Source: Eubacteriales bacterium
Lineage (GTDB): Bacteria > Bacillota > Clostridia > Oscillospirales > CAG-272
Reading direction: 5' to 3'
Assembly (NCBI GenBank): GCA_045132775.1
Contig: JBGUSX010000141.1
Coordinates: 543-64,542 of the forward strand
Length of the DNA stretch: 64,000 nt
Shown: positions 1 to 64,000 of the stretch, piece after piece
Layout of the letters: every line of letters starts with the position of its first letter
Position numbering within the stretch: the stretch's first letter is position 1
The notes under the pieces: generated by a model
The model's database searches: none
Told to the model about the DNA's origin: nothing
The model's input: the letters and a program-made list of their open reading frames with translations, nothing else
Position numbers and translations under genes: made by a program

Positions 1-1597
1 CGCCGGTATCCTGTGCTACGATGCTCGTGTTCTGCTTGAGAGCCTTCTTATCAAAGAGATCCGAAACGGTCTGGAGGTAGTTTTGCGCGAGCCTATAGTC
101 TTCGCCAAAGCATCCCTTCATGTAGTTTTCGATGTATTTTTCGGAGTCGGTTTTCTTGTCGAACTGTATCTCACCGATCATGCTTGCGGGGAGGGCGGTG
201 GGGAAGTAAGCGCGCTGAGTCTGGTCGCTCATGACACCGTCAAAGCCTGTCTGATCAAGCTTTTTGAGGTCGGATGCGATACCCTTGGAGAAATTCATAT
301 AACCCGGATCTGTGAAGTGCTCGGTGTAGAGCCAGTACGCGTAGATGAATCTCGCGCCGTCAAACGCGGGCTTCCACTGATCGATGAAGTTGAGGCATGT
401 ACCAAAGCTCTGGTCAACGTTCGGATAGTTGTTTCTCTCCCACTTCGGCAAGGGCAGAGGACTGCGCTCGCCCGAAATGTCATCAAGAGACCAAGCGGTA
501 GTCATAATAAATCTTGAAGGATTGTTGAGCTTTTCAACGATAGGCGCCCAGAGAGTGTCTACGTACATGATGAATATGATCTTTGCGGGGTTTCCTCTTC
601 TTGTAAGCTCGGCATCAAGCTTGTTGAGCATGCGGACGTAGAGATCGGAGGGATGATGCTTTTTGCACTCCTCGCACTCGCAGTGATTATTGATGTTATC
701 GGCGAGCCAGAAATGGAGGAAGTCGATATAGGGCTTTTCCTCGAGGTAATCTGCAAGCCAATTTACGACCTTGTCCTGCACCCATTCCTGCGACATACAG
801 AGCTGGGTGAAGAAGGGCGAGTTTCCGTGAATATCGCGGACTCCGTCGACAAGGGCGAGAGCCTTCTTAACGTCATCGGAGACGGTATATTTCATACCCG
901 AGATCATGTGACGGACTCCAAACGGCTCGTTAAGCGCGCCGTGGCCCATAACGTGAAGCTGGAGACCAAACTTCTTTACGTCCTTTTCAAGCTGCAAGCA
1001 CCAAGCCGCATACTGCTCGTACGGAGGCTCGGGATCCCAGCCCTTTCTTGTAGAAACTATGTGTCTGTACCAGCGGTTCATGTAGTTGTAGGGAATGATC
1101 TGCTCGATCATAAAGAGGTTCATATTTACCTTGGGCATCCACTTTACTGTCTCGTATACGTGCTCGTAGGAGATCGCACCCTCGATGCACTGTCCGCGGA
1201 AACGGAAATCCGCCTTTTTTCTGTACGTAAAGGAGTGGTTTGCCATAGCCTTCTTAGGTACGTAATCACCGTCGGGACCGGGGCGGACAAATGCACAGCC
1301 CGCGCTCTTTAAGAGCTCGTAAACTCCCATCAGCACGCTACGCTCGTTGCTTCCTGCGATTATACCCGAGAGATCATTGATCTCAACGTCGATAACGTCG
1401 TCAAGCATATGATCCCCAACGTCAGAGTCGTCACGGCCGAGGTCGGCGAGGATGCCGAGGGTGATCGCGTTATCTGATATTTCCTGCGACACGACAATTT
1501 CCGTGTCGATCGTGCTATCCATTATTCCGAGAAACCTTGCGAGCTCTTCTGCCGCGTATCTTACTGTTTCGGTGTCCTTGAAAATTCTTATTTGCAT
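1..1597 (-). CDS. DUF4838-like / glycoside-hydrolase-like protein, first 532 codons (gene continues beyond the window start)
   Basis: My reverse-strand translation from the ATG at 1597-1595 stays open to position 2 (MQIRIFKDTETVRYAAEELARFLG...FLHFWLADNINNHCECEECKKHH...). It is missing from the ORF track only because no stop lies in the window. Plus-strand ORFs 83..517 and 653..1312 are its shadows. The family name is from memory. Confidence 0.6.
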   Translation of the reverse strand, partial: MQIRIFKDTETVRYAAEELARFLGIMDSTIDTEIVVSQEISDNAITLGILADLGRDDSDVGDHMLDDVIDVEINDLSGIIAGSNERSVLMGVYELLKSAGCAFVRPGPDGDYVPKKAMANHSFTYRKKADFRFRGQCIEGAISYEHVYETVKWMPKVNMNLFMIEQIIPYNYMNRWYRHIVSTRKGWDPEPPYEQYAAWCLQLEKDVKKFGLQLHVMGHGALNEPFGVRHMISGMKYTVSDDVKKALALVDGVRDIHGNSPFFTQLCMSQEWVQDKVVNWLADYLEEKPYIDFLHFWLADNINNHCECEECKKHHPSDLYVRMLNKLDAELTRRGNPAKIIFIMYVDTLWAPIVEKLNNPSRFIMTTAWSLDDISGERSPLPLPKWERNNYPNVDQSFGTCLNFIDQWKPAFDGARFIYAYWLYTEHFTDPGYMNFSKGIASDLKKLDQTGFDGVMSDQTQRAYFPTALPASMIGEIQFDKKTDSEKYIENYMKGCFGEDYRLAQNYLQTVSDLFDKKALKQNTSIVAQDTG

Positions 1598-1806
1598 TGT
1601 AAAATCCTGCCTTTCGACATTAACTTGATTTATGGTTTAATTATAGCATAAAGTGAAGCTATGTCAAGAGACTATTTTCGCAAAAAAATGGTGAAAAGCT
1701 GTGAAAATGATATTTCTGTTCGAAAAGACAAGTTAACAGATGTTTTGCCTATTAAAATTGACAAAAAAGAATTCAGAATTGACACCCCGACGAAAGACGT
1801 GCATTT

Positions 1807-1835
1807 GTATGAAAAATTGAAAACGTGGCATAATA
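1807..1835 (+). promoter_or_regulatory. Forespore sigma-F/G-type promoter candidate (GTATG-N17-CATAATA)
   Basis: GTATG at 1807-1811, a 17-nt spacer, and CATAATA at 1829-1835. This fits the GHATR-N17/18-CAHWHTA consensus as I recall it, 50 nt upstream of the GerA-family start. Confidence 0.35.
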
Positions 1836-1884
1836 ATCTTACAAAAAACAGATTTTTGGCGCATTTTGCGCTTTTGGAGAATAT

Positions 1885-3348
1885 ATGCAAGAGAAAAACA
1901 GGCTTTCGGGCGATTATCGGGGGAACGTGAAGCTGCTTGATTCGATACTTCGTCCGCAGAAAAATTTTGACATTATTAAAAAGCCCTTGGTGGTCGGCAA
2001 TGGGGAGCTGATGCTCTATTTTATCGACGGATTTGTCAAGGATGCGGTCATGCAGAAGCTGATGATGCATCTTGTCTCGCTTGAAGGACTTGGTGCCGAC
2101 AGCAAGGGCAAGACTGCCGATTGGGAGGAGAGCGCGCCCATGGGGCAGAGGGTGGCGGCTTTCATTCACGCGCATCTGCCTTACGTTGAGACAGAGGCGA
2201 CGAGCGATCTTGACAATATGATACAAATGATGATGTCCGGTGCTACGCTGTGTCTGGGATCCTCGTTTGGCGAATATGGTATAATAATTGACGCAAGGAC
2301 ATATCCCGCGCGCGACACTGCAGAGCCCGAGGGCGACAAGGTCATGCGCGGCGCGCGCGACGGATTTGTCGAGACCCTGATCTTCAACACCGCGCTCATC
2401 CGCCGCCGCATACGCAATCCCGAGCTTACGATGAGTTATATTTCTATTGGAAAAAGCTCAAAGACCGACGTGGTGGTCTGCTATATGGCGGACAGGGCAG
2501 ACATTAAATACGTTGACACGATCAAGGAAAAGCTTAAGGGTATCAAGACCGATTCGCTGACATTGGGGCACGAGTCCCTGGCGGAATGCTTGATAAAGCA
2601 GAGGTGGTACAATCCATTCCCGAAGATAAGATACACCGAGCGTCCCGATTCTGCCGCGGCGCAGCTGCTTGAGGGAAGTGTGCTTATTATTTGCGACAAC
2701 ACTCCGCAGGTCATGGTTCTTCCTACTTCAATTTTTGACTTTATGCAGGAGACCAACGACTTTTATTTTCCGCCGCTGACGGGAACCTATATCCGCATTG
2801 TGAGGCACGTAGTGTTCTTCCTTGCGCTTTATATGGTTCCGCTTTGGTATTTGCTTGTGATGCATCCGCAGTTTATCCCCTCGTGGCTCGAGTTTATCGT
2901 GCCGCGGGAGGTGGGACGGTTGCCGCTGGTTGCGCAATTACTGCTCGTTGAATTTATCATTGACGGGCTCCGCATGGCATCGCTGAATACTCCGAATATG
3001 CTGTCGAACTCCTTATCGGTCGTTGGCGGCTTGATACTCGGAGATTTCGCGGTGAGCATTGGGTGGCTTATTCCCGAGGTCATTCTGTATATGGCTTTCG
3101 TTGCGATCGCGAACTTTACGCAGAGGAGCTACGAGCTTGGATATGCCATTAAGTTTATGAGGATAATTCTGCTTGTGTTTACCGCTATATTCGGGCTTTG
3201 GGGATTTATCGGCGGCACAGTGCTGATACTTGTTTTGCTTTTGACAAACAAGACTGTGAACGGAAAAAGAAGCTATCTTTATCCCTTGATACCGTTTGAT
3301 CTTAAGGCATTTAAGACGTTGTTTATAAGAGTAAAAAAATATGATTAA
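1885..3348 (+). CDS. Spore germination protein, GerA/SpoVAF family (membrane)
   Basis: 487-aa ORF with GGAGA 4 nt before the ATG. It has the family-typical core FPKIRYTERPDSAAAQLLEGSVLIICDNTPQVMVLP and a C-terminal multi-TM region. Confidence 0.85.
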   Translation: MQEKNRLSGDYRGNVKLLDSILRPQKNFDIIKKPLVVGNGELMLYFIDGFVKDAVMQKLMMHLVSLEGLGADSKGKTADWEESAPMGQRVAAFIHAHLPYVETEATSDLDNMIQMMMSGATLCLGSSFGEYGIIIDARTYPARDTAEPEGDKVMRGARDGFVETLIFNTALIRRRIRNPELTMSYISIGKSSKTDVVVCYMADRADIKYVDTIKEKLKGIKTDSLTLGHESLAECLIKQRWYNPFPKIRYTERPDSAAAQLLEGSVLIICDNTPQVMVLPTSIFDFMQETNDFYFPPLTGTYIRIVRHVVFFLALYMVPLWYLLVMHPQFIPSWLEFIVPREVGRLPLVAQLLLVEFIIDGLRMASLNTPNMLSNSLSVVGGLILGDFAVSIGWLIPEVILYMAFVAIANFTQRSYELGYAIKFMRIILLVFTAIFGLWGFIGGTVLILVLLLTNKTVNGKRSYLYPLIPFDLKAFKTLFIRVKKYD

Positions 3349-3355
3349 ACAGAAA

Positions 3356-3381
3356 CAGGGAACCGCTCTCGCGGTTCCCTG
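3356..3381. terminator. Bidirectional intrinsic terminator hairpin
   Basis: CAGGGAACCGC-tctc-GCGGTTCCCTG lies between convergent genes, with a T-run after it. Confidence 0.7.
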
Positions 3382-3399
3382 TACGTTTATTGTATGCTA

Positions 3400-4389
3400 T
3401 TAGATGACAGCGTTTCCTGCCTTGTCCATTTCCTCGAAAATGAACTTTACGGATGCACATGCATCGGGAAGAGTAGCCTTGTCGGGCTTCTTGCCTGCTA
3501 CGAGGCAGCCTGCGAAGTACTCGAGCTCGTTGAAGTATCCGCCGAGGTCGGAGATGTTTCCGCCGCCCGCAACTGCGATCTCTTTCTTGTTGAGCTTAAT
3601 GGGTGTTGCACCCTCGTCTGTGTAAAGAGTGAAGCCTGCGTTGGTGTACTCCATAACAGCCTTCTCAAAGGTTACGCGGAATGCCATCTCGAAGGGGAAG
3701 GATGCGGGAAGATCCCAGGTTCCCTCGCTGGTTACTACGAAATCGTCGTAGTTTGCGATGGTCATAACGTAGCTGTTGGCTTCACCGCCGTGAGCACAGA
3801 CGGTGTTGAATTTGTTAGGTCTGCCGAATGCATGGAGCATAAAGTCGGTATCGTGAACGTGGAGGTCAAGGAAAGCACCGTGCGAACGTGTAACCTCGAG
3901 GTCCCAGTTTTCCCATGTCCATGTGGGTCTGGGGGAGAGACGGCGGAATACCGCATTTACGACCTTACCGTACTTGCCGGTGTCAATAGCGTCCTTGAGG
4001 CAAACGTACTCGTCCCAGAAACGAACGACCTGTCCGACCTGAACGCCTGCGCCTGTCTCCTCTTGAGCCGCGAGAAGCGCATCACACTCTTCGGGGGTGA
4101 AAGCAACCGGCTTTTCGATAAACACGTTCTTTACCTTGTGCATAGCAGCGATAGCATGCTCGGTGTGAAGGAAGGTGGGAAGGCAGATGTCGATAGCATC
4201 AACGTCTGCGTTTGCGATAAGCTCCATACCTGTGCTGTAGATCTCAGCGCCCGAGATCTTTGCAAGCTCCTCTGCTTTTTCGCGGCGGATGTCGGCAACT
4301 GCGGTTACCTGTACACCGTCGATGATGTTGTACGCGTTTGCGTGCATGGATCCCATGAATCCACAACCAATAAGACCAATTTTAATCAT
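3400..4389 (-). CDS. Gfo/Idh/MocA-family NAD(P)-dependent oxidoreductase
   Basis: N-terminal Rossmann motif MIKIGLIGCGFMGSMHA and an EKP motif (FIEKPVA). Confidence 0.85.
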   Translation of the reverse strand: MIKIGLIGCGFMGSMHANAYNIIDGVQVTAVADIRREKAEELAKISGAEIYSTGMELIANADVDAIDICLPTFLHTEHAIAAMHKVKNVFIEKPVAFTPEECDALLAAQEETGAGVQVGQVVRFWDEYVCLKDAIDTGKYGKVVNAVFRRLSPRPTWTWENWDLEVTRSHGAFLDLHVHDTDFMLHAFGRPNKFNTVCAHGGEANSYVMTIANYDDFVVTSEGTWDLPASFPFEMAFRVTFEKAVMEYTNAGFTLYTDEGATPIKLNKKEIAVAGGGNISDLGGYFNELEYFAGCLVAGKKPDKATLPDACASVKFIFEEMDKAGNAVI

Positions 4390-4392
4390 TTT

Positions 4393-5232
4393 TTATTTCC
4401 TCCCTAAAATTTTGTCAATAGAATTTGATGTGTTGTATATGATCTGCTCGGAGTGCTGTGCATAAGCGGGGATCATCTCTCCCGTTACCCATCCGTCGTA
4501 GCCTACCGCTTCAAGTGCGGAAACAACTGCCGCCCAGTTTACGTCACCTGCGAGCAGGTCAACGAATCCGTCAAGTGTTCCGACGTTGGTGCGGAATTCC
4601 TTGAAGTGAACCTTCTTTATTCTCTTTCCGAGGATCTTGATCCACTGCTCGGGATAGCCTGTCAGCATAACGTTTCCAACGTCAAAGTAGGACTGCACCC
4701 AAGGGGAATCAAAGCTATCGATAAAGCTGCGCATCTCGAGGGGAGACAGCAAAAACTTATTCCATACGTTCTCGACTCCGATAACGACGCCGTACTTCTC
4801 CGCATCGGGAATAAGATCCTTAATGCTCTCAACGGCTCTCTCATAAGCCACGTCGTAGTCAACTACACCAAAATCGGGCGCGAAGGATGCAGAAACGCAT
4901 CCGGGAACGATGAGGATGGTGTCCGCACCGAGAACTGATGCGACTTCAAGCTGACGGCGAACGAATTTCTTTGCTCTCTCTCTTTCCTCTGCGTCGGGGG
5001 AAGTGAGAGAATTGCCCCATACGAGATCGTTACAGACAGAGTATATCTCAAGACCGAGATCGTTTGCTGCCTTTTTGATTTTAAGAAGCTCCTCATGAGT
5101 TACGTCAAGACCGAGCTCACCTACGTCCGAGATCGCGACCTCGATGCCCTCAAAGCCTGCGTCTGCGGCGAGCTTGAACTTATCAAGGAGCGTACCACTT
5201 GTAAAGCTCCAGATGTTAATGCCCTTTTTCAT
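4393..5232 (-). CDS. Sugar phosphate isomerase/epimerase (xylose-isomerase-like TIM barrel)
   Basis: 279 aa, 3 nt upstream of the oxidoreductase. Typical AGFEGIEV...NVWN...E motifs of the AP-endonuclease-2/TIM family. Confidence 0.8.
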   Translation of the reverse strand: MKKGINIWSFTSGTLLDKFKLAADAGFEGIEVAISDVGELGLDVTHEELLKIKKAANDLGLEIYSVCNDLVWGNSLTSPDAEERERAKKFVRRQLEVASVLGADTILIVPGCVSASFAPDFGVVDYDVAYERAVESIKDLIPDAEKYGVVIGVENVWNKFLLSPLEMRSFIDSFDSPWVQSYFDVGNVMLTGYPEQWIKILGKRIKKVHFKEFRTNVGTLDGFVDLLAGDVNWAAVVSALEAVGYDGWVTGEMIPAYAQHSEQIIYNTSNSIDKILGRK

Positions 5233-5414
5233 CTTTTTCTCCTTATGTATTTTATTTTTTTATTTTCCGTTATACCAAGATTGACCTTACGGCATAATTT
5301 TTCAGATTGCCGTATTGACAACTCTTCGTTTTTATGATACACTGTATTTGTGCAAATGTCTTTGAAGAATTATCCCATATATTTGCACAATCGTACCAAA
5401 AAGAAGGGTAGAAT

Positions 5415-6311
5415 ATGTCAGATGTTTTTGTCAGACAGGCAAACAAAAAGGAAATATACGTCAGCAAGATAGTGACTGTGCTGTATTTTGAGAATTCCTC
5501 TAACTTTGTTTTCGGAGGAGAATCGCACGATTTCTGGGAGTTCAACTACATAGATAAGGGATGCATGGTGGTTACGATCGAGGGTAAGGAGTATCTGCTA
5601 AAGAGCGGCGAGCTAATATTTTTTCAACCGAATGAATTTCATTCGCTTGAGGCAAGAGAGCTCTCAGCACCCAATCACACGGTCGTCAGCTTCGTTTCAA
5701 ACTCAAAGGCGATGAAATACTTTAAAAACAAGATAATCGCCCTCAACAGCGCGGAAAGAAAGCTGCTCTCCATCCTTTTGCGTGAAGGTCTCAGTGCCTA
5801 TTCGCCGATAGAAAAACAACCGCCGATAACAGGAATGACAGAGAAGGAAAGCGCTCCAATCGGTGCCGTACAGATGACCTTTAATCTGCTTGAGGAATTT
5901 CTCATTACGCTTCTTCGCCGCAGTGAGAGCGGAATATCGATAGGAACGCGACTTCTCTCCCCGATGTACTACGAAAGTCTGCCCGACAGAATTAAAGAGA
6001 TCGCGAAATATATGGAGCAGAATATCCGCACGAGCCTGTCGGTAAGTCAGATCGCAAAGCACTTTCTGCTCAGCGAGAGCGGACTTAAAAAGCTGTTTGC
6101 ACGCGACGTTGGCTGCGGTGTCACCGATTTCTTCAACAACATGAAGATCGAAAAGGCGAAGGAATACATCCGCGAGAACGAGATGAACTTCACGCAGATA
6201 TCCGATGAGCTCGGATTCAGCTCGATACACTATTTTTCACGCCTTTTCAAGAAAAAAACAGGCATGACGCTTACCGAATACCGCTCGTCAGTTATTTATC
6301 AAAGTGAATAA
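5415..6311 (+). CDS. AraC-family transcriptional regulator (cupin N-domain + HTH)
   Basis: C-terminal HTH_18 signature (SVSQIAKHFLLSESGLKKLF...GFSSIHYFSRLFKKKTGMTLTEYR). Divergent from the 5232..3400 operon. Confidence 0.9.
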   Translation: MSDVFVRQANKKEIYVSKIVTVLYFENSSNFVFGGESHDFWEFNYIDKGCMVVTIEGKEYLLKSGELIFFQPNEFHSLEARELSAPNHTVVSFVSNSKAMKYFKNKIIALNSAERKLLSILLREGLSAYSPIEKQPPITGMTEKESAPIGAVQMTFNLLEEFLITLLRRSESGISIGTRLLSPMYYESLPDRIKEIAKYMEQNIRTSLSVSQIAKHFLLSESGLKKLFARDVGCGVTDFFNNMKIEKAKEYIRENEMNFTQISDELGFSSIHYFSRLFKKKTGMTLTEYRSSVIYQSE

Positions 6312-6316
6312 AAACA

Positions 6317-6356
6317 CGGCTTTCTCTCCAATGCTGAAGAGAAAGCCGTCCTTATT
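6317..6356. terminator. Intrinsic terminator hairpin
   Basis: CGGCTTTCTC...GAGAAAGCCG followed by TCCTTATTT, between convergent genes. Confidence 0.6.
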
Positions 6357-6365
6357 TATGTGCGA

Positions 6366-6998
6366 TCAGAATTCAGATTCGTATGTCTGTGGGAACTCTT
6401 CCCAGCAGAGCTCTCTGACCTCGATATCCTTGATCTTGAGCTGTGTGCAATATGCCGAGAAGCCGACTTTGCCGGGGGCTATCGGATTGGGATCCTGAAG
6501 CTCAGTGACCATCTCACCGTCGACCATCATAAAGGAATGACCGTTTATGCAACCGACGTCGATCCTTATGAAATCGCCGGTTTGATATTTGTAGAGGGCG
6601 GTGGAGGTGTATAGAGTGACTCTTCCGTCCTGCTCGTCACGCTCGATACCGCTTCTGTGCTCATACCAACCGTTTACGCCGCAGACGTAGGATTCGCCAA
6701 GGAAATTGGTCTCGTCGTTCCACTTTGCAAAATAGAATGCGTTGAGGTCGCGCGTTGCGGGGGGGATCGCCTGCACGGTAAAGGAGAGCATCATAGCGTT
6801 GCCGTATTCACGTTTACTGATAAGCAATGCTGCGGTGCTTTTGCGTTCTGCCCCTATAAGATAGCCATCCTCACACTTCCACTCTCCCGTTTTTGGCTCC
6901 CAATGCTCAAGCCAATCCTCTCCTGGCTGATATTTGAAAACTACGGGGGACTTATCAAGGAGTACCTTTTTGCCCCAAAGATGTATTTCGCCCGTCAT
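6366..6998 (-). CDS. ConA-like lectin/glucanase-fold protein (DUF1961/DUF1080-like)
   Basis: ORF 6366..7031 trimmed to the internal ATG (MTGEIHLWGKK), which removes the overlap with the upstream gene. Composition is beta-rich, and it is the last gene of the amino-sugar operon. The family assignment is tentative. Confidence 0.55.
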   Translation of the reverse strand: MTGEIHLWGKKVLLDKSPVVFKYQPGEDWLEHWEPKTGEWKCEDGYLIGAERKSTAALLISKREYGNAMMLSFTVQAIPPATRDLNAFYFAKWNDETNFLGESYVCGVNGWYEHRSGIERDEQDGRVTLYTSTALYKYQTGDFIRIDVGCINGHSFMMVDGEMVTELQDPNPIAPGKVGFSAYCTQLKIKDIEVRELCWEEFPQTYESEF

Positions 6999-6999
6999 A

Positions 7000-7935
7000 T
7001 CAGTTACACTCCGCGACAAGGGGACCTGCAAGATCCTTGAGATAGAAGAGCTTACCGGGAAGTGTGGGCATAAAGGTAGAGGTGATGTTCATGTCGGGTC
7101 CGTAGTGGAGAGTTGTGAGGAAGGACATACCCTGCCATTGCATTCCGCGTCCGAGCGTTCCGTCGCATCCGCCGATGATGTAATCAGCCTGGAGGAAGAG
7201 TCCGGGTCCTATGGTGTTAGCGCGGCAAGGAACGAGAGTCGTGCGGCTCTTGAAGCTTGTGAGTGCGTTCTGCTCTATGGTGAGGGGATGGAGCTTTGCG
7301 CCGATGCGGTAGGGTGCTTTCTTCCAATCCTCAACAGAAGCGTAGTCCTCTGCAAACTGGGGCTCCCAGAATGCGATGTGGCACATTCTTCCGATACCGA
7401 ACACCAAAACGAGCTTTGCGCCCTCTGCCTTGAGTGCCGCGATCTTCTCGGGGTAGGTGGGGAGATTTGCTTTTGTTGCGAAGTTTCTCTGATTTTCGGG
7501 GATAGTCTTGTTGATCTTGTTGAAGAACGCCTGCTTCATGCTGTACTCGAAGGATGCGGGGTTATCGTTGGAAAGGGTATTACCCTCTGCGTCTGCCCAC
7601 TCGTCCATATTGAAGGTATATACGTGAGAGCAGTCGATATCCCACTCGTTGAGGAAGTAGGATGCCCACTTGTACATTCCCATAGGTCCTACGGGGAGGA
7701 TGATAGCGAGCTTCTCGCCTCTCTCTGCCGCAAGCTTGATCTGCATTGCGATCTCGTGACCCATAAGGGTATCGAAGTCGTAGATGCTCTCGCACTCTAC
7801 GGGGTTGAAGTTCTCGTTCCAGAAGTCCTCGCGAACGACACCCTTATCACAGCAAGCGTCGATCTTTGCAAGATCCCATCCTGCAGGGTAGAAGCCTTCA
7901 AGGAGGCTGCCTTTAACAGTTGACAAAAAATCCAT
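7000..7935 (-). CDS. Glucosamine-6-phosphate deaminase/isomerase-like protein (NagB superfamily)
   Basis: Motifs TFNMDEW and MCHIAFWEP parallel NagB's FNMDEY and GHIAFNEP. Confidence 0.7.
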
Positions 7936-8006
7936 GATTTTCTCCGTTCCGCCGCATATTGCGGCTTTTTTATTTGAAATTTTATTTTCTTTTTGTTTAC
8001 ACTCGA

Positions 8007-8948
8007 TTATGAGTGTGCTTTCATAAATTCAAGCGTCTCGTCAAACGAGCGGATGCCCGTCGTAGCGCCCTTTGCGGTCACGCACATAGCACCCGTGGTG
8101 TTTCCGACCTTAATGCACTCCTCGGGGTCGAGGTCGCGCGCGAATGCCGAGAGAAATCCCGAGCAGAAGCTGTCTCCCGCTCCCGTCGTATCGACGGCGG
8201 TAACACCCTTGAGCGAAGGATAAGTCTTGCCCTCGTTCCAATCTGCGAGGCGCATATAGCTACCGGTTTTACCGGTTTTGATGACTACGTTCTTTACACC
8301 CTTTGACATAAAGGTGTCTGCCATTCCTTCGAGGTCGTAGCATCCCGCGATGTTGACCGCCTCGTCGATGCTTGGCATAAGGTAGTCGATATAGGGCAAT
8401 GCGGGATCAAGTACGCTCGCCCAGCGTCCCTTTGCATCCCAGCAGACGTCGAGGAAGGTAGTCTTGCCCATTTCCTTGCACTTTTTGAGGAACGCGGCGG
8501 TCTCGGCTCCGTCGAAGGTGTCCATAAGGTAGGTTCCCGTGAGGAATACGAGGTCGCACTCGTCGATTATCGAATAATCTACGTCGCTCTCCGAGAAGGT
8601 TCCGTTCGTTCCGACGGTGTGGAGGAAGGATCTCTCTCCGCTCTTGTCGAGCAGGACGATGGAGACAGATGAGCCTGTGTTCTCATCCTTTGCAAGTCCG
8701 CGTGTATCAACGCCGTGTGCATTGAGTCTCTCCTCGAGAAACTGACCGAAGAGGTCGCATCCGACCTTTCCGACCATTCTCGTTTCAACTCCGAGCTTTG
8801 TTAAGTTAATCGCGGCGGTCATTGCGTTTCCGCCGTTATGTATCGTGACTCCGTCGACTCGGGCGAGCTCGCCCTTATTTGGAGTTCCGTTCATTCCCGA
8901 GACCATTACGTCAGCCACGAGAATTCCCACGCAAGCTACTTTTTTCAA
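8007..8948 (-). CDS. PfkB-family carbohydrate kinase
   Basis: C-terminal signature [14 protein letters not shown] plus an N-terminal GG dipeptide region. Confidence 0.85.
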
Positions 8949-9643
8949 GGCAGCATCCTCCTTGTCGTGACTTTAGGCCACACGAGCTCCTGACGGAATG
9001 CTTCTGCGTATCCGACTCCGCACTGAATTCCGCGGAAGCGCGAGCAGGTGCGGACAAACTCCGCAAAGTCGATATGGTCGTGGTCGCGCATCCATTTGAG
9101 CTGGCTTACGTGGCACTCGAGCATCTCAATTTTGAGCTCGATCTCGTCCGTGATATCGACGTATTCGGTGGGATTGAAGTTGAGTCCCGCGAGGTTATCC
9201 ATATAATAAATGGGGGTCACTGCAGCCTTTCCGCCGCCGTTATACTGCGGCACGCTTGCTACGAAGGATGCGTCGAACACGAGCTTTGAGACCTCTCTGT
9301 GATCGGGCATATAGTCGTCGGGACCGTGGGTGATGATGAAATCGGGCTGTGTGTCGATGATAAGCTTGGCGACCTTATCTCTCTGCTCAACGGAAGCTCC
9401 GTTGGGAAGCAGATCTCCGATATCGAGTGTGACTACCTCGATGCCTGCGAGTGAGCCTGCCTTTTTCGCCTCGTTGGCACGCATTACGCGAAGCTCGTCG
9501 GGCTTTATGATCTCGTGTCCCATATTGCCTTTTGCAACGTGGCAGACGGTGACCTTGTCTCCGCGCTTCACACATTTGGCAAGTGTTCCGCAACATGATA
9601 TTTCGATGTCATCGGGATGACATCCGATAGCGAGTACGTTCAT
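8945..9643 (-). CDS. PIG-L/LmbE-family deacetylase
   Basis: N-terminal VLAIGCHPDDIEISCCGT motif. It overlaps the kinase start by 4 nt. Confidence 0.85.
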   Translation of the reverse strand: MNVLAIGCHPDDIEISCCGTLAKCVKRGDKVTVCHVAKGNMGHEIIKPDELRVMRANEAKKAGSLAGIEVVTLDIGDLLPNGASVEQRDKVAKLIIDTQPDFIITHGPDDYMPDHREVSKLVFDASFVASVPQYNGGGKAAVTPIYYMDNLAGLNFNPTEYVDITDEIELKIEMLECHVSQLKWMRDHDHIDFAEFVRTCSRFRGIQCGVGYAEAFRQELVWPKVTTRRMLP

Positions 9644-9844
9644 TTTTTATCTCCTTGTCAGCTTTTCGTCGATTTTTGAATAAATAAAAGGACTTTTTGA
9701 TAAAAAAGCATGATATCTTTGCAATATTGATTGACAATATAACACCTATATGATACAATATTTTAGTGAAAAAGTATTTACCATCATTTCCATATTATTT
9801 ATCATTTTGTTCGTTTTTTAAATTTGCAGAGAGGGGGGAAGTAT

Positions 9845-10723
9845 ATGAGCTTTACAACACGGCCTATAAAAAAGGAGATTGAGATCGAGGGATTCAACAG
9901 TATTTATTATTTTGAGTTCTGTAAGGATTTTTCTCATCCGCCCGAGAGACACGATTTCTGGGAGCTTGTTTACGTTGACAGCGGGGAGATCAATGCGGTC
10001 ACGGACGGAATAGGCAGAACGCTCTCGCAGGGTCAGGTGATCTTTCACAAGCCGATGGAGCTTCACGCGCACGTATCCAACAAGATCGTTCCAAACAGTA
10101 TGCTTGTTGTTTCATTTACGTGCAGAAGTCCGGCAATGGATTTCTTTGATAAGAAGATATTTACACTTGGGAACACACCGAAAACCTTGCTGACTTTATT
10201 TATCAATGAGGCGAAAAACGCGCTTGGAAGTGTACCGAATGAATATGCTGATAAGGATCCGCTTGACTTTTCGTCAGCACCGTTCGGCTCGCTCCAGCTT
10301 CTTGAATGCTATCTGACCGAGTTTCTTCTGACACTTAAACGCAGTGACAGCGACACAGCAAGCAAGGCGGTCAGAAGTGAGGACAGCCGCACGCTTGCAC
10401 ACAGCTCAATAGTTGAGCTTATGATTGCGTATCTTGAAGAGCGTATTTACGATACCGTGACGCTTCCTGATCTTTGCTCGCGTTTTTATATGGGTAAAAC
10501 ACAGCTTTGCGCACTCTTTGGCGAGCACGTCGGCATGGGACCGATGGAATACTATTATTCGCTCAAGATATCGAGGGCGAAAAAGCTCTTGCTTGAAGGG
10601 GTTTCGGTGAGCAAGATATCAGATATGCTTGGGTACTCGTCGATACATATTTTCTCGCGTGCCTTCAAAAAAGCGGTCGGAGTTCCACCGACGGAATATA
10701 AAAAGAAGATACTTGCACAGTAA
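9845..10723 (+). CDS. AraC-family transcriptional regulator
   Basis: ORF 9824.. trimmed to the ATG at 9845 behind AGAGGGGGGAAG. C-terminal HTH (ISDMLGYSSIHIFSRAFKKAVGVPPTEYKK). Confidence 0.85.
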   Translation: MSFTTRPIKKEIEIEGFNSIYYFEFCKDFSHPPERHDFWELVYVDSGEINAVTDGIGRTLSQGQVIFHKPMELHAHVSNKIVPNSMLVVSFTCRSPAMDFFDKKIFTLGNTPKTLLTLFINEAKNALGSVPNEYADKDPLDFSSAPFGSLQLLECYLTEFLLTLKRSDSDTASKAVRSEDSRTLAHSSIVELMIAYLEERIYDTVTLPDLCSRFYMGKTQLCALFGEHVGMGPMEYYYSLKISRAKKLLLEGVSVSKISDMLGYSSIHIFSRAFKKAVGVPPTEYKKKILAQ

Positions 10724-10729
10724 AAAAGT

Positions 10730-10761
10730 CCTTCCCGTGTCGATTGACGGGAAGGGCTTTT
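10730..10761. terminator. Bidirectional terminator hairpin
   Basis: CCTTCCCGT...ACGGGAAGG followed by GCTTTT, between convergent genes. Confidence 0.6.
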
Positions 10762-10765
10762 AACG

Positions 10766-12256
10766 TTATTTCATTGCTTTTTCGATTGCGGCGACGAGCT
10801 CGTCACGAGTCACTTTGCCGTCAAAGCGATCTGTTATTACACCGTTACCGTCAATGACGATAGTTACAGGAAATGCGCTCATCTTGAACAATTTTTGACA
10901 ATTTCCGCCTTCATCGTATGCCACTAGCAAGGTGCCGTCTTTCCAATTCAGGTTTTCGCTGTTAGCATCTATCCAGCCTGCAATGTCAAGTCCGGGCCAA
11001 TAAATATGCGTTGCGACAACGGTGACCTTGTTTCCATACTCGGCTGCTACGTCATAGAAATGAGGTAATTCTTCAAGACACGGCGTGCATGTCGTATACC
11101 AGAAGTTGAGCACGGTGACACGTCCCTTGTTCTCTTTGACAGAGAATGTGCCATCTTCCAGAACGAGCGGAAGGGTTATGTCCGGACAGCTGTCGCCGAT
11201 GGCTACACCTACGGGTGGCTGATTTCTTCCATCTATGAAGTTATAATAGATAAGTGTAGAGGAAAGGACAACCACCATAAGAATTGCCACTACTGCTTTT
11301 ATTATCTTATTGCGTTTGACAATTTTTTTGTTTTTCTCGTCTCTTGCAAGCTTTGCCTCTTCGTCATCGTGCGCGGGCTCGGGGTCGGTGTTTATCATAA
11401 ACTTCGAGCCCTTCCAGCTTATCGCGCTTGTAGGACAGGAATCGATACACTCGCCGCAGTTGATACATTCGATATCTCCAACGTGGCGAATGTCCATTTT
11501 ACATTTATTTATGCATATACCGCAATCGGTACAGCTTTTCTTGTCGACCTTTACTCCGACCAAGGATATCTTATTGAAAAATCCGTAGATAAGTCCAAGA
11601 GGACAGAGAAAACGGCAGAAAAATCTGAAGATGAACACGCACGCGACGAGGAAGGACACCATAAGTGCAAACTTCCAGGTGAAGAGCGGTCCGAGCATAC
11701 GGAGATAGCTCTCGTTTACGCTGTTTGACAAAAGTCCCATTGCGCCCTCAAGCGTTCCTGCGGGGCAGATGTATTTGCAGAATGCGGGGAGGGGGAAGTT
11801 TCTCGTTGCGTACGCAAGCGGTACGAGGAATACGAAAAACACGAGTATCACGTACTTCAAAAATGAGAGGACACGTGTAAACCTGTTCTTTTTGAGCTTA
11901 GGAGTAGGGATCTTATGTAAAAGCTCCTGGATGAGCCCGAAGGGGCAGAGGAATCCGCATATCCAACGTCCGAAGATCAAGCCGTAGAGCATAATGATTC
12001 CAAATATGTAATACGGAGTGGTCTTTTTGCTTGCTGAAAGTGCGTTTTGCAGAGAGCCGAGAGGGCATGCGCCCGAGGCTCCGGGGCAGGAATAACAATT
12101 AAGTCCCGGGGTGCAGATGCTTTTGAGGGAACCTGTATATATCTGTCCTGTTACAAATCCCTTGATGTTTGCGTTGAAGAGGAGTGCCGCATAGAGCTGG
12201 ATGAGCTTTCTTTTTGAGGGGCGGTGTGCTTTGAACCAATTTATTATTTTTTTCAT
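10766..12256 (-). CDS. Membrane polyferredoxin (NapH/MauN-like 4Fe-4S protein) fused to a C-terminal TlpA-like thioredoxin domain
   Basis: N-terminal CYSCPGASGACPLG, several TM segments, and two ferredoxin motifs (CTDCGICINKC and CINCGECIDSC). These are followed by a TM helix and a redoxin domain with the FWYTTCTPC active site. Confidence 0.8.
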   Translation of the reverse strand: MKKIINWFKAHRPSKRKLIQLYAALLFNANIKGFVTGQIYTGSLKSICTPGLNCYSCPGASGACPLGSLQNALSASKKTTPYYIFGIIMLYGLIFGRWICGFLCPFGLIQELLHKIPTPKLKKNRFTRVLSFLKYVILVFFVFLVPLAYATRNFPLPAFCKYICPAGTLEGAMGLLSNSVNESYLRMLGPLFTWKFALMVSFLVACVFIFRFFCRFLCPLGLIYGFFNKISLVGVKVDKKSCTDCGICINKCKMDIRHVGDIECINCGECIDSCPTSAISWKGSKFMINTDPEPAHDDEEAKLARDEKNKKIVKRNKIIKAVVAILMVVVLSSTLIYYNFIDGRNQPPVGVAIGDSCPDITLPLVLEDGTFSVKENKGRVTVLNFWYTTCTPCLEELPHFYDVAAEYGNKVTVVATHIYWPGLDIAGWIDANSENLNWKDGTLLVAYDEGGNCQKLFKMSAFPVTIVIDGNGVITDRFDGKVTRDELVAAIEKAMK

Positions 12257-12271
12257 CTTCCGTCACCTCGC

Positions 12272-13060
12272 TTATCCGAGACCGATGCACTCGGTACAGA
12301 TGTTGATCGCTTTTATCAGCACGTCCGAAAATCCGCCGTTCGTTATTCCGTCGATTATGAAAACGACAGAAACTACAAGAACTGCGACTCGTATTGCTAT
12401 CATTGTACGGCGTGCTGTCTTTCCGTCCTTTTCGGGTTCGGCATCCGGCTTGTCTTTCTTCGCTCCCGATGCGATCGCGAGCTTCATTTCGGAGATGAGC
12501 TTATCGTGATTCGTACTGTCGAGGTATGAGAGGGTGATTTGCGATGCGGCTGATATCAGCGCGCAGGGAAGGATGAGGAGGCATGCGCGGATTACGCTTT
12601 CGTTATACTCCGTGGTGTAGCTTGACGGCAAAAGCACGTATATCAGTGCAGGGATAAATGCCGTCACGGAGACGGCGATGAAGATCACGCGCGTGATGAG
12701 GATGCGTTTTTTTGCCTCTTTCAAGGCGCGTAAGGTTTCGTCCGTACACTTTGAAATATCGAGCCTCTTTTCAAGTCTTTCGGAGATTTTTTTCTTGTTC
12801 GCAACGGCTTTTTGCGGTTCGCTCTTATGCGTGACAAAAAGGCTTGCAACGGCTCCTATCACAACCACCGCGACAGTCGCGTATATAGGAATTGCAATTT
12901 TTGAGAACGCATTTGAGATGTTTTCGGTTGTGAACGGGCGGTCTCCGAGGTTATATATCGAGATGCAAGAATATATAAGAAATATTCCCGACACCGCCAG
13001 CATCACGGACAAAAGTATCTTGTATGATGCTTGTAAAAATCTTTTGTTTTTTTCTGTCAT
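12272..13060 (-). CDS. Multi-pass membrane protein ending in a CXXC motif (CD1871A-like C-terminus)
   Basis: 262 aa with about 6 hydrophobic segments. The C-terminus is ...INICTECIGLG. It lies 15 nt upstream of the polyferredoxin gene. The CD1871A family name is recalled from memory. Confidence 0.6.
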   Translation of the reverse strand: MTEKNKRFLQASYKILLSVMLAVSGIFLIYSCISIYNLGDRPFTTENISNAFSKIAIPIYATVAVVVIGAVASLFVTHKSEPQKAVANKKKISERLEKRLDISKCTDETLRALKEAKKRILITRVIFIAVSVTAFIPALIYVLLPSSYTTEYNESVIRACLLILPCALISAASQITLSYLDSTNHDKLISEMKLAIASGAKKDKPDAEPEKDGKTARRTMIAIRVAVLVVSVVFIIDGITNGGFSDVLIKAINICTECIGLG

Positions 13061-13160
13061 TTATATTGTCCTTTCGGTGACTGTATATTGCCAATTTATA
13101 TTATAGTATAAAAATCCGATAAAATCAAGAGAAAAAACATTTTTTGGTCGAGGAAAACAG

Positions 13161-13198
13161 AAAAACCCCGTCGGCAAGTGCTTGCCGACGGGGTTTTT
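13161..13198. terminator. Strong bidirectional terminator
   Basis: AAAAACCCCGTCGGCAAG-tg-CTTGCCGACGGGGTTTTT. Confidence 0.8.
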
Positions 13199-13207
13199 CT
13201 TAAACGA

Positions 13208-13672
13208 TCAGTTTTTGGTCATCACGATAGTTATTGTTTTTGAGCCGTTTTCGAAAGCATATTCAGCTTTCTCTGCGGTGTAACCGTCAAGGTATGCCTT
13301 TACGGTATATTCGGAGAGGTCCTGCTCAACTACGACTGTTCCATTTGCATCGGTGAAGTAGGGAGCTAAGCAGAGGTCTCCGCTGCAAATCTGTGCAAAC
13401 ACGCCCTCAAGTGCGTTGCCCTGTTCGTCAACTACGGTTATCTTATAACCTGTCAGCTCTGTTTCGGGCTGTGTGGGCTCTTCGGTAGGGGCTTGTGTGG
13501 GGGCTTGTGTAGGAGCTTGTGTGGGTGCTTGCGTGGGCGCCTCGGTGGGAGTTGCCTCGGTATTGCTTTCGGTCTCTTTGTTTCCCGAATTGTCGCACGC
13601 GCATACGGTGAGCATTAAGCCGAGCACGAGGCAGACTGTTATGAGAATTCTAAATGTGAGCTTCTTATTCAT
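13208..13672 (-). CDS. Lipoprotein with (APTQ)n linker and a carboxypeptidase-regulatory-like beta-sandwich
   Basis: Signal peptide plus lipobox (LMLTVCAC). Linker APTQAPTQAPTQAPTQAPTEEPTQPE, then YKITVVDEQGNALEGV... Confidence 0.7.
   Translation of the reverse strand: MNKKLTFRILITVCLVLGLMLTVCACDNSGNKETESNTEATPTEAPTQAPTQAPTQAPTQAPTEEPTQPETELTGYKITVVDEQGNALEGVFAQICSGDLCLAPYFTDANGTVVVEQDLSEYTVKAYLDGYTAEKAEYAFENGSKTITIVMTKN
13485..13550 (-). repeat. Coding tandem 12-nt repeat (APTQ x5)
   Basis: GGGGCTTGTGTG-like units read directly, in frame within 13208..13672. Confidence 0.8.
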
Positions 13673-13693
13673 GATTTTTCTCCGTTGTGTAAT

Positions 13694-16516
13694 TTATTCG
13701 TATATTCCGCAGTAGAGCAGCCATGCGTATTCCTGATTGTAGGGTGTGCCGAGCAGCACTCTGTTGAAGATATTTATATCTGCATTTTCACCCCACCAGC
13801 CGCTTCTGCCGCCAAATTCCTGAATTGCCTCCGCGAGCTTTTTGGTCAGGGGTATTCTGATCGGCTCGTCAACGGGTGTCGTGTCGGAGGGCATTCCGTA
13901 CTGGATGAAGAGCTCATTATAACTGCGCTTCTCGGCTACCTTTCCGTTAGCATCGTATATGTATGCTCCCATTCTCTGATTTGCACAGATCGTCTGGATG
14001 CTGCTGATATATTTGCTATCCGACGTAAGATCAATAAATATGATCGGACCGTCAACGCTACCAAGGTGGTAATATCCGTCTGCAGCATTGAATACTGCCG
14101 ATACCGACATATCGGTAAGGTCGATCGCGGTGTATGTTCCGTCCTTTGACTCGGCAAGCTGCTTATTTATCATAGCGTCGTCTTCAAGATAGGGGGTCCA
14201 TGGCTCGTCCTCAAGTCTTGTGCCGGGATCGCCTACGTTCTTTATATTAAGCACGCAGGACTTTGCATTGTCAGACCAGACGGCGAACACCATATCTCCG
14301 CCGATATTTCCCGAATACACACTGAAGGAAAGTCCGTTTTCATATACGCTCATAGTATTGGTGCTGTCGCTGATGTCGGCTCCCTGGATGTAGAAGCTTG
14401 AGCCGTGATAGCTTACCTTGAGCTCGCTATCTGATTCATACGTTATAGTATATATTGCGGCGGTCGTCGGGCGGAAAATGAAAAACGTATAATCGTTAGG
14501 TGTAAGCTGGACGAAGTATGACCCAACGCTTATTTGATGGAGATCGTACTCCTTTTCGATGGGATAGCCTACGAATCCCGTATCAGAGGGCTCGGGGAGT
14601 GCCTCGAAAAGTCTGATAGTCGTGTTTTTCTTATCGGGGGTGAGAACTAGCAGAGATTCGTCATAGTCGTAGCTCTTTTTGAGCATTGAAAGATCGAGCT
14701 CGATGGTGTAATTTCCTCTTGCTATGTCGAGCGTGAGGTATTCACCCTTGTACTGATACATTTTGATCTGGTTGCCATCCTTGAATACCTTTATGATAAT
14801 ATCGCTCAAAGGATTTCCAAGTCCGTCAACGATCCATATTCCGTAAGCCTCGGTCTCTCCGCATCCCGTGCAAACACCGTTTTCAAAGTTATGTCCTGTG
14901 GGAGGGAGGTAGAGCTGTGTTGCAATGGTAGTTGAACATACCGAGCAGACCTTTCCGTCCGATATACCCGATTCGGTACAGGTAGCGGGCTTGCCCAGAA
15001 TAATTTTCTCAGTATGGGCTGCCTTTGCCGTGGGGGTCTGCTCCAGGATGACTGTGGAGCAAACGGAGCATTTCTTTCCTTCGGTAAGACCCGAGGAGGT
15101 GCACGTTGAGGCAATGCCCGGGAGAATCACCTCTGTGTGAGGCAACATCTTGATCACAGTTTGCTCAACGGTGATTTCTTTACATACAAGGCACTGCTTT
15201 CCTTCGGTGAGTCCTTCGGAAGTACAGGTTGCGGCGATGCCCGTGAGCGTTATCTCGGTGTGGGGGAGCTTATCTACAGCATTTTGCTTGACAGTGACTT
15301 CTTTACATACCGAGCACTGCTTTCCCTCGGTAAGTCCTTCCTTTGCGCAGGTCGGGGCGACTGCGGGAAGTGTTATTTCGGTGTGAGGAATGCAAGCAAT
15401 CGATTCGGTCTCGACCGTTTCGCCGCATTCGCAGACGAAGCTGCGGACACCCTCCTTTGTACATGTGGGAGGAACGGATATGAGCCATTCTTTGCCTACG
15501 TGTGTATGACTTGCATCTATCTTTGGGATCGACGCAGTGTTGATCACTTCTTTGCAGCGCGTACATTCTGTGTGTTTTTTACCCTCTGCATCGTTTGTTG
15601 CGGGTACGTCTATTATCCAGTCGCCTTCCTCGTGATCAAGCGCAGGAATGACCTCGGAGGCTACAAGCACGGCATTGCAGACCGAGCAGGTCTTGCCGTC
15701 CGTCATTCCGCTTTCGGTACAGGTGGGCTGATAGCCGTTTACTATCACCTCGGTGTGAGCTGTTTTGGAGATCGCTACTTGTTCAAGAAGGACTGTGTCA
15801 CAGACCGAGCACTTCTTTCCGTCAGTCAGACCTTCCTCTTTACATGTAGGCTGTTTGCCCTTGACAATGACCTCTGTGTGAGCAGTTGCGGGGATGGGGG
15901 ACTGCTCCAGAAGGACCTCATCGCATACGGAGCACTTTTTACCCTCCGTCAAGCCTGGCTCGGTACAGGTCGGGGCAGTTCCTTTGATTACTGCTTCAAC
16001 GTGGCTTGCGATCGGTATTTCTGCCTGTTCGAGAAGAACGGTGTCGCAGACCGAGCATTTTTTGCCGTCCGTAAGTCCTGCAGATGTGCAGGTTGCGGGG
16101 GTGCCTTTTATTATCGTCTCGGTGTGTGCTACCTTTTCCACGGTTTCTGTCATAAGTACGGTGCCGCAATCAAGGCACACGGAATCTCTTGATCCCGTAG
16201 AGGAGCAAGTCGGAGTTTGCGTTACGCTCCAGTCAGTATTTTCGTGGGCACATTCAGTGACGAGTTCCGATGCAGTCTCGGATGCAGTTTCGGATGCAGT
16301 CTCGGATGCAGTTTCGGATGTCATTTCCGATGATGTGGGGGAATTCGACTCGGTCGGATCCTCAGACTCCTCTGCGGAGTCTGTCGGTGCGGTAGAACCG
16401 CTTTCGGAATTCAAAACGGTCTCGCTGCCTGTCTCGCCGTCTCCGATATCGCATGATACCAAAGCTAAAAGGAGGATCAGAGCGCATATAAAGTACACGA
16501 TCTTTCTTGTTTTCAT
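13694..16516 (-). CDS. Large lipoprotein with 11-12 Cys/His-rich 41-aa repeats and a C-terminal domain paralogous to the next gene
   Basis: Signal peptide plus lipobox (LLALVSCD) and a (SETA)n linker. It has repeats of the form HTEVIVKGKQPTCKEEGLTDGKKCSVCDTVLLEQ..., a CarboxypepD_reg-like segment, and a domain containing DGYYHLGSVDGPIIFIDL. Confidence 0.75.
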   Translation of the reverse strand: MKTRKIVYFICALILLLALVSCDIGDGETGSETVLNSESGSTAPTDSAEESEDPTESNSPTSSEMTSETASETASETASETASELVTECAHENTDWSVTQTPTCSSTGSRDSVCLDCGTVLMTETVEKVAHTETIIKGTPATCTSAGLTDGKKCSVCDTVLLEQAEIPIASHVEAVIKGTAPTCTEPGLTEGKKCSVCDEVLLEQSPIPATAHTEVIVKGKQPTCKEEGLTDGKKCSVCDTVLLEQVAISKTAHTEVIVNGYQPTCTESGMTDGKTCSVCNAVLVASEVIPALDHEEGDWIIDVPATNDAEGKKHTECTRCKEVINTASIPKIDASHTHVGKEWLISVPPTCTKEGVRSFVCECGETVETESIACIPHTEITLPAVAPTCAKEGLTEGKQCSVCKEVTVKQNAVDKLPHTEITLTGIAATCTSEGLTEGKQCLVCKEITVEQTVIKMLPHTEVILPGIASTCTSSGLTEGKKCSVCSTVILEQTPTAKAAHTEKIILGKPATCTESGISDGKVCSVCSTTIATQLYLPPTGHNFENGVCTGCGETEAYGIWIVDGLGNPLSDIIIKVFKDGNQIKMYQYKGEYLTLDIARGNYTIELDLSMLKKSYDYDESLLVLTPDKKNTTIRLFEALPEPSDTGFVGYPIEKEYDLHQISVGSYFVQLTPNDYTFFIFRPTTAAIYTITYESDSELKVSYHGSSFYIQGADISDSTNTMSVYENGLSFSVYSGNIGGDMVFAVWSDNAKSCVLNIKNVGDPGTRLEDEPWTPYLEDDAMINKQLAESKDGTYTAIDLTDMSVSAVFNAADGYYHLGSVDGPIIFIDLTSDSKYISSIQTICANQRMGAYIYDANGKVAEKRSYNELFIQYGMPSDTTPVDEPIRIPLTKKLAEAIQEFGGRSGWWGENADINIFNRVLLGTPYNQEYAWLLYCGIYE
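14880..16260 (-). repeat. Array of 11-12 coding repeats of about 123 nt (H-x12-C-x10/11-C-x2-C units)
   Basis: Repeat units counted by eye in the 940-aa translation. Boundaries are approximate. Confidence 0.7.
16267..16322 (-). repeat. Coding tandem 12-nt repeat (SETA x4-5)
   Basis: TCGGATGCAGT(C/T) units, in frame. Confidence 0.8.
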
Positions 16517-16625
16517 ACGTGTTTTCCTTTTCTAGTATTGGACAGAGACCTTATGCTCTGTCGGATTTTACGTTGTGTTGGGTGGCTGTGTAACAGTTAC
16601 AGCCATCCAACAAGAAGTTGTGTTA

Positions 16626-19600
16626 TCAATTATAAGTTGAATTGAGTGTGTCGTAGTAGTAGCAGAGCTTTGTCCATGAATTCTTTACGTTTTTAAACGA
16701 ATATTTATCCATGAGTGCCTGGAGAATCGTTGCGAGATTTTCATCTACCGCGACACATCCTTCAAGCTCGGGGGCATCCTCGCTTGCGGGGATCATCTTT
16801 TCGACGTATGCCTTTACCGCTTCAGTGAGGTCCTTGCCCTCTCCGTGATATTTGCCTGCCAAAACCTCTTCGAGCTTGTACTCTTCAGCCCAATATTCGT
16901 ATTCGTCGCCGAATACCTGCTTGTAGTATTCTCTGCATGCGTCAACATCTCCGCCAAGCTCCTTGAGCTTTCCGAGTACCAGATGGTCGTATTCGTCAAG
17001 CGAGAAGTTGAAGCCACCGAGGTCTATCATTTCAAGTATTGAGTGGGAAATTATAGAGGTAGGGAACTTGAAGTCCGCGTAAACTATCGAGCCGAGTGTT
17101 CCGTCTGCGCGGAGCTCGTGGTAGTAACCGTCGTCGCCGAGCGCTACGTCTATTCCGCCTGCGATGGTCTCATTCATTCCGCCTCCTGCGCTCTCTTCAA
17201 AGGTGAAGTATCCGGGAGAAGCTACCTTGAAGTGATCGTATGACTCTGCGATGTATTTGACAGTAAAGGTAAAGCTTCCTGCAGCGTAAATATCGTAGTA
17301 AGCTATATCAATATAGTAGGTTTTACCTGCCTCGAAATAGTGCACCATCGTAACGTTGGTGGTATCGAGTGCAACACCTGTGTAGGGACGGTCGGTCGTT
17401 TCCGCGGTATAGATTAACTCGCACGCATCATTGAATAACCAGCCGTTTACCTCGTCCTCGCTATTTGATCTTATGATATAAACGCCGCTCTTTTCGGGAA
17501 CGAACTTGTATTTAAGACCTCTGGGCATAATTACTCGTCCGTCGTAGGTTACGGTATTGAGTTTTTCTTCTGTATCCGTAGAGACAAGGGTATCGAATGC
17601 CGCGAAGAACGCAACGCCCTTGACAGGGTCGCCGAGCTGCTCGTTTGTTCCGTATGCGTCGTAATAAACGCATGCCTGGAGCCACTGGAGAGGATTCTCG
17701 GTTTCGTATCCGACTAGCTCTGCGGATTTTTCAAGGATGTCCTTGAGCTCTTCTGTGACGGGGGAGAAGCCGTACATTGTTCCGTTGATAGCGTAGTTAC
17801 AGTAGTCGACGAGCTTGACGTAGAGATCCTCGCCGTTGTATACGAGAGACCCGTTGTAGCCTAAAATATTGAGGGACTCCTCAGACAGCTGTGTTGAACC
17901 CATAAGATCAACGAGTATAAGGGGTCCGTTCGCGTCTCCTACGTGGTAATAGCCGTCCTTTTCGTTATAAACGGGGGTGATATAGTTCTGATATCCGAGA
18001 CCGTTGGGGTTCTTGTTCGTTGCCGCCTGGCGCGGAATGTATGTCGCGGAATCTATCTTGTCTGCGCTGACTTTTCTGATATTTCTGAGATATACCTTGT
18101 CGGTGCCTGTATTGGTAGTATCATCCTTTAAATATACAAGGGAGATCTTGTAAGTTCCGTCCTCCACGGCAACGTAGGGGTAGCAGGTGCTCCAGCTTTC
18201 GCTCACACCGGAGATCTTGTAGATATCCTTACCGTTTACGAGTATATAAAGGATATCAACCGCGAGCTCTGTGTCAGAGAACCAGTCGATAGCAAGCGCC
18301 TCGCCTTTTTTGAGCTCAACGTCTAAATGGATGGTTGCGAATGAAGAATCTATTTCGGAGTTTGCAGGGAAGATACAGGGCTTTCCGTCCTTTTCTCCGA
18401 TCAGGAAGGGCCATGAAAGCTCAGCGTCCTCGGAGTTCTTTTCAGGGTAATACTCTGCGCTGAAGCCGCTTCCGTTTATTGCCGCACCTATTTTATCGGA
18501 TGAGGGCATTTCTACATTAGGTGTTTCGGTGGGGACGAGCTCCTCCAAGGATGTGAAGAGCTTTTGCTCGTAATCCTCTGCCGAGAAGTGCTTGAAAGCG
18601 GATACGAAAGGCTTTTCGCTCGGGATCGCGCCTGCTTCGATCAAGCAGATAACTCCGTATCTGTCGATGAAAATTGAGGTGGGGTATGCGTTTACTCCAA
18701 GTGCCTGTCCGAGTCTTGAGTAGTCCTTGGCAACCGGGAAGGTGAGTCCCATGCTGTCCTTGAATGCCTTGACAGACATATCGTTATCGGTGGGATAATT
18801 ATTGAGTGCTATGACCTCTATATCATCCTTGTATTTTTCATAAGCGGAGACGAGGTAGGGGAACTCGCTGATACAGGGCGAGCAGGTCGAGAACCAGAAG
18901 TTGATGAGCACGCCCTTCTTTTCCTTTAATACCTCGGAAAGTGTAAGGGTGCTTCCGTCGGTGAGGGTGACGGTGAAATCGTGCATGATATCGCCGGCCT
19001 TATAGGAAACTCCCGTAAGATTCGAGTCGGGAATGACCGAGGAGGTGAGCACGATCTCGACGTTGCTACTGTCAAGTGCGTATCTGTCCTCGACGATATA
19101 TCCCTCAAGGGAATTTTTGGGGAGCTCAACGGTATAATTGTCTGCTTTTTCGAGCTGTACCGTTGCTACACCGTTTTCATCGGTCTGTGCATAGCTCTTA
19201 AGGTCGTCATCGACGTAGATAAAGAGTGTCAGATTCGGAATGGGGCGGCCGCCTATTGTCTTTACTGAAATTGTATATTCGCCCTCAGCTTTGTTCGGAT
19301 CCTCTGTCTGATCCTCACTCTCATCTTCCGTGGGGGCAGACGTAGGAGCGTCTGTAGGAGCGGAGGTGGGCTCGTCAGAGGGCTCGTCTGTAGGAGCGAA
19401 GGTAGGCTCGTCAGAGGGCTCGTTTGTAGGAGCTGACGAGGGGGCGTCGGTCGGTTTTGATGATTCGGTTGACGTTGAGTCTGTTTTTTGCGATTCCGAG
19501 CCGCTTTCGGTTGAGCCTTCTCCTGCGTCGATATCGCAAGCTGCAAAGGCGGAGACGAGAAGCAGTACGGTCAGCAAAAGTGCTGTGAGCTTTTTAAGTG

Positions 19601-19667
19601 ACGATGCGGATAAGGTCGCCGACGTGATCCTTGATGAAAAGAAGGATATTCTCGCGGGACTTGACAA
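16626..19667 (-). CDS. Large lipoprotein: P/T/E-rich linker, CarboxypepD_reg-like domain, TlpA-like thioredoxin domain (CSPC), and two copies of an uncharacterised C-terminal domain
   Basis: Lipobox LLVSAFAAC and a redoxin motif VLINFWFSTCSPCISEFPYL. DGYYH-containing domains occur twice. The only in-frame start upstream of the signal peptide is a TTG at 19667, so the start is uncertain. Confidence 0.7.
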   Translation of the reverse strand: MSSPARISFFSSRITSATLSASSLKKLTALLLTVLLLVSAFAACDIDAGEGSTESGSESQKTDSTSTESSKPTDAPSSAPTNEPSDEPTFAPTDEPSDEPTSAPTDAPTSAPTEDESEDQTEDPNKAEGEYTISVKTIGGRPIPNLTLFIYVDDDLKSYAQTDENGVATVQLEKADNYTVELPKNSLEGYIVEDRYALDSSNVEIVLTSSVIPDSNLTGVSYKAGDIMHDFTVTLTDGSTLTLSEVLKEKKGVLINFWFSTCSPCISEFPYLVSAYEKYKDDIEVIALNNYPTDNDMSVKAFKDSMGLTFPVAKDYSRLGQALGVNAYPTSIFIDRYGVICLIEAGAIPSEKPFVSAFKHFSAEDYEQKLFTSLEELVPTETPNVEMPSSDKIGAAINGSGFSAEYYPEKNSEDAELSWPFLIGEKDGKPCIFPANSEIDSSFATIHLDVELKKGEALAIDWFSDTELAVDILYILVNGKDIYKISGVSESWSTCYPYVAVEDGTYKISLVYLKDDTTNTGTDKVYLRNIRKVSADKIDSATYIPRQAATNKNPNGLGYQNYITPVYNEKDGYYHVGDANGPLILVDLMGSTQLSEESLNILGYNGSLVYNGEDLYVKLVDYCNYAINGTMYGFSPVTEELKDILEKSAELVGYETENPLQWLQACVYYDAYGTNEQLGDPVKGVAFFAAFDTLVSTDTEEKLNTVTYDGRVIMPRGLKYKFVPEKSGVYIIRSNSEDEVNGWLFNDACELIYTAETTDRPYTGVALDTTNVTMVHYFEAGKTYYIDIAYYDIYAAGSFTFTVKYIAESYDHFKVASPGYFTFEESAGGGMNETIAGGIDVALGDDGYYHELRADGTLGSIVYADFKFPTSIISHSILEMIDLGGFNFSLDEYDHLVLGKLKELGGDVDACREYYKQVFGDEYEYWAEEYKLEEVLAGKYHGEGKDLTEAVKAYVEKMIPASEDAPELEGCVAVDENLATILQALMDKYSFKNVKNSWTKLCYYYDTLNSTYN
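19351..19433 (-). repeat. Coding tandem 36-nt repeat (EPSDEPT(S/F)APTD units)
   Basis: Two full units plus a partial one, read directly. Its antisense strand is stop-free, which creates the false N-terminal extension of ORF 19330..26532. Confidence 0.75.
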
Positions 19668-22600
19668 GTTGGGCGTTGATTATTCTCTCGGCGCGGATTA
19701 CAAGGCGATATTCGGCGGCTTTGAGCTCGAGATCACCGCGCGTGACTTCGAGGCGCTCTGCAAGTCGGTAGGCGACCGCGCGACAGTCATCGTAGGAGAC
19801 AAGTATCTGCCCGCCGAGACTCAGCTCGTTGAAAACTCGGTCAACGTTTACAGTACGGGTATTTTCGACAGCTCCTCCTTCGGCTACAGCGGAGAGGGAA
19901 TGGTCATTGCCGTGCTCGATACCGGTCTTGACTATAACCACAGTGCGTTTTCAGTTGGCAACTTTACTGCTGACAGAAATAAGCTTGGTCTTAAGTTCTC
20001 GGATATTGACGGCTTTATCCGAGATACCGAGGCGATGAGACTCCATGCGGGTCTTACCGCGTCCGACGTATATCTTAACGAGAAGGTTCCTTTTGCGTTT
20101 GACTATGCGGACGGAGACCCCGACGTTTATCCCATGACACCAAGTGCCGCAGAGCACGGAACTCACGTAGCGGGTGTTATCGCAGGTAAAGACAGTGAGA
20201 TCACCGGTGTTGCTCCCAACGCACAGCTTGCTATAATGAAGATATTTTCCGACGTGGAGGGAAGTGCACGCTCGTCCTGGATACTCAGTGCTCTTGAGGA
20301 CTGCGTAACGGTAGGCGTTGACGTTATCAATATGTCTATCGGTACGAGCTGCGGATTCAGCCGCGAGATGGACAGAGAAGCTATCACGGGTGTTTACGAC
20401 CGCATAAGAGCTACGGGAATCAGTATGGTGGTCGCGGCATCCAACAGCTTCAATTCTACATACGGCTCCGAGAAGAACGGTAACCTCGGACTTACCTCCA
20501 ACCCCGACAGTGCGACCGTCGGCTCGCCTTCTACATACGAGGGAGCAATGTCCGTCGCATCTATCAGCGGAACCAAGACTCCTTACCTTTTATACAACGA
20601 TACAATAATTTACTTCACCGAATCGACAGACCGCGTTGCAGAGGAAAAGAGCTTCTACGACGATATTCTTAAGAAGGGTCAGAGTGAGCTTGAGATCGAA
20701 TACGTGACTATCCCCGGTGCGGGAAGAGGTGCGGACTACTCGGGACTTGACGTCACGGGAAAGATCGTTCTCGTTCGCCGCGGTGCTACTACCTTTGAGG
20801 AAAAGGCGAACGTTGCACAGAGCAAGGGCGCTGTCGGTATCATTATTTATAACAACGTTTCGGGTGATATCAAGATGAACGTCGGAGAGGCGACTCTCGG
20901 TGCTGCATCTATAAGCCAGGACGACGGAGAAATGCTCGCGGCGGCGGGAAGCGGTACTCTTAAGCTGAGTCGCTCGCAGACCTCGGGACCCTTTATGTCA
21001 GACTTCTCATCCTGGGGACCTACTCCCGATCTTGGGATCAAGCCCGAGATCACCGCTCACGGCGGAATGATCTATTCTGCAGTGCCCGGACAGAGCTATG
21101 ACCGTCAGTCAGGTACTAGTATGGCTTGCCCCAACATCGCGGGTGTTACCGCACTTATCCGTCAGTACGTTATCGAGAATTTCCCCGAGATCGCAAACGA
21201 CAGGGTAAAGGTCGCGGCTCTTGTAAATCAGCTTATGATGTCAACTGCTGACATCGTTTATAACACGAACGGTCTCCCCTATGCCGTCAGAAAGCAGGGA
21301 GCGGGACTTGCGAACCTTGATAAAGTCGGAAAAACGACTGCATACATTATTACATACCGCGACGGCGAGGAGATGGACAAGTCAAAGCTAGAGCTTGGCG
21401 ACGATCCTTCAAAGAGCGGTGTATATACACTCAGCTTCTCGGTCAAGAACTTTGGAAAGACCTCGCTTTCCTACGACGTGTCGGCTCACGTTATGACCGA
21501 GGGTGTCAGCGAGACAAAGACCCAGCAGGGTGAGACGACGGTTGACGAGCTCGGATATATCCTCGGCGGTGCTAATGTCGAGATCGTTTCGGTCAACGGC
21601 GGAACGCAGAACGGAATGAACGTTACTGTCTCTGCAGGACAGACCGCTGACGTGACTGTAAAGATCACTCTCTCCGACGAGGATAAGAAGTATCTTGACG
21701 AGTCCTTTGAGAACGGCATGTACGTTGAGGGCTTTGTTATGCTCGATGCGGCTGATGATAAGACCGTTGACCTCAACGTTCCTTACCTTGCATTCTATGG
21801 CGACTGGACGGTTGCACCTCTGTTCGACCTTGATTACTTTGCTACAAACAAGGATGAGCTTGACGATTCGATCGATCTGCTTGACAAGACTCTTCCCGAT
21901 GCCTACGCTACTCGCCCCATCGGAAGCGTGCAGAGCGATTACGTGAGCTATATGGGTTCGTTCTATTTTGTTCAGGATCCCTCCGCTACAAAGATAGCTG
22001 CGGACAGAAAGTATATTTCACTTTCAAACCAGGAGGGCTCGGTGCACGAGCTCAGTAACGTCTGGGCGGGACTTTTACGTAATGCCGCGAAGATAGTTAT
22101 CACTATCACCGACGACGCTACGGGTGAGGTCGTGTTCGAGAAGGTCGAGAACGACGTGCGCAAGTCCTACGGCGACGGCGGCTCGATCTATCCCGCGGAC
22201 ATCAAGATAGGATTTGATGCTTACGAGGAAAATCTTAAGAATAACTCAAGATACACCGTGAAAATTCAGGGATATCTCGATTACGGTGACGGCGGATCGG
22301 AGACGAATCTGAACAATACGTTCGAGTTTCCGATAGTTACCGACTTTGAGGCTCCCGCAGTCACGGGATGCGAATTTTACACCGAATACGACCGCGACGC
22401 AGAAAAGACAAGACTATTTGCAAAGATAGCTGTTTACGATAACCACTATTCGATGGCGCTCCAGGTCGGATACGTCCGTCGGGACGGAGAGGGTTCGTAT
22501 ATTCTCGACACCTTCGATCAGTATCTTACCTCTGTGTATTCCGAGGAGAATTCAACGACATACGTTGTCTATGAGCTGACCGATTACGTTGACGACATAA

Positions 22601-25600
22601 GAAGGGGAGCGGTGAACAAGAACAGCTTTACCGTTGCGACATACGACTACGCGCTCAACACCGCGACGTATGAGATCCGGCTTCCCGACGATTTCGACGC
22701 CTTCTACTTTGAAGAGGAGAGCCTTGAGCTCTCGCCAAACCAGGTATATACTCTCAAGCCTCTTGCCACCCCGGGCACAGAGTGGACAGAGCTTCTTGAA
22801 TACGTTTCAACCAATACCGAGGTCGCTCACGTGATTAACAACAAGCTTGTCGCAAAGGCACCCGGTCAGACGGTGATCATTGCAAGAGATCCCGTTACAA
22901 ATAAGCGAACGATGCTTGACGTTACGGTTCTCGGAGAAGAGGACGACGGATACGTCAAGTACGATAAGCCCGTGACAGACAATTTCGTTCTTACGGGTTA
23001 TCTCACGAACAAGGCTTACTACTTCCTTTCAACTGATGAAAGAGAGATAGGAAGCACGGGCGACGAGATGAAGTTCGTCGGCTCTCTTTACTCGCTTTCA
23101 ATGTATCCCTCCGAGGCGGTCACACTGAGATATAAGCTCGACGCTTATTTCCCCGAGGACACCGAGGTGGTCTGCTCTTCAAGTAACGACGAGCTCGTCA
23201 AGGTCGAAGAGGTGAGAGGCGAATGGATGATCACTGCGCAGGCGGAGGGCTTTGCTTCTGTTTCTGTCGACGTGCTTATGGACGGTAAGAGCACCTACTA
23301 TTCGCAGTCGATCAGCATTGAGATAAAGGATCCTTACATTACGACGGGACCGTCACTTACTCACTATTTCGGTCTTGGCGGTAAGGTAGAGATCCCCGAT
23401 ACGCTTGCAATAACAGATATAGGACAGTTTGCTTTCTCGAACTTCGACTACGTGCCGAAGGGCGAGGGCGACGAGATATCCGAGGACGATCCCACGACTA
23501 CGAAGCAGTGGTTCCTTGGAGACGATACCATTACCGAGGTCGTTATTCCCGAGGGAGTAAAGACGATAGGCTCTTACGCATTTGCAAATCTTACGGCTCT
23601 TACAAAGGTAGTTCTTCCTTCAACGCTTGAGAGGATCGATTTCGGCGCGTTCATCGGCTGCACCTCTCTCGTTGAGGTCGAGGGAATAGAGAACGTCAAA
23701 TTTATCAACCGCTCGGCGTTTGAGGGCTGTGCGCTGAAAAACAAGGTCGATCTTAAGAGTGCGGTCGCGATCGCTGACAGAGCGTTTGCGGGCAATACGG
23801 GACTTGTCGAGGTGGTTCTCGGTGAGGGCGTTCAGTCTGTAGGTGCTTACGCGTTTGCCGGTGATACCGCGCTTAAGGTGGTTACCATCAATGCCGAGAT
23901 GATAAAGCTTGGCAGATACGCATTCGACGGATGCGAGTCTTTTGAAAAGATAGATATCAATGCGGCGGTAATTCCCACTGCGGCATTCAACGAGTGCAAG
24001 TCGCTTAAGACCGTTAAGCTTGGAGCGGCAGTAGCGGTAATTTCCGAGTACGCGTTCAGTAACGCGGCGGCTACCGAATTTATAGTTGATGAAAATAACA
24101 GCGTGTTCGCTTCGTCGGAAAACGGCGAATATCTTACAAACAAAGAGGGAACAGAGATCCTGCTCTTAGCTCCCGGTATCAAGGGCGACGTTGTGATCAC
24201 GGATGAGAAGATCACATCCGTCGGAAGCGGTGCGTTCTCCGGAAACGCGAATATCACGTCGGTAAGTATTCCGAGCGTTACCAAGGTTTCGGATTATGCG
24301 TTTGCTTACAGCGAGAATCTTGAAAAGATCGATCTCGGTGCGCTCACAGAGATCGGAGATTACGCGTTCTACAGAACAAAGGTAAGCGAGGTTCCTTCGC
24401 TTGACGGTGTGTCGAGAATAGGAAGCTATGCGTTTGCATACACATCCGTTACTTCTCTTGATGTTCCTGCGGGTGTGACAGTCGGCGAGGGCGCATTCAG
24501 AGAGTGCAAGGCTCTGGCAACTGTAACGATCGGCGACGGAGCGGTCATAGGAAAGGATGCATTCAGGCTTGACAGAGAGACAAACTTCACAAGCGAGCCC
24601 GGAAGCTACCGCGACGAGTCGAACAGACTTGTTTACTATTACATCTATACATCTCCCTTGCACAGTCTTACGATCGGTGACAACGTAACGGTCGGTGACG
24701 CTGCGTTCATGGGTGCGGCGGAGCTTGAGTCGGTCACGCTCGGTAAGGGAACGAAATTAGGAAAAGAAGCATTCTACAATGCGGTTTCCTTGAAGAATAT
24801 CGACTTTACAAAGATCGTCGAGATCGGTGCGGGTGCGTTCTCGGGTGACGTTCTTTACGAATTCTCGGATCAGAGCATGAGTGAGCCGAGAATAGACGCG
24901 AACCGCGAATATACGTACAAATATTACGCGCCTGCATTTACTATGATCGATCTTTCAAAGGTAGAATCGATCGGCGAGGATGCGTTTGCATACTGCCGCG
25001 AGCTTGTTTCGGTCAAGCTTGGCAAAAATATTACTTCTATACCTGCAAGAGCGTTCAATCTTTGCGTTAAGCTTACATATATCGATCTCTCCGGAGTCAA
25101 GGAGATAGGCGAAAACGCATTCTGCGAGACCGCCTTGAAGTCTGCAGATCTTTCAAGTGCAAAGAAGATCGATAAGTTTGCATTTGTTTACAACGCAAGG
25201 CTTGACTCTGTAACGCTTGCAAAGGGTGCTGTGCTCGGTGAGGGTGCATTCTCTTACTGCGATACGCTCTCAAAGGTCAATGGAAGTGAGGGCATCAAGG
25301 AGATAGGCGATTACGCGTTTGCTTACAGTGCAATAACAAATATTGATATTTCGGGTGCCGAGAGCGTTGGCGATCACGCATTCCTTAAGGAGAAGCTGAC
25401 CGACTTCTCAGTGGTTCTCGGAGAGAAGCTTACAAGCCTTGGCGAAGATCCCTTTGCGCTTTGCAAGCTTGATAAGTTTGAGAAGATAAACAAAGAGGAA
25501 TTTGACGGCAAGGAATTTGACAGACCTACCTCCACTTACGATATAAGCGAGACGGTAAAGGTAATCGACGGAAACCTTTATAAGGTCGTAAACAACGGAT

Positions 25601-26532
25601 TGGTATTTGTTTCTTATGCCGGAGAGGGTGACTCGGTCACCGTGGCAGAGGGAACGGTTCGCATCTCTGCACAGGCATTTGCACAGTCGAACGTTAAGTA
25701 CGTTACACTGCCTTCAACTCTCAAATCGATAGGACATAAGGCGTTCTACGGATGCGACAAGCTTGTGGCGGTAACATTTACAAGCTACGCGGCTCCCGTT
25801 CTTGAGGAGGAATACGATTACAGCTACTGGCTCTCTGCGGAGAATCTTCCCGCAACGGGTAAGTATCAGTATCAGGATGCCTTTACGGGTGAGATCGTTT
25901 ATTACGACGGACTTGGTATCGTTCCTTACTTTATGTGGAACGCGACCGATACTCCTGCGGTCATATACTTCGGTGCAACCTTTGCTGATTACGTCGGACA
26001 CGTAGACCATAGCATCGCGATGGTGAAGCCCGTAAACGGTGTCGGCTACGACTCTTTTATCTTCGATAAATACTTCAGTGTTGATATTGAGGGTGCGGCT
26101 GCGGCAGATCAGACGACGCTTGATGCGATCACCGCGATCGATTCGCTCCCCGATGAGATCAAGCTTGCTGACAAGGCGCTTGTCGAAGCGGCAAGAGCAG
26201 CTTACGACAAGATCTCATCCTACACGCAGAGAGCTCTCGTTACAAATTACGACAAGCTCGTTGCGGCAGAGCAGAGAATAAGCGACCTTGAATATATAGC
26301 GAACGGAGATGCGGAGACAGAGGCACCGACCGATGCTCCCGGAACCGCAGAACCCGGCAAGAACGAGGTTGATCTTCTTGTTATCATCCTTTCTGTCGCT
26401 TCGGGTTGCTTGCTTATAGCCTTCGTTGCAGTTGTGATCATCTGCGCGGTAATGAAGAAGAAAATGAAGCTTTTGAAAAAGGCGGATGAGGAGACCGTTC
26501 CCGAAAAAAGCGCAGGAAAATTCCGACAATAG
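19624..26532 (+). CDS. Giant S8 (subtilisin-family) serine peptidase with PA-domain insert, Ig-like domains, about 900 aa of BspA-type leucine-rich repeats and a C-terminal TM anchor; 5' end unresolved
   Basis: Catalytic triad contexts VLDTGLD, HGTHVAG and SGTSMACP. PA-like segment IVLVRRGATTFEEKANVAQSKGAVGIIIYNN. LRR_5-type repeats (IGSYAFANLTALTKVVLP...). C-terminal LLVIILSVASGCLLIAFVAVVIICAV-KKK. The start is placed at the in-frame GTG 19624, but no signal peptide is encoded anywhere upstream. Confidence 0.75.
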   Translation: MILDEKKDILAGLDKLGVDYSLGADYKAIFGGFELEITARDFEALCKSVGDRATVIVGDKYLPAETQLVENSVNVYSTGIFDSSSFGYSGEGMVIAVLDTGLDYNHSAFSVGNFTADRNKLGLKFSDIDGFIRDTEAMRLHAGLTASDVYLNEKVPFAFDYADGDPDVYPMTPSAAEHGTHVAGVIAGKDSEITGVAPNAQLAIMKIFSDVEGSARSSWILSALEDCVTVGVDVINMSIGTSCGFSREMDREAITGVYDRIRATGISMVVAASNSFNSTYGSEKNGNLGLTSNPDSATVGSPSTYEGAMSVASISGTKTPYLLYNDTIIYFTESTDRVAEEKSFYDDILKKGQSELEIEYVTIPGAGRGADYSGLDVTGKIVLVRRGATTFEEKANVAQSKGAVGIIIYNNVSGDIKMNVGEATLGAASISQDDGEMLAAAGSGTLKLSRSQTSGPFMSDFSSWGPTPDLGIKPEITAHGGMIYSAVPGQSYDRQSGTSMACPNIAGVTALIRQYVIENFPEIANDRVKVAALVNQLMMSTADIVYNTNGLPYAVRKQGAGLANLDKVGKTTAYIITYRDGEEMDKSKLELGDDPSKSGVYTLSFSVKNFGKTSLSYDVSAHVMTEGVSETKTQQGETTVDELGYILGGANVEIVSVNGGTQNGMNVTVSAGQTADVTVKITLSDEDKKYLDESFENGMYVEGFVMLDAADDKTVDLNVPYLAFYGDWTVAPLFDLDYFATNKDELDDSIDLLDKTLPDAYATRPIGSVQSDYVSYMGSFYFVQDPSATKIAADRKYISLSNQEGSVHELSNVWAGLLRNAAKIVITITDDATGEVVFEKVENDVRKSYGDGGSIYPADIKIGFDAYEENLKNNSRYTVKIQGYLDYGDGGSETNLNNTFEFPIVTDFEAPAVTGCEFYTEYDRDAEKTRLFAKIAVYDNHYSMALQVGYVRRDGEGSYILDTFDQYLTSVYSEENSTTYVVYELTDYVDDIRRGAVNKNSFTVATYDYALNTATYEIRLPDDFDAFYFEEESLELSPNQVYTLKPLATPGTEWTELLEYVSTNTEVAHVINNKLVAKAPGQTVIIARDPVTNKRTMLDVTVLGEEDDGYVKYDKPVTDNFVLTGYLTNKAYYFLSTDEREIGSTGDEMKFVGSLYSLSMYPSEAVTLRYKLDAYFPEDTEVVCSSSNDELVKVEEVRGEWMITAQAEGFASVSVDVLMDGKSTYYSQSISIEIKDPYITTGPSLTHYFGLGGKVEIPDTLAITDIGQFAFSNFDYVPKGEGDEISEDDPTTTKQWFLGDDTITEVVIPEGVKTIGSYAFANLTALTKVVLPSTLERIDFGAFIGCTSLVEVEGIENVKFINRSAFEGCALKNKVDLKSAVAIADRAFAGNTGLVEVVLGEGVQSVGAYAFAGDTALKVVTINAEMIKLGRYAFDGCESFEKIDINAAVIPTAAFNECKSLKTVKLGAAVAVISEYAFSNAAATEFIVDENNSVFASSENGEYLTNKEGTEILLLAPGIKGDVVITDEKITSVGSGAFSGNANITSVSIPSVTKVSDYAFAYSENLEKIDLGALTEIGDYAFYRTKVSEVPSLDGVSRIGSYAFAYTSVTSLDVPAGVTVGEGAFRECKALATVTIGDGAVIGKDAFRLDRETNFTSEPGSYRDESNRLVYYYIYTSPLHSLTIGDNVTVGDAAFMGAAELESVTLGKGTKLGKEAFYNAVSLKNIDFTKIVEIGAGAFSGDVLYEFSDQSMSEPRIDANREYTYKYYAPAFTMIDLSKVESIGEDAFAYCRELVSVKLGKNITSIPARAFNLCVKLTYIDLSGVKEIGENAFCETALKSADLSSAKKIDKFAFVYNARLDSVTLAKGAVLGEGAFSYCDTLSKVNGSEGIKEIGDYAFAYSAITNIDISGAESVGDHAFLKEKLTDFSVVLGEKLTSLGEDPFALCKLDKFEKINKEEFDGKEFDRPTSTYDISETVKVIDGNLYKVVNNGLVFVSYAGEGDSVTVAEGTVRISAQAFAQSNVKYVTLPSTLKSIGHKAFYGCDKLVAVTFTSYAAPVLEEEYDYSYWLSAENLPATGKYQYQDAFTGEIVYYDGLGIVPYFMWNATDTPAVIYFGATFADYVGHVDHSIAMVKPVNGVGYDSFIFDKYFSVDIEGAAAADQTTLDAITAIDSLPDEIKLADKALVEAARAAYDKISSYTQRALVTNYDKLVAAEQRISDLEYIANGDAETEAPTDAPGTAEPGKNEVDLLVIILSVASGCLLIAFVAVVIICAVMKKKMKLLKKADEETVPEKSAGKFRQ

Positions 26533-26581
26533 CGAGAGGGGGAACGAGGGACAGTAAAGCTTGCTCCTCATTGGTGAAAAA

Positions 26582-27670
26582 ATGAAAAAAAGATTATTCA
26601 GTATGATTTGTGTCGCATTGCTCACAGCTTTGTCTGTGAGCCTTGCGGCATGCGGGGTCGCGGATGTTTACGGCGATCTTGAAGAGGACGGCTACTCCGT
26701 CAAGGTCAGATTTGAGCCTTGCGGAGCGGTCGTTAACGAGACACAGAATGTCACGATCGTTGAGGTCTACAACAAGGACGATACCGTGACGGTGGGAGGC
26801 AAGAGCGGGATCAAGCTTTTAGCTCCCGATGACGGGAGGCGCGGAGATGCGACCTTCAGACTTGCAATGAACGACGGTGAGAACAACTATTTCTCGCCCG
26901 GGTGGTACAGAGAGCGCACGCTCCGTGTTGACGAGAGCGGCGAGGCACTTGACGCTTACGGAATTCCTTGCTCGGTCTCGGGAAGAGAACAGGGCTACGT
27001 TTATTCGGGCAGATGGGATTTTGATAGCGACGTTGTCGATCCCGAGTCGCTTGAAAACGGAGAATTTACTCTCTATGCCGCATGGATACCGTTCTTCAGC
27101 TACGAGATATATTCTGTGGGAGATTCGGAAGATCCCGAGCTTCTCAAAACGGTAAATAAGCTCGATTTCACGTTCCCCGAGTGGAATGAGAGAACGGGAA
27201 AGGTCAAGATGAACGACATGCCGAAGGTGAACGGAAAGACCTTTTACGCGGCATATTCGGATCCCGGTTTGACACAAGAGATCACCGAGACGATCGACGG
27301 CGACGGCACTTTCGTTGATTTGGAAAAGGGAATTGCACTTGAGACGGTCGTAAAGATCTACACGACCTGGCTCGACGGAGAATACATCAAGATATTCGAT
27401 GCGGAGCAGCTCGTTGAGGAGCTTGCGGACGAGCCCGACGGAAAATTCATTCTCGGTGCGGATATCGATCTGTCCGAGGTGGATTGGAGAAGTGAGCTCT
27501 TTGATATTACGTTCGCGGGAGTGCTTCTCGGAGACGGATATTCGATATGCAATGCTCAATTTGAATCCGGAGAACCGATATGGGACGTAAAGGATATCTT
27601 CGGTGCAGTAGGCGACGGTGCGGTCATTCTTGACGTGACTATGTCCGACGTCTGTGATGAAAACGGTTAA
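26582..27670 (+). CDS. Lipoprotein with Listeria-Bacteroides (InlB B-repeat)-like segments
   Basis: ATG at 26582 (MKKRLFSMICVALLTALSVSLAACG). It contains GWY...W.FD...TLYAAW-type repeat motifs. Confidence 0.65.
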   Translation: MKKRLFSMICVALLTALSVSLAACGVADVYGDLEEDGYSVKVRFEPCGAVVNETQNVTIVEVYNKDDTVTVGGKSGIKLLAPDDGRRGDATFRLAMNDGENNYFSPGWYRERTLRVDESGEALDAYGIPCSVSGREQGYVYSGRWDFDSDVVDPESLENGEFTLYAAWIPFFSYEIYSVGDSEDPELLKTVNKLDFTFPEWNERTGKVKMNDMPKVNGKTFYAAYSDPGLTQEITETIDGDGTFVDLEKGIALETVVKIYTTWLDGEYIKIFDAEQLVEELADEPDGKFILGADIDLSEVDWRSELFDITFAGVLLGDGYSICNAQFESGEPIWDVKDIFGAVGDGAVILDVTMSDVCDENG

Positions 27671-27700
27671 ATTTTTTAAGGTACATAAATGGAGGAACTT

Positions 27701-30271
27701 ATGAAAAAGAGAATTTTGAGCCTTATGCTCTGCCTTGCAATGCTCGCAGGAAGCCTTATGCTCTTCGCTTGCGACAACGAGAAGGTGAATACAGAGAAGC
27801 CCGATGCGCTCGTTATTATGACCGAGCAGCTTGACGGACTTTTCAACCCCTTCTTTGCTACGAGTGCAAACGACAGCACGATCGTTGCAATGACGCAGAT
27901 AGGCATGCTCACCACGGGCTATGAAAACGGTGAGGTCACTGTTGCTTACGGAGACGACGAGGCTGTCGTAGTAAAGGATTATTCCAAAAAGTATGACGGC
28001 AAGAACACAACTTATACCTTCGTTTTGAAGAACGGTATCAAGTTTTCGGACGGACATCCTCTTACAATGGAGGACGTGCTCTTTAACATGTACGTTTATC
28101 TCGACCCCGTTTACACGGGCTCGTCGACAATGTACTCTACCGATATCGTAGGTCTTAAGGATTACCGCACACAGACTCTCGGTTCGGGCTCGTCCGACAC
28201 TGACGACGCTATCTCTACTGCGGCTAGAGGCAGAGCAAACAACCGTATAAACGAGCTTCTTAACCTTTATATGCAGGTCGGTAAGACCTCGACTGCAGGC
28301 TCTTACAGTGCAGACTACGACAAGATGGTAGCCGCTATCAACAAGCACAGCCTCTCAAGCGGATATAAGAAGGCTGTCTCCGCCGAGCCTTCCTCTGTCA
28401 AGAACACACAGCTTCTTGCAGACTACGAGCTTACACTTAAGCTTTTCAAGGAAGAGCTTGAAAGAGACTATGCATCCGCGCTCGAGAGTTTTACCCAGGA
28501 GCCCTACAAGTCCAGAGAAGAATTCAAGGACGAGGTATTCTGCTTCATGTTTATGGAGGGATACGTTGAGCTCAAGTACGCAAAGGACGCGAACGGTAAA
28601 GAGGATAAGACAAAGATCGATACTCTTACCCCTCAGTACAGCACCTCTGTCGTTACCGACAAGGCATCCGCTATCGATTACGTTTACAACCACAAGGTAG
28701 AGAATGCACTTAACGAGATCCTTCTTTACTGGGCAACGGGAACCGAGCTCCGCACACAGTACACAGCACAGGCAAGAGAGGTAATCCTTCGCGAGAGCAG
28801 TGAGGGCGGCGAGCTTGCTATTCCTAACATTTCGGGTATCAAGTCCCTCGGACATACCACAGACGTTGCGACAGTTACCATCGACGGCAACACATACAAC
28901 GTAGCTCACGAGCACAATGAGGACGGCACTCCCAAGAATGACGGTGAGTACGACGTTCTTGAGATCACCATCAACGGCGTTGACCCCAAGGCTATCTGGA
29001 ACTTCGCATTTGCAGTCGCTCCCCAGCACTACTATGCACAGGGCTATGAGGTTGATATTGCAGACAACAAATTCGGTGTTGAGTACGCGTCCTTCGACTT
29101 TATGAGAGACGTTATTCAGTCAACAAGAAACATCAAGGTTCCCATGGGCGCAGGTCCCTACAAGGCAACCGACAGAAACAACAGCGACACACCCAAGGAA
29201 GACGATTTCTACACAAACAACGTGGTATACTTCAAGAGAAATGATAGCTTCATCATGGGTCAGCCCAAGATCGAGAAGCTACGTTACAGAGTTGTAAGCA
29301 CCTCTAACGCGATCGCGGCTCTTGAGGAGGGATCTGTACACTACATCTCTCCCCAGTACACACAGTACAATATTGAAAAGCTTGATTCTCTCGCATCAAA
29401 GGGAGTCAAGAAGGTAAGCACAGACCAGCTCGGTTACGGTTACATCGGTATCAATGCCGGCAAGGTTCCTAATATCAATATCCGTAAGGCTATTATGTGC
29501 GCTATGGATACCTCGCTCGCACTCAGCTACTACAGCGTAGGTACGGCAGAGAACATCTACTGGAATATGTCCACTGTAAGCTGGGCATACCCCAAAGACG
29601 AGCTTGGCAACAACGACAGACTTAACGGTCACGATTATCCCGCAGTCAAGTACACCAAGGAAGGCGCAAAGAGCAAGATCCAGTATTACATGGACGAGGC
29701 GGGAGTTTCCGCAGGCGACTCCAAGCTTAAGCTCAAGTTCACCATCGCAGGCGCAGACCTTACCGATCACCCGACATATCTTACCTTCCGCGCAGCTGCA
29801 GACCTTCTCAACGAAATGGGATGGGATATCGAGGTAGTTCCGGATACACAGGCACTTACCAAGCTCACCACGGGCTCGCTCGCAGTCTGGGCGGCTGCTT
29901 GGGGAAGCACCGTTGACCCCGATATGTATCAGGTATACCACAAGAACTCCACCGCGACAAGCGTTCTTGCGTGGGGCTACCGTGAGATCCTTGCTTCTCC
30001 CTCTACTTATCCCGAGGAGAATGCAATTCTCAACGATCTCTCCGAGGTTATAGACGAGGCTCGTGAGACAGAGGATCAGGATGAGAGAGCAGAGCTCTAC
30101 AAGGAGGCTATGAGATACGTTCTTGACCTTGCCGTCGAGCTTCCCGTATACCAGAGAGACGTGCTCTACGCTTATGATTCAACGGTCATCAAGAGTGAGT
30201 CCATTCCCACACAGATCAACCCCTATACGTCTCCCCTCGATCACATCTGGGAGATCGAATTTGCAGACTGA
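27701..30271 (+). CDS. ABC transporter substrate-binding lipoprotein, family 5 (Opp/Dpp-like), unusually long (856 aa)
   Basis: GGAGGA 4 nt before the ATG at 27701 and a lipobox LMLFAC. Family-5 blocks are present (FKFSDGHPLTMEDV, GAGPYK, QLGYGYIGINA). Confidence 0.85.
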   Translation: MKKRILSLMLCLAMLAGSLMLFACDNEKVNTEKPDALVIMTEQLDGLFNPFFATSANDSTIVAMTQIGMLTTGYENGEVTVAYGDDEAVVVKDYSKKYDGKNTTYTFVLKNGIKFSDGHPLTMEDVLFNMYVYLDPVYTGSSTMYSTDIVGLKDYRTQTLGSGSSDTDDAISTAARGRANNRINELLNLYMQVGKTSTAGSYSADYDKMVAAINKHSLSSGYKKAVSAEPSSVKNTQLLADYELTLKLFKEELERDYASALESFTQEPYKSREEFKDEVFCFMFMEGYVELKYAKDANGKEDKTKIDTLTPQYSTSVVTDKASAIDYVYNHKVENALNEILLYWATGTELRTQYTAQAREVILRESSEGGELAIPNISGIKSLGHTTDVATVTIDGNTYNVAHEHNEDGTPKNDGEYDVLEITINGVDPKAIWNFAFAVAPQHYYAQGYEVDIADNKFGVEYASFDFMRDVIQSTRNIKVPMGAGPYKATDRNNSDTPKEDDFYTNNVVYFKRNDSFIMGQPKIEKLRYRVVSTSNAIAALEEGSVHYISPQYTQYNIEKLDSLASKGVKKVSTDQLGYGYIGINAGKVPNINIRKAIMCAMDTSLALSYYSVGTAENIYWNMSTVSWAYPKDELGNNDRLNGHDYPAVKYTKEGAKSKIQYYMDEAGVSAGDSKLKLKFTIAGADLTDHPTYLTFRAAADLLNEMGWDIEVVPDTQALTKLTTGSLAVWAAAWGSTVDPDMYQVYHKNSTATSVLAWGYREILASPSTYPEENAILNDLSEVIDEARETEDQDERAELYKEAMRYVLDLAVELPVYQRDVLYAYDSTVIKSESIPTQINPYTSPLDHIWEIEFAD

Positions 30272-30284
30272 TAAATGATTAAAT

Positions 30285-30318
30285 GGTACGTGGGGGAGAG
30301 ATCCCCCCGTACCGTAAG
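30285..30318 (+). terminator. Intra-operon hairpin (attenuator/partial terminator) after the SBP gene
   Basis: GGTACGTGGGGG...CCCCCCGTACC followed by GTAAGGATTTT. Confidence 0.4.
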
Positions 30319-30334
30319 GATTTTGGAGTAATTT

Positions 30335-31297
30335 ATGTTAAAATACATAGCAAAAAGACTTCTTCTGTCCGTCCTTATTTTGCTCGGAGTATCTCTTATA
30401 CTCTTTGCGCTCATTCAGAATATGCCCTCGAGCTTTGCCGAGAACAAGATAAATGAAATGAACGCGGGCGGCGCGATCGTGGATCAGGCTACGAAGGACG
30501 CGATAATGGAGATGTACGATATGAGCTACGGCGAGTGGCTCAAAAGGATCGTAACGCTCGATTTCGGAGAGAGCTTTACTCAGATGATGCCTGTCGTTGA
30601 CGTAATTAAGAGGGATATGCTCGTATCCTTTCTCGTTGCGGCCATAGCGACTGTCTTTGAGTTTATGATAGCTATTCCTCTCGGAATCACGGCGGCTACG
30701 CATCAGTATTCATTCAGAGACTATCTTGTTACGGTTCTCGTAATGATAGGAATATCCCTGCCTGCATTCTTCTTCGGGCAGGTGCTCAAAGGTGTTTTCG
30801 CGGTCGAGCTTGGGTGGTTCCCATCCTCAGGCCTTGGAGATGCCACGCAATCGGCAACGGGATTTGCTTACGTGCTTGAGTATGTGAAATACCTCGTTTT
30901 GCCTATTCTTACCGTCGTTATTCTGAGTATAGGCGGAAGAATGAGAATGACAAGGACCAATATGCTCGAGGTGTTGGGCTCGGATTACATCCGCACCGCA
31001 AGAGCAAAGGGACTTAAGGAGCGCGTCGTTATTTACAAGCACGCGTTCAGAAACACAATGATCCCTCTTGTCACAAGCCTTGCGGGGCTTTTGCCGTCGC
31101 TTTTCTCGGGTGCTATCATCACCGAGCAGATATTCGACCTGCCGGGTATCGGTAACACGGCTTACGACGCAATGATAGTGGGAGACGTTCCCGTAATAAT
31201 GGGCTACAATATGTTCTTGGCTCTGCTCAGTATTATAGGCGTCCTTTTGGCAGACCTTATGTACGCGGTGGTCGATCCTCGCGTAAAGCTGCAGTAA
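30335..31297 (+). CDS. ABC transporter permease (OppB/DppB-like)
   Basis: 320 aa and multi-TM, with the EAA-type loop YIRTARAKGLKERVVIYKHAFRN. Confidence 0.9.
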   Translation: MLKYIAKRLLLSVLILLGVSLILFALIQNMPSSFAENKINEMNAGGAIVDQATKDAIMEMYDMSYGEWLKRIVTLDFGESFTQMMPVVDVIKRDMLVSFLVAAIATVFEFMIAIPLGITAATHQYSFRDYLVTVLVMIGISLPAFFFGQVLKGVFAVELGWFPSSGLGDATQSATGFAYVLEYVKYLVLPILTVVILSIGGRMRMTRTNMLEVLGSDYIRTARAKGLKERVVIYKHAFRNTMIPLVTSLAGLLPSLFSGAIITEQIFDLPGIGNTAYDAMIVGDVPVIMGYNMFLALLSIIGVLLADLMYAVVDPRVKLQ

Positions 31298-31307
31298 AGG
31301 AGGACGT

Positions 31308-32399
31308 ATGGAAGAGAAGATTAAAAACGATACCGAGCTTGAAGAAGTGAATAAGCCCGAGGTGCAGGACGACGAGCCGCTTGACAAGAACGTAAGACTT
31401 ATGTCACCTGCAAGAATGGTAGTCCGCAGATTTTTCCGCTCAAAGCTCAGTGTTGTCGGACTTATTATGTTGGCTACACTCTTTCTTTTCTGCTTCCTGG
31501 GCCCCGTTATCTACAGCGAATGGGGCGAGATAGAGGTCGACGAGACTCCTATGGTCGAGTACACCACCAAGACTATCACCTACGAGCAGGACGGAAAGAC
31601 TTATACCGTTTATCAGGTCACCGAGAAGGTAGAGAAGGAGAACGCACTGGCACCCTTGAGTCCAAAGCATCCTCTCGGAACAGACGAGACAGGCTATGAC
31701 GTTCTGACGCGTCTTATGTACGGCGGAAGAATATCACTGATAATCGGATTTATTTCGGTGTTTATCATTACCGTTCTCGGAGTGATCCTTGGCGGAATAG
31801 CAGGTTATTTCGGCGGAATCGTCGATAACGTGATAATGAGAATCTGCGACGTGCTTATGTGCATACCCGGATTCCCGATCATGCTTGTTTTCGGTACGGT
31901 GCTCACCGCATTCGGCGAGATGGAGAACCCCTCGGCAGTTCAGGCTCTGATGGGTGACCCCCGTTACCGCATATACTTCCTTATGGCATTTCTGACGCTT
32001 TTCTCATGGCCCGGAACCGCAAGACTCGTTCGCGGACAGATCCTTTCTTTGCGCGAGCAGGAGTATATGGTCGCGGCAGAGGCTATGGGTTATTCGACGG
32101 GAAGAAAGATTTTCAAGCATCTTATCCCCAACGTAATGCCCCAGCTCATCGTAACTATGACTCTGAGCCTTGGAAGTATGATACTCTACGAGGCATCGCT
32201 CTCATTCTTGAATATGGGAGTTCAGCCTCCTTATGCCGCTTGGGGAACTATGATAAATGCCGCAAGCGACCTCAACATTCTTGAAAACTATATAAATATC
32301 TGGGCTCCTCCCGGAATTTGCATAGTAATCGCGGTGCTCGGCTTCAACTTTGTCGGTGACGGCCTTCGCGATGCACTCGATCCTAAAGCAAGGAGGTAA
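31308..32399 (+). CDS. ABC transporter permease (OppC/DppC-like)
   Basis: 363 aa with the OppC N-terminal region and a REQEYMVAAEAMGYS loop. Confidence 0.9.
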   Translation: MEEKIKNDTELEEVNKPEVQDDEPLDKNVRLMSPARMVVRRFFRSKLSVVGLIMLATLFLFCFLGPVIYSEWGEIEVDETPMVEYTTKTITYEQDGKTYTVYQVTEKVEKENALAPLSPKHPLGTDETGYDVLTRLMYGGRISLIIGFISVFIITVLGVILGGIAGYFGGIVDNVIMRICDVLMCIPGFPIMLVFGTVLTAFGEMENPSAVQALMGDPRYRIYFLMAFLTLFSWPGTARLVRGQILSLREQEYMVAAEAMGYSTGRKIFKHLIPNVMPQLIVTMTLSLGSMILYEASLSFLNMGVQPPYAAWGTMINAASDLNILENYINIWAPPGICIVIAVLGFNFVGDGLRDALDPKARR

Positions 32400-33619
32400 T
32401 GAAAATGGCAGAAAAGAAAAAAGGACATTACCTCACAGGTAAGGAGATACGCGAGATAACGCGCGAAAACCGCAAGATCACGCGCGAGCTTGAAAAGAAA
32501 AAGCACAGAAAGGCTGACGAGAGCGAATTCGTCAGCAAGATGAAGGATGATAACAATATTCTTGAGATCGAGGACCTCCACACCTATTTCTTCACCGACC
32601 AGGGTGTAGTCAAGGCGGTAAACGGAGTTTCCTTCAACGTTCCGAAGAATTCGACGGTGGGAATCGTCGGAGAATCGGGATGCGGAAAGAGCGTTACGAG
32701 CATGTCGGTCATGCAGCTCGTTGCGGGTCCGCAGGGACAGATAGTTTCGGGAAGTATTCGCTTCAATTCGCAGGATTTCAAGCGAGACAAAAAGGGCGAG
32801 CCTATCTCAGTTGAGGGCGAGGGCGAGAAGAAATACGAGACCGAGGAAAAGGTCTACGATATCGCACAGATGCCCGTAAACGAGATATACCGCATCAGAG
32901 GCAGACAGATCGCTATGATCTTCCAGGAGCCTATGACGTCACTCAATCCCGTTTTCACGATTGGAAATCAGCTTGACGAGGTCACGTTCATACACGTGCC
33001 CGGGGCAACCAAAGAGGACGCAAAGAAAAAGTCTATCGAGATGCTCGAGCTTGTCGGAATAGCGGCTCCCGAGCGTGTCTATAAGGCTTTCCCCCACGAG
33101 CTTTCGGGCGGAATGAGGCAGAGAGTTATGATAGCAATGGCACTCGCCTGCAATCCGAGGCTTATCATTGCCGACGAGCCCACGACCGCGCTTGACGTAA
33201 CTATTCAGGCGCAGATACTCGATCTCTTCAGAGACCTCAAGACGAAGATCAACGGATCTATTCTGCTTATCACCCACGATCTCGGTGTCGTTGCGGAGAT
33301 GGCGGATTACGTGGTCGTAATGTACGCGGGACGCGTGATAGAGCAGGGAACGGTGCGTGAAATATTCCACAATCCCATGCACCCTTATACGATCGGGCTT
33401 CAGAAATCAAAGCCCACGATGGATTCGGACAGTGACACGCTCTTCAATATCCCCGGAAACGTGCCCAACCCAATAAATATGCCCGACCATTGCTATTTTA
33501 AGGAAAGATGCTCGCAGTGTACGAAAAAATGCTCGGGCGACTATCCCGGTATGATTCAGGTGAGCCCCACGCACTTCGTTGCGTGCCATCTGTACGGAGA
33601 GGAGGAGAAAAATGACTGA
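32399..33619 (+). CDS. ABC transporter ATP-binding protein (OppD-like) with a charged N-terminal extension of about 55 aa
   Basis: Walker A GESGCGKS, signature LSGGMRQR, Walker B IIADEPTTALD, and an oligopeptide C-terminal domain. Confidence 0.9.
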   Translation: MKMAEKKKGHYLTGKEIREITRENRKITRELEKKKHRKADESEFVSKMKDDNNILEIEDLHTYFFTDQGVVKAVNGVSFNVPKNSTVGIVGESGCGKSVTSMSVMQLVAGPQGQIVSGSIRFNSQDFKRDKKGEPISVEGEGEKKYETEEKVYDIAQMPVNEIYRIRGRQIAMIFQEPMTSLNPVFTIGNQLDEVTFIHVPGATKEDAKKKSIEMLELVGIAAPERVYKAFPHELSGGMRQRVMIAMALACNPRLIIADEPTTALDVTIQAQILDLFRDLKTKINGSILLITHDLGVVAEMADYVVVMYAGRVIEQGTVREIFHNPMHPYTIGLQKSKPTMDSDSDTLFNIPGNVPNPINMPDHCYFKERCSQCTKKCSGDYPGMIQVSPTHFVACHLYGEEEKND

Positions 33620-34628
33620 TAAGAAGCCTTATGAAGCAGTTTCCGAAAAGGAACCGCTTTTGGTCGTTAAAAACCTCCGAAAGACCTTTCCCGTTGAAAA
33701 AAATCTCGTTGGAAAGGTACAAAAGGAGCTTGTCGCTGTTGATAACGTTTCCTTTACTCTCAATGCGGGGGAGACGCTCGGTATCGTCGGAGAATCGGGT
33801 TGCGGTAAGACAACGATGGGAAGAACGATACTCAAGCTCTATGAGCCGAACGGCGGAGAGATAATCTTCAACGGTGAGGACATCACGAAGTATTCAAGGT
33901 CGCAGATGCGCCGTCTCCGTACTGATATGCAGATAATATTCCAGGATCCCTATTCCTCTCTTCCTCCGAGAGCGACGGTAGGTGATATCCTTTCCGAGCC
34001 CGTCAAGGTACACAACGTGGTACCTCAGGGCGAGGTCAAGGAATACGTAATGGACCTTATGGAAAAATGCGGTCTGCGTGACTACTATTACGAGAGATAT
34101 CCTCACGAGTTCTCGGGCGGTCAGAGGCAGAGAATTTGCATAGCTCGTGCTCTGTCTGTAAAGCCCAAGCTCGTTGTCTGCGATGAGCCCGTGTCTGCAC
34201 TCGACGTGTCGATCCAGGCGCAGATCATCAATCTCCTTAAAGAGCTGCAAAGATCGATGAATCTTACCTATTTATTTATATCGCACGATTTGTCGGTCGT
34301 CAAATTCATTTCGGACAAGGTCGGAGTTATGTATCTCGGCGCGATGATGGAGTACGGTGACAAGAAGGATATTTTTGACAATCCTCTTCATCCTTACACC
34401 AAGGCACTCTTTTCCGCGATACCAAATCCCAACCCCGACGTAAAGATGAACCGCACGGTACTCTCGGGCGATATCCCTTCTCCCACAAATCCCCCCAAGG
34501 GATGCAGATTCCACACCCGTTGCCCCTACGCGACAGAGAAGTGCCGCGAGTGCGTGCCGGAGTACAAGGAGTACGGAAACGGACACTTTGCCGCATGCCA
34601 CATGCTTGAGGAGACGGGCAATGAGTAA
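33612..34628 (+). CDS. ABC transporter ATP-binding protein (OppF-like)
   Basis: ATG at 33612 behind GGAGGAGAAAA. Walker A GESGCGKT, signature FSGGQRQR, Walker B VVCDEPVSALD. Confidence 0.9.
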   Translation: MTDKKPYEAVSEKEPLLVVKNLRKTFPVEKNLVGKVQKELVAVDNVSFTLNAGETLGIVGESGCGKTTMGRTILKLYEPNGGEIIFNGEDITKYSRSQMRRLRTDMQIIFQDPYSSLPPRATVGDILSEPVKVHNVVPQGEVKEYVMDLMEKCGLRDYYYERYPHEFSGGQRQRICIARALSVKPKLVVCDEPVSALDVSIQAQIINLLKELQRSMNLTYLFISHDLSVVKFISDKVGVMYLGAMMEYGDKKDIFDNPLHPYTKALFSAIPNPNPDVKMNRTVLSGDIPSPTNPPKGCRFHTRCPYATEKCRECVPEYKEYGNGHFAACHMLEETGNE

Positions 34629-34866
34629 GAAGAATAATAAAAAAAAGAAGCAAAAGGTAACGTACATCGACGACGGCTCGTCGATAGCAGATATGAGCGG
34701 AGTGGGCGGCAGAAAAAACAAAACGCCGAACACCCCGCGCCCGCGTGCTACGTTCAAGGAGCAGTGGCAGACCTACACCGATGCGGTGAAGATGATGTTT
34801 TTGCCGATGCTCGCGGTGCTCGGAATGCTTGCGATAGCGTTTTTGCTCGTATATCTGATCCTATAA
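34621..34866 (+). CDS. Small basic protein with one C-terminal TM helix (81 aa)
   Basis: The ATG at 34621 overlaps the oppF-like stop. Sequence runs MSKKNNKKKKQK...MMFLPMLAVLGMLAIAFLLVYLIL. A strong terminator follows. Confidence 0.5.
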   Translation: MSKKNNKKKKQKVTYIDDGSSIADMSGVGGRKNKTPNTPRPRATFKEQWQTYTDAVKMMFLPMLAVLGMLAIAFLLVYLIL

Positions 34867-34868
34867 AT

Positions 34869-34907
34869 AAATATCCCCCCGTTTCACGGGGGGATATTTA
34901 TTTCTTT
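34869..34907 (+). terminator. Intrinsic terminator of the ABC operon
   Basis: AAATATCCCCCC-gtttcac-GGGGGGATATTT followed by a T-rich run. Confidence 0.85.
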
Positions 34908-35021
34908 GGTGATCCGCTTGTATAAGCGGCAATATTTGAAACAGGATAAACGTTTATAAAAAAACACACCCGCGTTTACTTTTTATCAGCACGGGAATAC
35001 TAACAAAAAACGGAGGTGTTT

Positions 35022-35972
35022 ATGTGTACTGTAGTTTGCCGTAGAAGCATTGCTTCTTATTTTGGAAGAAATCTTGACATTGATCGAGGATATGGCGAGA
35101 AGGTGGTCATAACACCGCGAAATTATGAGATCAAAATGCGGTGCGCAAAGTCGGTAAAAACGCATTACGCGATGATAGGGATGGCTGCCGTAGTTAACAA
35201 CTTTCCTTTGTACTATGAGGCTACGAACGAGATGGGACTGAGCATGGCGGGCTTGAATTTCCCCGAAAACGCCGTGTACTATAGCTTTGCAGAGGGAAAG
35301 GACAATGTTGCACCGTTTGAGTTTATTCCGTGGATCCTGGCGCAATGCGCGTGCGTCGAGGAGGCTAAGGTGCTTCTTGACAGGATCAATTTGCTTAATA
35401 TCGACTTTAGCGAGAAGCTCCCACTGTCGCCTCTGCATTGGATGATCAGCGATAAAAGGTACAGTATCGCGGTAGAACCCGTAAAGGAAGGGCTCAGGAT
35501 CTATGAAGATCCGTTTGAGGTGCTGACCAATAATCCTACTTTTGAATATCATCAAACGAATATGAGTAATTATATGGGGCTTCACACCGGTCTCGCAACA
35601 TCTCGGTTCGGGAAGGATATACCTGTAAAAAACTACAGCTTGGGATTGGGGGCACTTGGACTGCCTGGTGACTTTTCAAGTGCATCACGGTTTGTCAGAG
35701 CGTTTTTTGTCAAGGAAAATTCGGTAGCGGAGAGGAGTGAAGGGTCAAACGTAAGCACTTTTTTCCACATTTTGAATTCTGTCGCTATGCCAAAGGGTTG
35801 CGTGCGGACCGCAGACGGATTTGAATATACGCGCTACAGCAGCTGCTGCAATGCTGATACGGGGATATATTATTACACCACCTATGACTGTCATGAGATC
35901 ACCCCGATAAATATGCATAGCGTTGATCTGGATCGGTCGCGAATATATACCTATGATGTCAAAGGGCTGTGA
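35022..35972 (+). CDS. Choloylglycine hydrolase family protein (bile-salt-hydrolase/penicillin-V-acylase-like Ntn hydrolase)
   Basis: The ATG at 35022 behind GGAGG gives MCTVV... with the Cys2 nucleophile. Typical RNLD and NEMGL blocks are present. Confidence 0.85.
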   Translation: MCTVVCRRSIASYFGRNLDIDRGYGEKVVITPRNYEIKMRCAKSVKTHYAMIGMAAVVNNFPLYYEATNEMGLSMAGLNFPENAVYYSFAEGKDNVAPFEFIPWILAQCACVEEAKVLLDRINLLNIDFSEKLPLSPLHWMISDKRYSIAVEPVKEGLRIYEDPFEVLTNNPTFEYHQTNMSNYMGLHTGLATSRFGKDIPVKNYSLGLGALGLPGDFSSASRFVRAFFVKENSVAERSEGSNVSTFFHILNSVAMPKGCVRTADGFEYTRYSSCCNADTGIYYYTTYDCHEITPINMHSVDLDRSRIYTYDVKGL

Positions 35973-35992
35973 TAACTTTATAAAAACAAGTA

Positions 35993-36021
35993 TTGACAGA
36001 AGGAAAAAAAGATGGTATAAT
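35993..36021 (+). promoter_or_regulatory. Consensus sigma-A promoter (TTGACA-17-TATAAT)
   Basis: TTGACA at 35993-35998, a 17-nt spacer, and TATAAT at 36016-36021. Confidence 0.7.
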
Positions 36022-36043
36022 CGTTATGTTAATAATTATAAGT

Positions 36044-36087
36044 GGAACCAGCTGACTGCAGAGAACGTTGGTTCCTTTATGCCTTTT
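36044..36087 (+). promoter_or_regulatory. Leader hairpin plus U-rich tract upstream of the K+ transporter genes
   Basis: GGAACCA...TGGTTCC followed by TTTATGCCTTTT. It lies between the promoter and the RBS. Confidence 0.35.
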
Positions 36088-36101
36088 CAGAGGAAATACT
36101 T

Positions 36102-37463
36102 ATGGATAGAAAAAGGAAATTCAAACTTTCAACCACGCAGGTGATATTGCTCAGCTTTCTTTTGACTATACTCGCGGGCAGTGCATTATTGGCATTGCCG
36201 ATAAGCTCTGCGACAGGGGACGCAGTGCCGTATCTTGACGCACTGTTTACCGCGACCACGTCAACCTGCGTGACGGGACTCGTTACGCTTCCCACGGTAT
36301 CCACGTGGAGCGTATTCGGTCAGATCGTCATATTGTTTTTGATACAGATAGGCGGTCTTGGTATCATTACCATAATGTCGGGGCTGATGCTTCTTCTCAA
36401 CAGAAAGATGGGTATCGGCGACAGATTGCTTATTCAGGATGCCTTTAATCTCAATACAATGTCGGGACTTGCAAAATTCGTTAAGAACGTGCTGTTCGGC
36501 ACCCTGATAATCGAGGGAATAGGTGCTGTATTGTATATGCTCGTGTTCGTCCCCGAATTCGGTGCGAAGGGAATATGGATATCGGTGTTCAATTCTGTTT
36601 CGGCTTTCTGTAACGCAGGTATTGACATAATTGCGGAAAACAGCCTTTGCAATTACGCGACAGATCCCTTGATCAACGTCGTAACCTCTGTGCTCATTAT
36701 TCTCGGCGGTCTCGGTTATATCGTGTGGTGGGACGTACTTCGTGTCGTCAGGAGCCGTTCGCAAAAGAACCGCAAGATATTCAGGCATCTGACCTTGCAC
36801 TCGAAAATAGCGATTACAGTTACCGCAGGTCTTATTGTTGCAGGTGCGGCTCTGATCTTCATCTTTGAATACGCAAACCCGTTGACCATCGGAGAGATGT
36901 CCCTCTTTGATAAGATACAAGTGTCATTATTTCAATCTGTCACCACGAGGACCGCGGGCTTTGCTTCGATTCCTCAAGAGAATCTGACAGACGCTTCTGC
37001 CGCCGTATCGATCATATTGATGCTGATAGGCGGTTCACCCGTCGGAACAGCAGGAGGTATGAAGACCGTAACAATTGCGGTGCTCATCTGCTCGGCATAT
37101 TCTACCGTCAGAAACAAGAACAGCGCAACACTGTTCGGTCGCCGTGTTTCCGAGGAATCGGTGAAAAAGGCAGTTGCAGTGGCGGTATCGTTTTTTACAA
37201 TATGCACCGTCTCAACCGTGCTTTTGATGGCAATGAGTGATGTATCTGCTCTTGATGCGGTCTATGAAACGGTCAGTGCGACGGCGACTGTCGGACTTTC
37301 AAGAAACCTGACCGCAACACTTAACACATTCGGCAAGCTTATAATAATTATGACGATGTATTTCGGAAGAGTCGGACCCATCTCGCTTGCGGTGGCACTT
37401 GGCAGTAAGAGCGAAAGCCAGAATGTTATTTCTGAGCCGACGGAGGATATCAGTATAGGATAA
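36102..37463 (+). CDS. TrkH/KtrB-family K+ uptake membrane subunit
   Basis: ORF 36042.. trimmed to the ATG at 36102 (MDRKRKFKLSTTQVILLSF). Selectivity-filter-like motifs are repeated (TGL, GGLG, GGSPVGTAGGMK). Confidence 0.85.
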   Translation: MDRKRKFKLSTTQVILLSFLLTILAGSALLALPISSATGDAVPYLDALFTATTSTCVTGLVTLPTVSTWSVFGQIVILFLIQIGGLGIITIMSGLMLLLNRKMGIGDRLLIQDAFNLNTMSGLAKFVKNVLFGTLIIEGIGAVLYMLVFVPEFGAKGIWISVFNSVSAFCNAGIDIIAENSLCNYATDPLINVVTSVLIILGGLGYIVWWDVLRVVRSRSQKNRKIFRHLTLHSKIAITVTAGLIVAGAALIFIFEYANPLTIGEMSLFDKIQVSLFQSVTTRTAGFASIPQENLTDASAAVSIILMLIGGSPVGTAGGMKTVTIAVLICSAYSTVRNKNSATLFGRRVSEESVKKAVAVAVSFFTICTVSTVLLMAMSDVSALDAVYETVSATATVGLSRNLTATLNTFGKLIIIMTMYFGRVGPISLAVALGSKSESQNVISEPTEDISIG

Positions 37464-37491
37464 GGATAAGGAGAAGGAGAAGGAGAAGAAT

Positions 37492-38142
37492 ATGAAAGCA
37501 AAGAAAACATACGCAGTCTTTGGACTTGGAAGATATGGCACGGCTGTGGCACGTGAGCTTGTGGAGAATGGCATGGAGGTCATTGCCGTGGATACTGATG
37601 AGAGGATCGTCAATGATGCGGCGGCATATCTGCCCGTGTGCAAGTGTGCCGACGTGACCGATGCGGAGGTCATATCACGTCTCGGAATCGGAAATATTGA
37701 CACCGTTATAGTTTGTATGGCGGGAAATCTGGAAGCGAGCGTGATGGCGATCACTCTGTGTAAGGAGGCAGGTGTCAAGACAGTTATAGCAAAGTGCTCA
37801 AACGAGATGCATCAAAAGATACTGCTCCGCGTAGGCGCGGATCAGGTGGTCTTTCCCGAAAACGAATCGGGCATTCGCCTTGCAAAGAATCTGTTGAGCT
37901 CAGGCTTTATTGATATGATCTCGCTGTCACGTGACGTGTCAATGGTTGAGATAGACGTAAAGGAAGAGTGGCGAGGCAAGAACCTGATCGAATTGAACCT
38001 CCGAAAAAAATACGGCTTCAATATCGTTGCTATCAAGAAGGGCGAGAATGTCAACGTTAACATAAATCCCGAGCAGATTCTTGATGCGGAAAGCTCGTTG
38101 ATCGTAATTGCGAATACTGCACAATTGGAAAAAATGAAATAA
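37492..38142 (+). CDS. TrkA/KtrA-family regulatory subunit (RCK_N + RCK_C)
   Basis: Rossmann motif AVFGLGRYG. 216 aa, immediately downstream of the membrane subunit gene. Confidence 0.85.
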   Translation: MKAKKTYAVFGLGRYGTAVARELVENGMEVIAVDTDERIVNDAAAYLPVCKCADVTDAEVISRLGIGNIDTVIVCMAGNLEASVMAITLCKEAGVKTVIAKCSNEMHQKILLRVGADQVVFPENESGIRLAKNLLSSGFIDMISLSRDVSMVEIDVKEEWRGKNLIELNLRKKYGFNIVAIKKGENVNVNINPEQILDAESSLIVIANTAQLEKMK

Positions 38143-38162
38143 CGTCATACTTTACACGTGAG

Positions 38163-38205
38163 AACCGACCGCCGGGGAGATGCCTCGGCGGTCGGTTTAC
38201 TTTAA
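38163..38205. terminator. Bidirectional terminator
   Basis: AACCGACCGCCG...CGGCGGTCGGTT followed by TTACTTTAAT. It lies between the trkA-like gene and the cotJC 3' fragment. Confidence 0.75.
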
Positions 38206-38211
38206 TCTTGT

Positions 38212-38403
38212 TTACTTATCAAAGCTGGGATTCATTGCATAAAAGTTCTTCGAATCCAACCTGTCCTGCGTGATGCGCAGGGCATCGCCAAACCTCTGAT
38301 AATGGACGATCTCGCGCTCGCGGAGGTATTTGAGCGGCTCGCGAACGTCGGGGTCGTCGATAAGGCGGATAAGGTTGTCGTAGGTCACGCGAGCCTTCTG
38401 CTC
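38212..38403 (-). pseudogene. cotJC: cotJC 3' fragment (last 63 codons plus stop) of a split gene
   Basis: It encodes EQKARVTYDNLIRLIDDPDVREPLKYLREREIVHYQRFGDALRITQDRL.... This is collinear with the C-terminus of CotJC (..AAEEKARATYQWL..LRFLREREIVH.. in B. subtilis, from memory). The upstream frame holds unrelated residues and a stop. Confidence 0.85.
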
Positions 38404-38449
38404 TGTTACTATCACGTATTCGCAATGTTTTGGACCTTTCAAGAACCGC

Positions 38450-38471
38450 GAAAAATCCTTATTTTACAAGG
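38450..38471 (+). repeat. Left copy of a perfect 22-nt sub-terminal direct repeat GAAAAATCCTTATTTTACAAGG (hairpin core)
   Basis: Identical to 57641..57662. It is embedded in the hairpin GCGAAAAATCCTT-attttac-AAGGGGTTTCTCGC. Confidence 0.9.
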
Positions 38472-38638
38472 GGTTTCTCGCTTTTAGGCTCCCTCCGGGA
38501 GGGAGCTGTCGCGTTAGCGACTGAGGGAGAGCGCGTGTGCTTGAAAATCAATTGAATTTCATTGTTCCGCAGGCTCCTTCCGTCAGCCTTCGGCTGCTAC
38601 CTCCCTCTCGGAGGGAGGCTTTGAAAAACGTGTCCTTT

Positions 38639-40198
38639 TCAAAAATTCCAATGTATCTCAATCGGCACATTCCTTGTTCCTTGTATTCGCTTTCCGACCA
38701 TGATTTTGTCGATCAAAATCTCCACCATTTCCCGTGTCAAACGCTCTACCTTGACGTACTTTTCGATCAATTCTCGGCGGTTGTCACCCACGGCAATTTT
38801 GATTTCAATCTCGGCAATTTGCTTTTGACATTCCAGTACCTGCGCTTCAAGGCGTTCTTTTTGTGAGGTAAAGTCCTTCGACAGTTCGATGAAGTCCGCC
38901 TCGCAAATCAGCCCTTTTACCTTGTCAAGATAGAGGTCGCGAACGCCTTTAGAAAACTGATTGATCTTGCCTTGATAGGTCGCAATTTCGGCTTCAATTT
39001 CTTGCTTTTGCGCCAAGATATCGGCGTTAAACTGTATCTTGCGTTCCAACTCGTCCATATCAAGATACTCGGCGTTGAGTCGTCTAAGCTCCGCAATGAC
39101 CATTCTTTCCAGCCTATCCACCGAGATAAACGCACCCTCGCAAGCACCCTTGGCGTAGTGTCGGCTGGGGCATTGCAAAAAGTGTCTGCCGCCCGATTTT
39201 GACGAGCGCATCACGTATCCGCAGGATGCGCACCGTACCTTTTTGGCAAATAGTCCGATCGTACCGACCTTAAACGGCTTTGCTCGCTCGGCGATCATCT
39301 TCTGCACTCTGTCCCACAATGCGCGGTCAATGATAGGTTCGTGTGTGCCTTCCACACGAAACCACTGCTCCTTTTGGCGTGGGCGATTTATACTCGTTTT
39401 ATAGGAAATGCTCTCGTACTTGCCTTGCACCAGATTGCCAATGTAGGTCTCGTTGACCAGCATATCCGAGATTGCAAAGTACTTCCACAGCGTGCTGTTC
39501 TTGCTTGGCGGCAGACTGAAACGAAGCCCCTGCATTCGCTTGTACTCGGTGGGATTTGGGATCCCTCGGTCGTTGAGCATTCGCGCGATTGCCGTCTTGC
39601 CGTAACCTTGTGAAAAGAGGGTGAATACCTCTCGCACCACGGCGGCGGCTTCCTCGTCGATGATCAGATGACCTTTTAGTTCCGGATCCTTCTTGTAGCC
39701 ATAGAGTGCAAACGAACCGATATGAAAGCCGTTTTTGCGGCGGCTGTCAAGTGCGGATTTGATGCTGTCCGACATATCCTCCAGATACCACTCGTTGACA
39801 AGACCGTTGATCTGACGGCTTTTTTTGTTGCCCTTGTTGGCGGTGTCGGCGTTATCCACGATGCTGACAAACCGAATGCCCCAGATGGGAAACAGACCGT
39901 GTATGTACCGCTCCACAAGCTCAAGCTCACGGGTGAAACGGGATTGCGTTTTGCAGAGGATAATGTCAAATTTCTTTGCCTGCGCGTCGGCAAGAAGCCG
40001 CTTAAATTCGGGACGATTTCTGTCCGAGCCCGCATAATCGTCATCACTGTAAATGCCGTAAAGCTCCCAGCCCATTCGATCGGCGTAGTCGCGTAGCATC
40101 GCCTTTTGGTTCTGAATGCTCCCCGAATCGTCGGTGGCGTTCTGCTTATTTTTGTCCTCCTCGGACAGTCTGCAATAGATTGCTACTTTTTCTCTCAT
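38639..40198 (-). CDS. Large serine recombinase (SpoIVCA/SprA-like)
   Basis: N-terminal resolvase domain with VAIYCRLSEED (nucleophile Ser), a recombinase domain, a Cys-rich zinc ribbon (CASCGYVM...LQCPSRHY..GACEG), and a C-terminal coiled coil. Confidence 0.9.
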   Translation of the reverse strand: MREKVAIYCRLSEEDKNKQNATDDSGSIQNQKAMLRDYADRMGWELYGIYSDDDYAGSDRNRPEFKRLLADAQAKKFDIILCKTQSRFTRELELVERYIHGLFPIWGIRFVSIVDNADTANKGNKKSRQINGLVNEWYLEDMSDSIKSALDSRRKNGFHIGSFALYGYKKDPELKGHLIIDEEAAAVVREVFTLFSQGYGKTAIARMLNDRGIPNPTEYKRMQGLRFSLPPSKNSTLWKYFAISDMLVNETYIGNLVQGKYESISYKTSINRPRQKEQWFRVEGTHEPIIDRALWDRVQKMIAERAKPFKVGTIGLFAKKVRCASCGYVMRSSKSGGRHFLQCPSRHYAKGACEGAFISVDRLERMVIAELRRLNAEYLDMDELERKIQFNADILAQKQEIEAEIATYQGKINQFSKGVRDLYLDKVKGLICEADFIELSKDFTSQKERLEAQVLECQKQIAEIEIKIAVGDNRRELIEKYVKVERLTREMVEILIDKIMVGKRIQGTRNVPIEIHWNF

Positions 40199-40271
40199 GT
40201 TCTTATCTCCTCCACGATAAGAACAAGCTGTTTTCCTCCGCCTCTATTATACCACAGACTGCCCTTGTTTG

Positions 40272-40406
40272 TCATTGACTCGGAGAAAAATTTACACTTT
40301 TTCTGCGTTCTAAAGTTGATATGAGCTCGATCCATATATGCGTGTAATCCTCCTTAGTCAGTTCTTTTTTCTTGAAAACACTTATAACGTGTGATTGCTT
40401 TTCCAT
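40272..40406 (-). CDS. Small 44-aa ORF upstream of the recombinase (candidate accessory/directionality factor)
   Basis: The internal ATG of ORF 40272..40496 follows a strong RBS (AAAGGAGACAATC-ATG). Sequence is MEKQSHVISVFKKKELTKEDYTHIWIELISTLERRKSVNFSPSQ. I recognise no homology. Confidence 0.35.
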   Translation of the reverse strand: MEKQSHVISVFKKKELTKEDYTHIWIELISTLERRKSVNFSPSQ

Positions 40407-40583
40407 GATTGTCTCCTTTCGGTTTACTAAATGAGTATGACGGAGAGCCTGTACACTATGCTCACCGTCGGTGTGTACGATTATAGTATAAACCATAAAA
40501 TCCCGTTTGTCATCGGCGAAACTCCGCCAAATTTTTGCCTATTTTGTGCCATTTCATTTTCACCGAAAAAAGCAAAAAAACTA

Positions 40584-40612
40584 TTGACAAACGGAACACG
40601 ATATGATAAAAT
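40584..40612 (+). promoter_or_regulatory. Sigma-A-type promoter (TTGACA-17-TAAAAT)
   Basis: TTGACA at 40584-40589, a 17-nt spacer, and TAAAAT at 40607-40612. It lies 55 nt upstream of the ATPase gene. Confidence 0.55.
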
Positions 40613-40667
40613 AAACTCGTAAGTTAGTAACTCGTGATATAATTATTAACGAAGAAAGGAGTTTTTT

Positions 40668-42062
40668 ATGTTTTACTGTCGTGAAAAAGAGCTTTTTGAA
40701 CTCAATAAACGGTATGATAACGGTAAATTTGAATGTGTCGTTGTTTACGGTCGCCGCCGTGTAGGCAAGACGGCTTTGCTCGGTGAGTTTTGCAAGGATA
40801 AACCGACTATATTTTTTTCAGCACTCAACGCAACCGCACAGGAGAATTTAGAGGCACTTTCAAAGGCGATCTATGAAAAGGATCATCCCGACGCTGCTAC
40901 TGCTCCGATTTACAACAGCTTCGATGATGCCTTTGCGGAAATCACCCGTATGGCACAGGACGAACGAATCGTATTCGTCATTGACGAGTATCCGTATCTT
41001 GCCAAAGCGGATAAATCTATTTCCTCGCGCCTTCAGCACATCATCGACCGAGTATGGCAGGACAGTCAGCTCTACCTGATCCTTTGCGGCTCGTCTATGA
41101 GCTTTATGGAGTATCAGGTGCTTGGTTATGAAAGCCCTCTGTACGGCAGAAGAACGGCTCAGTTTAAGATTCAAGCCTTGACCTACCGTGAGACTACCGT
41201 GTTCAATCAGAGTCTCACAAACGAAGAAAACGCCCTCGTGTACGGCATTACGGGCGGTGTTCCTCACTATATTAACAAGCTGAACGTTGAGAGCGACGTG
41301 GACGAGGCTCTGCTTGATAATCTTTTCAACAACGCAAGCTATCTTTTTGAAGAGCCCGAAAACCTCTTGAAGCAGGAGCTTCGAGAGCCTGCAATTTACA
41401 ATTCCATTATTTCAGCAATTGCGGGCGGTGCTTCCCATGCAAACGAGATCTCTACCAAGGTCGGTATTGAATCTGCCGTATGCGCGAAGTATTTGAAAAT
41501 TCTACTTGACCTCGGCATTCTCAAAAAGGAAACGCCGATTACCGAAAAGGCGGGCAAGAAAACCATCTACAATATCGGAGATAATTTCTTCCGATTCTGG
41601 TATCGTTTTGTGCCGCAGAATACCTCCGCCATCAGTGCGGGACGTATGCCGAAAATCTACGAGCAGTCGGTCAAGAAATATATCCCTGAATATATGGGAT
41701 TGGTATTTGAGCAGATGTGCCGCGACTATCTCCTGCGATATGACGAAAATCTTCCCATTATGTTATCTGAGGTAGGTCAGTGGTGGGGGACGGATCCCAA
41801 AGCACGGAAAGAAGTACAGATCGACATTGTCGGTACACCTGTCGAGGGCGATGAGTATATCATCGGTTCCTGCAAATACAAAAACGAGCAGATCGGCATT
41901 GACGAGTTGGAACTCTTGAAACACTATGCTTCCGTATTTGGCAAAGGATCAAAATACCACTACTATATTTTCTCCAAGAGCGGATATACAAAAGGTCTCG
42001 AAGAAAGAGCCAAGGAAGAAGGAGTTAAGCTTCTTACTCTTGACGACATCTACCGTAAATAA
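40668..42062 (+). CDS. AAA-type ATPase with C-terminal DUF234-like domain (archaeal-ATPase family)
   Basis: Walker A GRRRVGKT and Walker B VFVIDEYPYL. 464 aa, the typical length and architecture of ATPase_2 + DUF234 proteins (from memory). Confidence 0.75.
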   Translation: MFYCREKELFELNKRYDNGKFECVVVYGRRRVGKTALLGEFCKDKPTIFFSALNATAQENLEALSKAIYEKDHPDAATAPIYNSFDDAFAEITRMAQDERIVFVIDEYPYLAKADKSISSRLQHIIDRVWQDSQLYLILCGSSMSFMEYQVLGYESPLYGRRTAQFKIQALTYRETTVFNQSLTNEENALVYGITGGVPHYINKLNVESDVDEALLDNLFNNASYLFEEPENLLKQELREPAIYNSIISAIAGGASHANEISTKVGIESAVCAKYLKILLDLGILKKETPITEKAGKKTIYNIGDNFFRFWYRFVPQNTSAISAGRMPKIYEQSVKKYIPEYMGLVFEQMCRDYLLRYDENLPIMLSEVGQWWGTDPKARKEVQIDIVGTPVEGDEYIIGSCKYKNEQIGIDELELLKHYASVFGKGSKYHYYIFSKSGYTKGLEERAKEEGVKLLTLDDIYRK

Positions 42063-42068
42063 AACAGC

Positions 42069-42110
42069 GAGGTCACGCAACTGAAAAGACGGAAGCGTGA
42101 CCTCATTTTG
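42069..42110 (+). terminator. Intrinsic terminator
   Basis: GAGGTCACGC...GCGTGACCTC followed by ATTTT. Confidence 0.75.
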
Positions 42111-42188
42111 ATTTGTGTGTGAGTGTGATAGGTGTCGTAGGCGTAATGAGCAATTTAGAAATTTTGATACAGAAAACACGTATCTTAT

Positions 42189-42394
42189 GAGAATTGAGAA
42201 GACTGCCCGGGGCGGCTTGTGCAACGTGGAAAAAATGCGAAATTACGCGCGGTACGAACCTCTCTCATGCGTAATTTGAAATAGCTATACCGCTGAAAGT
42301 CCTTATTTTGCAAGAATTTTCGTGGGCAAATAAAAGAAAAAACATGGGTACTTTTCAAAGCCGATTTTTGCTCAAAAAATACCCATGTTTTTTG
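42189..42394 (+). ncRNA. Repeated structured non-coding module, copy 1 (candidate sRNA; unnamed family)
   Basis: Box GAGAATTGAGAAGACTGCCCGGGG (42189-42212). Hairpin AAATTACGC/GCGTAATTT (42240-42277) with a CCTCTCTC loop. 3' stem AAAAAACATGGGTA/TACCCATGTTTTTT (42337-42393). Confidence 0.45.
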
Positions 42395-42400
42395 ATTGTT

Positions 42401-43522
42401 TTAGTCGTATTGAACGGGGATGCAATGACGGTGCTTTTGCTTGATTCTGCAATTGATCGAATCAAAATCAAGGGGATGCCACCATGCGCTCTGCATCCAA
42501 TCCGAGATCCATTCGTGTTCGGGATGGTCGGGATCGTTCAGTATTTTCATCTTCTCATCAAACCCATACGCACCGCCGCTGTCCTCCATAGGCGCGTCAC
42601 CAATCGCCTCGGTACAGTGTGGATATGGCGTGGTACAGTTGGGAATAAATCGCTTCAGCTTGATCGTATGTATCCAACCGTCACCGAAATCGTATTCATA
42701 GTCTATCTTCTTTTGTGATTCGAAAATTTCACGAATAGTAACCGTTGTGCTGTCAATGCTTTCGAGTTTTTCGTCAAGCGCAAGCCAATCTTCGTTTTTC
42801 ATAAATCCGGGCTGTATGATTTTCATTGGTCTGCCCATACTGTCCTTTTTCAAAACAAACTGATGCAGATGACAATCGTGCCACTCAAATGCGTCTTGCA
42901 AAATCCTGTGAAGCTGATAGAAATTGAGATCACTCGGAACGACCAGCGTTCTCTTACAGGGAGTAAGGAGATCAAGCGTGACTTCGAGCTCTGCCACGTG
43001 AGCAGACTGCACGGGTGAGCCGTATCTTTCGGTAAGCGTGGCAATCAACTTTTCATAGATAAACGAATAATCTTCTTTTGCGATCATATCGTTGTTGATC
43101 CACGGCAGGTATTTCTCTTGAAACATACTGTCAGGCTCAAACAAATTCACAAAACGCTCCACGCGCTCACACGCTTTATTGCAATACGCAACGTCCGATC
43201 GAGATGCCGTTGTAGCATAGGTTAGATCACTACCGCAATCGTCAAGATATTTTTCTATAATCTCGAAAGCAACATACTCACTTTGCAATACCGCGCGAAT
43301 ACCGTCCTTCATCAGATCGGGCAATCTTGAAATACTCTTTGCCGTCAATCCGTGAAGCACAAAGCAGCACTTGGTTGCATTATTTACGGCAACCAATGTC
43401 TTGCGGCGATTCAGTATGATAAGATTCGCCGTCCAAGAAAACAGTGGATCGGTTTCGGTAGTTAATTTTTGTGGCTTCACCGCCAAAAAATCAAGCAGCT
43501 TTTTTGTACATCCTATAACCAT
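42401..43522 (-). CDS. pRiA4b ORF-3-like (MM3350-like) domain protein
   Basis: ORF trimmed to the ATG at 43522 behind AAGGAGAAAAAT. The C-terminal half has family-typical blocks LNFYQLHRILQDAFEWHDCHLHQF and YEYDFGDGWIHTIKL. Confidence 0.75.
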   Translation of the reverse strand: MVIGCTKKLLDFLAVKPQKLTTETDPLFSWTANLIILNRRKTLVAVNNATKCCFVLHGLTAKSISRLPDLMKDGIRAVLQSEYVAFEIIEKYLDDCGSDLTYATTASRSDVAYCNKACERVERFVNLFEPDSMFQEKYLPWINNDMIAKEDYSFIYEKLIATLTERYGSPVQSAHVAELEVTLDLLTPCKRTLVVPSDLNFYQLHRILQDAFEWHDCHLHQFVLKKDSMGRPMKIIQPGFMKNEDWLALDEKLESIDSTTVTIREIFESQKKIDYEYDFGDGWIHTIKLKRFIPNCTTPYPHCTEAIGDAPMEDSGGAYGFDEKMKILNDPDHPEHEWISDWMQSAWWHPLDFDSINCRIKQKHRHCIPVQYD

Positions 43523-43675
43523 ATTTTTCTCCTTCCTCGCACTCACTTCTATAATATCATTATACCACATTTTTGAAAAATTTCAACAGAAATAGCGGAA
43601 TGAGTATGAGGCATTTTCGTATAAGCAATTTTGCTTAATACTCATTTTGAAATCGCAAAAAGTTGTGTAAAAGGT

Positions 43676-43951
43676 GAAGACTGCCCGGGGGCTTGCATAA
43701 AGTGGAGAACGCACGAAATTGCGCCATATAGACTGCTCTCTTTGGCGTAAATTTTGAGAGATAACCGCCTGTGTGCCTTGAAAAAACAAGACTTTTCCGC
43801 GAGATTTTTTATGTAATTAGAACGTCCGATTTTTAGGCGGTTTTTACATAAAAAATTTATTCCTTTTTGAACGTGTAAGGGGAATTGTTGCGCAGTTGAG
43901 ACTTGGCGTATTTTTCGAAGCCGATTTTCAATCGAAAATACCCATGTTTTC
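43676..43951 (+). ncRNA. Repeated structured non-coding module, copy 2 (long variant)
   Basis: Box GAAGACTGCCCGGGG (43676-43690). Hairpin AAATTGCGCCA/TGGCGTAAATTT (43716-43754). Block TTTTTACATAAAAAATTT. 3' end AAAATACCCATGTTTTC (to 43951). Confidence 0.45.
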
Positions 43952-44060
43952 TGAATATTAGAGGGCGATAATCCGAACAAAGCAATCGGAAAATCGTATG
44001 GAGCGACGATCATCATAATAATTTCGCTTTATAACTCATTCCAAGAATGGTGCAAGTCGG

Positions 44061-44264
44061 GAGAATTGTGAAGACTGCCGGGGTGGAAAGAAAAACGGCA
44101 ATCATTGCGAAATTGCGTTATGATGAAGCATCTCTCTAACGCAATTTAATAAAGCGAAAGCTTGAAAAAGTCAGGTATTATAAGGAATTCTTCAATTTTT
44201 TAATCGCCTAAAAGAAGGGTACTTTTTGAGAGCGTTTTTTGCTCAAAAAATACCCATGTTTTTT
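44061..44264 (+). ncRNA. Repeated structured non-coding module, copy 3
   Basis: Box GAGAATTGTGAAGACTGCCGGGG (44061-44083). Perfect 11-bp hairpin AAATTGCGTTA/TAACGCAATTT (44110-44147). 3' end GCTCAAAAAATACCCATGTTTTTT (to 44264). Confidence 0.45.
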
Positions 44265-44274
44265 AATGCGGATA

Positions 44275-44303
44275 TTGACAAACAATATAACATTTGGTAT
44301 AAT
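44275..44303 (+). promoter_or_regulatory. Perfect consensus sigma-A promoter (TTGACA-17-TATAAT)
   Basis: TTGACA at 44275-44280, a 17-nt spacer, and TATAAT at 44298-44303. A second extended -10 (TGTTATAAT) lies at about 44319-44327. Confidence 0.7.
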
Positions 44304-44330
44304 AAAAATAATAAAACTTGTTATAATCAA

Positions 44331-44455
44331 CGCAAGCTTCATCTGCAAGCTCGCTTGCAAGTGAACCGAGGCAGATTGCTCCGCGAGCGTTGCGTGAAGC
44401 GCAACATGGGCGAAAGCCCGATATCGCAGAGATCGGCTCGCGTGGAGTATACAAA
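44331..44455 (+). promoter_or_regulatory. GC-rich structured 5' leader (multi-stem junction with GAAA tetraloop) upstream of the HTH-DUF3990 gene
   Basis: Closing helix CTCCGCGAGC (44379-88) / GCTCGCGTGGAG (44436-47). It encloses hairpins GTTGCG-tgaag-CGCAAC, GGGC-gaaa-GCCC and CCGAT..ATCGG. It ends 3 nt before the GGAGG RBS. Confidence 0.45.
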
Positions 44456-44468
44456 GCGGAGGCATAAA

Positions 44469-45332
44469 ATGCAAAAGCTAATCAAGAGTATAAGAGAATA
44501 TTTGGGGCTGAGCCAAGCCGACTTCGCCGAGAAGCTGGGAGTGACCTTTGCGACCATCAACCGTTGGGAAAACGGTCGTGCGATCCCCACCAAATTGGCG
44601 CAGGCAACCCTTTACGAATACTGCAAGGCGCAGGGCGTTCCCGTCTATCAGATGATCCTCGATAAGATCAGAAATGCAGCCGAGGAAATCGCACTTGAAG
44701 AAGGACGAAGCCTGCTCTACCACGGCTCAAAGTCGGGTATCGTTGGCGACATCGCTCCCAAGAGCCGCGAGATGTGCGACTTCGGTAAGGGCTTTTATAT
44801 GGGAACTGAGCCCGGACAACCGCTGACTCTGATCTGCGATTTTGAAAAATCCAAGTTCTACATCGTGTCGATCGACATGCGCGAGCTTGATGCCATTGAG
44901 ATCAAAGCCGACCTCGACTGGGCAATGCTCGTTGCCTACCACCGCGGCAGAATGGAACAGATCAGGGGCACAGCATTTTACGAGAAATACAGTCAGCTTG
45001 ATGCAGGCAAGGATCTCGTGATCGGAAGCATCGCAAACGACAGAATGTTCTACGTGCTGGATAACTTCTTTACCGGCGGCATCACCGATATGGCACTTGT
45101 CAATAGCCTTTCCGCGCTGAAGCTCGGAAAGCAGTACGTGGCGACCACCGAAAAGGCGTGTGCATCCGTTCGTGTGGAAAAGGAACTCCCTATCTCCATG
45201 ATGGAGCGCAGATTCCTTCAGGACGAGAGCGAAGCCAACCGACAGAAAGGAATCCACCTTGCAAACGACATTTGCAAGAACTACCGCCGCGAAGGAAAGT
45301 TCTACGACGAGATACTTGACGAGGCGAAATAA
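44469..45332 (+). CDS. XRE-family HTH fused to a DUF3990-like domain (putative ADP-ribosyltransferase-fold)
   Basis: ATG at 44469 behind GGAGG. HTH LGLSQADFAEKLGVTFATINRWENGR. Then LLYHGSKSG...DFGKGFYMG...GSIANDRMF blocks that I associate with DUF3990. ORF-track residues 1-81 are a spurious extension across the leader. Confidence 0.7.
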   Translation: MQKLIKSIREYLGLSQADFAEKLGVTFATINRWENGRAIPTKLAQATLYEYCKAQGVPVYQMILDKIRNAAEEIALEEGRSLLYHGSKSGIVGDIAPKSREMCDFGKGFYMGTEPGQPLTLICDFEKSKFYIVSIDMRELDAIEIKADLDWAMLVAYHRGRMEQIRGTAFYEKYSQLDAGKDLVIGSIANDRMFYVLDNFFTGGITDMALVNSLSALKLGKQYVATTEKACASVRVEKELPISMMERRFLQDESEANRQKGIHLANDICKNYRREGKFYDEILDEAK

Positions 45333-45344
45333 TAGGAGGACACA

Positions 45345-45761
45345 ATGAACGAACTCCAACTGAAAATGTGTGATATACAAGGCAGACTCTTCGAGCTGTC
45401 GGGTGCTGTCGGTTACGATAGCGTGACCTTCATCAAGGCGTTTATGACAGGTGAGGTCGCCAAAGGACTTGACTCCAAGTTCAACCGTATGCAATGGGCT
45501 GGCGAAGAATATCTCCTCGCGGAGATTGCCGATAACGCCGAGCTCACAAAGGGCGGCACCGTGTACGATAAAGAGGTGCTCTATTGGACAGGCTACCTCT
45601 ACCGCTTCTGGCACTTCGCCACAGGCGAGGATAGCAAGGACATCTACCGCCAAGCCCCTGCCGAAACCATGAGCCGCAATTGGCTCATCTTCCATACCCT
45701 CGCCCCCGAAGTGGCAATCGAGGATCTGAAAGAGATTTATAGGCAGAGAAATGGGAATTAA
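45345..45761 (+). CDS. Hypothetical 138-aa protein, operon partner of the DUF3990 gene
   Basis: It starts 12 nt after the upstream stop, behind AGGAGGA. I recognise no confident family. Confidence 0.6.
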   Translation: MNELQLKMCDIQGRLFELSGAVGYDSVTFIKAFMTGEVAKGLDSKFNRMQWAGEEYLLAEIADNAELTKGGTVYDKEVLYWTGYLYRFWHFATGEDSKDIYRQAPAETMSRNWLIFHTLAPEVAIEDLKEIYRQRNGN

Positions 45762-45776
45762 GATTAGGAGAATTTA

Positions 45777-46103
45777 ATGAATAAACAAGAAGATATTAAA
45801 AAGGCTAAAAAGATACTTGATGCCAACGATGACATCCACAAAATTGAAGAAATATTGCATGATTCCACATTGTTTCATCGCAAGGCAGATCATTTATATG
45901 ATGAATTATCAAAAAAGATTGACTATTTGCCCTATATTGAACTTGGCAAAACTGCCAATCGAATGAATGGTGATATTCCATTTAAAAATTTGAATTATAA
46001 ATATAAGCTAAACGTTTTTCGGATGATTCGCAATGCAATATTAGAGTATATTGCATATGAAACTTGTAAAAAAGAGGAATCAGAAAATGAAGGAAACCAA
46101 TGA
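45777..46103 (+). CDS. Hypothetical 108-aa helical protein (AT-rich cassette)
   Basis: RBS AGGAGAA. It overlaps the next ORF by 17 nt. Confidence 0.5.
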   Translation: MNKQEDIKKAKKILDANDDIHKIEEILHDSTLFHRKADHLYDELSKKIDYLPYIELGKTANRMNGDIPFKNLNYKYKLNVFRMIRNAILEYIAYETCKKEESENEGNQ

Positions 46104-46761
46104 TATAGAAAAATATATTTTGAACAAAGTTTTGATGTCTGCTATCGTAAATTGTTTGGAAGCGGGATTAATTTCAAAAGATGATTCTGTTGAAAAAATA
46201 AAGGAAATTATATATTCTAAAAAAGTCCTTGATCCCGATAATCTTTTCATACAAATTACGTATGTTGATTCCTTGAAATCCTCAATAGAGTTGTTGCTGA
46301 GTCATAACGCATATGATGAAGCGATTATTTTGGCGATGACTTGTGTCGAGCATATGTTGAATTATTTTTACGGTGAGTATTTTGAGCGAATTGTAGCAAT
46401 GTCGAATCGAAAAATAGATGATTTACTGAAAGGAACAAAGGTTTCTGAAAAAATCGGTGCATTATATCTTTTGACATTCAGAGAATCCTTTCCACAACAG
46501 TTGGAATCAGATATACTTGCGCTTAATAAAAAGAGAAATGACTTTATACATTACAAAACTCCTAAGATTGCCATAGATGAATGGGACGTGAAAAGCAAAA
46601 AGGACGATGAAACAGTCAAAATTGCATCGTCCGCCCTTGATTTAATTGAGAAATTAAAAGCATTTTTAAGCAATAAAGAAGATGAAATATATGGTAGCAA
46701 TCAAATTGCCCAAGAAATTTTTGAAAAACTAAAAGTAGAGGAACAAAACAATGTCAAATAA
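46087..46761 (+). CDS. HEPN-like protein (Rx4H motif)
   Basis: ATG at 46087 behind AGAGGAA. The C-terminal half has LNKKRNDFIHYKTP, i.e. RNDFIH = R-x4-H. It is all-helical and overlaps the mod start by 11 nt. Confidence 0.55.
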   Translation: MKETNDIEKYILNKVLMSAIVNCLEAGLISKDDSVEKIKEIIYSKKVLDPDNLFIQITYVDSLKSSIELLLSHNAYDEAIILAMTCVEHMLNYFYGEYFERIVAMSNRKIDDLLKGTKVSEKIGALYLLTFRESFPQQLESDILALNKKRNDFIHYKTPKIAIDEWDVKSKKDDETVKIASSALDLIEKLKAFLSNKEDEIYGSNQIAQEIFEKLKVEEQNNVK

Positions 46762-48352
46762 ATTAGAGCTTACTTGGTTTGGCAAAGACGAGCCGATGCA
46801 CATAGAGCCGAGACTTTTGATTGAAAACGCGGAGCTTTCCAATACCGCCGTGGATCCCGATACCGAAAATATATTGATTCATGGCGATAACTTACTTGCA
46901 TTAAAAGCGTTGGAAAGTAAATATGCGGGAAAAGTAAAGTGTATCTATATAGATCCCCCATATAATACGGGTTATGCTTTTGAGCATTACGATGATAATA
47001 TGGAGCATAGTATTTGGCTTCAGTTGATGCGCTCAAGATTGCAAGTTCTGCGTTTTCTATTGCACGAAACGGGTACGATATGGATTTCTCTGGACGATAA
47101 TGAGGCCCATTATCTTAAAGTGCTGTGTGATGAAATTTTTGGCAGAAAAAACTTCATTGCGGATGTTGCGTGGGAAAAGGCAGATAGCCCTCGCATGGAT
47201 GCTAAGTTGTTTTCAACACGATATGATCATACTCTTGTATATGCCAAAAATATAGATGTGGTACAGATTAATCAAGTAGTCACAGATGAAGTGCCAGAAC
47301 ACTATAACAAGGTGTCCGAGGATGGTCGTAAATATTATTTGAAACCTCTTCGCTACATGGGTGCTGAAGATAGCCGAGAAGCTCGACCAAATTTGTATTT
47401 TCCAATTACTGCACCAGACGGAACGGAAGTGTATCCTATCCGTAATGATGGAACTGATGGCCGGTGGCGTTGGGCTAAAGAAAAAGTGGAGTCAAGTCCA
47501 GAACTCTTAGAATGGGTTAATGGCAGAAATGGGTGGTCGGTATACTACCGCATTTTTGCCAATGAGTTTTCCACTCGTCCTCCAGAGACTTTGTGGAGTT
47601 ACCAATACGCAGGTAGCAACAGAAATGCAAAAGCCGAAATCAAGGCACTTTTTAAGGGCGATAAATCTTTTGATACTCCTAAGCCGGAAAAATTGATTGA
47701 AGTAATCTTAAATATTGCAACTAATCCTGGTGATCTTGTGTTGGATTCCTTCCTCGGCTCCGGTACAACTGCTGCTGTGGCACACAAGATGGGTAGACAT
47801 TATATAGGCGTTGAAATGGGTGCCCACGCCTATACACACTGCAAAGTGCGTCTTGATAAAGTTATCTCAGGTACGGATAAAGGCGGTATCACTAAATCAA
47901 CTAATTGGCAAAGTGGCGGCGGATACCGCTTCTATGAACTTGCTCCGTCGTTGATAAACGAAGATCCTTTCGGAGAATACGTTATCAATCCTGATTATGA
48001 CGCAGATATGCTTGCCGCTGCGGTTGCTCTACACGAAGGATTTACCTATCAACCAAACACGGAGATGTTTTGGAAACAATCCGTCGGTAATGAAAAATCC
48101 TATCTGTTCGTTACTACCCGTCATCTCAATTCTACCTTCCTTGACTCTATCAAGGATTCTATGGAGGATGACGAATATTTGATCATTGCTTGCCGTTCTT
48201 TTGAAAGCGGACTTGACAAGGCGTATGACCACATTACGCTCAAAAAGATTCCTCAAATGTTGCTTTCCCGTTGCGAGTTCGGCAAAACCGATTACAATTT
48301 GAACATCGTACATCCACCCGTATATGAAGATGAGGAGGACATAGATGAATAA
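46751..48352 (+). CDS. mod: Type III R-M DNA methyltransferase (Mod; N6-adenine/N4-cytosine beta-class)
   Basis: Motif IV IYIDPPYNTG precedes motif I DSFLGSGTTAAVA. 533 aa, overlapping the res gene by 8 nt. Confidence 0.85.
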   Translation: MSNKLELTWFGKDEPMHIEPRLLIENAELSNTAVDPDTENILIHGDNLLALKALESKYAGKVKCIYIDPPYNTGYAFEHYDDNMEHSIWLQLMRSRLQVLRFLLHETGTIWISLDDNEAHYLKVLCDEIFGRKNFIADVAWEKADSPRMDAKLFSTRYDHTLVYAKNIDVVQINQVVTDEVPEHYNKVSEDGRKYYLKPLRYMGAEDSREARPNLYFPITAPDGTEVYPIRNDGTDGRWRWAKEKVESSPELLEWVNGRNGWSVYYRIFANEFSTRPPETLWSYQYAGSNRNAKAEIKALFKGDKSFDTPKPEKLIEVILNIATNPGDLVLDSFLGSGTTAAVAHKMGRHYIGVEMGAHAYTHCKVRLDKVISGTDKGGITKSTNWQSGGGYRFYELAPSLINEDPFGEYVINPDYDADMLAAAVALHEGFTYQPNTEMFWKQSVGNEKSYLFVTTRHLNSTFLDSIKDSMEDDEYLIIACRSFESGLDKAYDHITLKKIPQMLLSRCEFGKTDYNLNIVHPPVYEDEEDIDE

Positions 48353-51011
48353 TAACTATTTCCCTCAATATACCACCGACTATATCAGCGGTGTTATGTC
48401 CCTGCGTAAGCCGCAGACCGCTTCTTTGAAGATACTTGAAGAAATTGTCAATAGCGTTAGTTTGCGAAAAGGAATGAATTTGAAGGCTGCATTGGGAGCA
48501 GTTCATGCTATGTATCCAATCTGCTCTGACTTTGAACGTGAGTTCATGTCGCTTACCTTTGCCTTGGCAACAGGTGTTGGTAAAACACGTTTGATGGGCG
48601 CTTTTATTGCATACCTCTATACGCAACACAATATTAAGAATTTCTTTGTTGTTGCACCTAATACCACGATTTATGAAAAGCTCAAGCGCGATCTGAGCGA
48701 TTGGAATAGCAGTAAATATGTGTTCAAAGGTCTGGGCTGTTTTAGCACACCTCCGCAGATTATTACGGATGACGATTACCGCACCAAGAATCTTGAAATA
48801 TTTGATTCAGAGGTACATATTTTCGTATTCAATATTGACAAGTTCAATAAAGAAGACGCGAATATGAAAAAGGTAAATGAGCTGCTCGGTGATTCCTTCT
48901 ACCAGTATTTGTCCAATCTGCCCGACTTGGTGTTGATTATGGATGAATCTCACCACTATCGTGCAGAAAAGGGCGCGCAGGCTCTTAACGAGCTTCACCC
49001 TTTGCTCGGATTGGAGTTGACCGCTACTCCTCTTGTTGCGAGTGGATCAAAGCAGATTCCTTTTAAGAATGTTGTATATGAATATCCTCTTTCTCGCGCA
49101 ATTGAGGACGGATATACTCGTACGCCCTTTGCGGTTACACGCTCTGATATTGATTTTTACAATTTTGGTGACGAGCAACTTGACAAAATGATGTTGATTG
49201 ACGGCATCGCTTGTCACGAAAATACAAAGCGTAAACTTGAAATGTATGCGCTAAATAATAGCACTCCCGAAAAGCCTATCCGTATTGTAAAGCCGTTTAT
49301 GCTGGTTGTGTGTAAGGATACAGATCACGCAGCTTGGGTAGAAAGCTTTATCAAGTCGGATGAGTTCCGAGATGGCGCATATAGAAACAAGACAATTACT
49401 GTTCACTCTAAGCAAAAGGGAGCGGAAAGCGAGTTTAATACTCGTTTACTCTTAGATGTTGAAAGTGAGGATAACCCTATTGAGATCGTTATTCACGTTA
49501 ATATGCTCAAAGAAGGTTGGGATGTAAACAATCTCTATACGATAGTACCGTTGAGAACTGCGGCATCCAAAATTCTCCGTGAACAGATGGTAGGTCGTGG
49601 ACTTCGCTTGCCTTACGGCGAACGTACCGGTGACAAAGATGTAGATGCCGTTATGCTTACCGCGCACGATAAATTCAATGACATTTTGGCTGAAGCTCAA
49701 AAAGGCGATTCGATTTTCAAGGCGGGCAACGTTATCAAAGCGGAGGAAATTGTTCCTGAAAAAATTACCTCTACTCAGTTGAAGATCGAATTTGAGCCGG
49801 ACAAGGTGTTAGAAACAGCTTACTCACAGACAAACATTGAGAAAAGCGAAGAAATGGATACGTTGGTAAAGAAGGCAACCGAGATTATTACCACCGAAGT
49901 ATCCAAGCACATTCAGAACACCCCTGCGCACAAGGTGGAGCCCGCGCAGGCAAAAGAAATTGTATCCACAGTTGCTGAACAACTTGGAGAGGATGAGGAT
50001 TTAGGCAACATTTTCAAGGAAAATGAAATGCCTCTTGCCGCTTGGCTGCTTTATCAGACCGAGGAAACCCACAAAGCAGCACAGAAAAAGTTCATTCCCA
50101 TTCCTCGTATTAAAGTTACAGATAGCGGGGTTGAGGAATATGTGTTTGTTGATTTTGATTTGGAGTTGTCCGATTTTACACATGTTCCGATTAAGAACGA
50201 ATTGCTTGTTCAAAATCTTGAGGATATGCAGGACAAGCAACGTATCAAAGGAGAAGCTATAGACTTCGAGGGATATAATCCCAAAAAGGTCATTCTTGAG
50301 CAGTTGCGTCAAAAGCCGGAAATCGATTACGAAAAGTGTTCTGCACTCCTATTCAAGCTTATTACACAGTTGTGCGATCATTACGAGAGCATTCACGGCG
50401 AGAACGGTATGCGAAATATCGTTATGATGTATAAGCGCGATATTGGCAACAAGATCTATAAGCAGATGATGCAAAACTTTTATTGCGAAAACGGCTTCTT
50501 GCAAGCGGAAGTAATCGGAACGCGCGACTATAATTTGCAACAGATTTATAGCTACAAGGAAAAGGTATCTTTGTTTGATAGCTTCACCGAGGATATTCGT
50601 TCCGTGCTGTTTTGCGATATCAAGCGTGGTGTTTTTGAAAATGCCAAGTTCGATAGTTTGCCAGAACTTGTTTTAGCAAGAGTATTGGAAACCGAAACCG
50701 ATGATGTTGAAAATTGGCTTCGTCCTTCTCCCCGTGAGTTTAATATCACGTACAATCACGGTCATACTTATGAACCCGACTTTGTTGTAGAAACCAAAGA
50801 TACAATCTATTTGGTCGAGGTTAAGGGAGAGGACAAGTTGCAAGATCCCGATGTTATTGCTAAAAAGAAGCGCGGTATTCAGTATTGCGAGGTTGCATCG
50901 CGTTGGGGTAAGGCAAACGGATATAAGGAGTGGAAATATCTCTTTATCCCGTCAAAGCAGATTATGCCGAACTCTTCGTTTGTGCAGTTGGCAAAGCGAT
51001 TTCAAGAATGA
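48345..51011 (+). CDS. res: Type III restriction endonuclease, Res subunit (SF2 helicase + PD-(D/E)xK nuclease)
   Basis: Helicase motif I LATGVGKTR and motif II IMDESHH. The C-terminal nuclease block is YEPDFVVETKDTIYLVEVKGEDK. Confidence 0.85.
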   Translation: MNNNYFPQYTTDYISGVMSLRKPQTASLKILEEIVNSVSLRKGMNLKAALGAVHAMYPICSDFEREFMSLTFALATGVGKTRLMGAFIAYLYTQHNIKNFFVVAPNTTIYEKLKRDLSDWNSSKYVFKGLGCFSTPPQIITDDDYRTKNLEIFDSEVHIFVFNIDKFNKEDANMKKVNELLGDSFYQYLSNLPDLVLIMDESHHYRAEKGAQALNELHPLLGLELTATPLVASGSKQIPFKNVVYEYPLSRAIEDGYTRTPFAVTRSDIDFYNFGDEQLDKMMLIDGIACHENTKRKLEMYALNNSTPEKPIRIVKPFMLVVCKDTDHAAWVESFIKSDEFRDGAYRNKTITVHSKQKGAESEFNTRLLLDVESEDNPIEIVIHVNMLKEGWDVNNLYTIVPLRTAASKILREQMVGRGLRLPYGERTGDKDVDAVMLTAHDKFNDILAEAQKGDSIFKAGNVIKAEEIVPEKITSTQLKIEFEPDKVLETAYSQTNIEKSEEMDTLVKKATEIITTEVSKHIQNTPAHKVEPAQAKEIVSTVAEQLGEDEDLGNIFKENEMPLAAWLLYQTEETHKAAQKKFIPIPRIKVTDSGVEEYVFVDFDLELSDFTHVPIKNELLVQNLEDMQDKQRIKGEAIDFEGYNPKKVILEQLRQKPEIDYEKCSALLFKLITQLCDHYESIHGENGMRNIVMMYKRDIGNKIYKQMMQNFYCENGFLQAEVIGTRDYNLQQIYSYKEKVSLFDSFTEDIRSVLFCDIKRGVFENAKFDSLPELVLARVLETETDDVENWLRPSPREFNITYNHGHTYEPDFVVETKDTIYLVEVKGEDKLQDPDVIAKKKRGIQYCEVASRWGKANGYKEWKYLFIPSKQIMPNSSFVQLAKRFQE

Positions 51012-51049
51012 TTCTGTTTTATAATTAATTTTGTATTAATCGAATTGAG

Positions 51050-52048
51050 GTGAGACAATTGGATGATGTAACCAAATCTGAGTCCAACATGTTAAATGAT
51101 AACGAATGGATGTTCCTTTTGTTTTTGATGTTGGTAGAAGATGCAAAACAAAGAAATGAACAGTGGAAATCCTTTGAGAATGAACTCATTTACAATAATC
51201 GTTTTTCGTCACATCATCCTATTGTTGACGAATTACATAAGAGACGTGAACAAGCTACCACAACTATACAGAAGGATACAATATTTTATAGGGCACGTTG
51301 TTTTGATCAAACAAGTTTTGATAAATTGGTATCATATTATTTAAGAGAAAATGGATACAAGGAAAAACAAATAAAATCGATACTTGAAGAATGGTCTGAT
51401 CAGGAAAAATTATTAACACTAATGCCACAAATATATAGCGATGTAGATTCCTTTGAAAATTCAGCACTGATAAGTGCACAGCGAAAATGGAAACGATATG
51501 TAAAATTCAAAGGGTGGGGAGAAAAGGATTCTTCTGCCCCAAACGCGGATTTGATTGGCAATGGTAGAGCAAATCCAGATCACATACGGTATCTATACCT
51601 TTGTGAAGATAAAACCACACCTGTATATGAAGTTCGCCCAATTATTGGACAGACGGTTAGTGTGGCAAAATTTAAGCTGCAGAGAGACGTTAAAGTTTAT
51701 GATTTGACGTTGGATATTCAAGATGAAATTGGCGAAGAAAAAATGCAAATGCCAAGCCTTTATAATACGATTGGTCAAATGTTTTCAAGGCCTTATAACG
51801 GTGAACCTACAAAATATCTTCCCACACAATATTTAGCTGAAGAAATAAAGAATATGGGGTTTGACGGTTTGCGGTTTAATAGTTCGCTTCATAGTGGTGG
51901 TATTAATGTAGTCCTTTTTGATCCCGAAGCTTGCAAAGCAGTATCGTCTGATTTGGTTGAAATCAAATCAATAAACATTGACATAGATCGACCTTTGATT
52001 TATACCATAGGAGATTCGAGCAAAAATCAAACAGAGGTGAAAAAATAA
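51050..52048 (+). CDS. RES-domain protein with an uncharacterised N-terminal domain of about 160 aa
   Basis: RES signature blocks GNGRANPDHIRYLYLCEDKTTPVYEVRP (R, E) and GFDGLRFNSSLHSGGINVVLFDP (S). The start is uncertain: GTG 51050, TTG 51059 behind GAGGTG, or ATG 51089. Confidence 0.65.
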   Translation: MRQLDDVTKSESNMLNDNEWMFLLFLMLVEDAKQRNEQWKSFENELIYNNRFSSHHPIVDELHKRREQATTTIQKDTIFYRARCFDQTSFDKLVSYYLRENGYKEKQIKSILEEWSDQEKLLTLMPQIYSDVDSFENSALISAQRKWKRYVKFKGWGEKDSSAPNADLIGNGRANPDHIRYLYLCEDKTTPVYEVRPIIGQTVSVAKFKLQRDVKVYDLTLDIQDEIGEEKMQMPSLYNTIGQMFSRPYNGEPTKYLPTQYLAEEIKNMGFDGLRFNSSLHSGGINVVLFDPEACKAVSSDLVEIKSINIDIDRPLIYTIGDSSKNQTEVKK

Positions 52049-52713
52049 TGGATAATAGTGGAGTGATTTATATTCTTACAAACCCGTCCTTTCCCGAGTA
52101 TGTAAAAATCGGATACGCAGATGACATCAACAAGCGCTTAAATCAACTGAATAGAAGCGAATGTATTCCTTTCGCATTCCGCGTATACGCTACATATGAG
52201 GTTAACTCTCGTCTGTCAGATTTAAAAATTCATGCGATTATCGATAAGCTGAATCCAAATTTGCGCTCAATTGACAACTTTAATGGTCAAAAGCGCGTTC
52301 GCGAGTTTTATGCTATGTCGCCCGAGGATGCCTACTCCATTCTTGAGGCAATAGCTGAAATTCACGGTTGCGCGGATAAGCTTACTCTTGTTCAGCCAAG
52401 CGAAGATGAAATTGCTGCCGAGGATACGGCACAAGAAATTGTAGCCGAGAGAACCGAGAGAATGGCTCCGTTCTCATTTACTATGTGTAATATCCCTGTA
52501 GGAGCAACATTGGAATTTTACTTGAATGCACGAGAGGCAACCGGCATCACTTGCACCGTTGCAGACGAAAAGCATGTGAATTATCAGGGACGCATTCTTT
52601 CCCTCTCTGCTCTTGCATGCGAGTTGAGTGGTAAAAGTCCTTTAGCCGGACCGCGCTATTTCAAATATAATGGCGAGTGGCTCAATGATATTCGACATAA
52701 AGCAGGAGTGTAA
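52048..52713 (+). CDS. GIY-YIG-superfamily (T5orf172/MUG113-like) nuclease-domain protein
   Basis: N-terminus GVIYILTNPSFPEYVKIGYADDINKRLNQLN. The start overlaps the RES-gene stop (TAATG). Confidence 0.7.
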   Translation: MDNSGVIYILTNPSFPEYVKIGYADDINKRLNQLNRSECIPFAFRVYATYEVNSRLSDLKIHAIIDKLNPNLRSIDNFNGQKRVREFYAMSPEDAYSILEAIAEIHGCADKLTLVQPSEDEIAAEDTAQEIVAERTERMAPFSFTMCNIPVGATLEFYLNAREATGITCTVADEKHVNYQGRILSLSALACELSGKSPLAGPRYFKYNGEWLNDIRHKAGV

Positions 52714-52715
52714 AT

Positions 52716-52907
52716 TTGAAGTTGCCCACTGAGATGTTTGGCTCGTTCGGTGTGGCGGACGGAGTCTATCCGGCGTATCACATGAACAAACTTCATTGGA
52801 TCTCGGTGCTTTTGCCCGACGCGCCCAACGACATTGTGCAGTTTCTTGTGAACGTGAGTTTTGAAGTAACAAAGGCGTTCAACAAGAGGAAAATGCAGCA
52901 AATGTAA
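52716..52907 (+). pseudogene. 5'-truncated MmcQ/YjbR-family gene remnant (last ~60 of ~115 codons)
   Basis: It encodes ...VYPAYHMNKLHWISVLLPDAPNDIVQFLVNVSFEVT, which matches the family C-terminus (PGYHMNKKHW..). No N-terminal half is present, and it abuts the GIY-YIG stop. Confidence 0.6.
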
Positions 52908-52998
52908 TTGTAATAATGATGACAAGCGAAAAGCCTGAACAAGTATGACGGTTACTTTGTTCAGGCTTTTTTGTATGACATTGTACGAATTGCGGTTT

Positions 52999-53013
52999 AA
53001 AGACTGCCGGGGG
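52999..53013 (+). repeat. GACTGCC-GGGG box, copy 4 (box only)
   Basis: AAAGACTGCCGGGGG followed by the hairpin GGGGGC-tgt-GCCCCC. Confidence 0.6.
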
Positions 53014-53393
53014 CTGTGCCCCCCCAAAACGATCGTGTATCAGACTGATTTCGGATTTGATTTTGGGTGCAAATTTCATCTCGGTATGGACGAATCCAAA
53101 ATGAATATGGGGGCTTTGAGCGCAAAGTTAGGTGATTTGCACCTAACTTTCAAATCAAAAATAGAGATTCCAAAGTGTCAAATTGATACTTTGGAATGAT
53201 ACTTTGGATATAATAAGTTACATTGCTGAGGTTGCATGTGGTATTCAAGGCGTTTTATCATCGGAATACCAGAAAGATGGTCGTGGGTTCTGTACAGGAA
53301 AGCATAGAGTGTTAAAATTGTATGCAAGCATGAGAAATACCGAGAAGTGCGCGATTGTGTCTCAGACTCATTTTAGGATTGTGCAGGATTTGA

Positions 53394-53603
53394 CAGAATT
53401 GTGAGGACTGCCCGGGGCGTGAATCGCACTCACAAAAGAACATTGGCTGGGACAAAATTGCGGCATATTGTAAGCCTGCTTTGCCGTAAAAATCTTATTT
53501 ATTCTCTCAAAAAACCTTATATTACCTTGTATTTGCTCTGAAAGAACTTATGTATTTTGAACATCGATTTTTTGAATCATTTTTACATAAAAATTTTGCT
53601 GTT
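53394..53603 (+). ncRNA. Repeated structured non-coding module, copy 5 (long variant, no Block-D terminator seen)
   Basis: Box CAGAATTGTGAGGACTGCCCGGGG (53394-53417). Hairpin TTGCGGCA/TGCCGTAA (53454-53493). Block TTTTTACATAAAAATTTT (about 53583-53600). Confidence 0.4.
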
Positions 53604-53649
53604 TTTATGTCATATATGGTGTTTGGATCACTGTGAGTAATTGAGAGAA

Positions 53650-53663
53650 GAAGACTGCCGAGG
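53650..53663 (+). repeat. GACTGCC-GGGG box, copy 6 (box only, degenerate)
   Basis: GAAGACTGCCGAGG followed by the hairpin CCGAGG-cggtcac-CCTCGG. Confidence 0.55.
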
Positions 53664-53784
53664 CGGTCACCCTCGGAAATGCATTTATACCAGACTCATT
53701 CTACCAATAAAGCTGAGATTTATAATTTGTTGCAATTTCAAAATGAGTATGGGAAGTGAAACGGTCAAGGTATAAAAAGAAAAA

Positions 53785-53822
53785 CTTCGGCTAATTTATA
53801 AGATTTCTTAAAATTAGCCGAA
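53785..53822. repeat. 38-nt palindromic hairpin element, copy A (acts as a terminator for the minus-strand oxidoreductase gene)
   Basis: CTTCGGCTAATTTataagatttcttAAAATTAGCCGAA, near-identical to 56673..56710. A T-run follows on the minus strand. Confidence 0.7.
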
Positions 53823-53836
53823 AAAAAGAGCGTTTA

Positions 53837-53877
53837 TCAACAATCGTCGGAAAAATATTTCAACAATCGTCGGAAAA
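53837..53877 (+). repeat. Two direct copies of the 18-mer TCAACAATCGTCGGAAAA, spaced 23 nt apart
   Basis: 53837-53854 and 53860-53877, read directly. Confidence 0.85.
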
Positions 53878-53888
53878 GTGATGATATA

Positions 53889-55187
53889 TTACATCTTTTT
53901 GTCATCGGTTGCGGGGTTGTCGATAAGCTGACCGTCCATGGTAAAACGCGAGCCATGGCAGGGGCAATCCCAGGTATGCTCGGCACGGTTGTATTTGAGG
54001 GCGCATCCGAGGTGTGGGCATCGGGGCGCGGTGGGCGTGAGAATGCCTATCGTTGATTCAAAGGCGTTGACAGCAAGCTGTGGGCGCATGACAGTGCGCG
54101 ATGGATCGAAAACGGCTGCGTAGGGATTCACCTTGCCTTGCACGAGGTCGCAGAGAAGTTCGGCAGCAACCATGGCGCTTGTCATACCCCATTTGTTAAA
54201 GCCCGTTGCAACGAACACGTCGGGTGTGGATTTTGCGTACTGCCCGATATAGGGAATATCGTCCAAAGTCATGCAGTCCTGCGTTGCCCATTTGCCGACG
54301 ATCTCGGCGTTTTTGTAGTGCTTGCGGGCAAAACCTTCAAGCTCTTGCCAACAGCCGCCCTTCTTGCCTGTGCGGTGTCCGCCACCACCGAGGAGCAATA
54401 GGTCTCCGTAGCTTCGGAAGGACAACCCCGTGTCCGATTCGTCCACGTACATACCGCTGACATTCTGCGCACCCTTGAGGGCTATGACATAGGAACGGTG
54501 CTGATAGAGCTTTAGGGAATATAAGCCGTGCTTGTTGAGCATCGGAAAATGAGTCGCAATAATCAGCTTTTTGAAAGCAATCTCGCCGCGGTTGGTTTTT
54601 GCCTTGTGCGGCATTAGTTCTGTGACCTTTGTATTCTCGTATATCGGCAGATCTTTTGCGATTGTATATAAAAATTTCAATGGGTGAAACTGCGCTTGAT
54701 CTTTGACGCGAACCGCGCCTGCGACAGAAAACGGAAGCTCTTTTGCATCCGAAAACTCGGCTTTGACACCGATACGGTTGAGTGTAGCTACTTCTTTTTC
54801 AATCTTCTTACGGTCATTGAGAGAATACACGTAGTTATCCCGCGTTTCAAAATCGCAGTCGATATTCTCGCAAAGTTTGGTGTATTCTTTGATTGCTTTG
54901 TTTTGTGCGTCAACATAAAGGCGCGCTTTGTCTTCCCCAAAGCGTTTTATCATCTTATCGTAAATCAATCCGTGTCCGAGCGTAATCTTTGCCGTGGTGT
55001 TTTTCGTAATGCCGCCGCAGATTTCCGTCGCTTCTGCCAGCAGACAATCCACGCCCGCGTTTTTTAGCTTATACGCGCACAAAAGCCCCGCAATCCCACC
55101 GCCGATAATTAAAACGTCGGTGCTTTTATTTTCTTTCAATGTATCAAACCGCACTCGCGGCGCGTCGGTTTCCCAAATCGATTTCAT
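53889..55187 (-). CDS. FAD-dependent oxidoreductase with C-terminal Rieske [2Fe-2S] domain
   Basis: Trimmed to the ATG at 55187 behind GGAGGA. Dinucleotide-binding motif VLIIGGGIAGL. Rieske motifs CPHLGC...CPCHGS. Confidence 0.85.
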   Translation of the reverse strand: MKSIWETDAPRVRFDTLKENKSTDVLIIGGGIAGLLCAYKLKNAGVDCLLAEATEICGGITKNTTAKITLGHGLIYDKMIKRFGEDKARLYVDAQNKAIKEYTKLCENIDCDFETRDNYVYSLNDRKKIEKEVATLNRIGVKAEFSDAKELPFSVAGAVRVKDQAQFHPLKFLYTIAKDLPIYENTKVTELMPHKAKTNRGEIAFKKLIIATHFPMLNKHGLYSLKLYQHRSYVIALKGAQNVSGMYVDESDTGLSFRSYGDLLLLGGGGHRTGKKGGCWQELEGFARKHYKNAEIVGKWATQDCMTLDDIPYIGQYAKSTPDVFVATGFNKWGMTSAMVAAELLCDLVQGKVNPYAAVFDPSRTVMRPQLAVNAFESTIGILTPTAPRCPHLGCALKYNRAEHTWDCPCHGSRFTMDGQLIDNPATDDKKM

Positions 55188-55300
55188 ATTAATCCTCCAA
55201 GGTTTAGTATGATTAGTTTTTGTCGTTTCCATAGTGGCTATACGCATATTGATGTTCCTTTTATCACACACTAAAAAGAAACGTATCTTGTGGGGGCAAT

Positions 55301-55978
55301 ATGGATATAATCAAGGTTATACTAACTGCGCTTCTTTCGGTGGCGGCGCTGTTTATCATTACGAAAATCATGGGACACAAGCAGGTGGCGCAGCTTGACT
55401 TTTTCGACTACGTTTCGGGTATCACTATCGGCTCTATCGGCGCGGAGCTTGCGACTGAGCTCGAAGAACCCGAAAAGCCGCTGATCGCGCTTTGCGTTTG
55501 GGGCGGCGCGTCGTTGATTCTCAATCTGATCGCCCATAAGCTACCGAAAACGCGCAAATATATCAACGGAACGCCGACTATCTTAATGAACGCCGGCAAG
55601 CTCTACCGAAAGAATTTGAAAAAAGCCAAGCTCGACTTGTCCGAGTTTATGCTCCTTTGCCGAGAGCAGGGATATTTCGACCTTGACGAGATACAAACGG
55701 CGGTCTTTGAGCATAACGGAAAGCTCTCTATCTTGCCCAAGGCAGCCAACCGACCCGCAACACCCGATGATTTGAAAATTACCGCCAAGGCGACGCACAT
55801 CGGAGTGGAGGTCATTATGGACGGGCGCGTGATGGGAGAAAATCTTTCCCGTATCGGTCGCGACACAAATTGGCTGACAAAGCAGTTGAAGGCGCAAGGA
55901 CATAAGGACGCAAAAGAGATATTCCTCGGCGTTTACCGTCCTGAAGAGGACAAGCTGATGCTTTATCCAAACGAGTGA
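55301..55978 (+). CDS. DUF421 (YetF-like) membrane protein
   Basis: 225 aa with N-terminal TM helices and the family-typical block GKLYRKNLKKAKLDLSEFMLLCREQGYFDLDEIQTAVFEHNGKLSILPK. Confidence 0.75.
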   Translation: MDIIKVILTALLSVAALFIITKIMGHKQVAQLDFFDYVSGITIGSIGAELATELEEPEKPLIALCVWGGASLILNLIAHKLPKTRKYINGTPTILMNAGKLYRKNLKKAKLDLSEFMLLCREQGYFDLDEIQTAVFEHNGKLSILPKAANRPATPDDLKITAKATHIGVEVIMDGRVMGENLSRIGRDTNWLTKQLKAQGHKDAKEIFLGVYRPEEDKLMLYPNE

Positions 55979-56023
55979 ATTTGGCATATAATGATACCGA
56001 AACCATAAAAGGAGGTATCATTT

Positions 56024-56461
56024 ATGCGAAGACGCAACTGCGGCGAGCATCCCGAGATCCGCGATTACGGATGCGAGCCGTTTATATTCAATATCAATCA
56101 CGCAACGTGTATGAATGAGAATTTCCGAACGACACTTTGGACAGGGCGGGATATGCAGCTGACGCTGATGAGCATTCCTGTGTGCGGAGACATCGGTGTG
56201 GAAATGCACTCTGACGTTGACCAATTTATCCGCGTGGAGAGTGGCAAAGCCAAGGTCTATATGGGCAGTTGCCGAAATGATCTGCGCGAGATGGGTTGTG
56301 TGGACGGTAACTACGCCATCCTCATTCCCGCGGGCACGTGGCACAATATCGTCAACACCGGCAACCGACCATTAAAACTCTATTCGCTTTACGCGCCGCC
56401 TCAGCACCCATTTGGCACGGTACATCGCACGAAGGCGGATGCGGAACACGGTGAGCATTGA
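56024..56461 (+). CDS. Cupin-domain protein
   Basis: 145 aa with beta-barrel motifs ...GVEMHSDVDQFIRVESGKAKV...IPAGTWHNIVN. Confidence 0.7.
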   Translation: MRRRNCGEHPEIRDYGCEPFIFNINHATCMNENFRTTLWTGRDMQLTLMSIPVCGDIGVEMHSDVDQFIRVESGKAKVYMGSCRNDLREMGCVDGNYAILIPAGTWHNIVNTGNRPLKLYSLYAPPQHPFGTVHRTKADAEHGEH

Positions 56462-56643
56462 GTACGAGAAAATCACTTGAGCTGACAAGCGCGGTAACGG
56501 CACTTGCAAACGCCATTGCCTGCAATCTTACGGTCGACGAGATCGCATTGATCGCAAGCATATTCGTCCAGCTTGGCGATACGCTTGCCACCATCGCGGC
56601 GAGGGAGAATCTGTGCGGAGATCAGAATAAAATTAAGGGCTGA
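56458..56643 (+). CDS. Small 61-aa protein (DUF6774-like; family recalled from memory)
   Basis: Its start overlaps the cupin stop by 4 nt. Contains ...IALIASIFVQLGDTLATIAA.... A terminator follows. Confidence 0.45.
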   Translation: MSTRKSLELTSAVTALANAIACNLTVDEIALIASIFVQLGDTLATIAARENLCGDQNKIKG

Positions 56644-56660
56644 CGAGTGTCAGCCTTTTA
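56638..56660 (+). terminator. Intrinsic terminator
   Basis: GGCTGAC-gagt-GTCAGCC followed by TTTTA. Confidence 0.7.
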
Positions 56661-56672
56661 TCTTTCAAAAAG

Positions 56673-56710
56673 CTTCGGCTAATTTATATAACTTCTTAAA
56701 ATTAGCCGAA
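56673..56710. repeat. 38-nt palindromic hairpin element, copy B
   Basis: CTTCGGCTAATTTatataacttcttAAAATTAGCCGAA, near-identical to 53785..53822. Confidence 0.7.
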
Positions 56711-56813
56711 AAATGCTTTTAATTCGTCGTTTTACGTAATTTTATGCCTTCAGTAATATATTCTTCGCTGTTTTGGGAAATACTAACGGTGAATACAATA
56801 ATCGGAGGTATCT

Positions 56814-57476
56814 ATGTTCAAACACGAAAAAATGTTATTCCATCCCGTAGAGGTAGAGAGACCGAATCCTCAGTATGCGGTTCTCTTACAGGAGCAGCTT
56901 GGCGGCGGCAATGGCGAATTGAAGGCGGCAATGCAGTATATGTCGCAGAGCTTTCGCATTAAGGATCCCGAGATTAAGGATCTTTTCCTTGACATAGCCG
57001 CGGAGGAGCTGGGGCATATGGAAATGGTGGCGCAGACAATCAATCTGCTCAACGGTCACGACGTGGACGCCACGAAGGTACAGGCGGGCGAGGTGCAGAC
57101 CCACGTCTTGCTTGGGCTCAATCCCGGACTGATCAATTCCTCGGGTTACTCCTGGACGGCGGATTACGTGACCGTGACGGGCGACCTGTGCGCCGACTTG
57201 CTCTCCAATATCGCGTCCGAGCAGAGAGCCAAGGTTGTTTACGAATATCTCTACCGTCAGATTGAGGATAAGAAGGTACGCGAAACTATAGATTTTCTTC
57301 TCAATCGCGAGGAGGCGCACAATCAGATGTTCCGTGATGCCTTCAACAAGGTGCAGGAAACGGGATCAAACCGTGATTTCGGCACGACCAAGGCGGCGAA
57401 GATGTATTTTTCTATGTCGAACCCAGGACCGAATACGTTTGCGACGGGCGAAACTCACGCACCGTCATTTAAGTAA
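56814..57476 (+). CDS. Manganese-catalase-family protein (ferritin-like; CotJC/YjqC-type)
   Basis: MFKHEKMLFHPVEVERPNPQYAVLLQEQLGGGNGELKAAMQYMSQSF...AAEELGHMEMV...ASEQRAKVVYE...REEAH. RBS GGAGG. Confidence 0.85.
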   Translation: MFKHEKMLFHPVEVERPNPQYAVLLQEQLGGGNGELKAAMQYMSQSFRIKDPEIKDLFLDIAAEELGHMEMVAQTINLLNGHDVDATKVQAGEVQTHVLLGLNPGLINSSGYSWTADYVTVTGDLCADLLSNIASEQRAKVVYEYLYRQIEDKKVRETIDFLLNREEAHNQMFRDAFNKVQETGSNRDFGTTKAAKMYFSMSNPGPNTFATGETHAPSFK

Positions 57477-57483
57477 TTTAAGA

Positions 57484-57516
57484 AAGTCACCGTCATTGTT
57501 TGGCGGTGACTTTTGT
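57484..57516 (+). terminator. Intrinsic terminator
   Basis: AAGTCACCG...CGGTGACTT followed by TTG. Confidence 0.7.
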
Positions 57517-57640
57517 ACTTTGAGAAAACAGCTTGTCGTTATCAATTTTTTAATTAATTAAGCTAAATTTTGTTAAAATTACGTGTTGTTGCTCTTATAT
57601 GATAGCAGGATAGCAATTTTTGAGCGTTTTGCCGAAGTAT

Positions 57641-57662
57641 GAAAAATCCTTATTTTACAAGG
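57641..57662 (+). repeat. Right copy of the perfect 22-nt sub-terminal direct repeat (hairpin core)
   Basis: Identical to 38450..38471. It is embedded in GCCGAA..GAAAAATCCTT-attttac-AAGGCTTTTCGGC followed by GATTTTTTG. Confidence 0.9.
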
Positions 57663-57711
57663 CTTTTCGGCGATTTTTTGCTAAAGGTTGAATTTGCGGG
57701 ATTGCAGCATC

Positions 57712-58116
57712 GGCTGCGAGGTCCTCGTTAAGATCGGCGATCACGTCGCCCTTGACACCGATATACTTCATATCGTTAGGAACACCTGCGGCGGAAACGG
57801 GATAAATGCCGGTCGTATGATCGACGAAATACGGTGCGAGGGGTGACTTGCCGATCTCCTCTGCGTCAACGTTTCGCGTCAGCTGATAGAGGATACTTGC
57901 TACCATTTCCAGATGCGCAAGCTCCTCGGTTCCGACATCGGTTAGGATGCCGACCACCTCATTGTAAGGCATCGAATAACGCTGATTGAGATAGCGCATC
58001 GAAGCCGAGAGCTCTCCGTCGGGGCCGCCAAGCTGACTGACGATGAGCGAGGCGGTCTTGGGATTCGGTGTTTTTATCTTGACGGGGAACTGCAATTTTT
58101 TCTCATAGATCCACAT
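57712..58116 (-). pseudogene. cotJC: cotJC 5' fragment (first 135 codons) of a split gene
   Basis: MWIYEKKLQFPVKIKTPNPKTASLIVSQLGGPDGELSASMRYLNQRY...TEELAHLEMV...GDVIADLNEDLAA matches CotJC up to the AA|E point. The frame then runs 16 unrelated codons to a TAA at 57655. Confidence 0.85.
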
Positions 58117-58317
58117 GAAAAAATACTCCATTCTTGCCGACTCGGGTCGGCATTTTTAATTGTAAATATTAAGAATTCGGTCTTGATCAGACCTGTAAAT
58201 GCACGCTCGGTTAAAAATCGTGTTAAATGGGGAAATGCGGTCAAAATGACACAATAAACGACATATTTTCCCACTAAAAACTAAAAACCAACCGAAAAGC
58301 GGCTTCAATTCACCACT

Positions 58318-58587
58318 TTAAGCCTGCCATGGCCAAGGAGTCTTTACCCAATCCCAAGACGTCTGGCTGACGTTTGAAAATGCGGTCAGAGGTCCTACCT
58401 CGCGCTCGTACTGAGCGACGACGCCCTTGCGCTGTGCGAGCAGGGAGTGATAGTAAGCAAGAGCCTCGCGGCAGTCGGGATAGGCATCAAGGTAGAGAAT
58501 TGTCTCGTAGATCGAGAAATCGATCTCCTGGATCTTGCGAAGCAAGCTTGATCCGTTTGATGAGTTACAAGGGTACGGACGGTTCAT
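58318..58587 (-). CDS. cotJB: Spore coat protein CotJB
   Basis: LLRKIQEIDFSIYETILYLDAYPDCREALAYYHSLL is the CotJB signature. The ATG at 58587 overlaps the cotJA stop (TAATG). Confidence 0.85.
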   Translation of the reverse strand: MNRPYPCNSSNGSSLLRKIQEIDFSIYETILYLDAYPDCREALAYYHSLLAQRKGVVAQYEREVGPLTAFSNVSQTSWDWVKTPWPWQA

Positions 58588-58958
58588 TACATGCACCCCC
58601 TTTTGCATCCTGTGGGCTCGAAGGGAAGATCAAGCTCGGAAAAAAGCGTTCCGCGTGCAAGAGCAACGTCGGGCGCGTATGCATCCCGCCAAGCCTGGCA
58701 GGGAGAGTAGACCATAGCAAGAGGATGACCCTCAATACCAAAGCCGCCGCAACGACCGTTGGCACAACCGTTTTGTGAGACGTTGCCCGGCTCTGCGCGA
58801 AGCGACCCGTCACAGTTTCTGCGTGACGGCGTGTTTTCGGCAAGGTCGAAAACCGGAATGTCACTTCTTACGCGCACAAAAGCGTCGTTTCGGCTTCTTT
58901 GAGGCCTCATTGCGCCCGAGAACACGCTCTCGGGCTGTCGAGTTCTTTCATTATACAT
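58587..58958 (-). CDS. cotJA: Spore coat-associated protein CotJA
   Basis: The C-terminal block LAMVYSPCQAWRDAYAPDVALARGTLFSELDLPF is CotJA-typical. The start is placed at the ATG 58958 (GGAG 8 nt upstream); the ORF track extends to a TTG at 58970. Confidence 0.75.
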   Translation of the reverse strand: MYNERTRQPESVFSGAMRPQRSRNDAFVRVRSDIPVFDLAENTPSRRNCDGSLRAEPGNVSQNGCANGRCGGFGIEGHPLAMVYSPCQAWRDAYAPDVALARGTLFSELDLPFEPTGCKRGCM

Positions 58959-59250
58959 TCTAAACTCCAATCCTCGGCGGCGGACAAAAGGTTCGCCGCC
59001 ATATCAATTTAATATTGATATATTCGACATATATCACTATAATTCTATGCGAGTCGACAGGAAAGTGACACAGTGTGGCGCAAACGATCGCACATTCAAA
59101 CGAATTGGAAATAAATGTAATAATTTCAAGTTAATTGTAAATCTTCCGAGACTGCCAGTGAAAATGGATAAAAAGAGGAGCAAGTTGTGTTTTTGAGAAA
59201 AAAATTCCCTAAAAAACTGAACGAAATTTTTGGGAATTTTAAAAACCACC

Positions 59251-59279
59251 TTGAACTCCACTTGAAAATATATTATAAT
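59251..59279 (+). promoter_or_regulatory. Sigma-A promoter of the dcw/mra operon (TTGAAC-17-TATAAT)
   Basis: TTGAAC at 59251-59256, a 17-nt spacer, and TATAAT at 59274-59279. Confidence 0.6.
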
Positions 59280-59294
59280 TATAGCACCCGATGT

Positions 59295-59326
59295 GGTGGA
59301 AAGTGGAGCGAATACGGTGGAAAGTG
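59295..59326 (+). promoter_or_regulatory. Candidate MraZ operator: two direct GGTGGAAAGTG repeats, 21 nt apart
   Basis: 59295-59305 and 59316-59326, just downstream of the -10. They contain AAAGTG(G/T), which resembles the MraZ-box consensus reported for Mollicutes (from memory). Confidence 0.45.
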
Positions 59327-59388
59327 TTTAATAATTCCGTCTTTGATCCCCCACCTCGAAAAAATGCAGTCAAAAGGAGCCCACAGGA

Positions 59389-59811
59389 ATGTTCACGGGA
59401 GAGTACGAGCACAGCGTTGACAGTAAAAACAGAATATTTGTCCCCGCGAAATTCAGGGAGGAGCTTGGAGAGACATTTATCGTCTCGCGCGACCTTCGCG
59501 GAACAAGGCTAAAGATCTTCTCGCTTTCGGGTTGGGAAGAATACATCGCGCCGATCTTGAGCCAGGAGCGCAAGATCTCCGAGAAGGCAATGAGATATCT
59601 GCACAGAAATGCGGTTCAGGTAACACCCGATTCGCAGGGAAGAATAATCCTGACGCGCGAGCTTCTGTCCTACGCGGAAATCGAGAAGAGCGCGGTCATA
59701 GTTGGTTGCTCAACCTACGCTGAGATCTGGTCGAGTGAGAACTGGCACGCAGAGCTTGAGAGCGAGAGTGCGGAGGATATCCGACTCGAGCTTGAAAGAT
59801 TCGGACTTTGA
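59389..59811 (+). CDS. mraZ: Transcriptional regulator MraZ
   Basis: [26 protein letters not shown]... with the DxxxR motif duplicated (second half [13 protein letters not shown]). Confidence 0.9.
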
Positions 59812-59819
59812 GGTGCGCC

Positions 59820-60767
59820 GTGGGAGAGAAGATAAATTTTTCGCACCGCTCGGTGCTCCTTGACGAATGTATAGAGTCGCTTGACATAAAGCCCGACGGT
59901 ATATACGTCGATGGAACGGCAGGCGGCGGAGGACATTCGCTCGAAATAGTAAAAAGACTTACAGACGGCGGTCGCCTTATCGCAATAGACCGCGACGACG
60001 CGGCAATAGCGGCGGCAACTGCTCGACTTTCGGACTATCTTGACAGAGTCACCTTTGTCAGAAATAATTTTTCAAGTGCCGCGGAGGTATGCCGTGAGCT
60101 TGGGATAGAAAAGATCGACGGAATACTTCTCGACCTCGGAGTGTCGTCCTATCAGCTCGACACAGCAGAGAGAGGATTTACCCATAATACAGATGCGCCG
60201 CTCGATATGAGAATGGACAGGCGCGGTGAGCTCGACGCGTACACGGTGGTCAACACCTACAGTGCCGAGGAGCTTAAAAGAGTCATCTGGGAGTACGGAG
60301 AGGAGAGATTCGCTCCGAAGATCGCGCAAGCGATAGTCAAAAGACGAGAGATAAAGCCTATCGAGAGCACGGGTGAGCTTGTTGATATAATCAAGAGCGC
60401 AATACCTGCGGCGGCAAGAGAGGGCGGACATCATCCTGCCAAAAGAACCTTCCAGGCGATAAGAATTGAGGTCAACGGTGAGCTTGATGCCATCGAGCCT
60501 GCGATAAGACGGGCAAAGGATATAATGGCAAAGGGCGGAAGAATAGTGATAATCACGTTCCACTCGCTTGAGGACAGGATCGTAAAGCAAACCTACGCAG
60601 ATATGGCAAGCGGATGTACGTGTCCGCGCAGTTTGCCGATATGCGTGTGCGGAAAGAAGCCGGAGGTCAAGGTCCTGACTAAAAAGCCGATACTTCCGAG
60701 TGAGCGGGAGCTTGAAGAAAATCCACGCTCGCGCAGTGCAAAGCTTCGCGTTTGCGAAAAGCTGTAA
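59820..60767 (+). CDS. rsmH: 16S rRNA (cytosine1402-N4)-methyltransferase RsmH
   Basis: [27 protein letters not shown]...LGVSSYQLD...RSAKLR. The start is placed at GTG 59820 behind GAGGTG; the ORF-track start is a TTG at 59808. Confidence 0.9.
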
Positions 60768-60854
60768 AGGTCGGGTCTGCCAAAGCGTTCGACAAAAAGC
60801 GCGACAAATCGCAAGAACCCATAACAATACGACAAATTAAAACGGAGAAATAAA

Positions 60855-61772
60855 ATGAAAAAGAACACGTCGAGAAGCTTCGACAAGGCGGCGGCGGTCG
60901 CCTGCGGCAGCCCTCAGACAAGCGGCGCAGCGGACGTCGTAACGCTGTACATCGATATGCTCTGCGAGAGATTCAAGGATCGCGGCATCAAAACGAGCGT
61001 ACAGAGCAGTGCTGAGGAATATAGCGGCAGGGACAGTGCAAGGAGCCGACTCGTAAGCCTTTATCCATCGATGGCAGGTGTGTCAGCGAAGGATGAAAAA
61101 TACAATAGTATCAACGTGGGCGGAAGAGCCTGTATGTCGAGCGAGGATTTCGCAAACTACTACAGGGATCTGCGTGACTATAAGATGCCCCGATTCTACT
61201 CCCGCGCGGAAAAGGAGTATGAAGAAGCGGAAGCGGCAAAAGTGGCGGAAGGTGTGCAGGAAACGGGTAACCCGCCAAAAAAAGCCGTGTGGCTTACCGT
61301 AAAGGGACGCATTAAAAGCATAACGTCTCATCTCGGCAAAGAGGAATTCACAAAATTCAGTGAAGAGTGGTTCGAGCTTGAAAGCGGAGATGAGATCAGA
61401 GAGGGAGAGAAGAGGAGGATGCCACGCGGAGTCATCCCGACGATTCTCGCAGTATCGCTCTCACTTATGCTTATAGTGTGCAGCTCGGTTATGGTAAGCC
61501 GCGCATCAGCAGAGGTAAGCGCACTTGAGGACAAGATCGACTCACTCGGTGTCGAGATAAGAGACCTTGAGGGAAAGCTTGAGGTCAAGAACGACATGCT
61601 CGAGATATACCGTATAGCTACCGAGCAGTACGGAATGATCAGCGAGGATTATGCATCGTCGAGATACGTTGACATAAGAGAGGACGAGCAGATCAAGTCT
61701 GCAGATAAGGGCGAGAAAAAAGGCTCGTGGCTTGACGAGCTATTAAGAGCGATAGGCTTCAAAAAGGATTGA
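60855..61772 (+). CDS. FtsL-position cell-division protein with a long cytoplasmic N-terminal region (single TM + coiled coil)
   Basis: It lies between rsmH and the PBP gene. TM segment IPTILAVSLSLMLIVCSSVMV, followed by the heptad-like SAEVSALEDKIDSLGVEIRDLEGKLEV. Confidence 0.6.
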   Translation: MKKNTSRSFDKAAAVACGSPQTSGAADVVTLYIDMLCERFKDRGIKTSVQSSAEEYSGRDSARSRLVSLYPSMAGVSAKDEKYNSINVGGRACMSSEDFANYYRDLRDYKMPRFYSRAEKEYEEAEAAKVAEGVQETGNPPKKAVWLTVKGRIKSITSHLGKEEFTKFSEEWFELESGDEIREGEKRRMPRGVIPTILAVSLSLMLIVCSSVMVSRASAEVSALEDKIDSLGVEIRDLEGKLEVKNDMLEIYRIATEQYGMISEDYASSRYVDIREDEQIKSADKGEKKGSWLDELLRAIGFKKD

Positions 61773-62012
61773 AGCAATATTAAAAAATGAAAACGGGTCA
61801 AACGGCCTCTGATGTCCAATGCTGGCAGTTTCGGAGGTCGTTTCTCGTATAAACAAGCATAAAAACAAGTAAAAAAAGGCGAAAAAGATACCAAAAAGCA
61901 TAAAAAACGGGTGTTTTTCGTCTATCATATTGAGGTAGGGACAGGCATATAGTTTAGAGAAACCGAATGCTTGTCAGATAATAAAAAAGTTTATTTTGGG
62001 GAGGAGAGAACT

Positions 62013-64000
62013 ATGGAGAGCACAACGCCGTCAACAAAGATGCGCCGTCGCGCAGGGGCGATATGCATAGTACTCAGCCTCCTTTTTATTGCCCTTGCGC
62101 TGAGGATACTTTTCTATCAGACCTTCAAATACGACGAGTATAATCAAAAGGTGCTCGATCAGATAACAAGGGAGACAAAGGTCAGTGCAAACCGAGGCAA
62201 TATATACGATACGAACGGAGTGGTAATCGCCACCAACATAACCACCTACCGTCTCTTTATCGACCCCGCAACGATAGCAAGACAGTCAGAGGCGGACGGA
62301 GTAAATTACGCGGATATGATCGCGAGAGGGATAAGCGCGATAGATACGCTCGGTGTTTCGTACGACGACGTAATGAAGCAAGCGACCTATACGAAATACC
62401 GTGACAGAACGCTCGCAAGACATATATCCGAGGAGCAGGCAGAGGCGGTAAGAGTATTGCTCGACAGCACGGGACTTGACGACAAAGCACTGCTTTTCCT
62501 CCAGGCAACAAGCAAGAGATACTACCCCTACGACACACTTGCAAGCCACGTTATCGGCTTTACGGGAAGTGACGGCACGGGACTTTACGGACTTGAATAT
62601 ACCTACAATCAGCTCTTGAAGGGCACCGACGGAAAGTACATTGGAGCAAAGGACACCTACGGCAATGAAATGGTGTACGATTACGAGAGCTATATCCCCG
62701 CAATAGACGGCTATAACGTCACAACGACGATAGACGTTTATATCCAGGCGGAGCTTGAGGAGCAGTTAAAGCAATCCTATCTCGAATCCGACGCAAAGAG
62801 CCGCGCCTGCGGAATAGTAATGGACGTTGATACGGGAGCGATACTTGCAATGGCAGTGTACCCGCCCTATAACCTCAACGAACCGTCAAAGCTCGACGAC
62901 CAAAGTCAGAAAACGCTTGATGAGAGCGGATTTGACAAGGAGAGCGAGGAATATAGCAAGCTTCAGCAGGAGCTTATGCTCAAGATGTGGAATAATAAGG
63001 CGATAACCGAGCTTTATATGCCGGGATCGACCTTCAAGGTAATAACCGCGGCTATGTCGTACGAAGAGGGCATCGTCAAGGACGAGGAGAAATTCTCCTG
63101 CCCGGGTTACTATATAGTAAATGGAAACAGGATCAAGTGCCACTACCACGCAGGTCACGGTATGCTGACCTTCGCGCGCGGACTTCAGCAGTCCTGCAAC
63201 CCCGTGCTTATGCAGATGGGACTCAGACTCGGAGTTGAGAATTATTACGAATATTTCTCGGCACTCGGTTATTTTGAAAAAACGGGAATAGATGCATCGG
63301 GCGAGGAGTACACCAAGGAGGGAGTTACCTTCTGGGATAAGGACCTCTTTGCAAGCGCAGATATATATCTTGCGACCGCGTCGTTCGGACAGAACTTCAA
63401 GATCTCTCCGATAGCACATCTCACCGCAATAAATACCGTTGCAAATGACGGAAATCTTGTAACACCGCACTTTATCAAGGAAATAACCGATAAAGACGGA
63501 AAGGTCATTTATTCTTATGAAACAGAAGTAAAGAGACAGGTGTTCAGCAAGGAGACCTGCGATAAGGTCTCGGATATTCTTGAAGAGGGCGTTGCCACCG
63601 ACGGAGGATCGAAGGCGGCTTACGTTCCGGGCTTCAGAATAGCGGCAAAGACAGGAACGAGTGAGAAAAAGGACGTCCACGATACACCCTATATCCCTTA
63701 CGTTTGCTCGGCAATCGCGTTTGCACCTGCCGAGAAGCCCGAGGTGTCGGTGCTCTTTATGGTCGACGAACCGACCGACGGCGTGCTTTACGCAAGCGTT
63801 ATCGCCGCACCCTACGTCGGCTCATTGCTCAAGGAGATACTCCCGTATCGAGGGGTAAACGCAGAGTACGAAGAGGGAGAGATCGAGCCCGTGAGCGCAC
63901 CCTGGCTCATAGCCGCAAAGACAGAGACAGCGAAGTCGCTTGCCGAAATGCTTGGATTTAAGGTCGAGGTGGTCGGCGACGGAGAGTTCGTCAAGGATCA
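62013..64000 (+). CDS. Class B penicillin-binding protein (FtsI/SpoVD-like), 5' 662 codons (runs off the window end)
   Basis: My own translation from the ATG at 62013 behind GGAGGAGAG. It has an N-terminal TM segment, the dimerisation-domain block RYYPYDTLASHVIGFTGSDGTGLYGLE, and motifs STFK, SCN and KTGT. It is absent from the ORF track because no stop lies in the window. Confidence 0.85.
   Translation, partial: MESTTPSTKMRRRAGAICIVLSLLFIALALRILFYQTFKYDEYNQKVLDQITRETKVSANRGNIYDTNGVVIATNITTYRLFIDPATIARQSEADGVNYADMIARGISAIDTLGVSYDDVMKQATYTKYRDRTLARHISEEQAEAVRVLLDSTGLDDKALLFLQATSKRYYPYDTLASHVIGFTGSDGTGLYGLEYTYNQLLKGTDGKYIGAKDTYGNEMVYDYESYIPAIDGYNVTTTIDVYIQAELEEQLKQSYLESDAKSRACGIVMDVDTGAILAMAVYPPYNLNEPSKLDDQSQKTLDESGFDKESEEYSKLQQELMLKMWNNKAITELYMPGSTFKVITAAMSYEEGIVKDEEKFSCPGYYIVNGNRIKCHYHAGHGMLTFARGLQQSCNPVLMQMGLRLGVENYYEYFSALGYFEKTGIDASGEEYTKEGVTFWDKDLFASADIYLATASFGQNFKISPIAHLTAINTVANDGNLVTPHFIKEITDKDGKVIYSYETEVKRQVFSKETCDKVSDILEEGVATDGGSKAAYVPGFRIAAKTGTSEKKDVHDTPYIPYVCSAIAFAPAEKPEVSVLFMVDEPTDGVLYASVIAAPYVGSLLKEILPYRGVNAEYEEGEIEPVSAPWLIAAKTETAKSLAEMLGFKVEVVGDGEFVKD

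Follow-up and report, generated by a model that had tools for sequence, protein, structure and literature searches.

Intervening elements that split sporulation genes have been tested in sigK, spsM, spoVFB, spoVR and gerE, where they are excised during sporulation, and in yabG, where the element leaves as a circle in a growth-phase-dependent manner (PMC4191935, PMC5595907, PMC10747680). In Clostridia, skin of Clostridioides difficile couples a sigma-A-driven recombinase, CD1231, to a 72-aa directionality factor, CD1234, driven by sigma-E and SpoIIID (PMC5025042). Three further systems are close to the locus described here: gin, the gerE element of Bacillus cereus ATCC 10987; SPbeta, which occupies spsM of Bacillus subtilis and employs SprA and SprB; and the transposons Tn4451 and Tn5397, whose enzymes TnpX and TndX excise helper-free and at any time (PMC4430133). 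The gene cotJC itself is listed as a target by Abe 2013 (as cited in bioRxiv 10.1101/2021.11.22.469490), and its interruption in Laceyella sacchari is reported by Galperin 2022 (bioRxiv 10.1101/2022.02.25.481979). An initial reading of the present locus from the sequence alone was not aware of cotJC as a well-described target, but the gene was thus already on record. As the cited passages present them, these cases involve the same gene and a skin-like or phage-like splitter; they are one-line genome observations from Bacilli and Thermoactinomycetaceae, whereas the family examined here comes from gut Clostridia.

The split cotJC gene and its attachment sites

In the 64,000-nt stretch of DNA from a gut Clostridia bacterium that was analysed here (the window), cotJC is interrupted by 19,308 bp, with the break at 57712 and 38403. 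The operon is arranged as follows:

58587..58970 (-), cotJA, first cotJABC gene, likely ATG at 58958; CotJA-like C-terminal sequence, syntenic with CotJA of L001 and L002
58318..58587 (-), cotJB (Pfam CotJB, 2e-27)
57712..58116 (-), cotJC 5' fragment, codons 1-135, MWIYEKK...DLNEDLAA; alternative ATG at 58131
38212..38403 (-), cotJC 3' fragment, codons 136-198 and stop, EQKARVTYDN...NPSFDK

After DLNEDLAA, the 5' frame continues through 16 unrelated codons to a stop; the insertion point lies between Ala135 and Glu136, and the positions proposed for the split proved exact to the base. The conceptual join, 198 aa long, matches Pfam Mn_catalase (5.7e-53) and aligns with ten intact homologues (82-97% identity) without gap or duplication, no residue being missing or repeated; DLNEDLAAEQKAR, which spans the join point, is invariant among the ten, and the stretch encoded by attB is the most invariant part of the protein in this alignment. 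An intact cotJABC contig, L001, covers window positions 59695..57710 and 38405..38207 in two segments that meet with a 4-nt overlap, and the insertion is therefore clean. Relatives with an uninterrupted junction, which the sequence-only reading had proposed to seek, were found only in other species. Its description of the operon stands for cotJA and cotJB, which overlap in TAATG at 58589-58585 (the cotJA TAA shares letters with the cotJB ATG), but not for direct coupling of cotJC, which is separated from cotJB by about 200 nt.

The two junctions have only one contiguous identity in common, the dinucleotide GA of the coding strand, which bears out the proposal that a 2-bp crossover would restore cotJC in frame. 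The sites comprise:

57710..57711, attL crossover dinucleotide, coding-strand GA (+ strand TC)
38402..38403, attR crossover dinucleotide, coding-strand GA (+ strand TC)
57686..57709, P' arm, tgctgcaatcccgcaaattcaacc on the coding strand
38404..38427, P arm, cattgcgaatacgtgatagtaaca on the coding strand
57636..57668, left terminal hairpin, terminator-like, repeat D3 (predicted fold -11.3 kcal/mol, z = -2.4)
38445..38477, right terminal hairpin after the recombinase gene, terminator-like, repeat D3 (predicted, -13.1 kcal/mol, z = -2.85)
57524..57610 (+), relic of a second recombination module: recombinase 5'-leader box gaaaacagcttgtcgttatc and sister-clade P arm gttgttgctcttatatgatagcagGA

The P and P' arms are inverted repeats, symmetrical at 17/30 positions. 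Conserved copies of the P' arm occur at attL in both L009 and L021, and within a P-GA-P' joint in the tandem locus L013; the P arm recurs as gttgcgaatacgtgatagtaaca beside GA in most loci (about 15) of the clade of 91-98% identity and also in L083. The two D3 hairpins are direct repeats, conserved in related loci. Between the leader box and the P arm of the relic module, there is no recombinase gene.

The recombination module

38639..40198 (-), large serine recombinase (LSR), 519 aa (Pfam Resolvase, Recombinase, Zn_ribbon_recom, DUF4368)
40199..40256 (-), LSR promoter and leader, with extended -10 TGTGGTATAAT (40246-40256) and AACAGCTTGTTCT box
40272..40406 (-), 44-aa small ORF, candidate recombination directionality factor or regulator, MEKQSHVISVFKKKELTKEDYTHIWIELISTLERRKSVNFSPSQ
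40435..40461 (-), sigma-E-like promoter motif, GCATAgt-N15-CATACtca, upstream of the small ORF

The LSR gene, recognized at the left junction from the outset, is a full-length ORF at one edge of the element, with 236 bp separating its stop codon from the junction. The protein has the catalytic residues, serine 12 of YCRLS (YxRLS) aligning with TnpX YERLS; the closest solved structure is that of TnpX, and the identity to TndX is 31% over the full length. Judging by these features, the LSR is intact and TnpX/TndX-like, these two being the named proteins closest to it in structure and sequence and sharing with it the GA crossover dinucleotide and clostridial hosts. TnpX and TndX, however, act partner-free on mobilisable or conjugative transposons, whereas here a partner ORF is universal, no transfer genes were found in the element, and a single gene is targeted, at one fixed codon.

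A homologue of the small ORF (~45 aa; about 44-55 aa) precedes the LSR gene in 77/77 loci with enough sequence, and a free phage, L113, carries one as well. Searches of Pfam, NCBIfam and PHROGs gave no match for the small protein and revealed no homology to any known directionality factor. Sigma-E-like matches number 3 in the window against 0.83 expected, one of them being that upstream of the small ORF, and kmATA-N16-18-CATAy occurs at the same place in 56/79 related loci (expectation 0.03 per 400 nt), with the ATA and CATA blocks conserved and the spacer variable. The consensus match makes this a candidate sigma-E promoter, although the sharing could partly reflect common descent. The LSR has its own predicted sigma-A-type extended -10, followed by a predicted 9-bp hairpin (40199-40224; -14.1 kcal/mol, z = -3.75) around the ribosome-binding site.

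By analogy, the small ORF, the sigma-E-like motif and the sigma-A-type LSR promoter appear to mirror the logic of C. difficile skin, which strengthens the case for excision. As in that sigK element, the LSR gene lies at the edge, beside the 3' gene fragment, behind a (here predicted) sigma-A-type promoter; a sigma-E-type promoter, here putative, serves the gene of a distinct small protein (72 aa in skin and about 44-55 aa in this family); no functional phage is present; and precise excision restores, or in our case would restore, a mother-cell gene. The small protein, however, is unrelated in sequence to CD1234, is basic (pI 9.2 versus 5.5) and, unlike in skin, is encoded immediately upstream of the recombinase. 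The skin target is a sigma factor, whereas cotJC encodes a coat protein, so that excision here would not gate the developmental programme.

Gene content and relatives of the element

56814..57476 (+), MnCat2, manganese catalase, CotJC paralogue, core (Pfam Mn_catalase, 1.4e-56)
56024..56461 (+), cupin-domain protein (domain match)
55301..55978 (+), YetF/DUF421-family membrane protein, also in L020
53889..55271 (-), FAD-dependent oxidoreductase with C-terminal Rieske domain, core, 84-94% identical in 13 loci
52048..52713 (+), T5orf172 / PDC-S57 defence-candidate protein (1.3e-98)
51050..52048 (+), RES-domain protein (domain match)
48345..51011 (+), Type III restriction enzyme, Res subunit (REase_III, 3.3e-142)
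46751..48352 (+), Type III restriction-modification methyltransferase, Mod subunit (MTase_III, 6.3e-178)
44226..45761 (+), HTH-DUF3990 protein and 138-aa partner, PDC-M13/M42-like defence-candidate pair
42401..43570 (-), DUF6933 and PRiA4_ORF3 protein, PDC-S63-like
40668..42062 (+), ATPase_2/DUF234 ATPase, PDC-S27 defence candidate (1.8e-55)

A 5.7-kb core common to the close clade includes MnCat2, which is 36% identical to the rejoined CotJC and 95-100% identical in 9 other loci. The cargo slot is occupied by the genes for YetF and the cupin protein and by a defence block of 13 kb, made up of the Type III restriction-modification system and the defence candidates. Neither phage (structural) genes nor genes for mobilisation or conjugation were detected in the 19.3-kb element. 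The original characterization of the cargo as defence genes, not a prophage, thus fits the defence block but omits MnCat2, the FAD/Rieske oxidoreductase, YetF and the cupin protein. Like gin, this is a non-prophage island with G+C below that of its host, carrying a restriction-modification system and placed in a small mother-cell gene by serine recombination; gin differs in its target, its Bacilli hosts, as opposed to Clostridia, and its three serine recombinase genes plus recJ, compared to one recombinase and a relic module here.

Among related recombinase loci, in other Clostridia, 71/76 lie next to a cotJC fragment that breaks off at the same codon; of these, 55 are oriented as in the window and 16 are inverted. 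In about 50/55 loci, including clades with recombinases diverged to 72-77%, the cotJC 3' fragments are open and conserved to the C-terminal NPSFDK, the hosts differing by up to 40%; such intactness could merely mean recent insertion. Loci with only 70-81% identity in their host cotJC fragments are 82-90% identical in element DNA, and these sequences indicate that the element spreads horizontally. The 107-kb contig of phage L113 contains the same module (small ORF and LSR) and an intact attP (P-GA-P') between nucleotide-metabolism genes and lysis genes. As with SPbeta, where active phage and defective islands have an integrase and directionality-factor unit in common, a free phage and the cotJC islands share the recombinase, the candidate directionality factor and attP, and the target is a spore-envelope gene; unlike SPbeta, the window element lacks phage genes, its recombinase is only distantly related, and its sporulation promoter is proposed from a sequence match. 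Some genomes contain a second recombinase element further along cotJC. Two independent recombinase families have converged on this mother-cell gene, as for sigK and other sporulation genes.

Proposed mother-cell excision and the alternatives

With moderate confidence, we interpret the 19.3-kb element as a skin-like, cotJC-intervening integrative island, placed by the LSR in a fixed attB and excised in the mother cell; by analogy with the tested systems, such excision probably occurs. The proposed module runs from the sigma-E-like promoter through the ~44-aa protein, the sigma-A-type extended -10 and the recombinase to the P arm. In vegetative cells and the forespore, the island would stay integrated and be inherited. 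In the mother cell, the sigma-E-driven small protein, possibly together with read-through into the recombinase gene, would switch the LSR to attL x attR recombination; the island would exit as a circle, leaving an in-frame cotJC available for coat assembly. Since the mother cell leaves no descendants, the island would persist in the germ line without cost to the spore. Searches of genome, metagenome and viral collections yielded no attP joint or rejoined attB from the window's clade, and neither an excised circle nor an empty site in the same species turned up.

Ordinary coding genes are often hit by serine integrases, and the element might instead be a plain site-specific mobile island of the Tn4451/Tn5397 kind, for which the conserved AAEQKAR-coding stretch, the most invariant in CotJC, is only a widespread, reliable landing site. 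Excision would then be sporadic and serve transfer, and cotJC would be inactivated, a loss tolerated if CotJC is dispensable or redundant, possibly with the element's own Mn catalase. This account, which we deem unlikely although a real possibility, draws on the resemblance of the LSR to enzymes able to excise helper-free, and it agrees with the horizontal movement of the element. The C. difficile cotCB and cotD (cotJC-like) mutants lose catalase activity but have no major coat defect (PMC11222575), which, together with the closely conserved MnCat2 in the core, suggests that hosts might tolerate a permanently split cotJC. Against it stand the universal small ORF and conserved mother-cell-type promoter motif, which a helper-independent transposase would not need, the lack of detected transfer genes, the intact cotJC fragments even in distant clades, and the convergence of two recombinase families.

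Decay does occur in the family, as indicated by the relic module inside the left end, by L016, where neither the left end nor the 5' fragment of cotJC is present, and by L009, where no cotJC 3' fragment follows the recombinase. That the window element itself is a fixed relic, with excision ability gone and cotJC a pseudogene in the lineage, is nevertheless improbable given the full-length LSR ORF with its catalytic motif, att arms that both match the clade consensus, two open cotJC fragments with a summed 97% identity to an intact homologue, and intact cotJA and cotJB. Mis-joining of cotJC halves from different molecules, a concern of the sequence-only reading to which the missing entry for the recombinase protein in the gene-position collection might lend weight, is hardly credible, since >70 independent assemblies, isolate genomes and a complete chromosome among them, show the same attL/attR architecture, the flank on the cotJA side (mraZ, rsmH, PBP) shares its synteny with L002, collinearity with L001 extends through cotJABC, and the junctions fall on one exact dinucleotide.

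The element in the window belongs to a large family of islands in gut Clostridia that has hardly been described. New here are the family-wide targeting of cotJC, the attP of a free phage, the linked small ORF with its sigma-E-like motif, the Mn-catalase core and the second cotJC element.

The split cotJC gene and its junctions

On the minus strand of the window, the frame that starts at position 58116 encodes 135 CotJC-like residues up to DLNEDLAA, followed by 16 unrelated codons and a stop, and the frame that resumes at position 38403 encodes EQKARVTYDN…NPSFDK followed by a stop. The conceptual join of these fragments, described in the sequence-only reading as a 198-aa protein collinear with CotJC, was borne out by the match to the Mn_catalase/CotJC family (5.7e-53), with thousands of intact homologues detected. 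Alignment of the join with ten intact homologues contained no gap and no duplication at the junction, and the residues spanning it (DLNEDLAAEQKAR) are invariant; excision in silico gives an intact, conserved and gapless cotJC frame, with 97% identity to the best intact homologue. A metagenome contig with an intact cotJABC operon (L001) aligns to window positions 59695..57710 and 38405..38207, with an overlap of 4 nt; relative to this contig, the window therefore contains a clean 19.3-kb insertion. The shared dinucleotide was likewise confirmed: the two junctions have no contiguous identity other than GA on the coding strand (TC at 57710-57711 and 38402-38403 on the plus strand), a sole shared core without a longer duplication, in agreement with the 2-bp crossover of large serine recombinases.

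The split gene, cotJC, sits in the cotJABC operon, and the claim of tight coupling in this operon stands for cotJA (58587-58970) and cotJB, which overlap at TAATG, but not for cotJB and cotJC, which are separated by about 200 nt. A sigma-E-type -10 element (CATAGAAT) without a convincing -35 is located upstream of cotJA; in B. subtilis, cotJ is expressed in the mother cell, under sigma-E. In another contig (L002), gerA directly follows cotJC, which raised the possibility of a second island at 3.4-38.2 kb of the window. This candidate was rejected: the region contains ordinary chromosomal genes (Trk, Opp, bile-salt-hydrolase-family, sugar metabolism, S8 protease-LRR), and the difference from L002 reads as rearranged interspecies synteny. 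It includes a 2400-aa ORF (19330-26532, plus strand) with S8 subtilase, PA and Fn3-like domains and seven blocks of BspA-type leucine-rich repeats, a giant surface protease with no relation to the cotJC element.

A recombinase family at cotJC

Features of the element that splits cotJC in the window
38639-40198, minus strand: large serine recombinase with Resolvase (PF00239), Recombinase (PF07508), Zn-ribbon (PF13408) and DUF4368 domains (Pfam)
53889-55271: FAD oxidoreductase with a Rieske domain, a core gene of the element
56814-57476: Mn-catalase paralogue, sharing 36% identity with CotJC; 95-100% identity among loci
13-kb block of lower G+C: Type III restriction-modification system, Mod (MTase, 6e-178) and Res (REase, 3e-142)
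Same 13-kb block: PDC-S27, PDC-S63, PDC-M13/M42 and PDC-S57 candidates and a RES-domain protein

The recombinase gene lies at the element's edge, as originally noted; it is 236 bp from the right junction (attR), and the catalytic serine is present: the alignment of its N-terminal VAIYCRLSEED with TnpX TALYERLSRDD (structure 2mhc) identifies Ser12, in YCRLS, as the nucleophile. The protein is 31% identical to annotated TndX over the full length; no family-level name is available for it in NCBIfam, where the CcrB and XisF matches fall far below the cut-offs. An extended -10 (TGTGGTATAAT) of its own precedes the gene, and the leader contains a conserved hairpin. Directly after the -10 (40199-40245, minus strand) there is a AACAGCTTGTTCT box, conserved at equivalent positions in related loci L003-L082, and the subsequent hairpin encloses or pairs with the ribosome-binding site, with stems that vary among clades while the pairing is retained. 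Translational or operator control of the recombinase by this leader is possible.

A scan of one genome from each of 185,579 species confirmed at least 562 related recombinase stretches. The best 80 of these, 72-98% identical, were retained; they come from gut and rumen Clostridia, both MAGs and isolates, the latter including Anaerotignum lactatifermentans, Roseburia faecis (complete chromosome), Blautia difficilis, Lacrimispora indolis, Clostridium fessum and Diplocloster modestus, among others. Cultured carrier strains include R. faecis JCM 17581, A. lactatifermentans DSM 14214, B. difficilis M29, C. fessum SNUG30386 and L. indolis SR3. Among the 76 of the best 80 loci with enough flanking sequence, the recombinase gene is directly followed in 55 by the cotJC 3' fragment, which begins precisely with EQKAR, and in 16 the 5' fragment ending at residue 135 is found there instead, in inverted orientation. 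In about 50 of the 55 loci, the 3' fragments retain an open frame and are conserved as far as the C-terminal motif. Element DNA is 82-90% identical between loci, whereas the cotJC fragments of the same loci are 70-81% identical, indicating horizontal spread.

Junction alignments show that the attachment arms next to GA (P and P') are clade-specific. In the inverted class, the arm adjoining the recombinase gene is the mirror image, and the two orientations are therefore explained if the attP core is flipped with respect to the gene module. The attP reconstructed from the window (…cattgcgaatacgtgatagtaaca-GA-tgctgcaatcccgcaaattcaacc…) is symmetric at 17 of 30 positions, and a P-GA-P' joint is present between tandem elements in locus L013. 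A hairpin repeat with a CCTTGTAAAATAAGGATTTTTC core occurs in three copies (38445-38477, 42289-42321 and 57636-57668), two of which lie 46-48 nt inside each element end in direct orientation, with conservation in related loci; these end-located hairpins look like terminators that would insulate the att sites. Inside the left end (57524-57610, plus strand), there is a relic of a second recombination module, with a recombinase leader box and a sister-clade P arm followed by GA and no recombinase gene in between, which suggests past tandem accretion or module replacement.

In two family loci, L052 (7579-11631) and L057 (7638-11537), a ~3.7-kb element that encodes a different serine recombinase (502 and 511 aa; N-terminus MSLYDAVYARQS…) splits cotJC once more, after …QRFGEA (about residue 176); the same insertion is probably present in L013 and L072. 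Genomes of the L052/L057 type thus have cotJC in three pieces, which makes this position a second attB hot spot. In a MAG locus (L016, 328-4265), TrkA, TrkH and bile-salt-hydrolase-family genes, which in the window follow the cotJC 3' fragment, adjoin the Mn-catalase end of the element, and the left att arm and the cotJC 5' fragment are absent; this copy has therefore been rearranged or has decayed, or else the locus is mis-assembled.

Element anatomy and cargo

The closest relatives, the clade with 91-98% recombinase identity, share a core that consists of the Mn-catalase paralogue, the FAD/Rieske oxidoreductase, a small ORF and the recombinase; the element in locus L021 is only 5.7 kb in total. 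The window copy additionally carries YetF, cupin genes and the 13-kb block (G+C 0.38-0.45 vs 0.49), a cluster of known and candidate anti-phage genes that, as judged by homology, forms a defence island. The cargo had been described as defence genes rather than a prophage: the former holds for the 13-kb block, but is incomplete given the Mn catalase and FAD/Rieske genes of the core and the YetF and cupin genes of this copy, and no phage structural, packaging or lysis genes were found in the window element with Pfam and PHROGs. Distant family members carry wholly different cargo (among it MatE, metallo-beta-lactamase-fold, Schlafen, GmrSD-like and RNase III genes and a two-component system accompanied by an FtsX/MacB permease); the recombination module alone is common to them and the window element; in skin elements, likewise, only the recombination module is shared (Galperin et al., bioRxiv 10.1101/2022.02.25.481979).

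Upstream of the Mn-catalase paralogue (56740-56800, plus strand) there is a conserved caATATAtt-N15-GGAAATAATA motif. We take it to resemble a forespore (sigma-F/G-type) promoter; a genuine promoter there would place expression of this cargo gene where the element stays unexcised. Cargo modules are flanked by several families of intergenic repeats (42339-42396, 43899-43956, 44210-44267; 42182-42211, 43660-43689, 44054-44083, 53387-53416; 53780-53825, 56668-56713) that comprise palindromic terminator-like units and a GAAGACTGCCCGGGG motif and may be seams of cargo exchange.

Predicted control of excision and alternative readings

An ORF of ~44-55 aa with the motif C-x-SVFK…(F/Y)T..WIELI..LE is located just upstream of the recombinase gene in all 77 loci that offer enough sequence. 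In the window, GCATAgt-N15-CATACtca (40435-40461) precedes the start of this ORF by about 30 nt. The corresponding pattern, kmATA-N16-18-CATAy, occurs three times in the window (0.83 expected), and in 56 of 79 loci it lies 262 to 292 nt upstream of the recombinase start, against an expectation of 0.03 per 400 nt; across the loci, the ATA and CATA blocks are kept and the spacer is variable. The mother-cell sigma-E consensus is kmATATT-N13-15-CATACAmT, which the small-ORF motif apparently matches. A sigma-K promoter was rejected because the conserved AC, ~11 nt from CATA, is too near for a sigma-K -35. In the C. difficile skin element, sigma-A-driven expression of the recombinase CD1231 is ubiquitous, and a small directionality factor that depends on sigma-E and SpoIIID, CD1234, limits excision to the mother cell (PMC5025042). 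By analogy, the small ORF with its sigma-E-like motif and the separately promoted recombinase would represent the arrangement demonstrated for that element.

The same pair of genes, with a 73%-identical recombinase, is encoded by a 107-kb free phage contig (L113; IMG/VR UViG_3300045988_153380), flanked to one side by NrdD/NrdG-like and dUTPase genes and to the other by those for ToxN, holin and tail lysozyme. The recombinase stop in this contig is immediately followed (4567-4614) by an intact attP, gttgttcttataagattgcagca-GA-tggtacgaccgtataagaacaac, symmetric at 20 of 26 positions, an independent confirmation of the att-site model. L113 further identifies the recombination module as a phage integration unit; SPbeta and its defective relatives likewise share a phage integration unit, as L113 and the islands do. 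Upstream of the small ORF, L113 has …TATAT at the motif, and integrated relatives have …CATAT.

Searches of public contigs yielded no same-lineage circle joint or empty or rejoined site. The exact 30-mer of the rejoined junction had no matches in genome_contigs; relatives differ at synonymous sites, which makes this result uninformative, and the comparison was made at protein level and with L001 and L002 in its place. The close-clade circle joint had no matches in metagenome and viral contigs, and the sister-clade joint pattern had none in viral contigs; a search with the P arm only retrieved one further attR (L083) and no attP. A 23.9-kb circular 'plasmid 18' of Subdoligranulum variabile (OY725852.1), with a recombinase 67% identical to that of the window, was rejected as an excised circle because its recombinase is followed by the cotJC 3' fragment, which corresponds to attR; the record is probably a chromosomal piece misfiled as a plasmid.

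The main rival explanation is a TnpX/TndX-like site-specific transposon that merely uses the invariant AAEQKAR-coding DNA. The window element has GA at the crossover, as do TnpX/TndX transposons, and TndX, with its GA core, needs no helper (PMC4430133); furthermore, mutants in cotJC-like genes of C. difficile lose catalase activity without a major coat defect (PMC11222575), and the element supplies a spare Mn catalase. We nevertheless consider this explanation unlikely because the partner ORF with its mother-cell-type motif is universal, which counts against the recombinase alone being sufficient, transfer genes were not found (no relaxase, Mob or conjugation domains among the window element ORFs), and cotJC is also the convergent target of a second recombinase family, unrelated to the first. 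That the window copy is a decayed relic is highly improbable, and that it is an assembly chimera is scarcely credible.

In bacteria, intervening elements in sporulation genes are the textbook example of programmed DNA rearrangement within a terminal cell. Those described interrupt sigK, spsM, spoVFB, spoVR, gerE and yabG (PMC4191935, PMC5595907, PMC10747680), and this handful comprises the tested targets. The suggestion that cotJC is not a well-described target has to be corrected, at least in part: cotJC is named among the interrupted genes of Abe et al. 2013, according to the passages of bioRxiv 10.1101/2021.11.22.469490 that cite that work, and Galperin et al. list its interruption in Laceyella sacchari (bioRxiv 10.1101/2022.02.25.481979). 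No experimental or systematic account of cotJC interruption was found in the searchable literature. Several features appear to be unreported: how broadly the family occurs in gut Clostridia, its two orientations, the universal small partner and the sigma-E-like motif that goes with it, the attP-bearing free phage, the core Mn-catalase paralogue and the doubly split cotJC.

We tentatively favor developmental excision. A wider joint reading is slightly less likely than not. In it, cotJC would be a major docking site for mobile DNA in gut Clostridia, where a phage-derived two-gene unit (a sigma-E-controlled directionality factor of ~45 aa and a TndX-like integrase), present in hundreds of species, would insert in either orientation via an attP-core flip, carry interchangeable cargo (defence islands, efflux/resistance-type modules, two-component systems, a spare Mn catalase) and be excised in the mother cell alone; certain genomes would have the gene split again by an unrelated integrase element and rebuilt from three pieces, comparable to the multiply interrupted heterocyst genes of Anabaena.

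The principle is unsurprising to a specialist; the locus gives access to a family common in gut and rumen Clostridia, and culturable isolates among its members and a simple predicted control module put the excision model within direct experimental reach. A new orthogonal recombination tool could be made of the integrase, its small partner and the defined attP/attB with a GA core. The family also bears on the persistence of defence islands, suggesting how these and other cargo may reside in spore-formers at little cost.

Follow-up and report, generated by a model that had tools for sequence, protein, structure and literature searches.

The window, i.e., the whole 64,000-nucleotide stretch of Eubacteriales bacterium DNA analyzed here, contains a 19.3-kb insertion (38404-57709) that splits cotJC, a spore-coat gene of the Mn-catalase family, into a 3′ part (38212-38403) and a 5′ part (57710-58131). 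Sister strains L145, L147, L150, and L151 (identical TrkA protein) have this site intact and empty, and homologues of the element's recombinase, at 74-97% identity, adjoin cotJC fragments in other contigs. All copies of the non-coding modules studied here lie inside this insertion, the cargo of which consists of stacked known and candidate defense systems, nearly all of its genes being on the + strand.

The cotJC element and its cargo

The surrounding element resembles skin, moves by means of a serine recombinase, and carries a stack of anti-phage systems. Elements that intervene in sporulation genes include skin in sigK, SPβ in spsM, and gin in gerE (PMC4191935, PMC5595907, PMC5025042), and ours resembles them in its precise insertion into a mother-cell spore-coat gene, its large serine recombinase at one end, and an empty site that is intact in sister strains; like gin, it has restriction-modification (R-M) systems and no phage genes. 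It differs in its target, as cotJC is not mentioned in the literature searched on such elements, and in its cargo of stacked defense systems. Nor did that literature yield repeated non-coding modules, and the account of gin makes no mention of the term "non-coding". The features of the element are as follows.

38404-57709, no strand: 19.3-kb insertion in cotJC; sister strains join 38403/38405 directly to 57710
38443-38480, +: decayed partial copy, type A middle part (AAATCCTTATTTTACAAGG), from pattern search; ~40 nt inside the element's left end
38639-40198, −: large serine recombinase (Resolvase, Recombinase, Zn_ribbon_recom, and DUF4368; Pfam) at the element's left end
42186-42398, +: module c1, type A (R1 128.9 bits; block-wise conservation in 6 orthologues); box 42189-42214, hairpin A 42240-42277, CCTT/AAGG motif 42293-42316, bidirectional terminator 42337-42395 that doubles as the end of the PRiA4 gene on the − strand
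43638-43952, +: module c2, type A (R1 124.3 bits; alignment of 5 orthologues); ACTCATT segment 43638-43664, box 43676-43692, hairpin A 43716-43754, hairpin B 43805-43856, terminator 43908-43950
44033-44268, +: module c3, type A (R1 119.5 bits; orthologue changes in hairpin A); ACTCATT segment 44033-44045, box 44070-44086, hairpin A 44110-44147, terminator 44217-44266; directly 3′, the HTH-DUF3990 gene promoter (44275-44303, 12/12 consensus)
52985-53165, +: module c4, type B, decaying (nhmmer type B profile E = 1.3e-28; R1 only 11.8 bits); box 52999-53015 (region diverged in L215), GC hairpin 53009-53023, degenerate CAGACTGATT…AATGAATATG hairpin, hairpin 53115-53159; preceded by a cassette terminator (52925-52972)
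53363-53640, +: module c5, type A, best conserved (R1 93.2 bits; divergence 0.6-3.4%); ACTCATT segment 53363-53381, box 53403-53419, hairpin A 53455-53493, hairpin B 53548-53600; possible promoter TTGTAC-17-TAAAAT at 53291-53318, no canonical terminator
53641-53752, +: module c6, type B (nhmmer E = 1.8e-40); box 53650-53666, GC hairpin 53658-53676, hairpin D arms 53690-53700 and 53742-53752
57575-57680 (about), +: decayed type A copy without box (hairpin A remnant plus AAATCCTTATTTTACAAGG), inside the element's right end

Genes between the modules are nearly all stand-alone known or candidate defense systems (PDC-S27, PDC-S63, PDC-M42, type III R-M, and PDC-S57); the HEPN label that the original prediction gave to this cassette was reproduced by neither Pfam nor PADLOC. 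The copies had also been said to fill two ORF-free stretches bracketing the cassette. Most do lie there, but c1 occupies a third gap (42110-42400), and the stretches also include promoters and terminators belonging to neighboring genes, a 125-nt insertion specific to the window, and, in distal c4, 41 nt that match the coding sequence of a Fic-type gene of other elements at 90% identity. Neither is the bracketing symmetrical, since on the left the variable region is bounded by a gene end, the stop codon of orf138 (45764), where there is no module.

Two module types and their distribution

The box RARGACTGCC has six matches in the window, all on the + strand (starting at 42198, 43676, 44070, 52999, 53403, and 53650), against 0.33 expected from shuffles, with 0 of 100 shuffles reaching six and no further copy elsewhere in the 64 kb; the repeats are thus real, as originally described. 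Also recovered were GAATTG(T/A)G 5′ of the box in copies 1, 3, and 5, AAAATACCCATGTTTT as the end block of copies 1-3, and the extra block of copies 2 and 5 (TTTTTACATAAAAA), which supplies a second hairpin with its 3′ arm. The "six-copy family", however, is a mixture of four full modules (c1, c2, c3, and c5) and two box-only variants (c4 and c6). A full module consists of the box, a hairpin (hairpin A) starting 30-42 nt after it, and a small CCTT/AAGG motif, to which c1-c3 add an intrinsic terminator; a covariance model (R1), a check that had been proposed, recovers these four at 93-129 bits versus 11-14 bits for copies 4 and 6. The latter have only the box in common with the other copies and carry a different hairpin of their own (CAGACTCATT…AATGAGTNTG), so that they are a related but different box-plus-hairpin module, of which c4 is decaying. 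Besides the six boxes, two decayed partial copies lie at the element's ends (pattern search, 3 matches versus 0.03 expected), the right-end one scoring 12 bits with R1 (57610-57677, E = 0.5). Separately, a 27-nt inverted repeat (I1, 89% complementary) ties the start of c2 to 53724-53750 at the end of c6.

Across 185,579 species genomes, every copy found occupies an orthologous position of one element, and none was found outside about ten such elements in gut Clostridia MAGs. The modules remain unchanged beside quite different defense cargo, as in L198, which has type I R-M with Fic, and L005, which has other genes; it is therefore unlikely that they act, as originally suggested, as immunity RNAs partnered specifically with the type III R-M/RES/GIY-YIG genes. 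Among orthologues, L212 has gained a module, L214 has lost a terminator and spacer, and most have the ATPase gene cut to an 11-codon remnant, while modules are absent from related cotJC elements that carry other cargo.

Pairing, strand, and block-wise conservation

Hairpin A (AAATT…AATTT) has an 11-bp stem and a 16-nt loop ending in CTCTC or CTGCTT. Its pairing was evaluated over 18 distinct sequences, including paralogues and orthologues, against 500 shuffles and slid controls: 92.9% of cells were paired, 6 of 11 pairs had changed on both sides, none of the shuffles did as well, and slid controls paired at 27-39%, bearing out the covariation first noticed among the paralogues. Pairs 14-35 and 15-34 vary among paralogues as CG, UA, GC, and AU; c3 orthologues show changes from A-U to U-A (in L212) and from G-C to G·U; and the extra L212 copy, which has lost its box, is perfectly re-paired, with UU/AA replaced by CC/GG. 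Pairing has thus been kept through separate events. Further, at pair 11-38 nine sequences have G·U, five have G-C, and four have A-U, and since such G·U pairs would be mid-stem C·A mismatches on the − strand, it is the + strand that folds, with compensatory change maintaining the hairpin there. No helix other than hairpin A and the terminator is common to the paralogues, the box lies in no conserved helix, and folding energies are unremarkable (z = −1.6 to −2.2 for c1-c3 and −0.25 for c5 plus c6).

Block-wise purifying selection acts on the modules. Four-fold sites of the flanking genes differ by 0.20-0.38 in most comparisons and module linkers by 0.24-0.43, compared with 0.03-0.09 for the boxes of c1, c3, and c5 (0.28 for the c2 box window), 0.006-0.10 for hairpin A, and 0.05-0.14 for the c1 and c3 terminators. 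Most boxes, hairpin A, and the terminators therefore diverge 3-10 times slower than four-fold sites or the linkers, which evolve at the neutral rate, and c5 diverges by 0.6-3.4%, compared with roughly 20-38% for four-fold sites. The terminators of c1 and c3 have stems and T-tracts that are either conserved or compensated across orthologues, in agreement with the terminator-like ends ascribed to copies 1-3. The modules have no coding potential that we could detect, with neither an ORF conserved among paralogues or orthologues nor a third-position bias in substitutions.

Proposed structured RNA and competing readings

The hairpin-bearing modules are probably a new small structured RNA family, with no match in Rfam, as anticipated. 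In our preferred though still tentative reading, the boxes flag paralogous non-coding modules that form a lineage-specific family, the full members of which are most likely made as + strand RNA. Such an RNA would begin with the conserved unpaired box (AGAATTGTGAAGACUGCCCGGGG), followed about 30 nt on by the 11-bp hairpin with its 16-nt loop ending in CUCUC, then a small CCUU/AAGG hairpin and, in c1-c3, the intrinsic terminator. The modules would be sibling RNA elements placed between independently promoted defense cassettes, where the terminator could halt transcription from one cassette to the next and the box and hairpin loop may serve as contact surfaces for a putative protein or RNA partner. 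The modules share the orientation of the ATPase, HTH-DUF3990, and R-M transcription units, which favors this reading. Against it, no sigma-A-type promoter is recognizable upstream of c1-c3, in contrast to the near-consensus promoters (11-12 of 12) of all protein genes in the island; the structured, selected hairpin originally proposed thus stands, but its independent 200-280-nt transcripts are unproven, and transcription of c1-c3 would need an unrecognized sigma factor or read-through. Ordinary folding energies, the few helices shared by paralogues, and the missing terminator of the best-conserved copy, c5, also weigh against RNA. The idea that the CU-rich loops pair with Shine-Dalgarno sequences found no backing, as complementarity to ribosome-binding regions of the island genes was not above background.

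Listeria LhrC1-5 and the streptococcal csRNAs are sibling multicopy Firmicutes sRNAs with CU-rich loops, and our modules resemble them in forming several diverged paralogues in one locus, in their C/U-rich hairpin loop and lack of coding potential, and in the intrinsic terminator that ends three of the four full modules. Unlike those sRNAs, the modules are longer (210-315 nt), confined to a mobile element, without a recognizable promoter (c1-c3) or complementary ribosome-binding target, and equipped with a conserved 5′ box that has no counterpart there.

At the DNA level, the modules could instead be cassette junctions, i.e., anchors or recombination sites for swapping defense cassettes, functioning like integron attC sites or conserved defense-hotspot flanks, which we consider rather unlikely. 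In L005, a 2.1-kb two-gene cassette (ATPase plus partner) lies between two c6 copies of 83% mutual identity, the left one window-like over its whole length, with the insertion starting just after AATGAGTCTGG; the hypervariable cargo ends, on the right, within the right array at three distinct positions (52914 in L005, ~53000-53074 in L215, and ~53327 in L209, where homology of the c5 region begins); and the stand-alone nature of the intervening defense genes, the L212 gain and L214 loss, and repeat I1 fit as well. However, this clean cassette between duplicated modules was seen only once, the left cargo edge has no module, no variable cassette contains a type A or B copy, the only recombinase is the serine recombinase (with an attP unlike the boxes), and homology anchors alone would not be expected to combine neutral linkers with invariant blocks and compensated stems. 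As in integrons, there are imperfect hairpins with conserved outer and covarying variable inner stems, strand-specific folding with all sites in one orientation, sites between promoter-equipped or stand-alone cassettes with many defense genes, and, in L005, a cassette flanked by two non-identical copies; yet the element has neither an IntI tyrosine recombinase nor RYYYAAC/GTTRRRY cores, modules do not follow each cassette, and type A modules differ from attC in their terminator (c5 lacking a canonical one) and in a box 30 nt from the hairpin. Hyperplastic regions of T4-type phages have promoter/stem-loop boundary modules, and lambdoid phages have boundary sequences. These are likewise short conserved non-coding units with terminator-like stem-loops between variable small cassettes, which could guide modular shuffling, but they consist of a promoter plus stem-loop acting through homology, whereas our modules have a compensated non-terminator hairpin, a separate conserved box, and neutrally evolving linkers. 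Cassette junctions at one fixed nucleotide of the box or AATGAGTNTGG, if found, would indicate a recombination site.

It is unlikely that the modules are leftovers, i.e., 3′ ends, terminators, and untranslated pieces duplicated from former cassettes, with no present function beyond termination, their conservation reflecting the element's recent spread. Visible decay of c4, the degenerate copies at the element's ends, the Fic-type piece, the ATPase remnant, and related cotJC elements without modules are in keeping with this. Divergence, though, is strongly block-wise within a few hundred bases, compensatory and wobble changes keep the stems in paralogues and orthologues alike, and the box-less L212 copy has nevertheless been re-paired.

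Single-stranded DNA hairpins read by an enzyme encoded elsewhere (e.g., REP or IS200/IS605-type ends, a rolling-circle origin, or an oriT-like site) are an improbable reading, although compensatory change and a strand-specific fold tolerating G·T would fit it too, and it agrees with the fixed box-to-hairpin distance, the lack of an evident promoter for c1-c3, and a family of dispersed copies that all point the same way. A scan of 20 island and flanking proteins revealed no HUH nuclease, relaxase, or Rep, there is no further copy in the window, and confinement to one element's orthologous positions is unlike REP/MITE families.

Finally, att scars from serial integration at one site are highly improbable and, as copies of the element's own att sites, were rejected, in line with the original prediction: although the modules are direct repeats of one orientation inside an element with a serine recombinase, five of six box regions (70 nt) align to the reconstructed attP no better than shuffles (the sixth through a 10-nt, AT-rich match), no integrase lies between copies, compensatory hairpin evolution is unexpected of scars, and the true junctions are those at 38404 and 57709 in cotJC.

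The element that splits cotJC and its relatives

All six copies of the box RARGACTGCC lie inside one element, 38404-57709. In strains with an identical TrkA protein (empty sites L145, L147, L150, and L151), window position 38403/38405 is fused directly to 57710, and such contigs lacking 38404-57709 therefore identify that stretch as a 19.3-kb insertion within cotJC, a spore-coat gene of the Mn-catalase family that is split at 38404/57709 here and intact in L147 (203 aa). The gene is precisely split, a serine recombinase lies at one end of the insertion, and relatives carry the gene whole, as in a sporulation-gene intervening element; the layout is that of skin, SPβ, and gin, which interrupt sporulation genes (PMC4191935, PMC5595907, PMC5025042). 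Two key papers on such elements make no mention of cotJC. Homologues of the recombinase (74-97% identity) form >120 distinct clusters in metagenomes, with cotJC fragments adjoining them wherever the context was inspected and with very different cargo, so that a spore-coat gene joins the sporulation genes interrupted by putatively excisable elements.

Features of the element and its type A modules
38639-40198, - strand, large serine recombinase with DUF4368 tail, left end of the element
40272-40406, - strand, conserved 44-codon ORF, preceded by a good ribosome-binding site and immediately upstream of the recombinase gene
42186-42398, + strand, type A module c1
43638-43952, + strand, type A module c2
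44033-44268, + strand, type A module c3
53363-53640, + strand, type A module c5
56814-57476, + strand, complete Mn-catalase gene, 36% identical to intact host CotJC

The Mn-catalase gene inside the disrupting element could serve as a substitute or decoy for CotJC, and the 44-codon ORF, whose position is taken by a 48-53-aa ORF in loci L218 and L221-L223, is a candidate recombination directionality factor. Three element promoters (ATPase, HTH-DUF3990, and recombinase) have in common an extended -35 region, TGACAAAC, and its inverted copy CCGTTTGTCA lies in a non-coding stretch of 100 nt that hardly varies (40455-40560); a repressor encoded by the element may use these sites (40584-40596, 44275-44285, 40268-40278 on the - strand, and 40503-40514) as operators. 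Further inside the element, the FAD-oxidoreductase gene terminator, CTTCGGCTAATTT…AAATTAGCCGAAG, recurs as a second copy of ~90% identity (53781-53829 and 56661-56713), and a 2400-codon ORF (19330-26532, + strand) lies upstream of the module region.

Pattern scans of viral contigs returned one true relative, L005, the other ~140 loci being chance matches, and the metagenome scan likewise returned one, L161. A scan of one genome per species returned ten loci, each in a MAG of uncultured gut Clostridia or Oscillospiraceae and each an orthologous copy of the same element (85-91% identity); L198 and L199 were added to these from contigs with PRiA4 homologues. BLAST of both module arrays gave no plasmid match and, among phages, a single 33-nt match (E = 7e-3). 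PRiA4 homologues of ≤82% identity sit in other contexts without modules, and modules are also missing from cotJC elements with different cargo whose recombinase is 78-89% identical; as such more distant relatives lack modules, the alignment reaches only ~15% divergence. The family thus appears, so far, to belong to one sub-lineage of one element, as judged by exact-pattern scans that diverged relatives could escape. The finding is solid and its distribution narrow.

Module types, sequence constraint, and pairing

The original prediction described a single six-copy family. The repeats are real, with six same-orientation boxes on the + strand at 42198, 43676, 44070, 52999, 53403, and 53650 (c1 to c6; 0.33 expected, none of 100 shuffles reaching six) and none in the rest of the window outside the island. 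They are not of a single type, and the family is better defined than first described, comprising four full, two variant, and two decayed copies. The gap in covariance scores separates two module types, type A (c1, c2, c3, and c5) and type B (c4 and c6).

Scores over 450 kb of loci for the covariance model based on copies 1, 2, 3, and 5 and their orthologues
Window copies 1, 2, 3, and 5: 93-129 bits; their orthologues: 86-135 bits
Fifth type A copy, unique to L212: 64 bits
Copies 4 and 6: 11-14 bits

Type A modules run in the order ACTCATT segment, box, hairpin A (the AAATT…AATTT stem-loop), small CCTT/AAGG motif, and optional hairpin B, and a stem-plus-T-tract terminator closes c1-c3. The predicted GAATTG(T/A)G prefix before copies 1, 3, and 5 was seen both in the sequence and by a repeat finder, hairpin A follows the box by 30-42 nt in copies 1, 2, 3, and 5, the end block common to copies 1-3 was found as AAAATACCCATGTTTT, and the extra block of copies 2 and 5, TTTTTACATAAAAA, is the 3' arm of a second hairpin. 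Type B, which includes a second c6-like copy in L005, combines the box with a GC hairpin and a further hairpin, CAGACTCATT…AATGAGTNTG. Of the two decayed copies, both partial and of type A, one lies just within either end of the element. A seventh box-like sequence, CAGACTGCCC at 40255, was set aside as chance, being in the recombinase promoter spacer and not conserved in orthologues. The 10-mer AATGAGTATG occurs three times on the island + strand (40430, 43599, and 53742; ~0.1 expected), and type A modules begin with variant reverse complements of it, ATACTCATT and AGACTCATT; a promoter element, an operator, or a recombination core are its candidate roles.

Divergence between the window and its orthologues
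Four-fold degenerate sites, flanking genes: 0.20-0.38 in most comparisons (orf138, 0.15-0.28)
Linkers within arrays: 0.24-0.43
Boxes of c1, c3, and c5: 0.03-0.09 (c2 box window, 0.28)
Hairpin A: 0.006-0.10
c1 and c3 terminators: 0.05-0.14 (c2, 0.26, a value raised by a deletion in L214)
c5 segment 53496-53640: 0.014

The box is strongly conserved in the family. Constrained blocks have neutral linkers beside them over spans of only a few hundred bases, which favors function over mere recency. No ORF is conserved among paralogues or orthologues of the modules, substitutions within them have no codon-position bias, and the small ORFs considered as products, one of 30 codons that is hydrophobic and antisense to c3 and one of 28 codons in c5 (4/4 substitutions non-synonymous), are not conserved.

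Hairpin A was tested with 18 distinct paralogue and orthologue sequences against its 11-bp stem. Standard pairs fill 92.9% of cells, both-sided changes occur at 6 of the 11 pairs, and the observed values were reached in 0 of 500 shuffles, while sliding the partner by 1-3 columns lowered pairing to 27-39%. The changes represent several separate events: inner pairs among paralogues include CG, UA, GC, and AU, c3 of L212 has A-U replaced by U-A, c3 of L211 has G-C changed to G·U, c5 of L209 has U-A changed to U·G, and the extra L212 copy has UU/AA replaced by CC/GG although its box is lost. The covarying hairpin of the original prediction is, accordingly, a case of genuine compensatory evolution. 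Pair 11-38 is G·U in nine sequences, which on the other strand would be a C·A mismatch, and it is therefore the + strand that folds. Across whole modules, RNAalifold found hairpin A and the terminator as the only shared helices, and the box in no conserved helix.

A proposed structured RNA and its rivals

Our leading reading, held with somewhat less than even confidence, is that the modules are a new structured RNA module, presumably transcribed from the + strand. As predicted, they match no named family: the whole window has 0 matches to Rfam 15 at gathering thresholds, and relaxing the search to E values up to 10 over 41900-54100 gave only noise (17-23 bits vs thresholds of 35-85). No tRNA or tmRNA genes were found in the window. 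The general class is most likely one already known, i.e., mobile-element-borne multicopy structured non-coding RNA, and not a new kind of system. The + strand fold, the conserved T-tract terminators of c1-c3, and a module orientation that is that of nearly all cargo transcription units count for RNA. On the other side, island genes have near-consensus sigma-A promoters (12/12 for the HTH gene, 11/12 for PRiA4), and nothing comparable was found upstream of c1-c3; the one promoter-like site among type A modules, TTGTAC-17-TAAAAT at 53291-53318, belongs to c5 and sits just upstream of where homology to L209 begins. This lack of a c1-c3 promoter, unremarkable folding energies, and the absence of a loop target among island start regions count against RNA. 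The suggestion that the CU-rich loops pair with Shine-Dalgarno sequences is unsupported because loop duplex energies are within the background range, complementarity to 17 island start regions being no better than in random windows. Sibling sRNAs of the LhrC/csRNA kind, by comparison, each have their own promoter and terminator and loops complementary to ribosome-binding regions, whereas the modules have terminators in c1-c3, a promoter-like site in c5 only, and loops at background against those start regions.

The main rival, which we consider unlikely, is that the modules act at the DNA level at cassette junctions, with the box or AATGAGTNTGG as candidate recombination-site positions. In its favor, L005 carries an extra two-gene cassette between two non-identical c6 copies, the hypervariable cargo ends, on its right side, at three different positions within the right array, one module is gained in L212 and part of one lost in L214, and the start of c2 and the end of c6 share a 27-nt inverted repeat. 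However, the variable cargo has its left edge at the end of orf138, without a module, no module lies inside any variable cassette, the boxes are unlike the element's attP, and no integron-type recombinase was found among the proteins scanned. Integron gain and loss, in contrast, fall at sites, and a site ends every cassette, a pattern fitted here by the L005 cassette alone. Integrons also use the IntI tyrosine recombinase and attI, whereas the proteins scanned here include a large serine recombinase only, and attC hairpins have RYYYAAC…GTTRRRY cores at their base, whereas the modules lack GTTRRRY and have an AAATT/AATTT outer stem (AAACC/GGTTT in the extra L212 copy, likewise with no attC core). 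More improbable still is the specific proposal that the modules are cis-acting junctions of an undescribed Clostridia system of defence-cassette exchange, integron-like without an integron integrase, in which hairpins and box would be recognised by the serine recombinase or an enzyme encoded elsewhere and stand-alone systems would be captured and shuffled in an element excised during sporulation. To our knowledge, integrons are essentially absent from Firmicutes, and DNA-level modules would show how these bacteria exchange defence cassettes.

Plain att scars left by the element's recombinase are disfavoured, in agreement with the original prediction: box-attP alignment scores are no better than shuffles in 5/6 copies, and the boxes were rejected as attP copies. 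REP/BIME repeats and IS200/IS605 ends go with a Y1 HUH transposase or RAYT and many dispersed copies; neither was found here, with no such domain in 20 proteins scanned and with all genome-collection matches at orthologous positions of one element, unlike REP-type dispersal. Type III toxin-antitoxin (ToxI-like) RNAs are ~34-45-nt tandem repeats that immediately precede the toxin gene and share its transcript, and are at odds with the 210-315-nt units, their dispersal, their own terminators (c1-c3), and an HTH promoter that follows the c3 terminator; the same promoter position does not suit a riboswitch or attenuator. A type I toxin-antitoxin system has a conserved small hydrophobic ORF and an overlapping antisense RNA, and the modules have no such ORF, their small ORFs differing between paralogues and being interrupted by indels in orthologues. 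When the box and ACTCATT were read by eye as sigma-54, sporulation-sigma, or alternative sigma-A sites, the copies did not agree, and spacings of hundreds of bases to 9 kb are unsuitable for an iteron or partition site.

If the structured RNA reading holds, the modules would be a new RNA family tied to a defence-stacking mobile element of abundant uncultured gut Clostridia, with the invariant box and the compensated CU-loop hairpin as a handle for partner discovery. Either way, they belong to a family of cotJC-splitting elements that those two intervening-element papers do not mention.

Defence cargo and side observations

Known and candidate defence systems are stacked in the cargo of the cotJC element.

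Cargo genes and assignments
ATPase_2/DUF234: PADLOC PDC-S27
PRiA4_ORF3/DUF6933: PDC-S63
HTH-DUF3990 + orf138: PDC-M42A/B
mod + res: type III R-M
RES-domain protein: Pfam RES only
T5orf172: PDC-S57

The ATPase_2/DUF234 gene (40669-42028) is present only in this window; in all orthologous elements 40668 is joined to 42029, and what remains is an in-frame stub of 11 codons (MLLTLDDIYRK) with promoter, start, stop, and terminator retained. A 125-nt GC-rich insertion with a strong fold (44326-44450; -50 kcal/mol) lies in the 5' untranslated region of HTH-DUF3990 with TATA on either side; it is absent from 5/5 orthologues examined, has no Rfam match, and has no second copy in the window or loci. The extra L005 cassette (8084-10008, after c6) codes for a 380-aa ATPase of the AAA type together with a partner of 261 aa, and a promoter or terminator of its own is present at each end; by eye it resembles two-gene defence systems of the PARIS or OLD type. 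Finally, a 41-nt segment of distal non-coding c4 (53168-53208) is ~90% identical to a coding part of a Fic-family gene in other element versions (L198 6595-6634; L208, L211, L214, and L222), which suggests debris of an earlier cassette.
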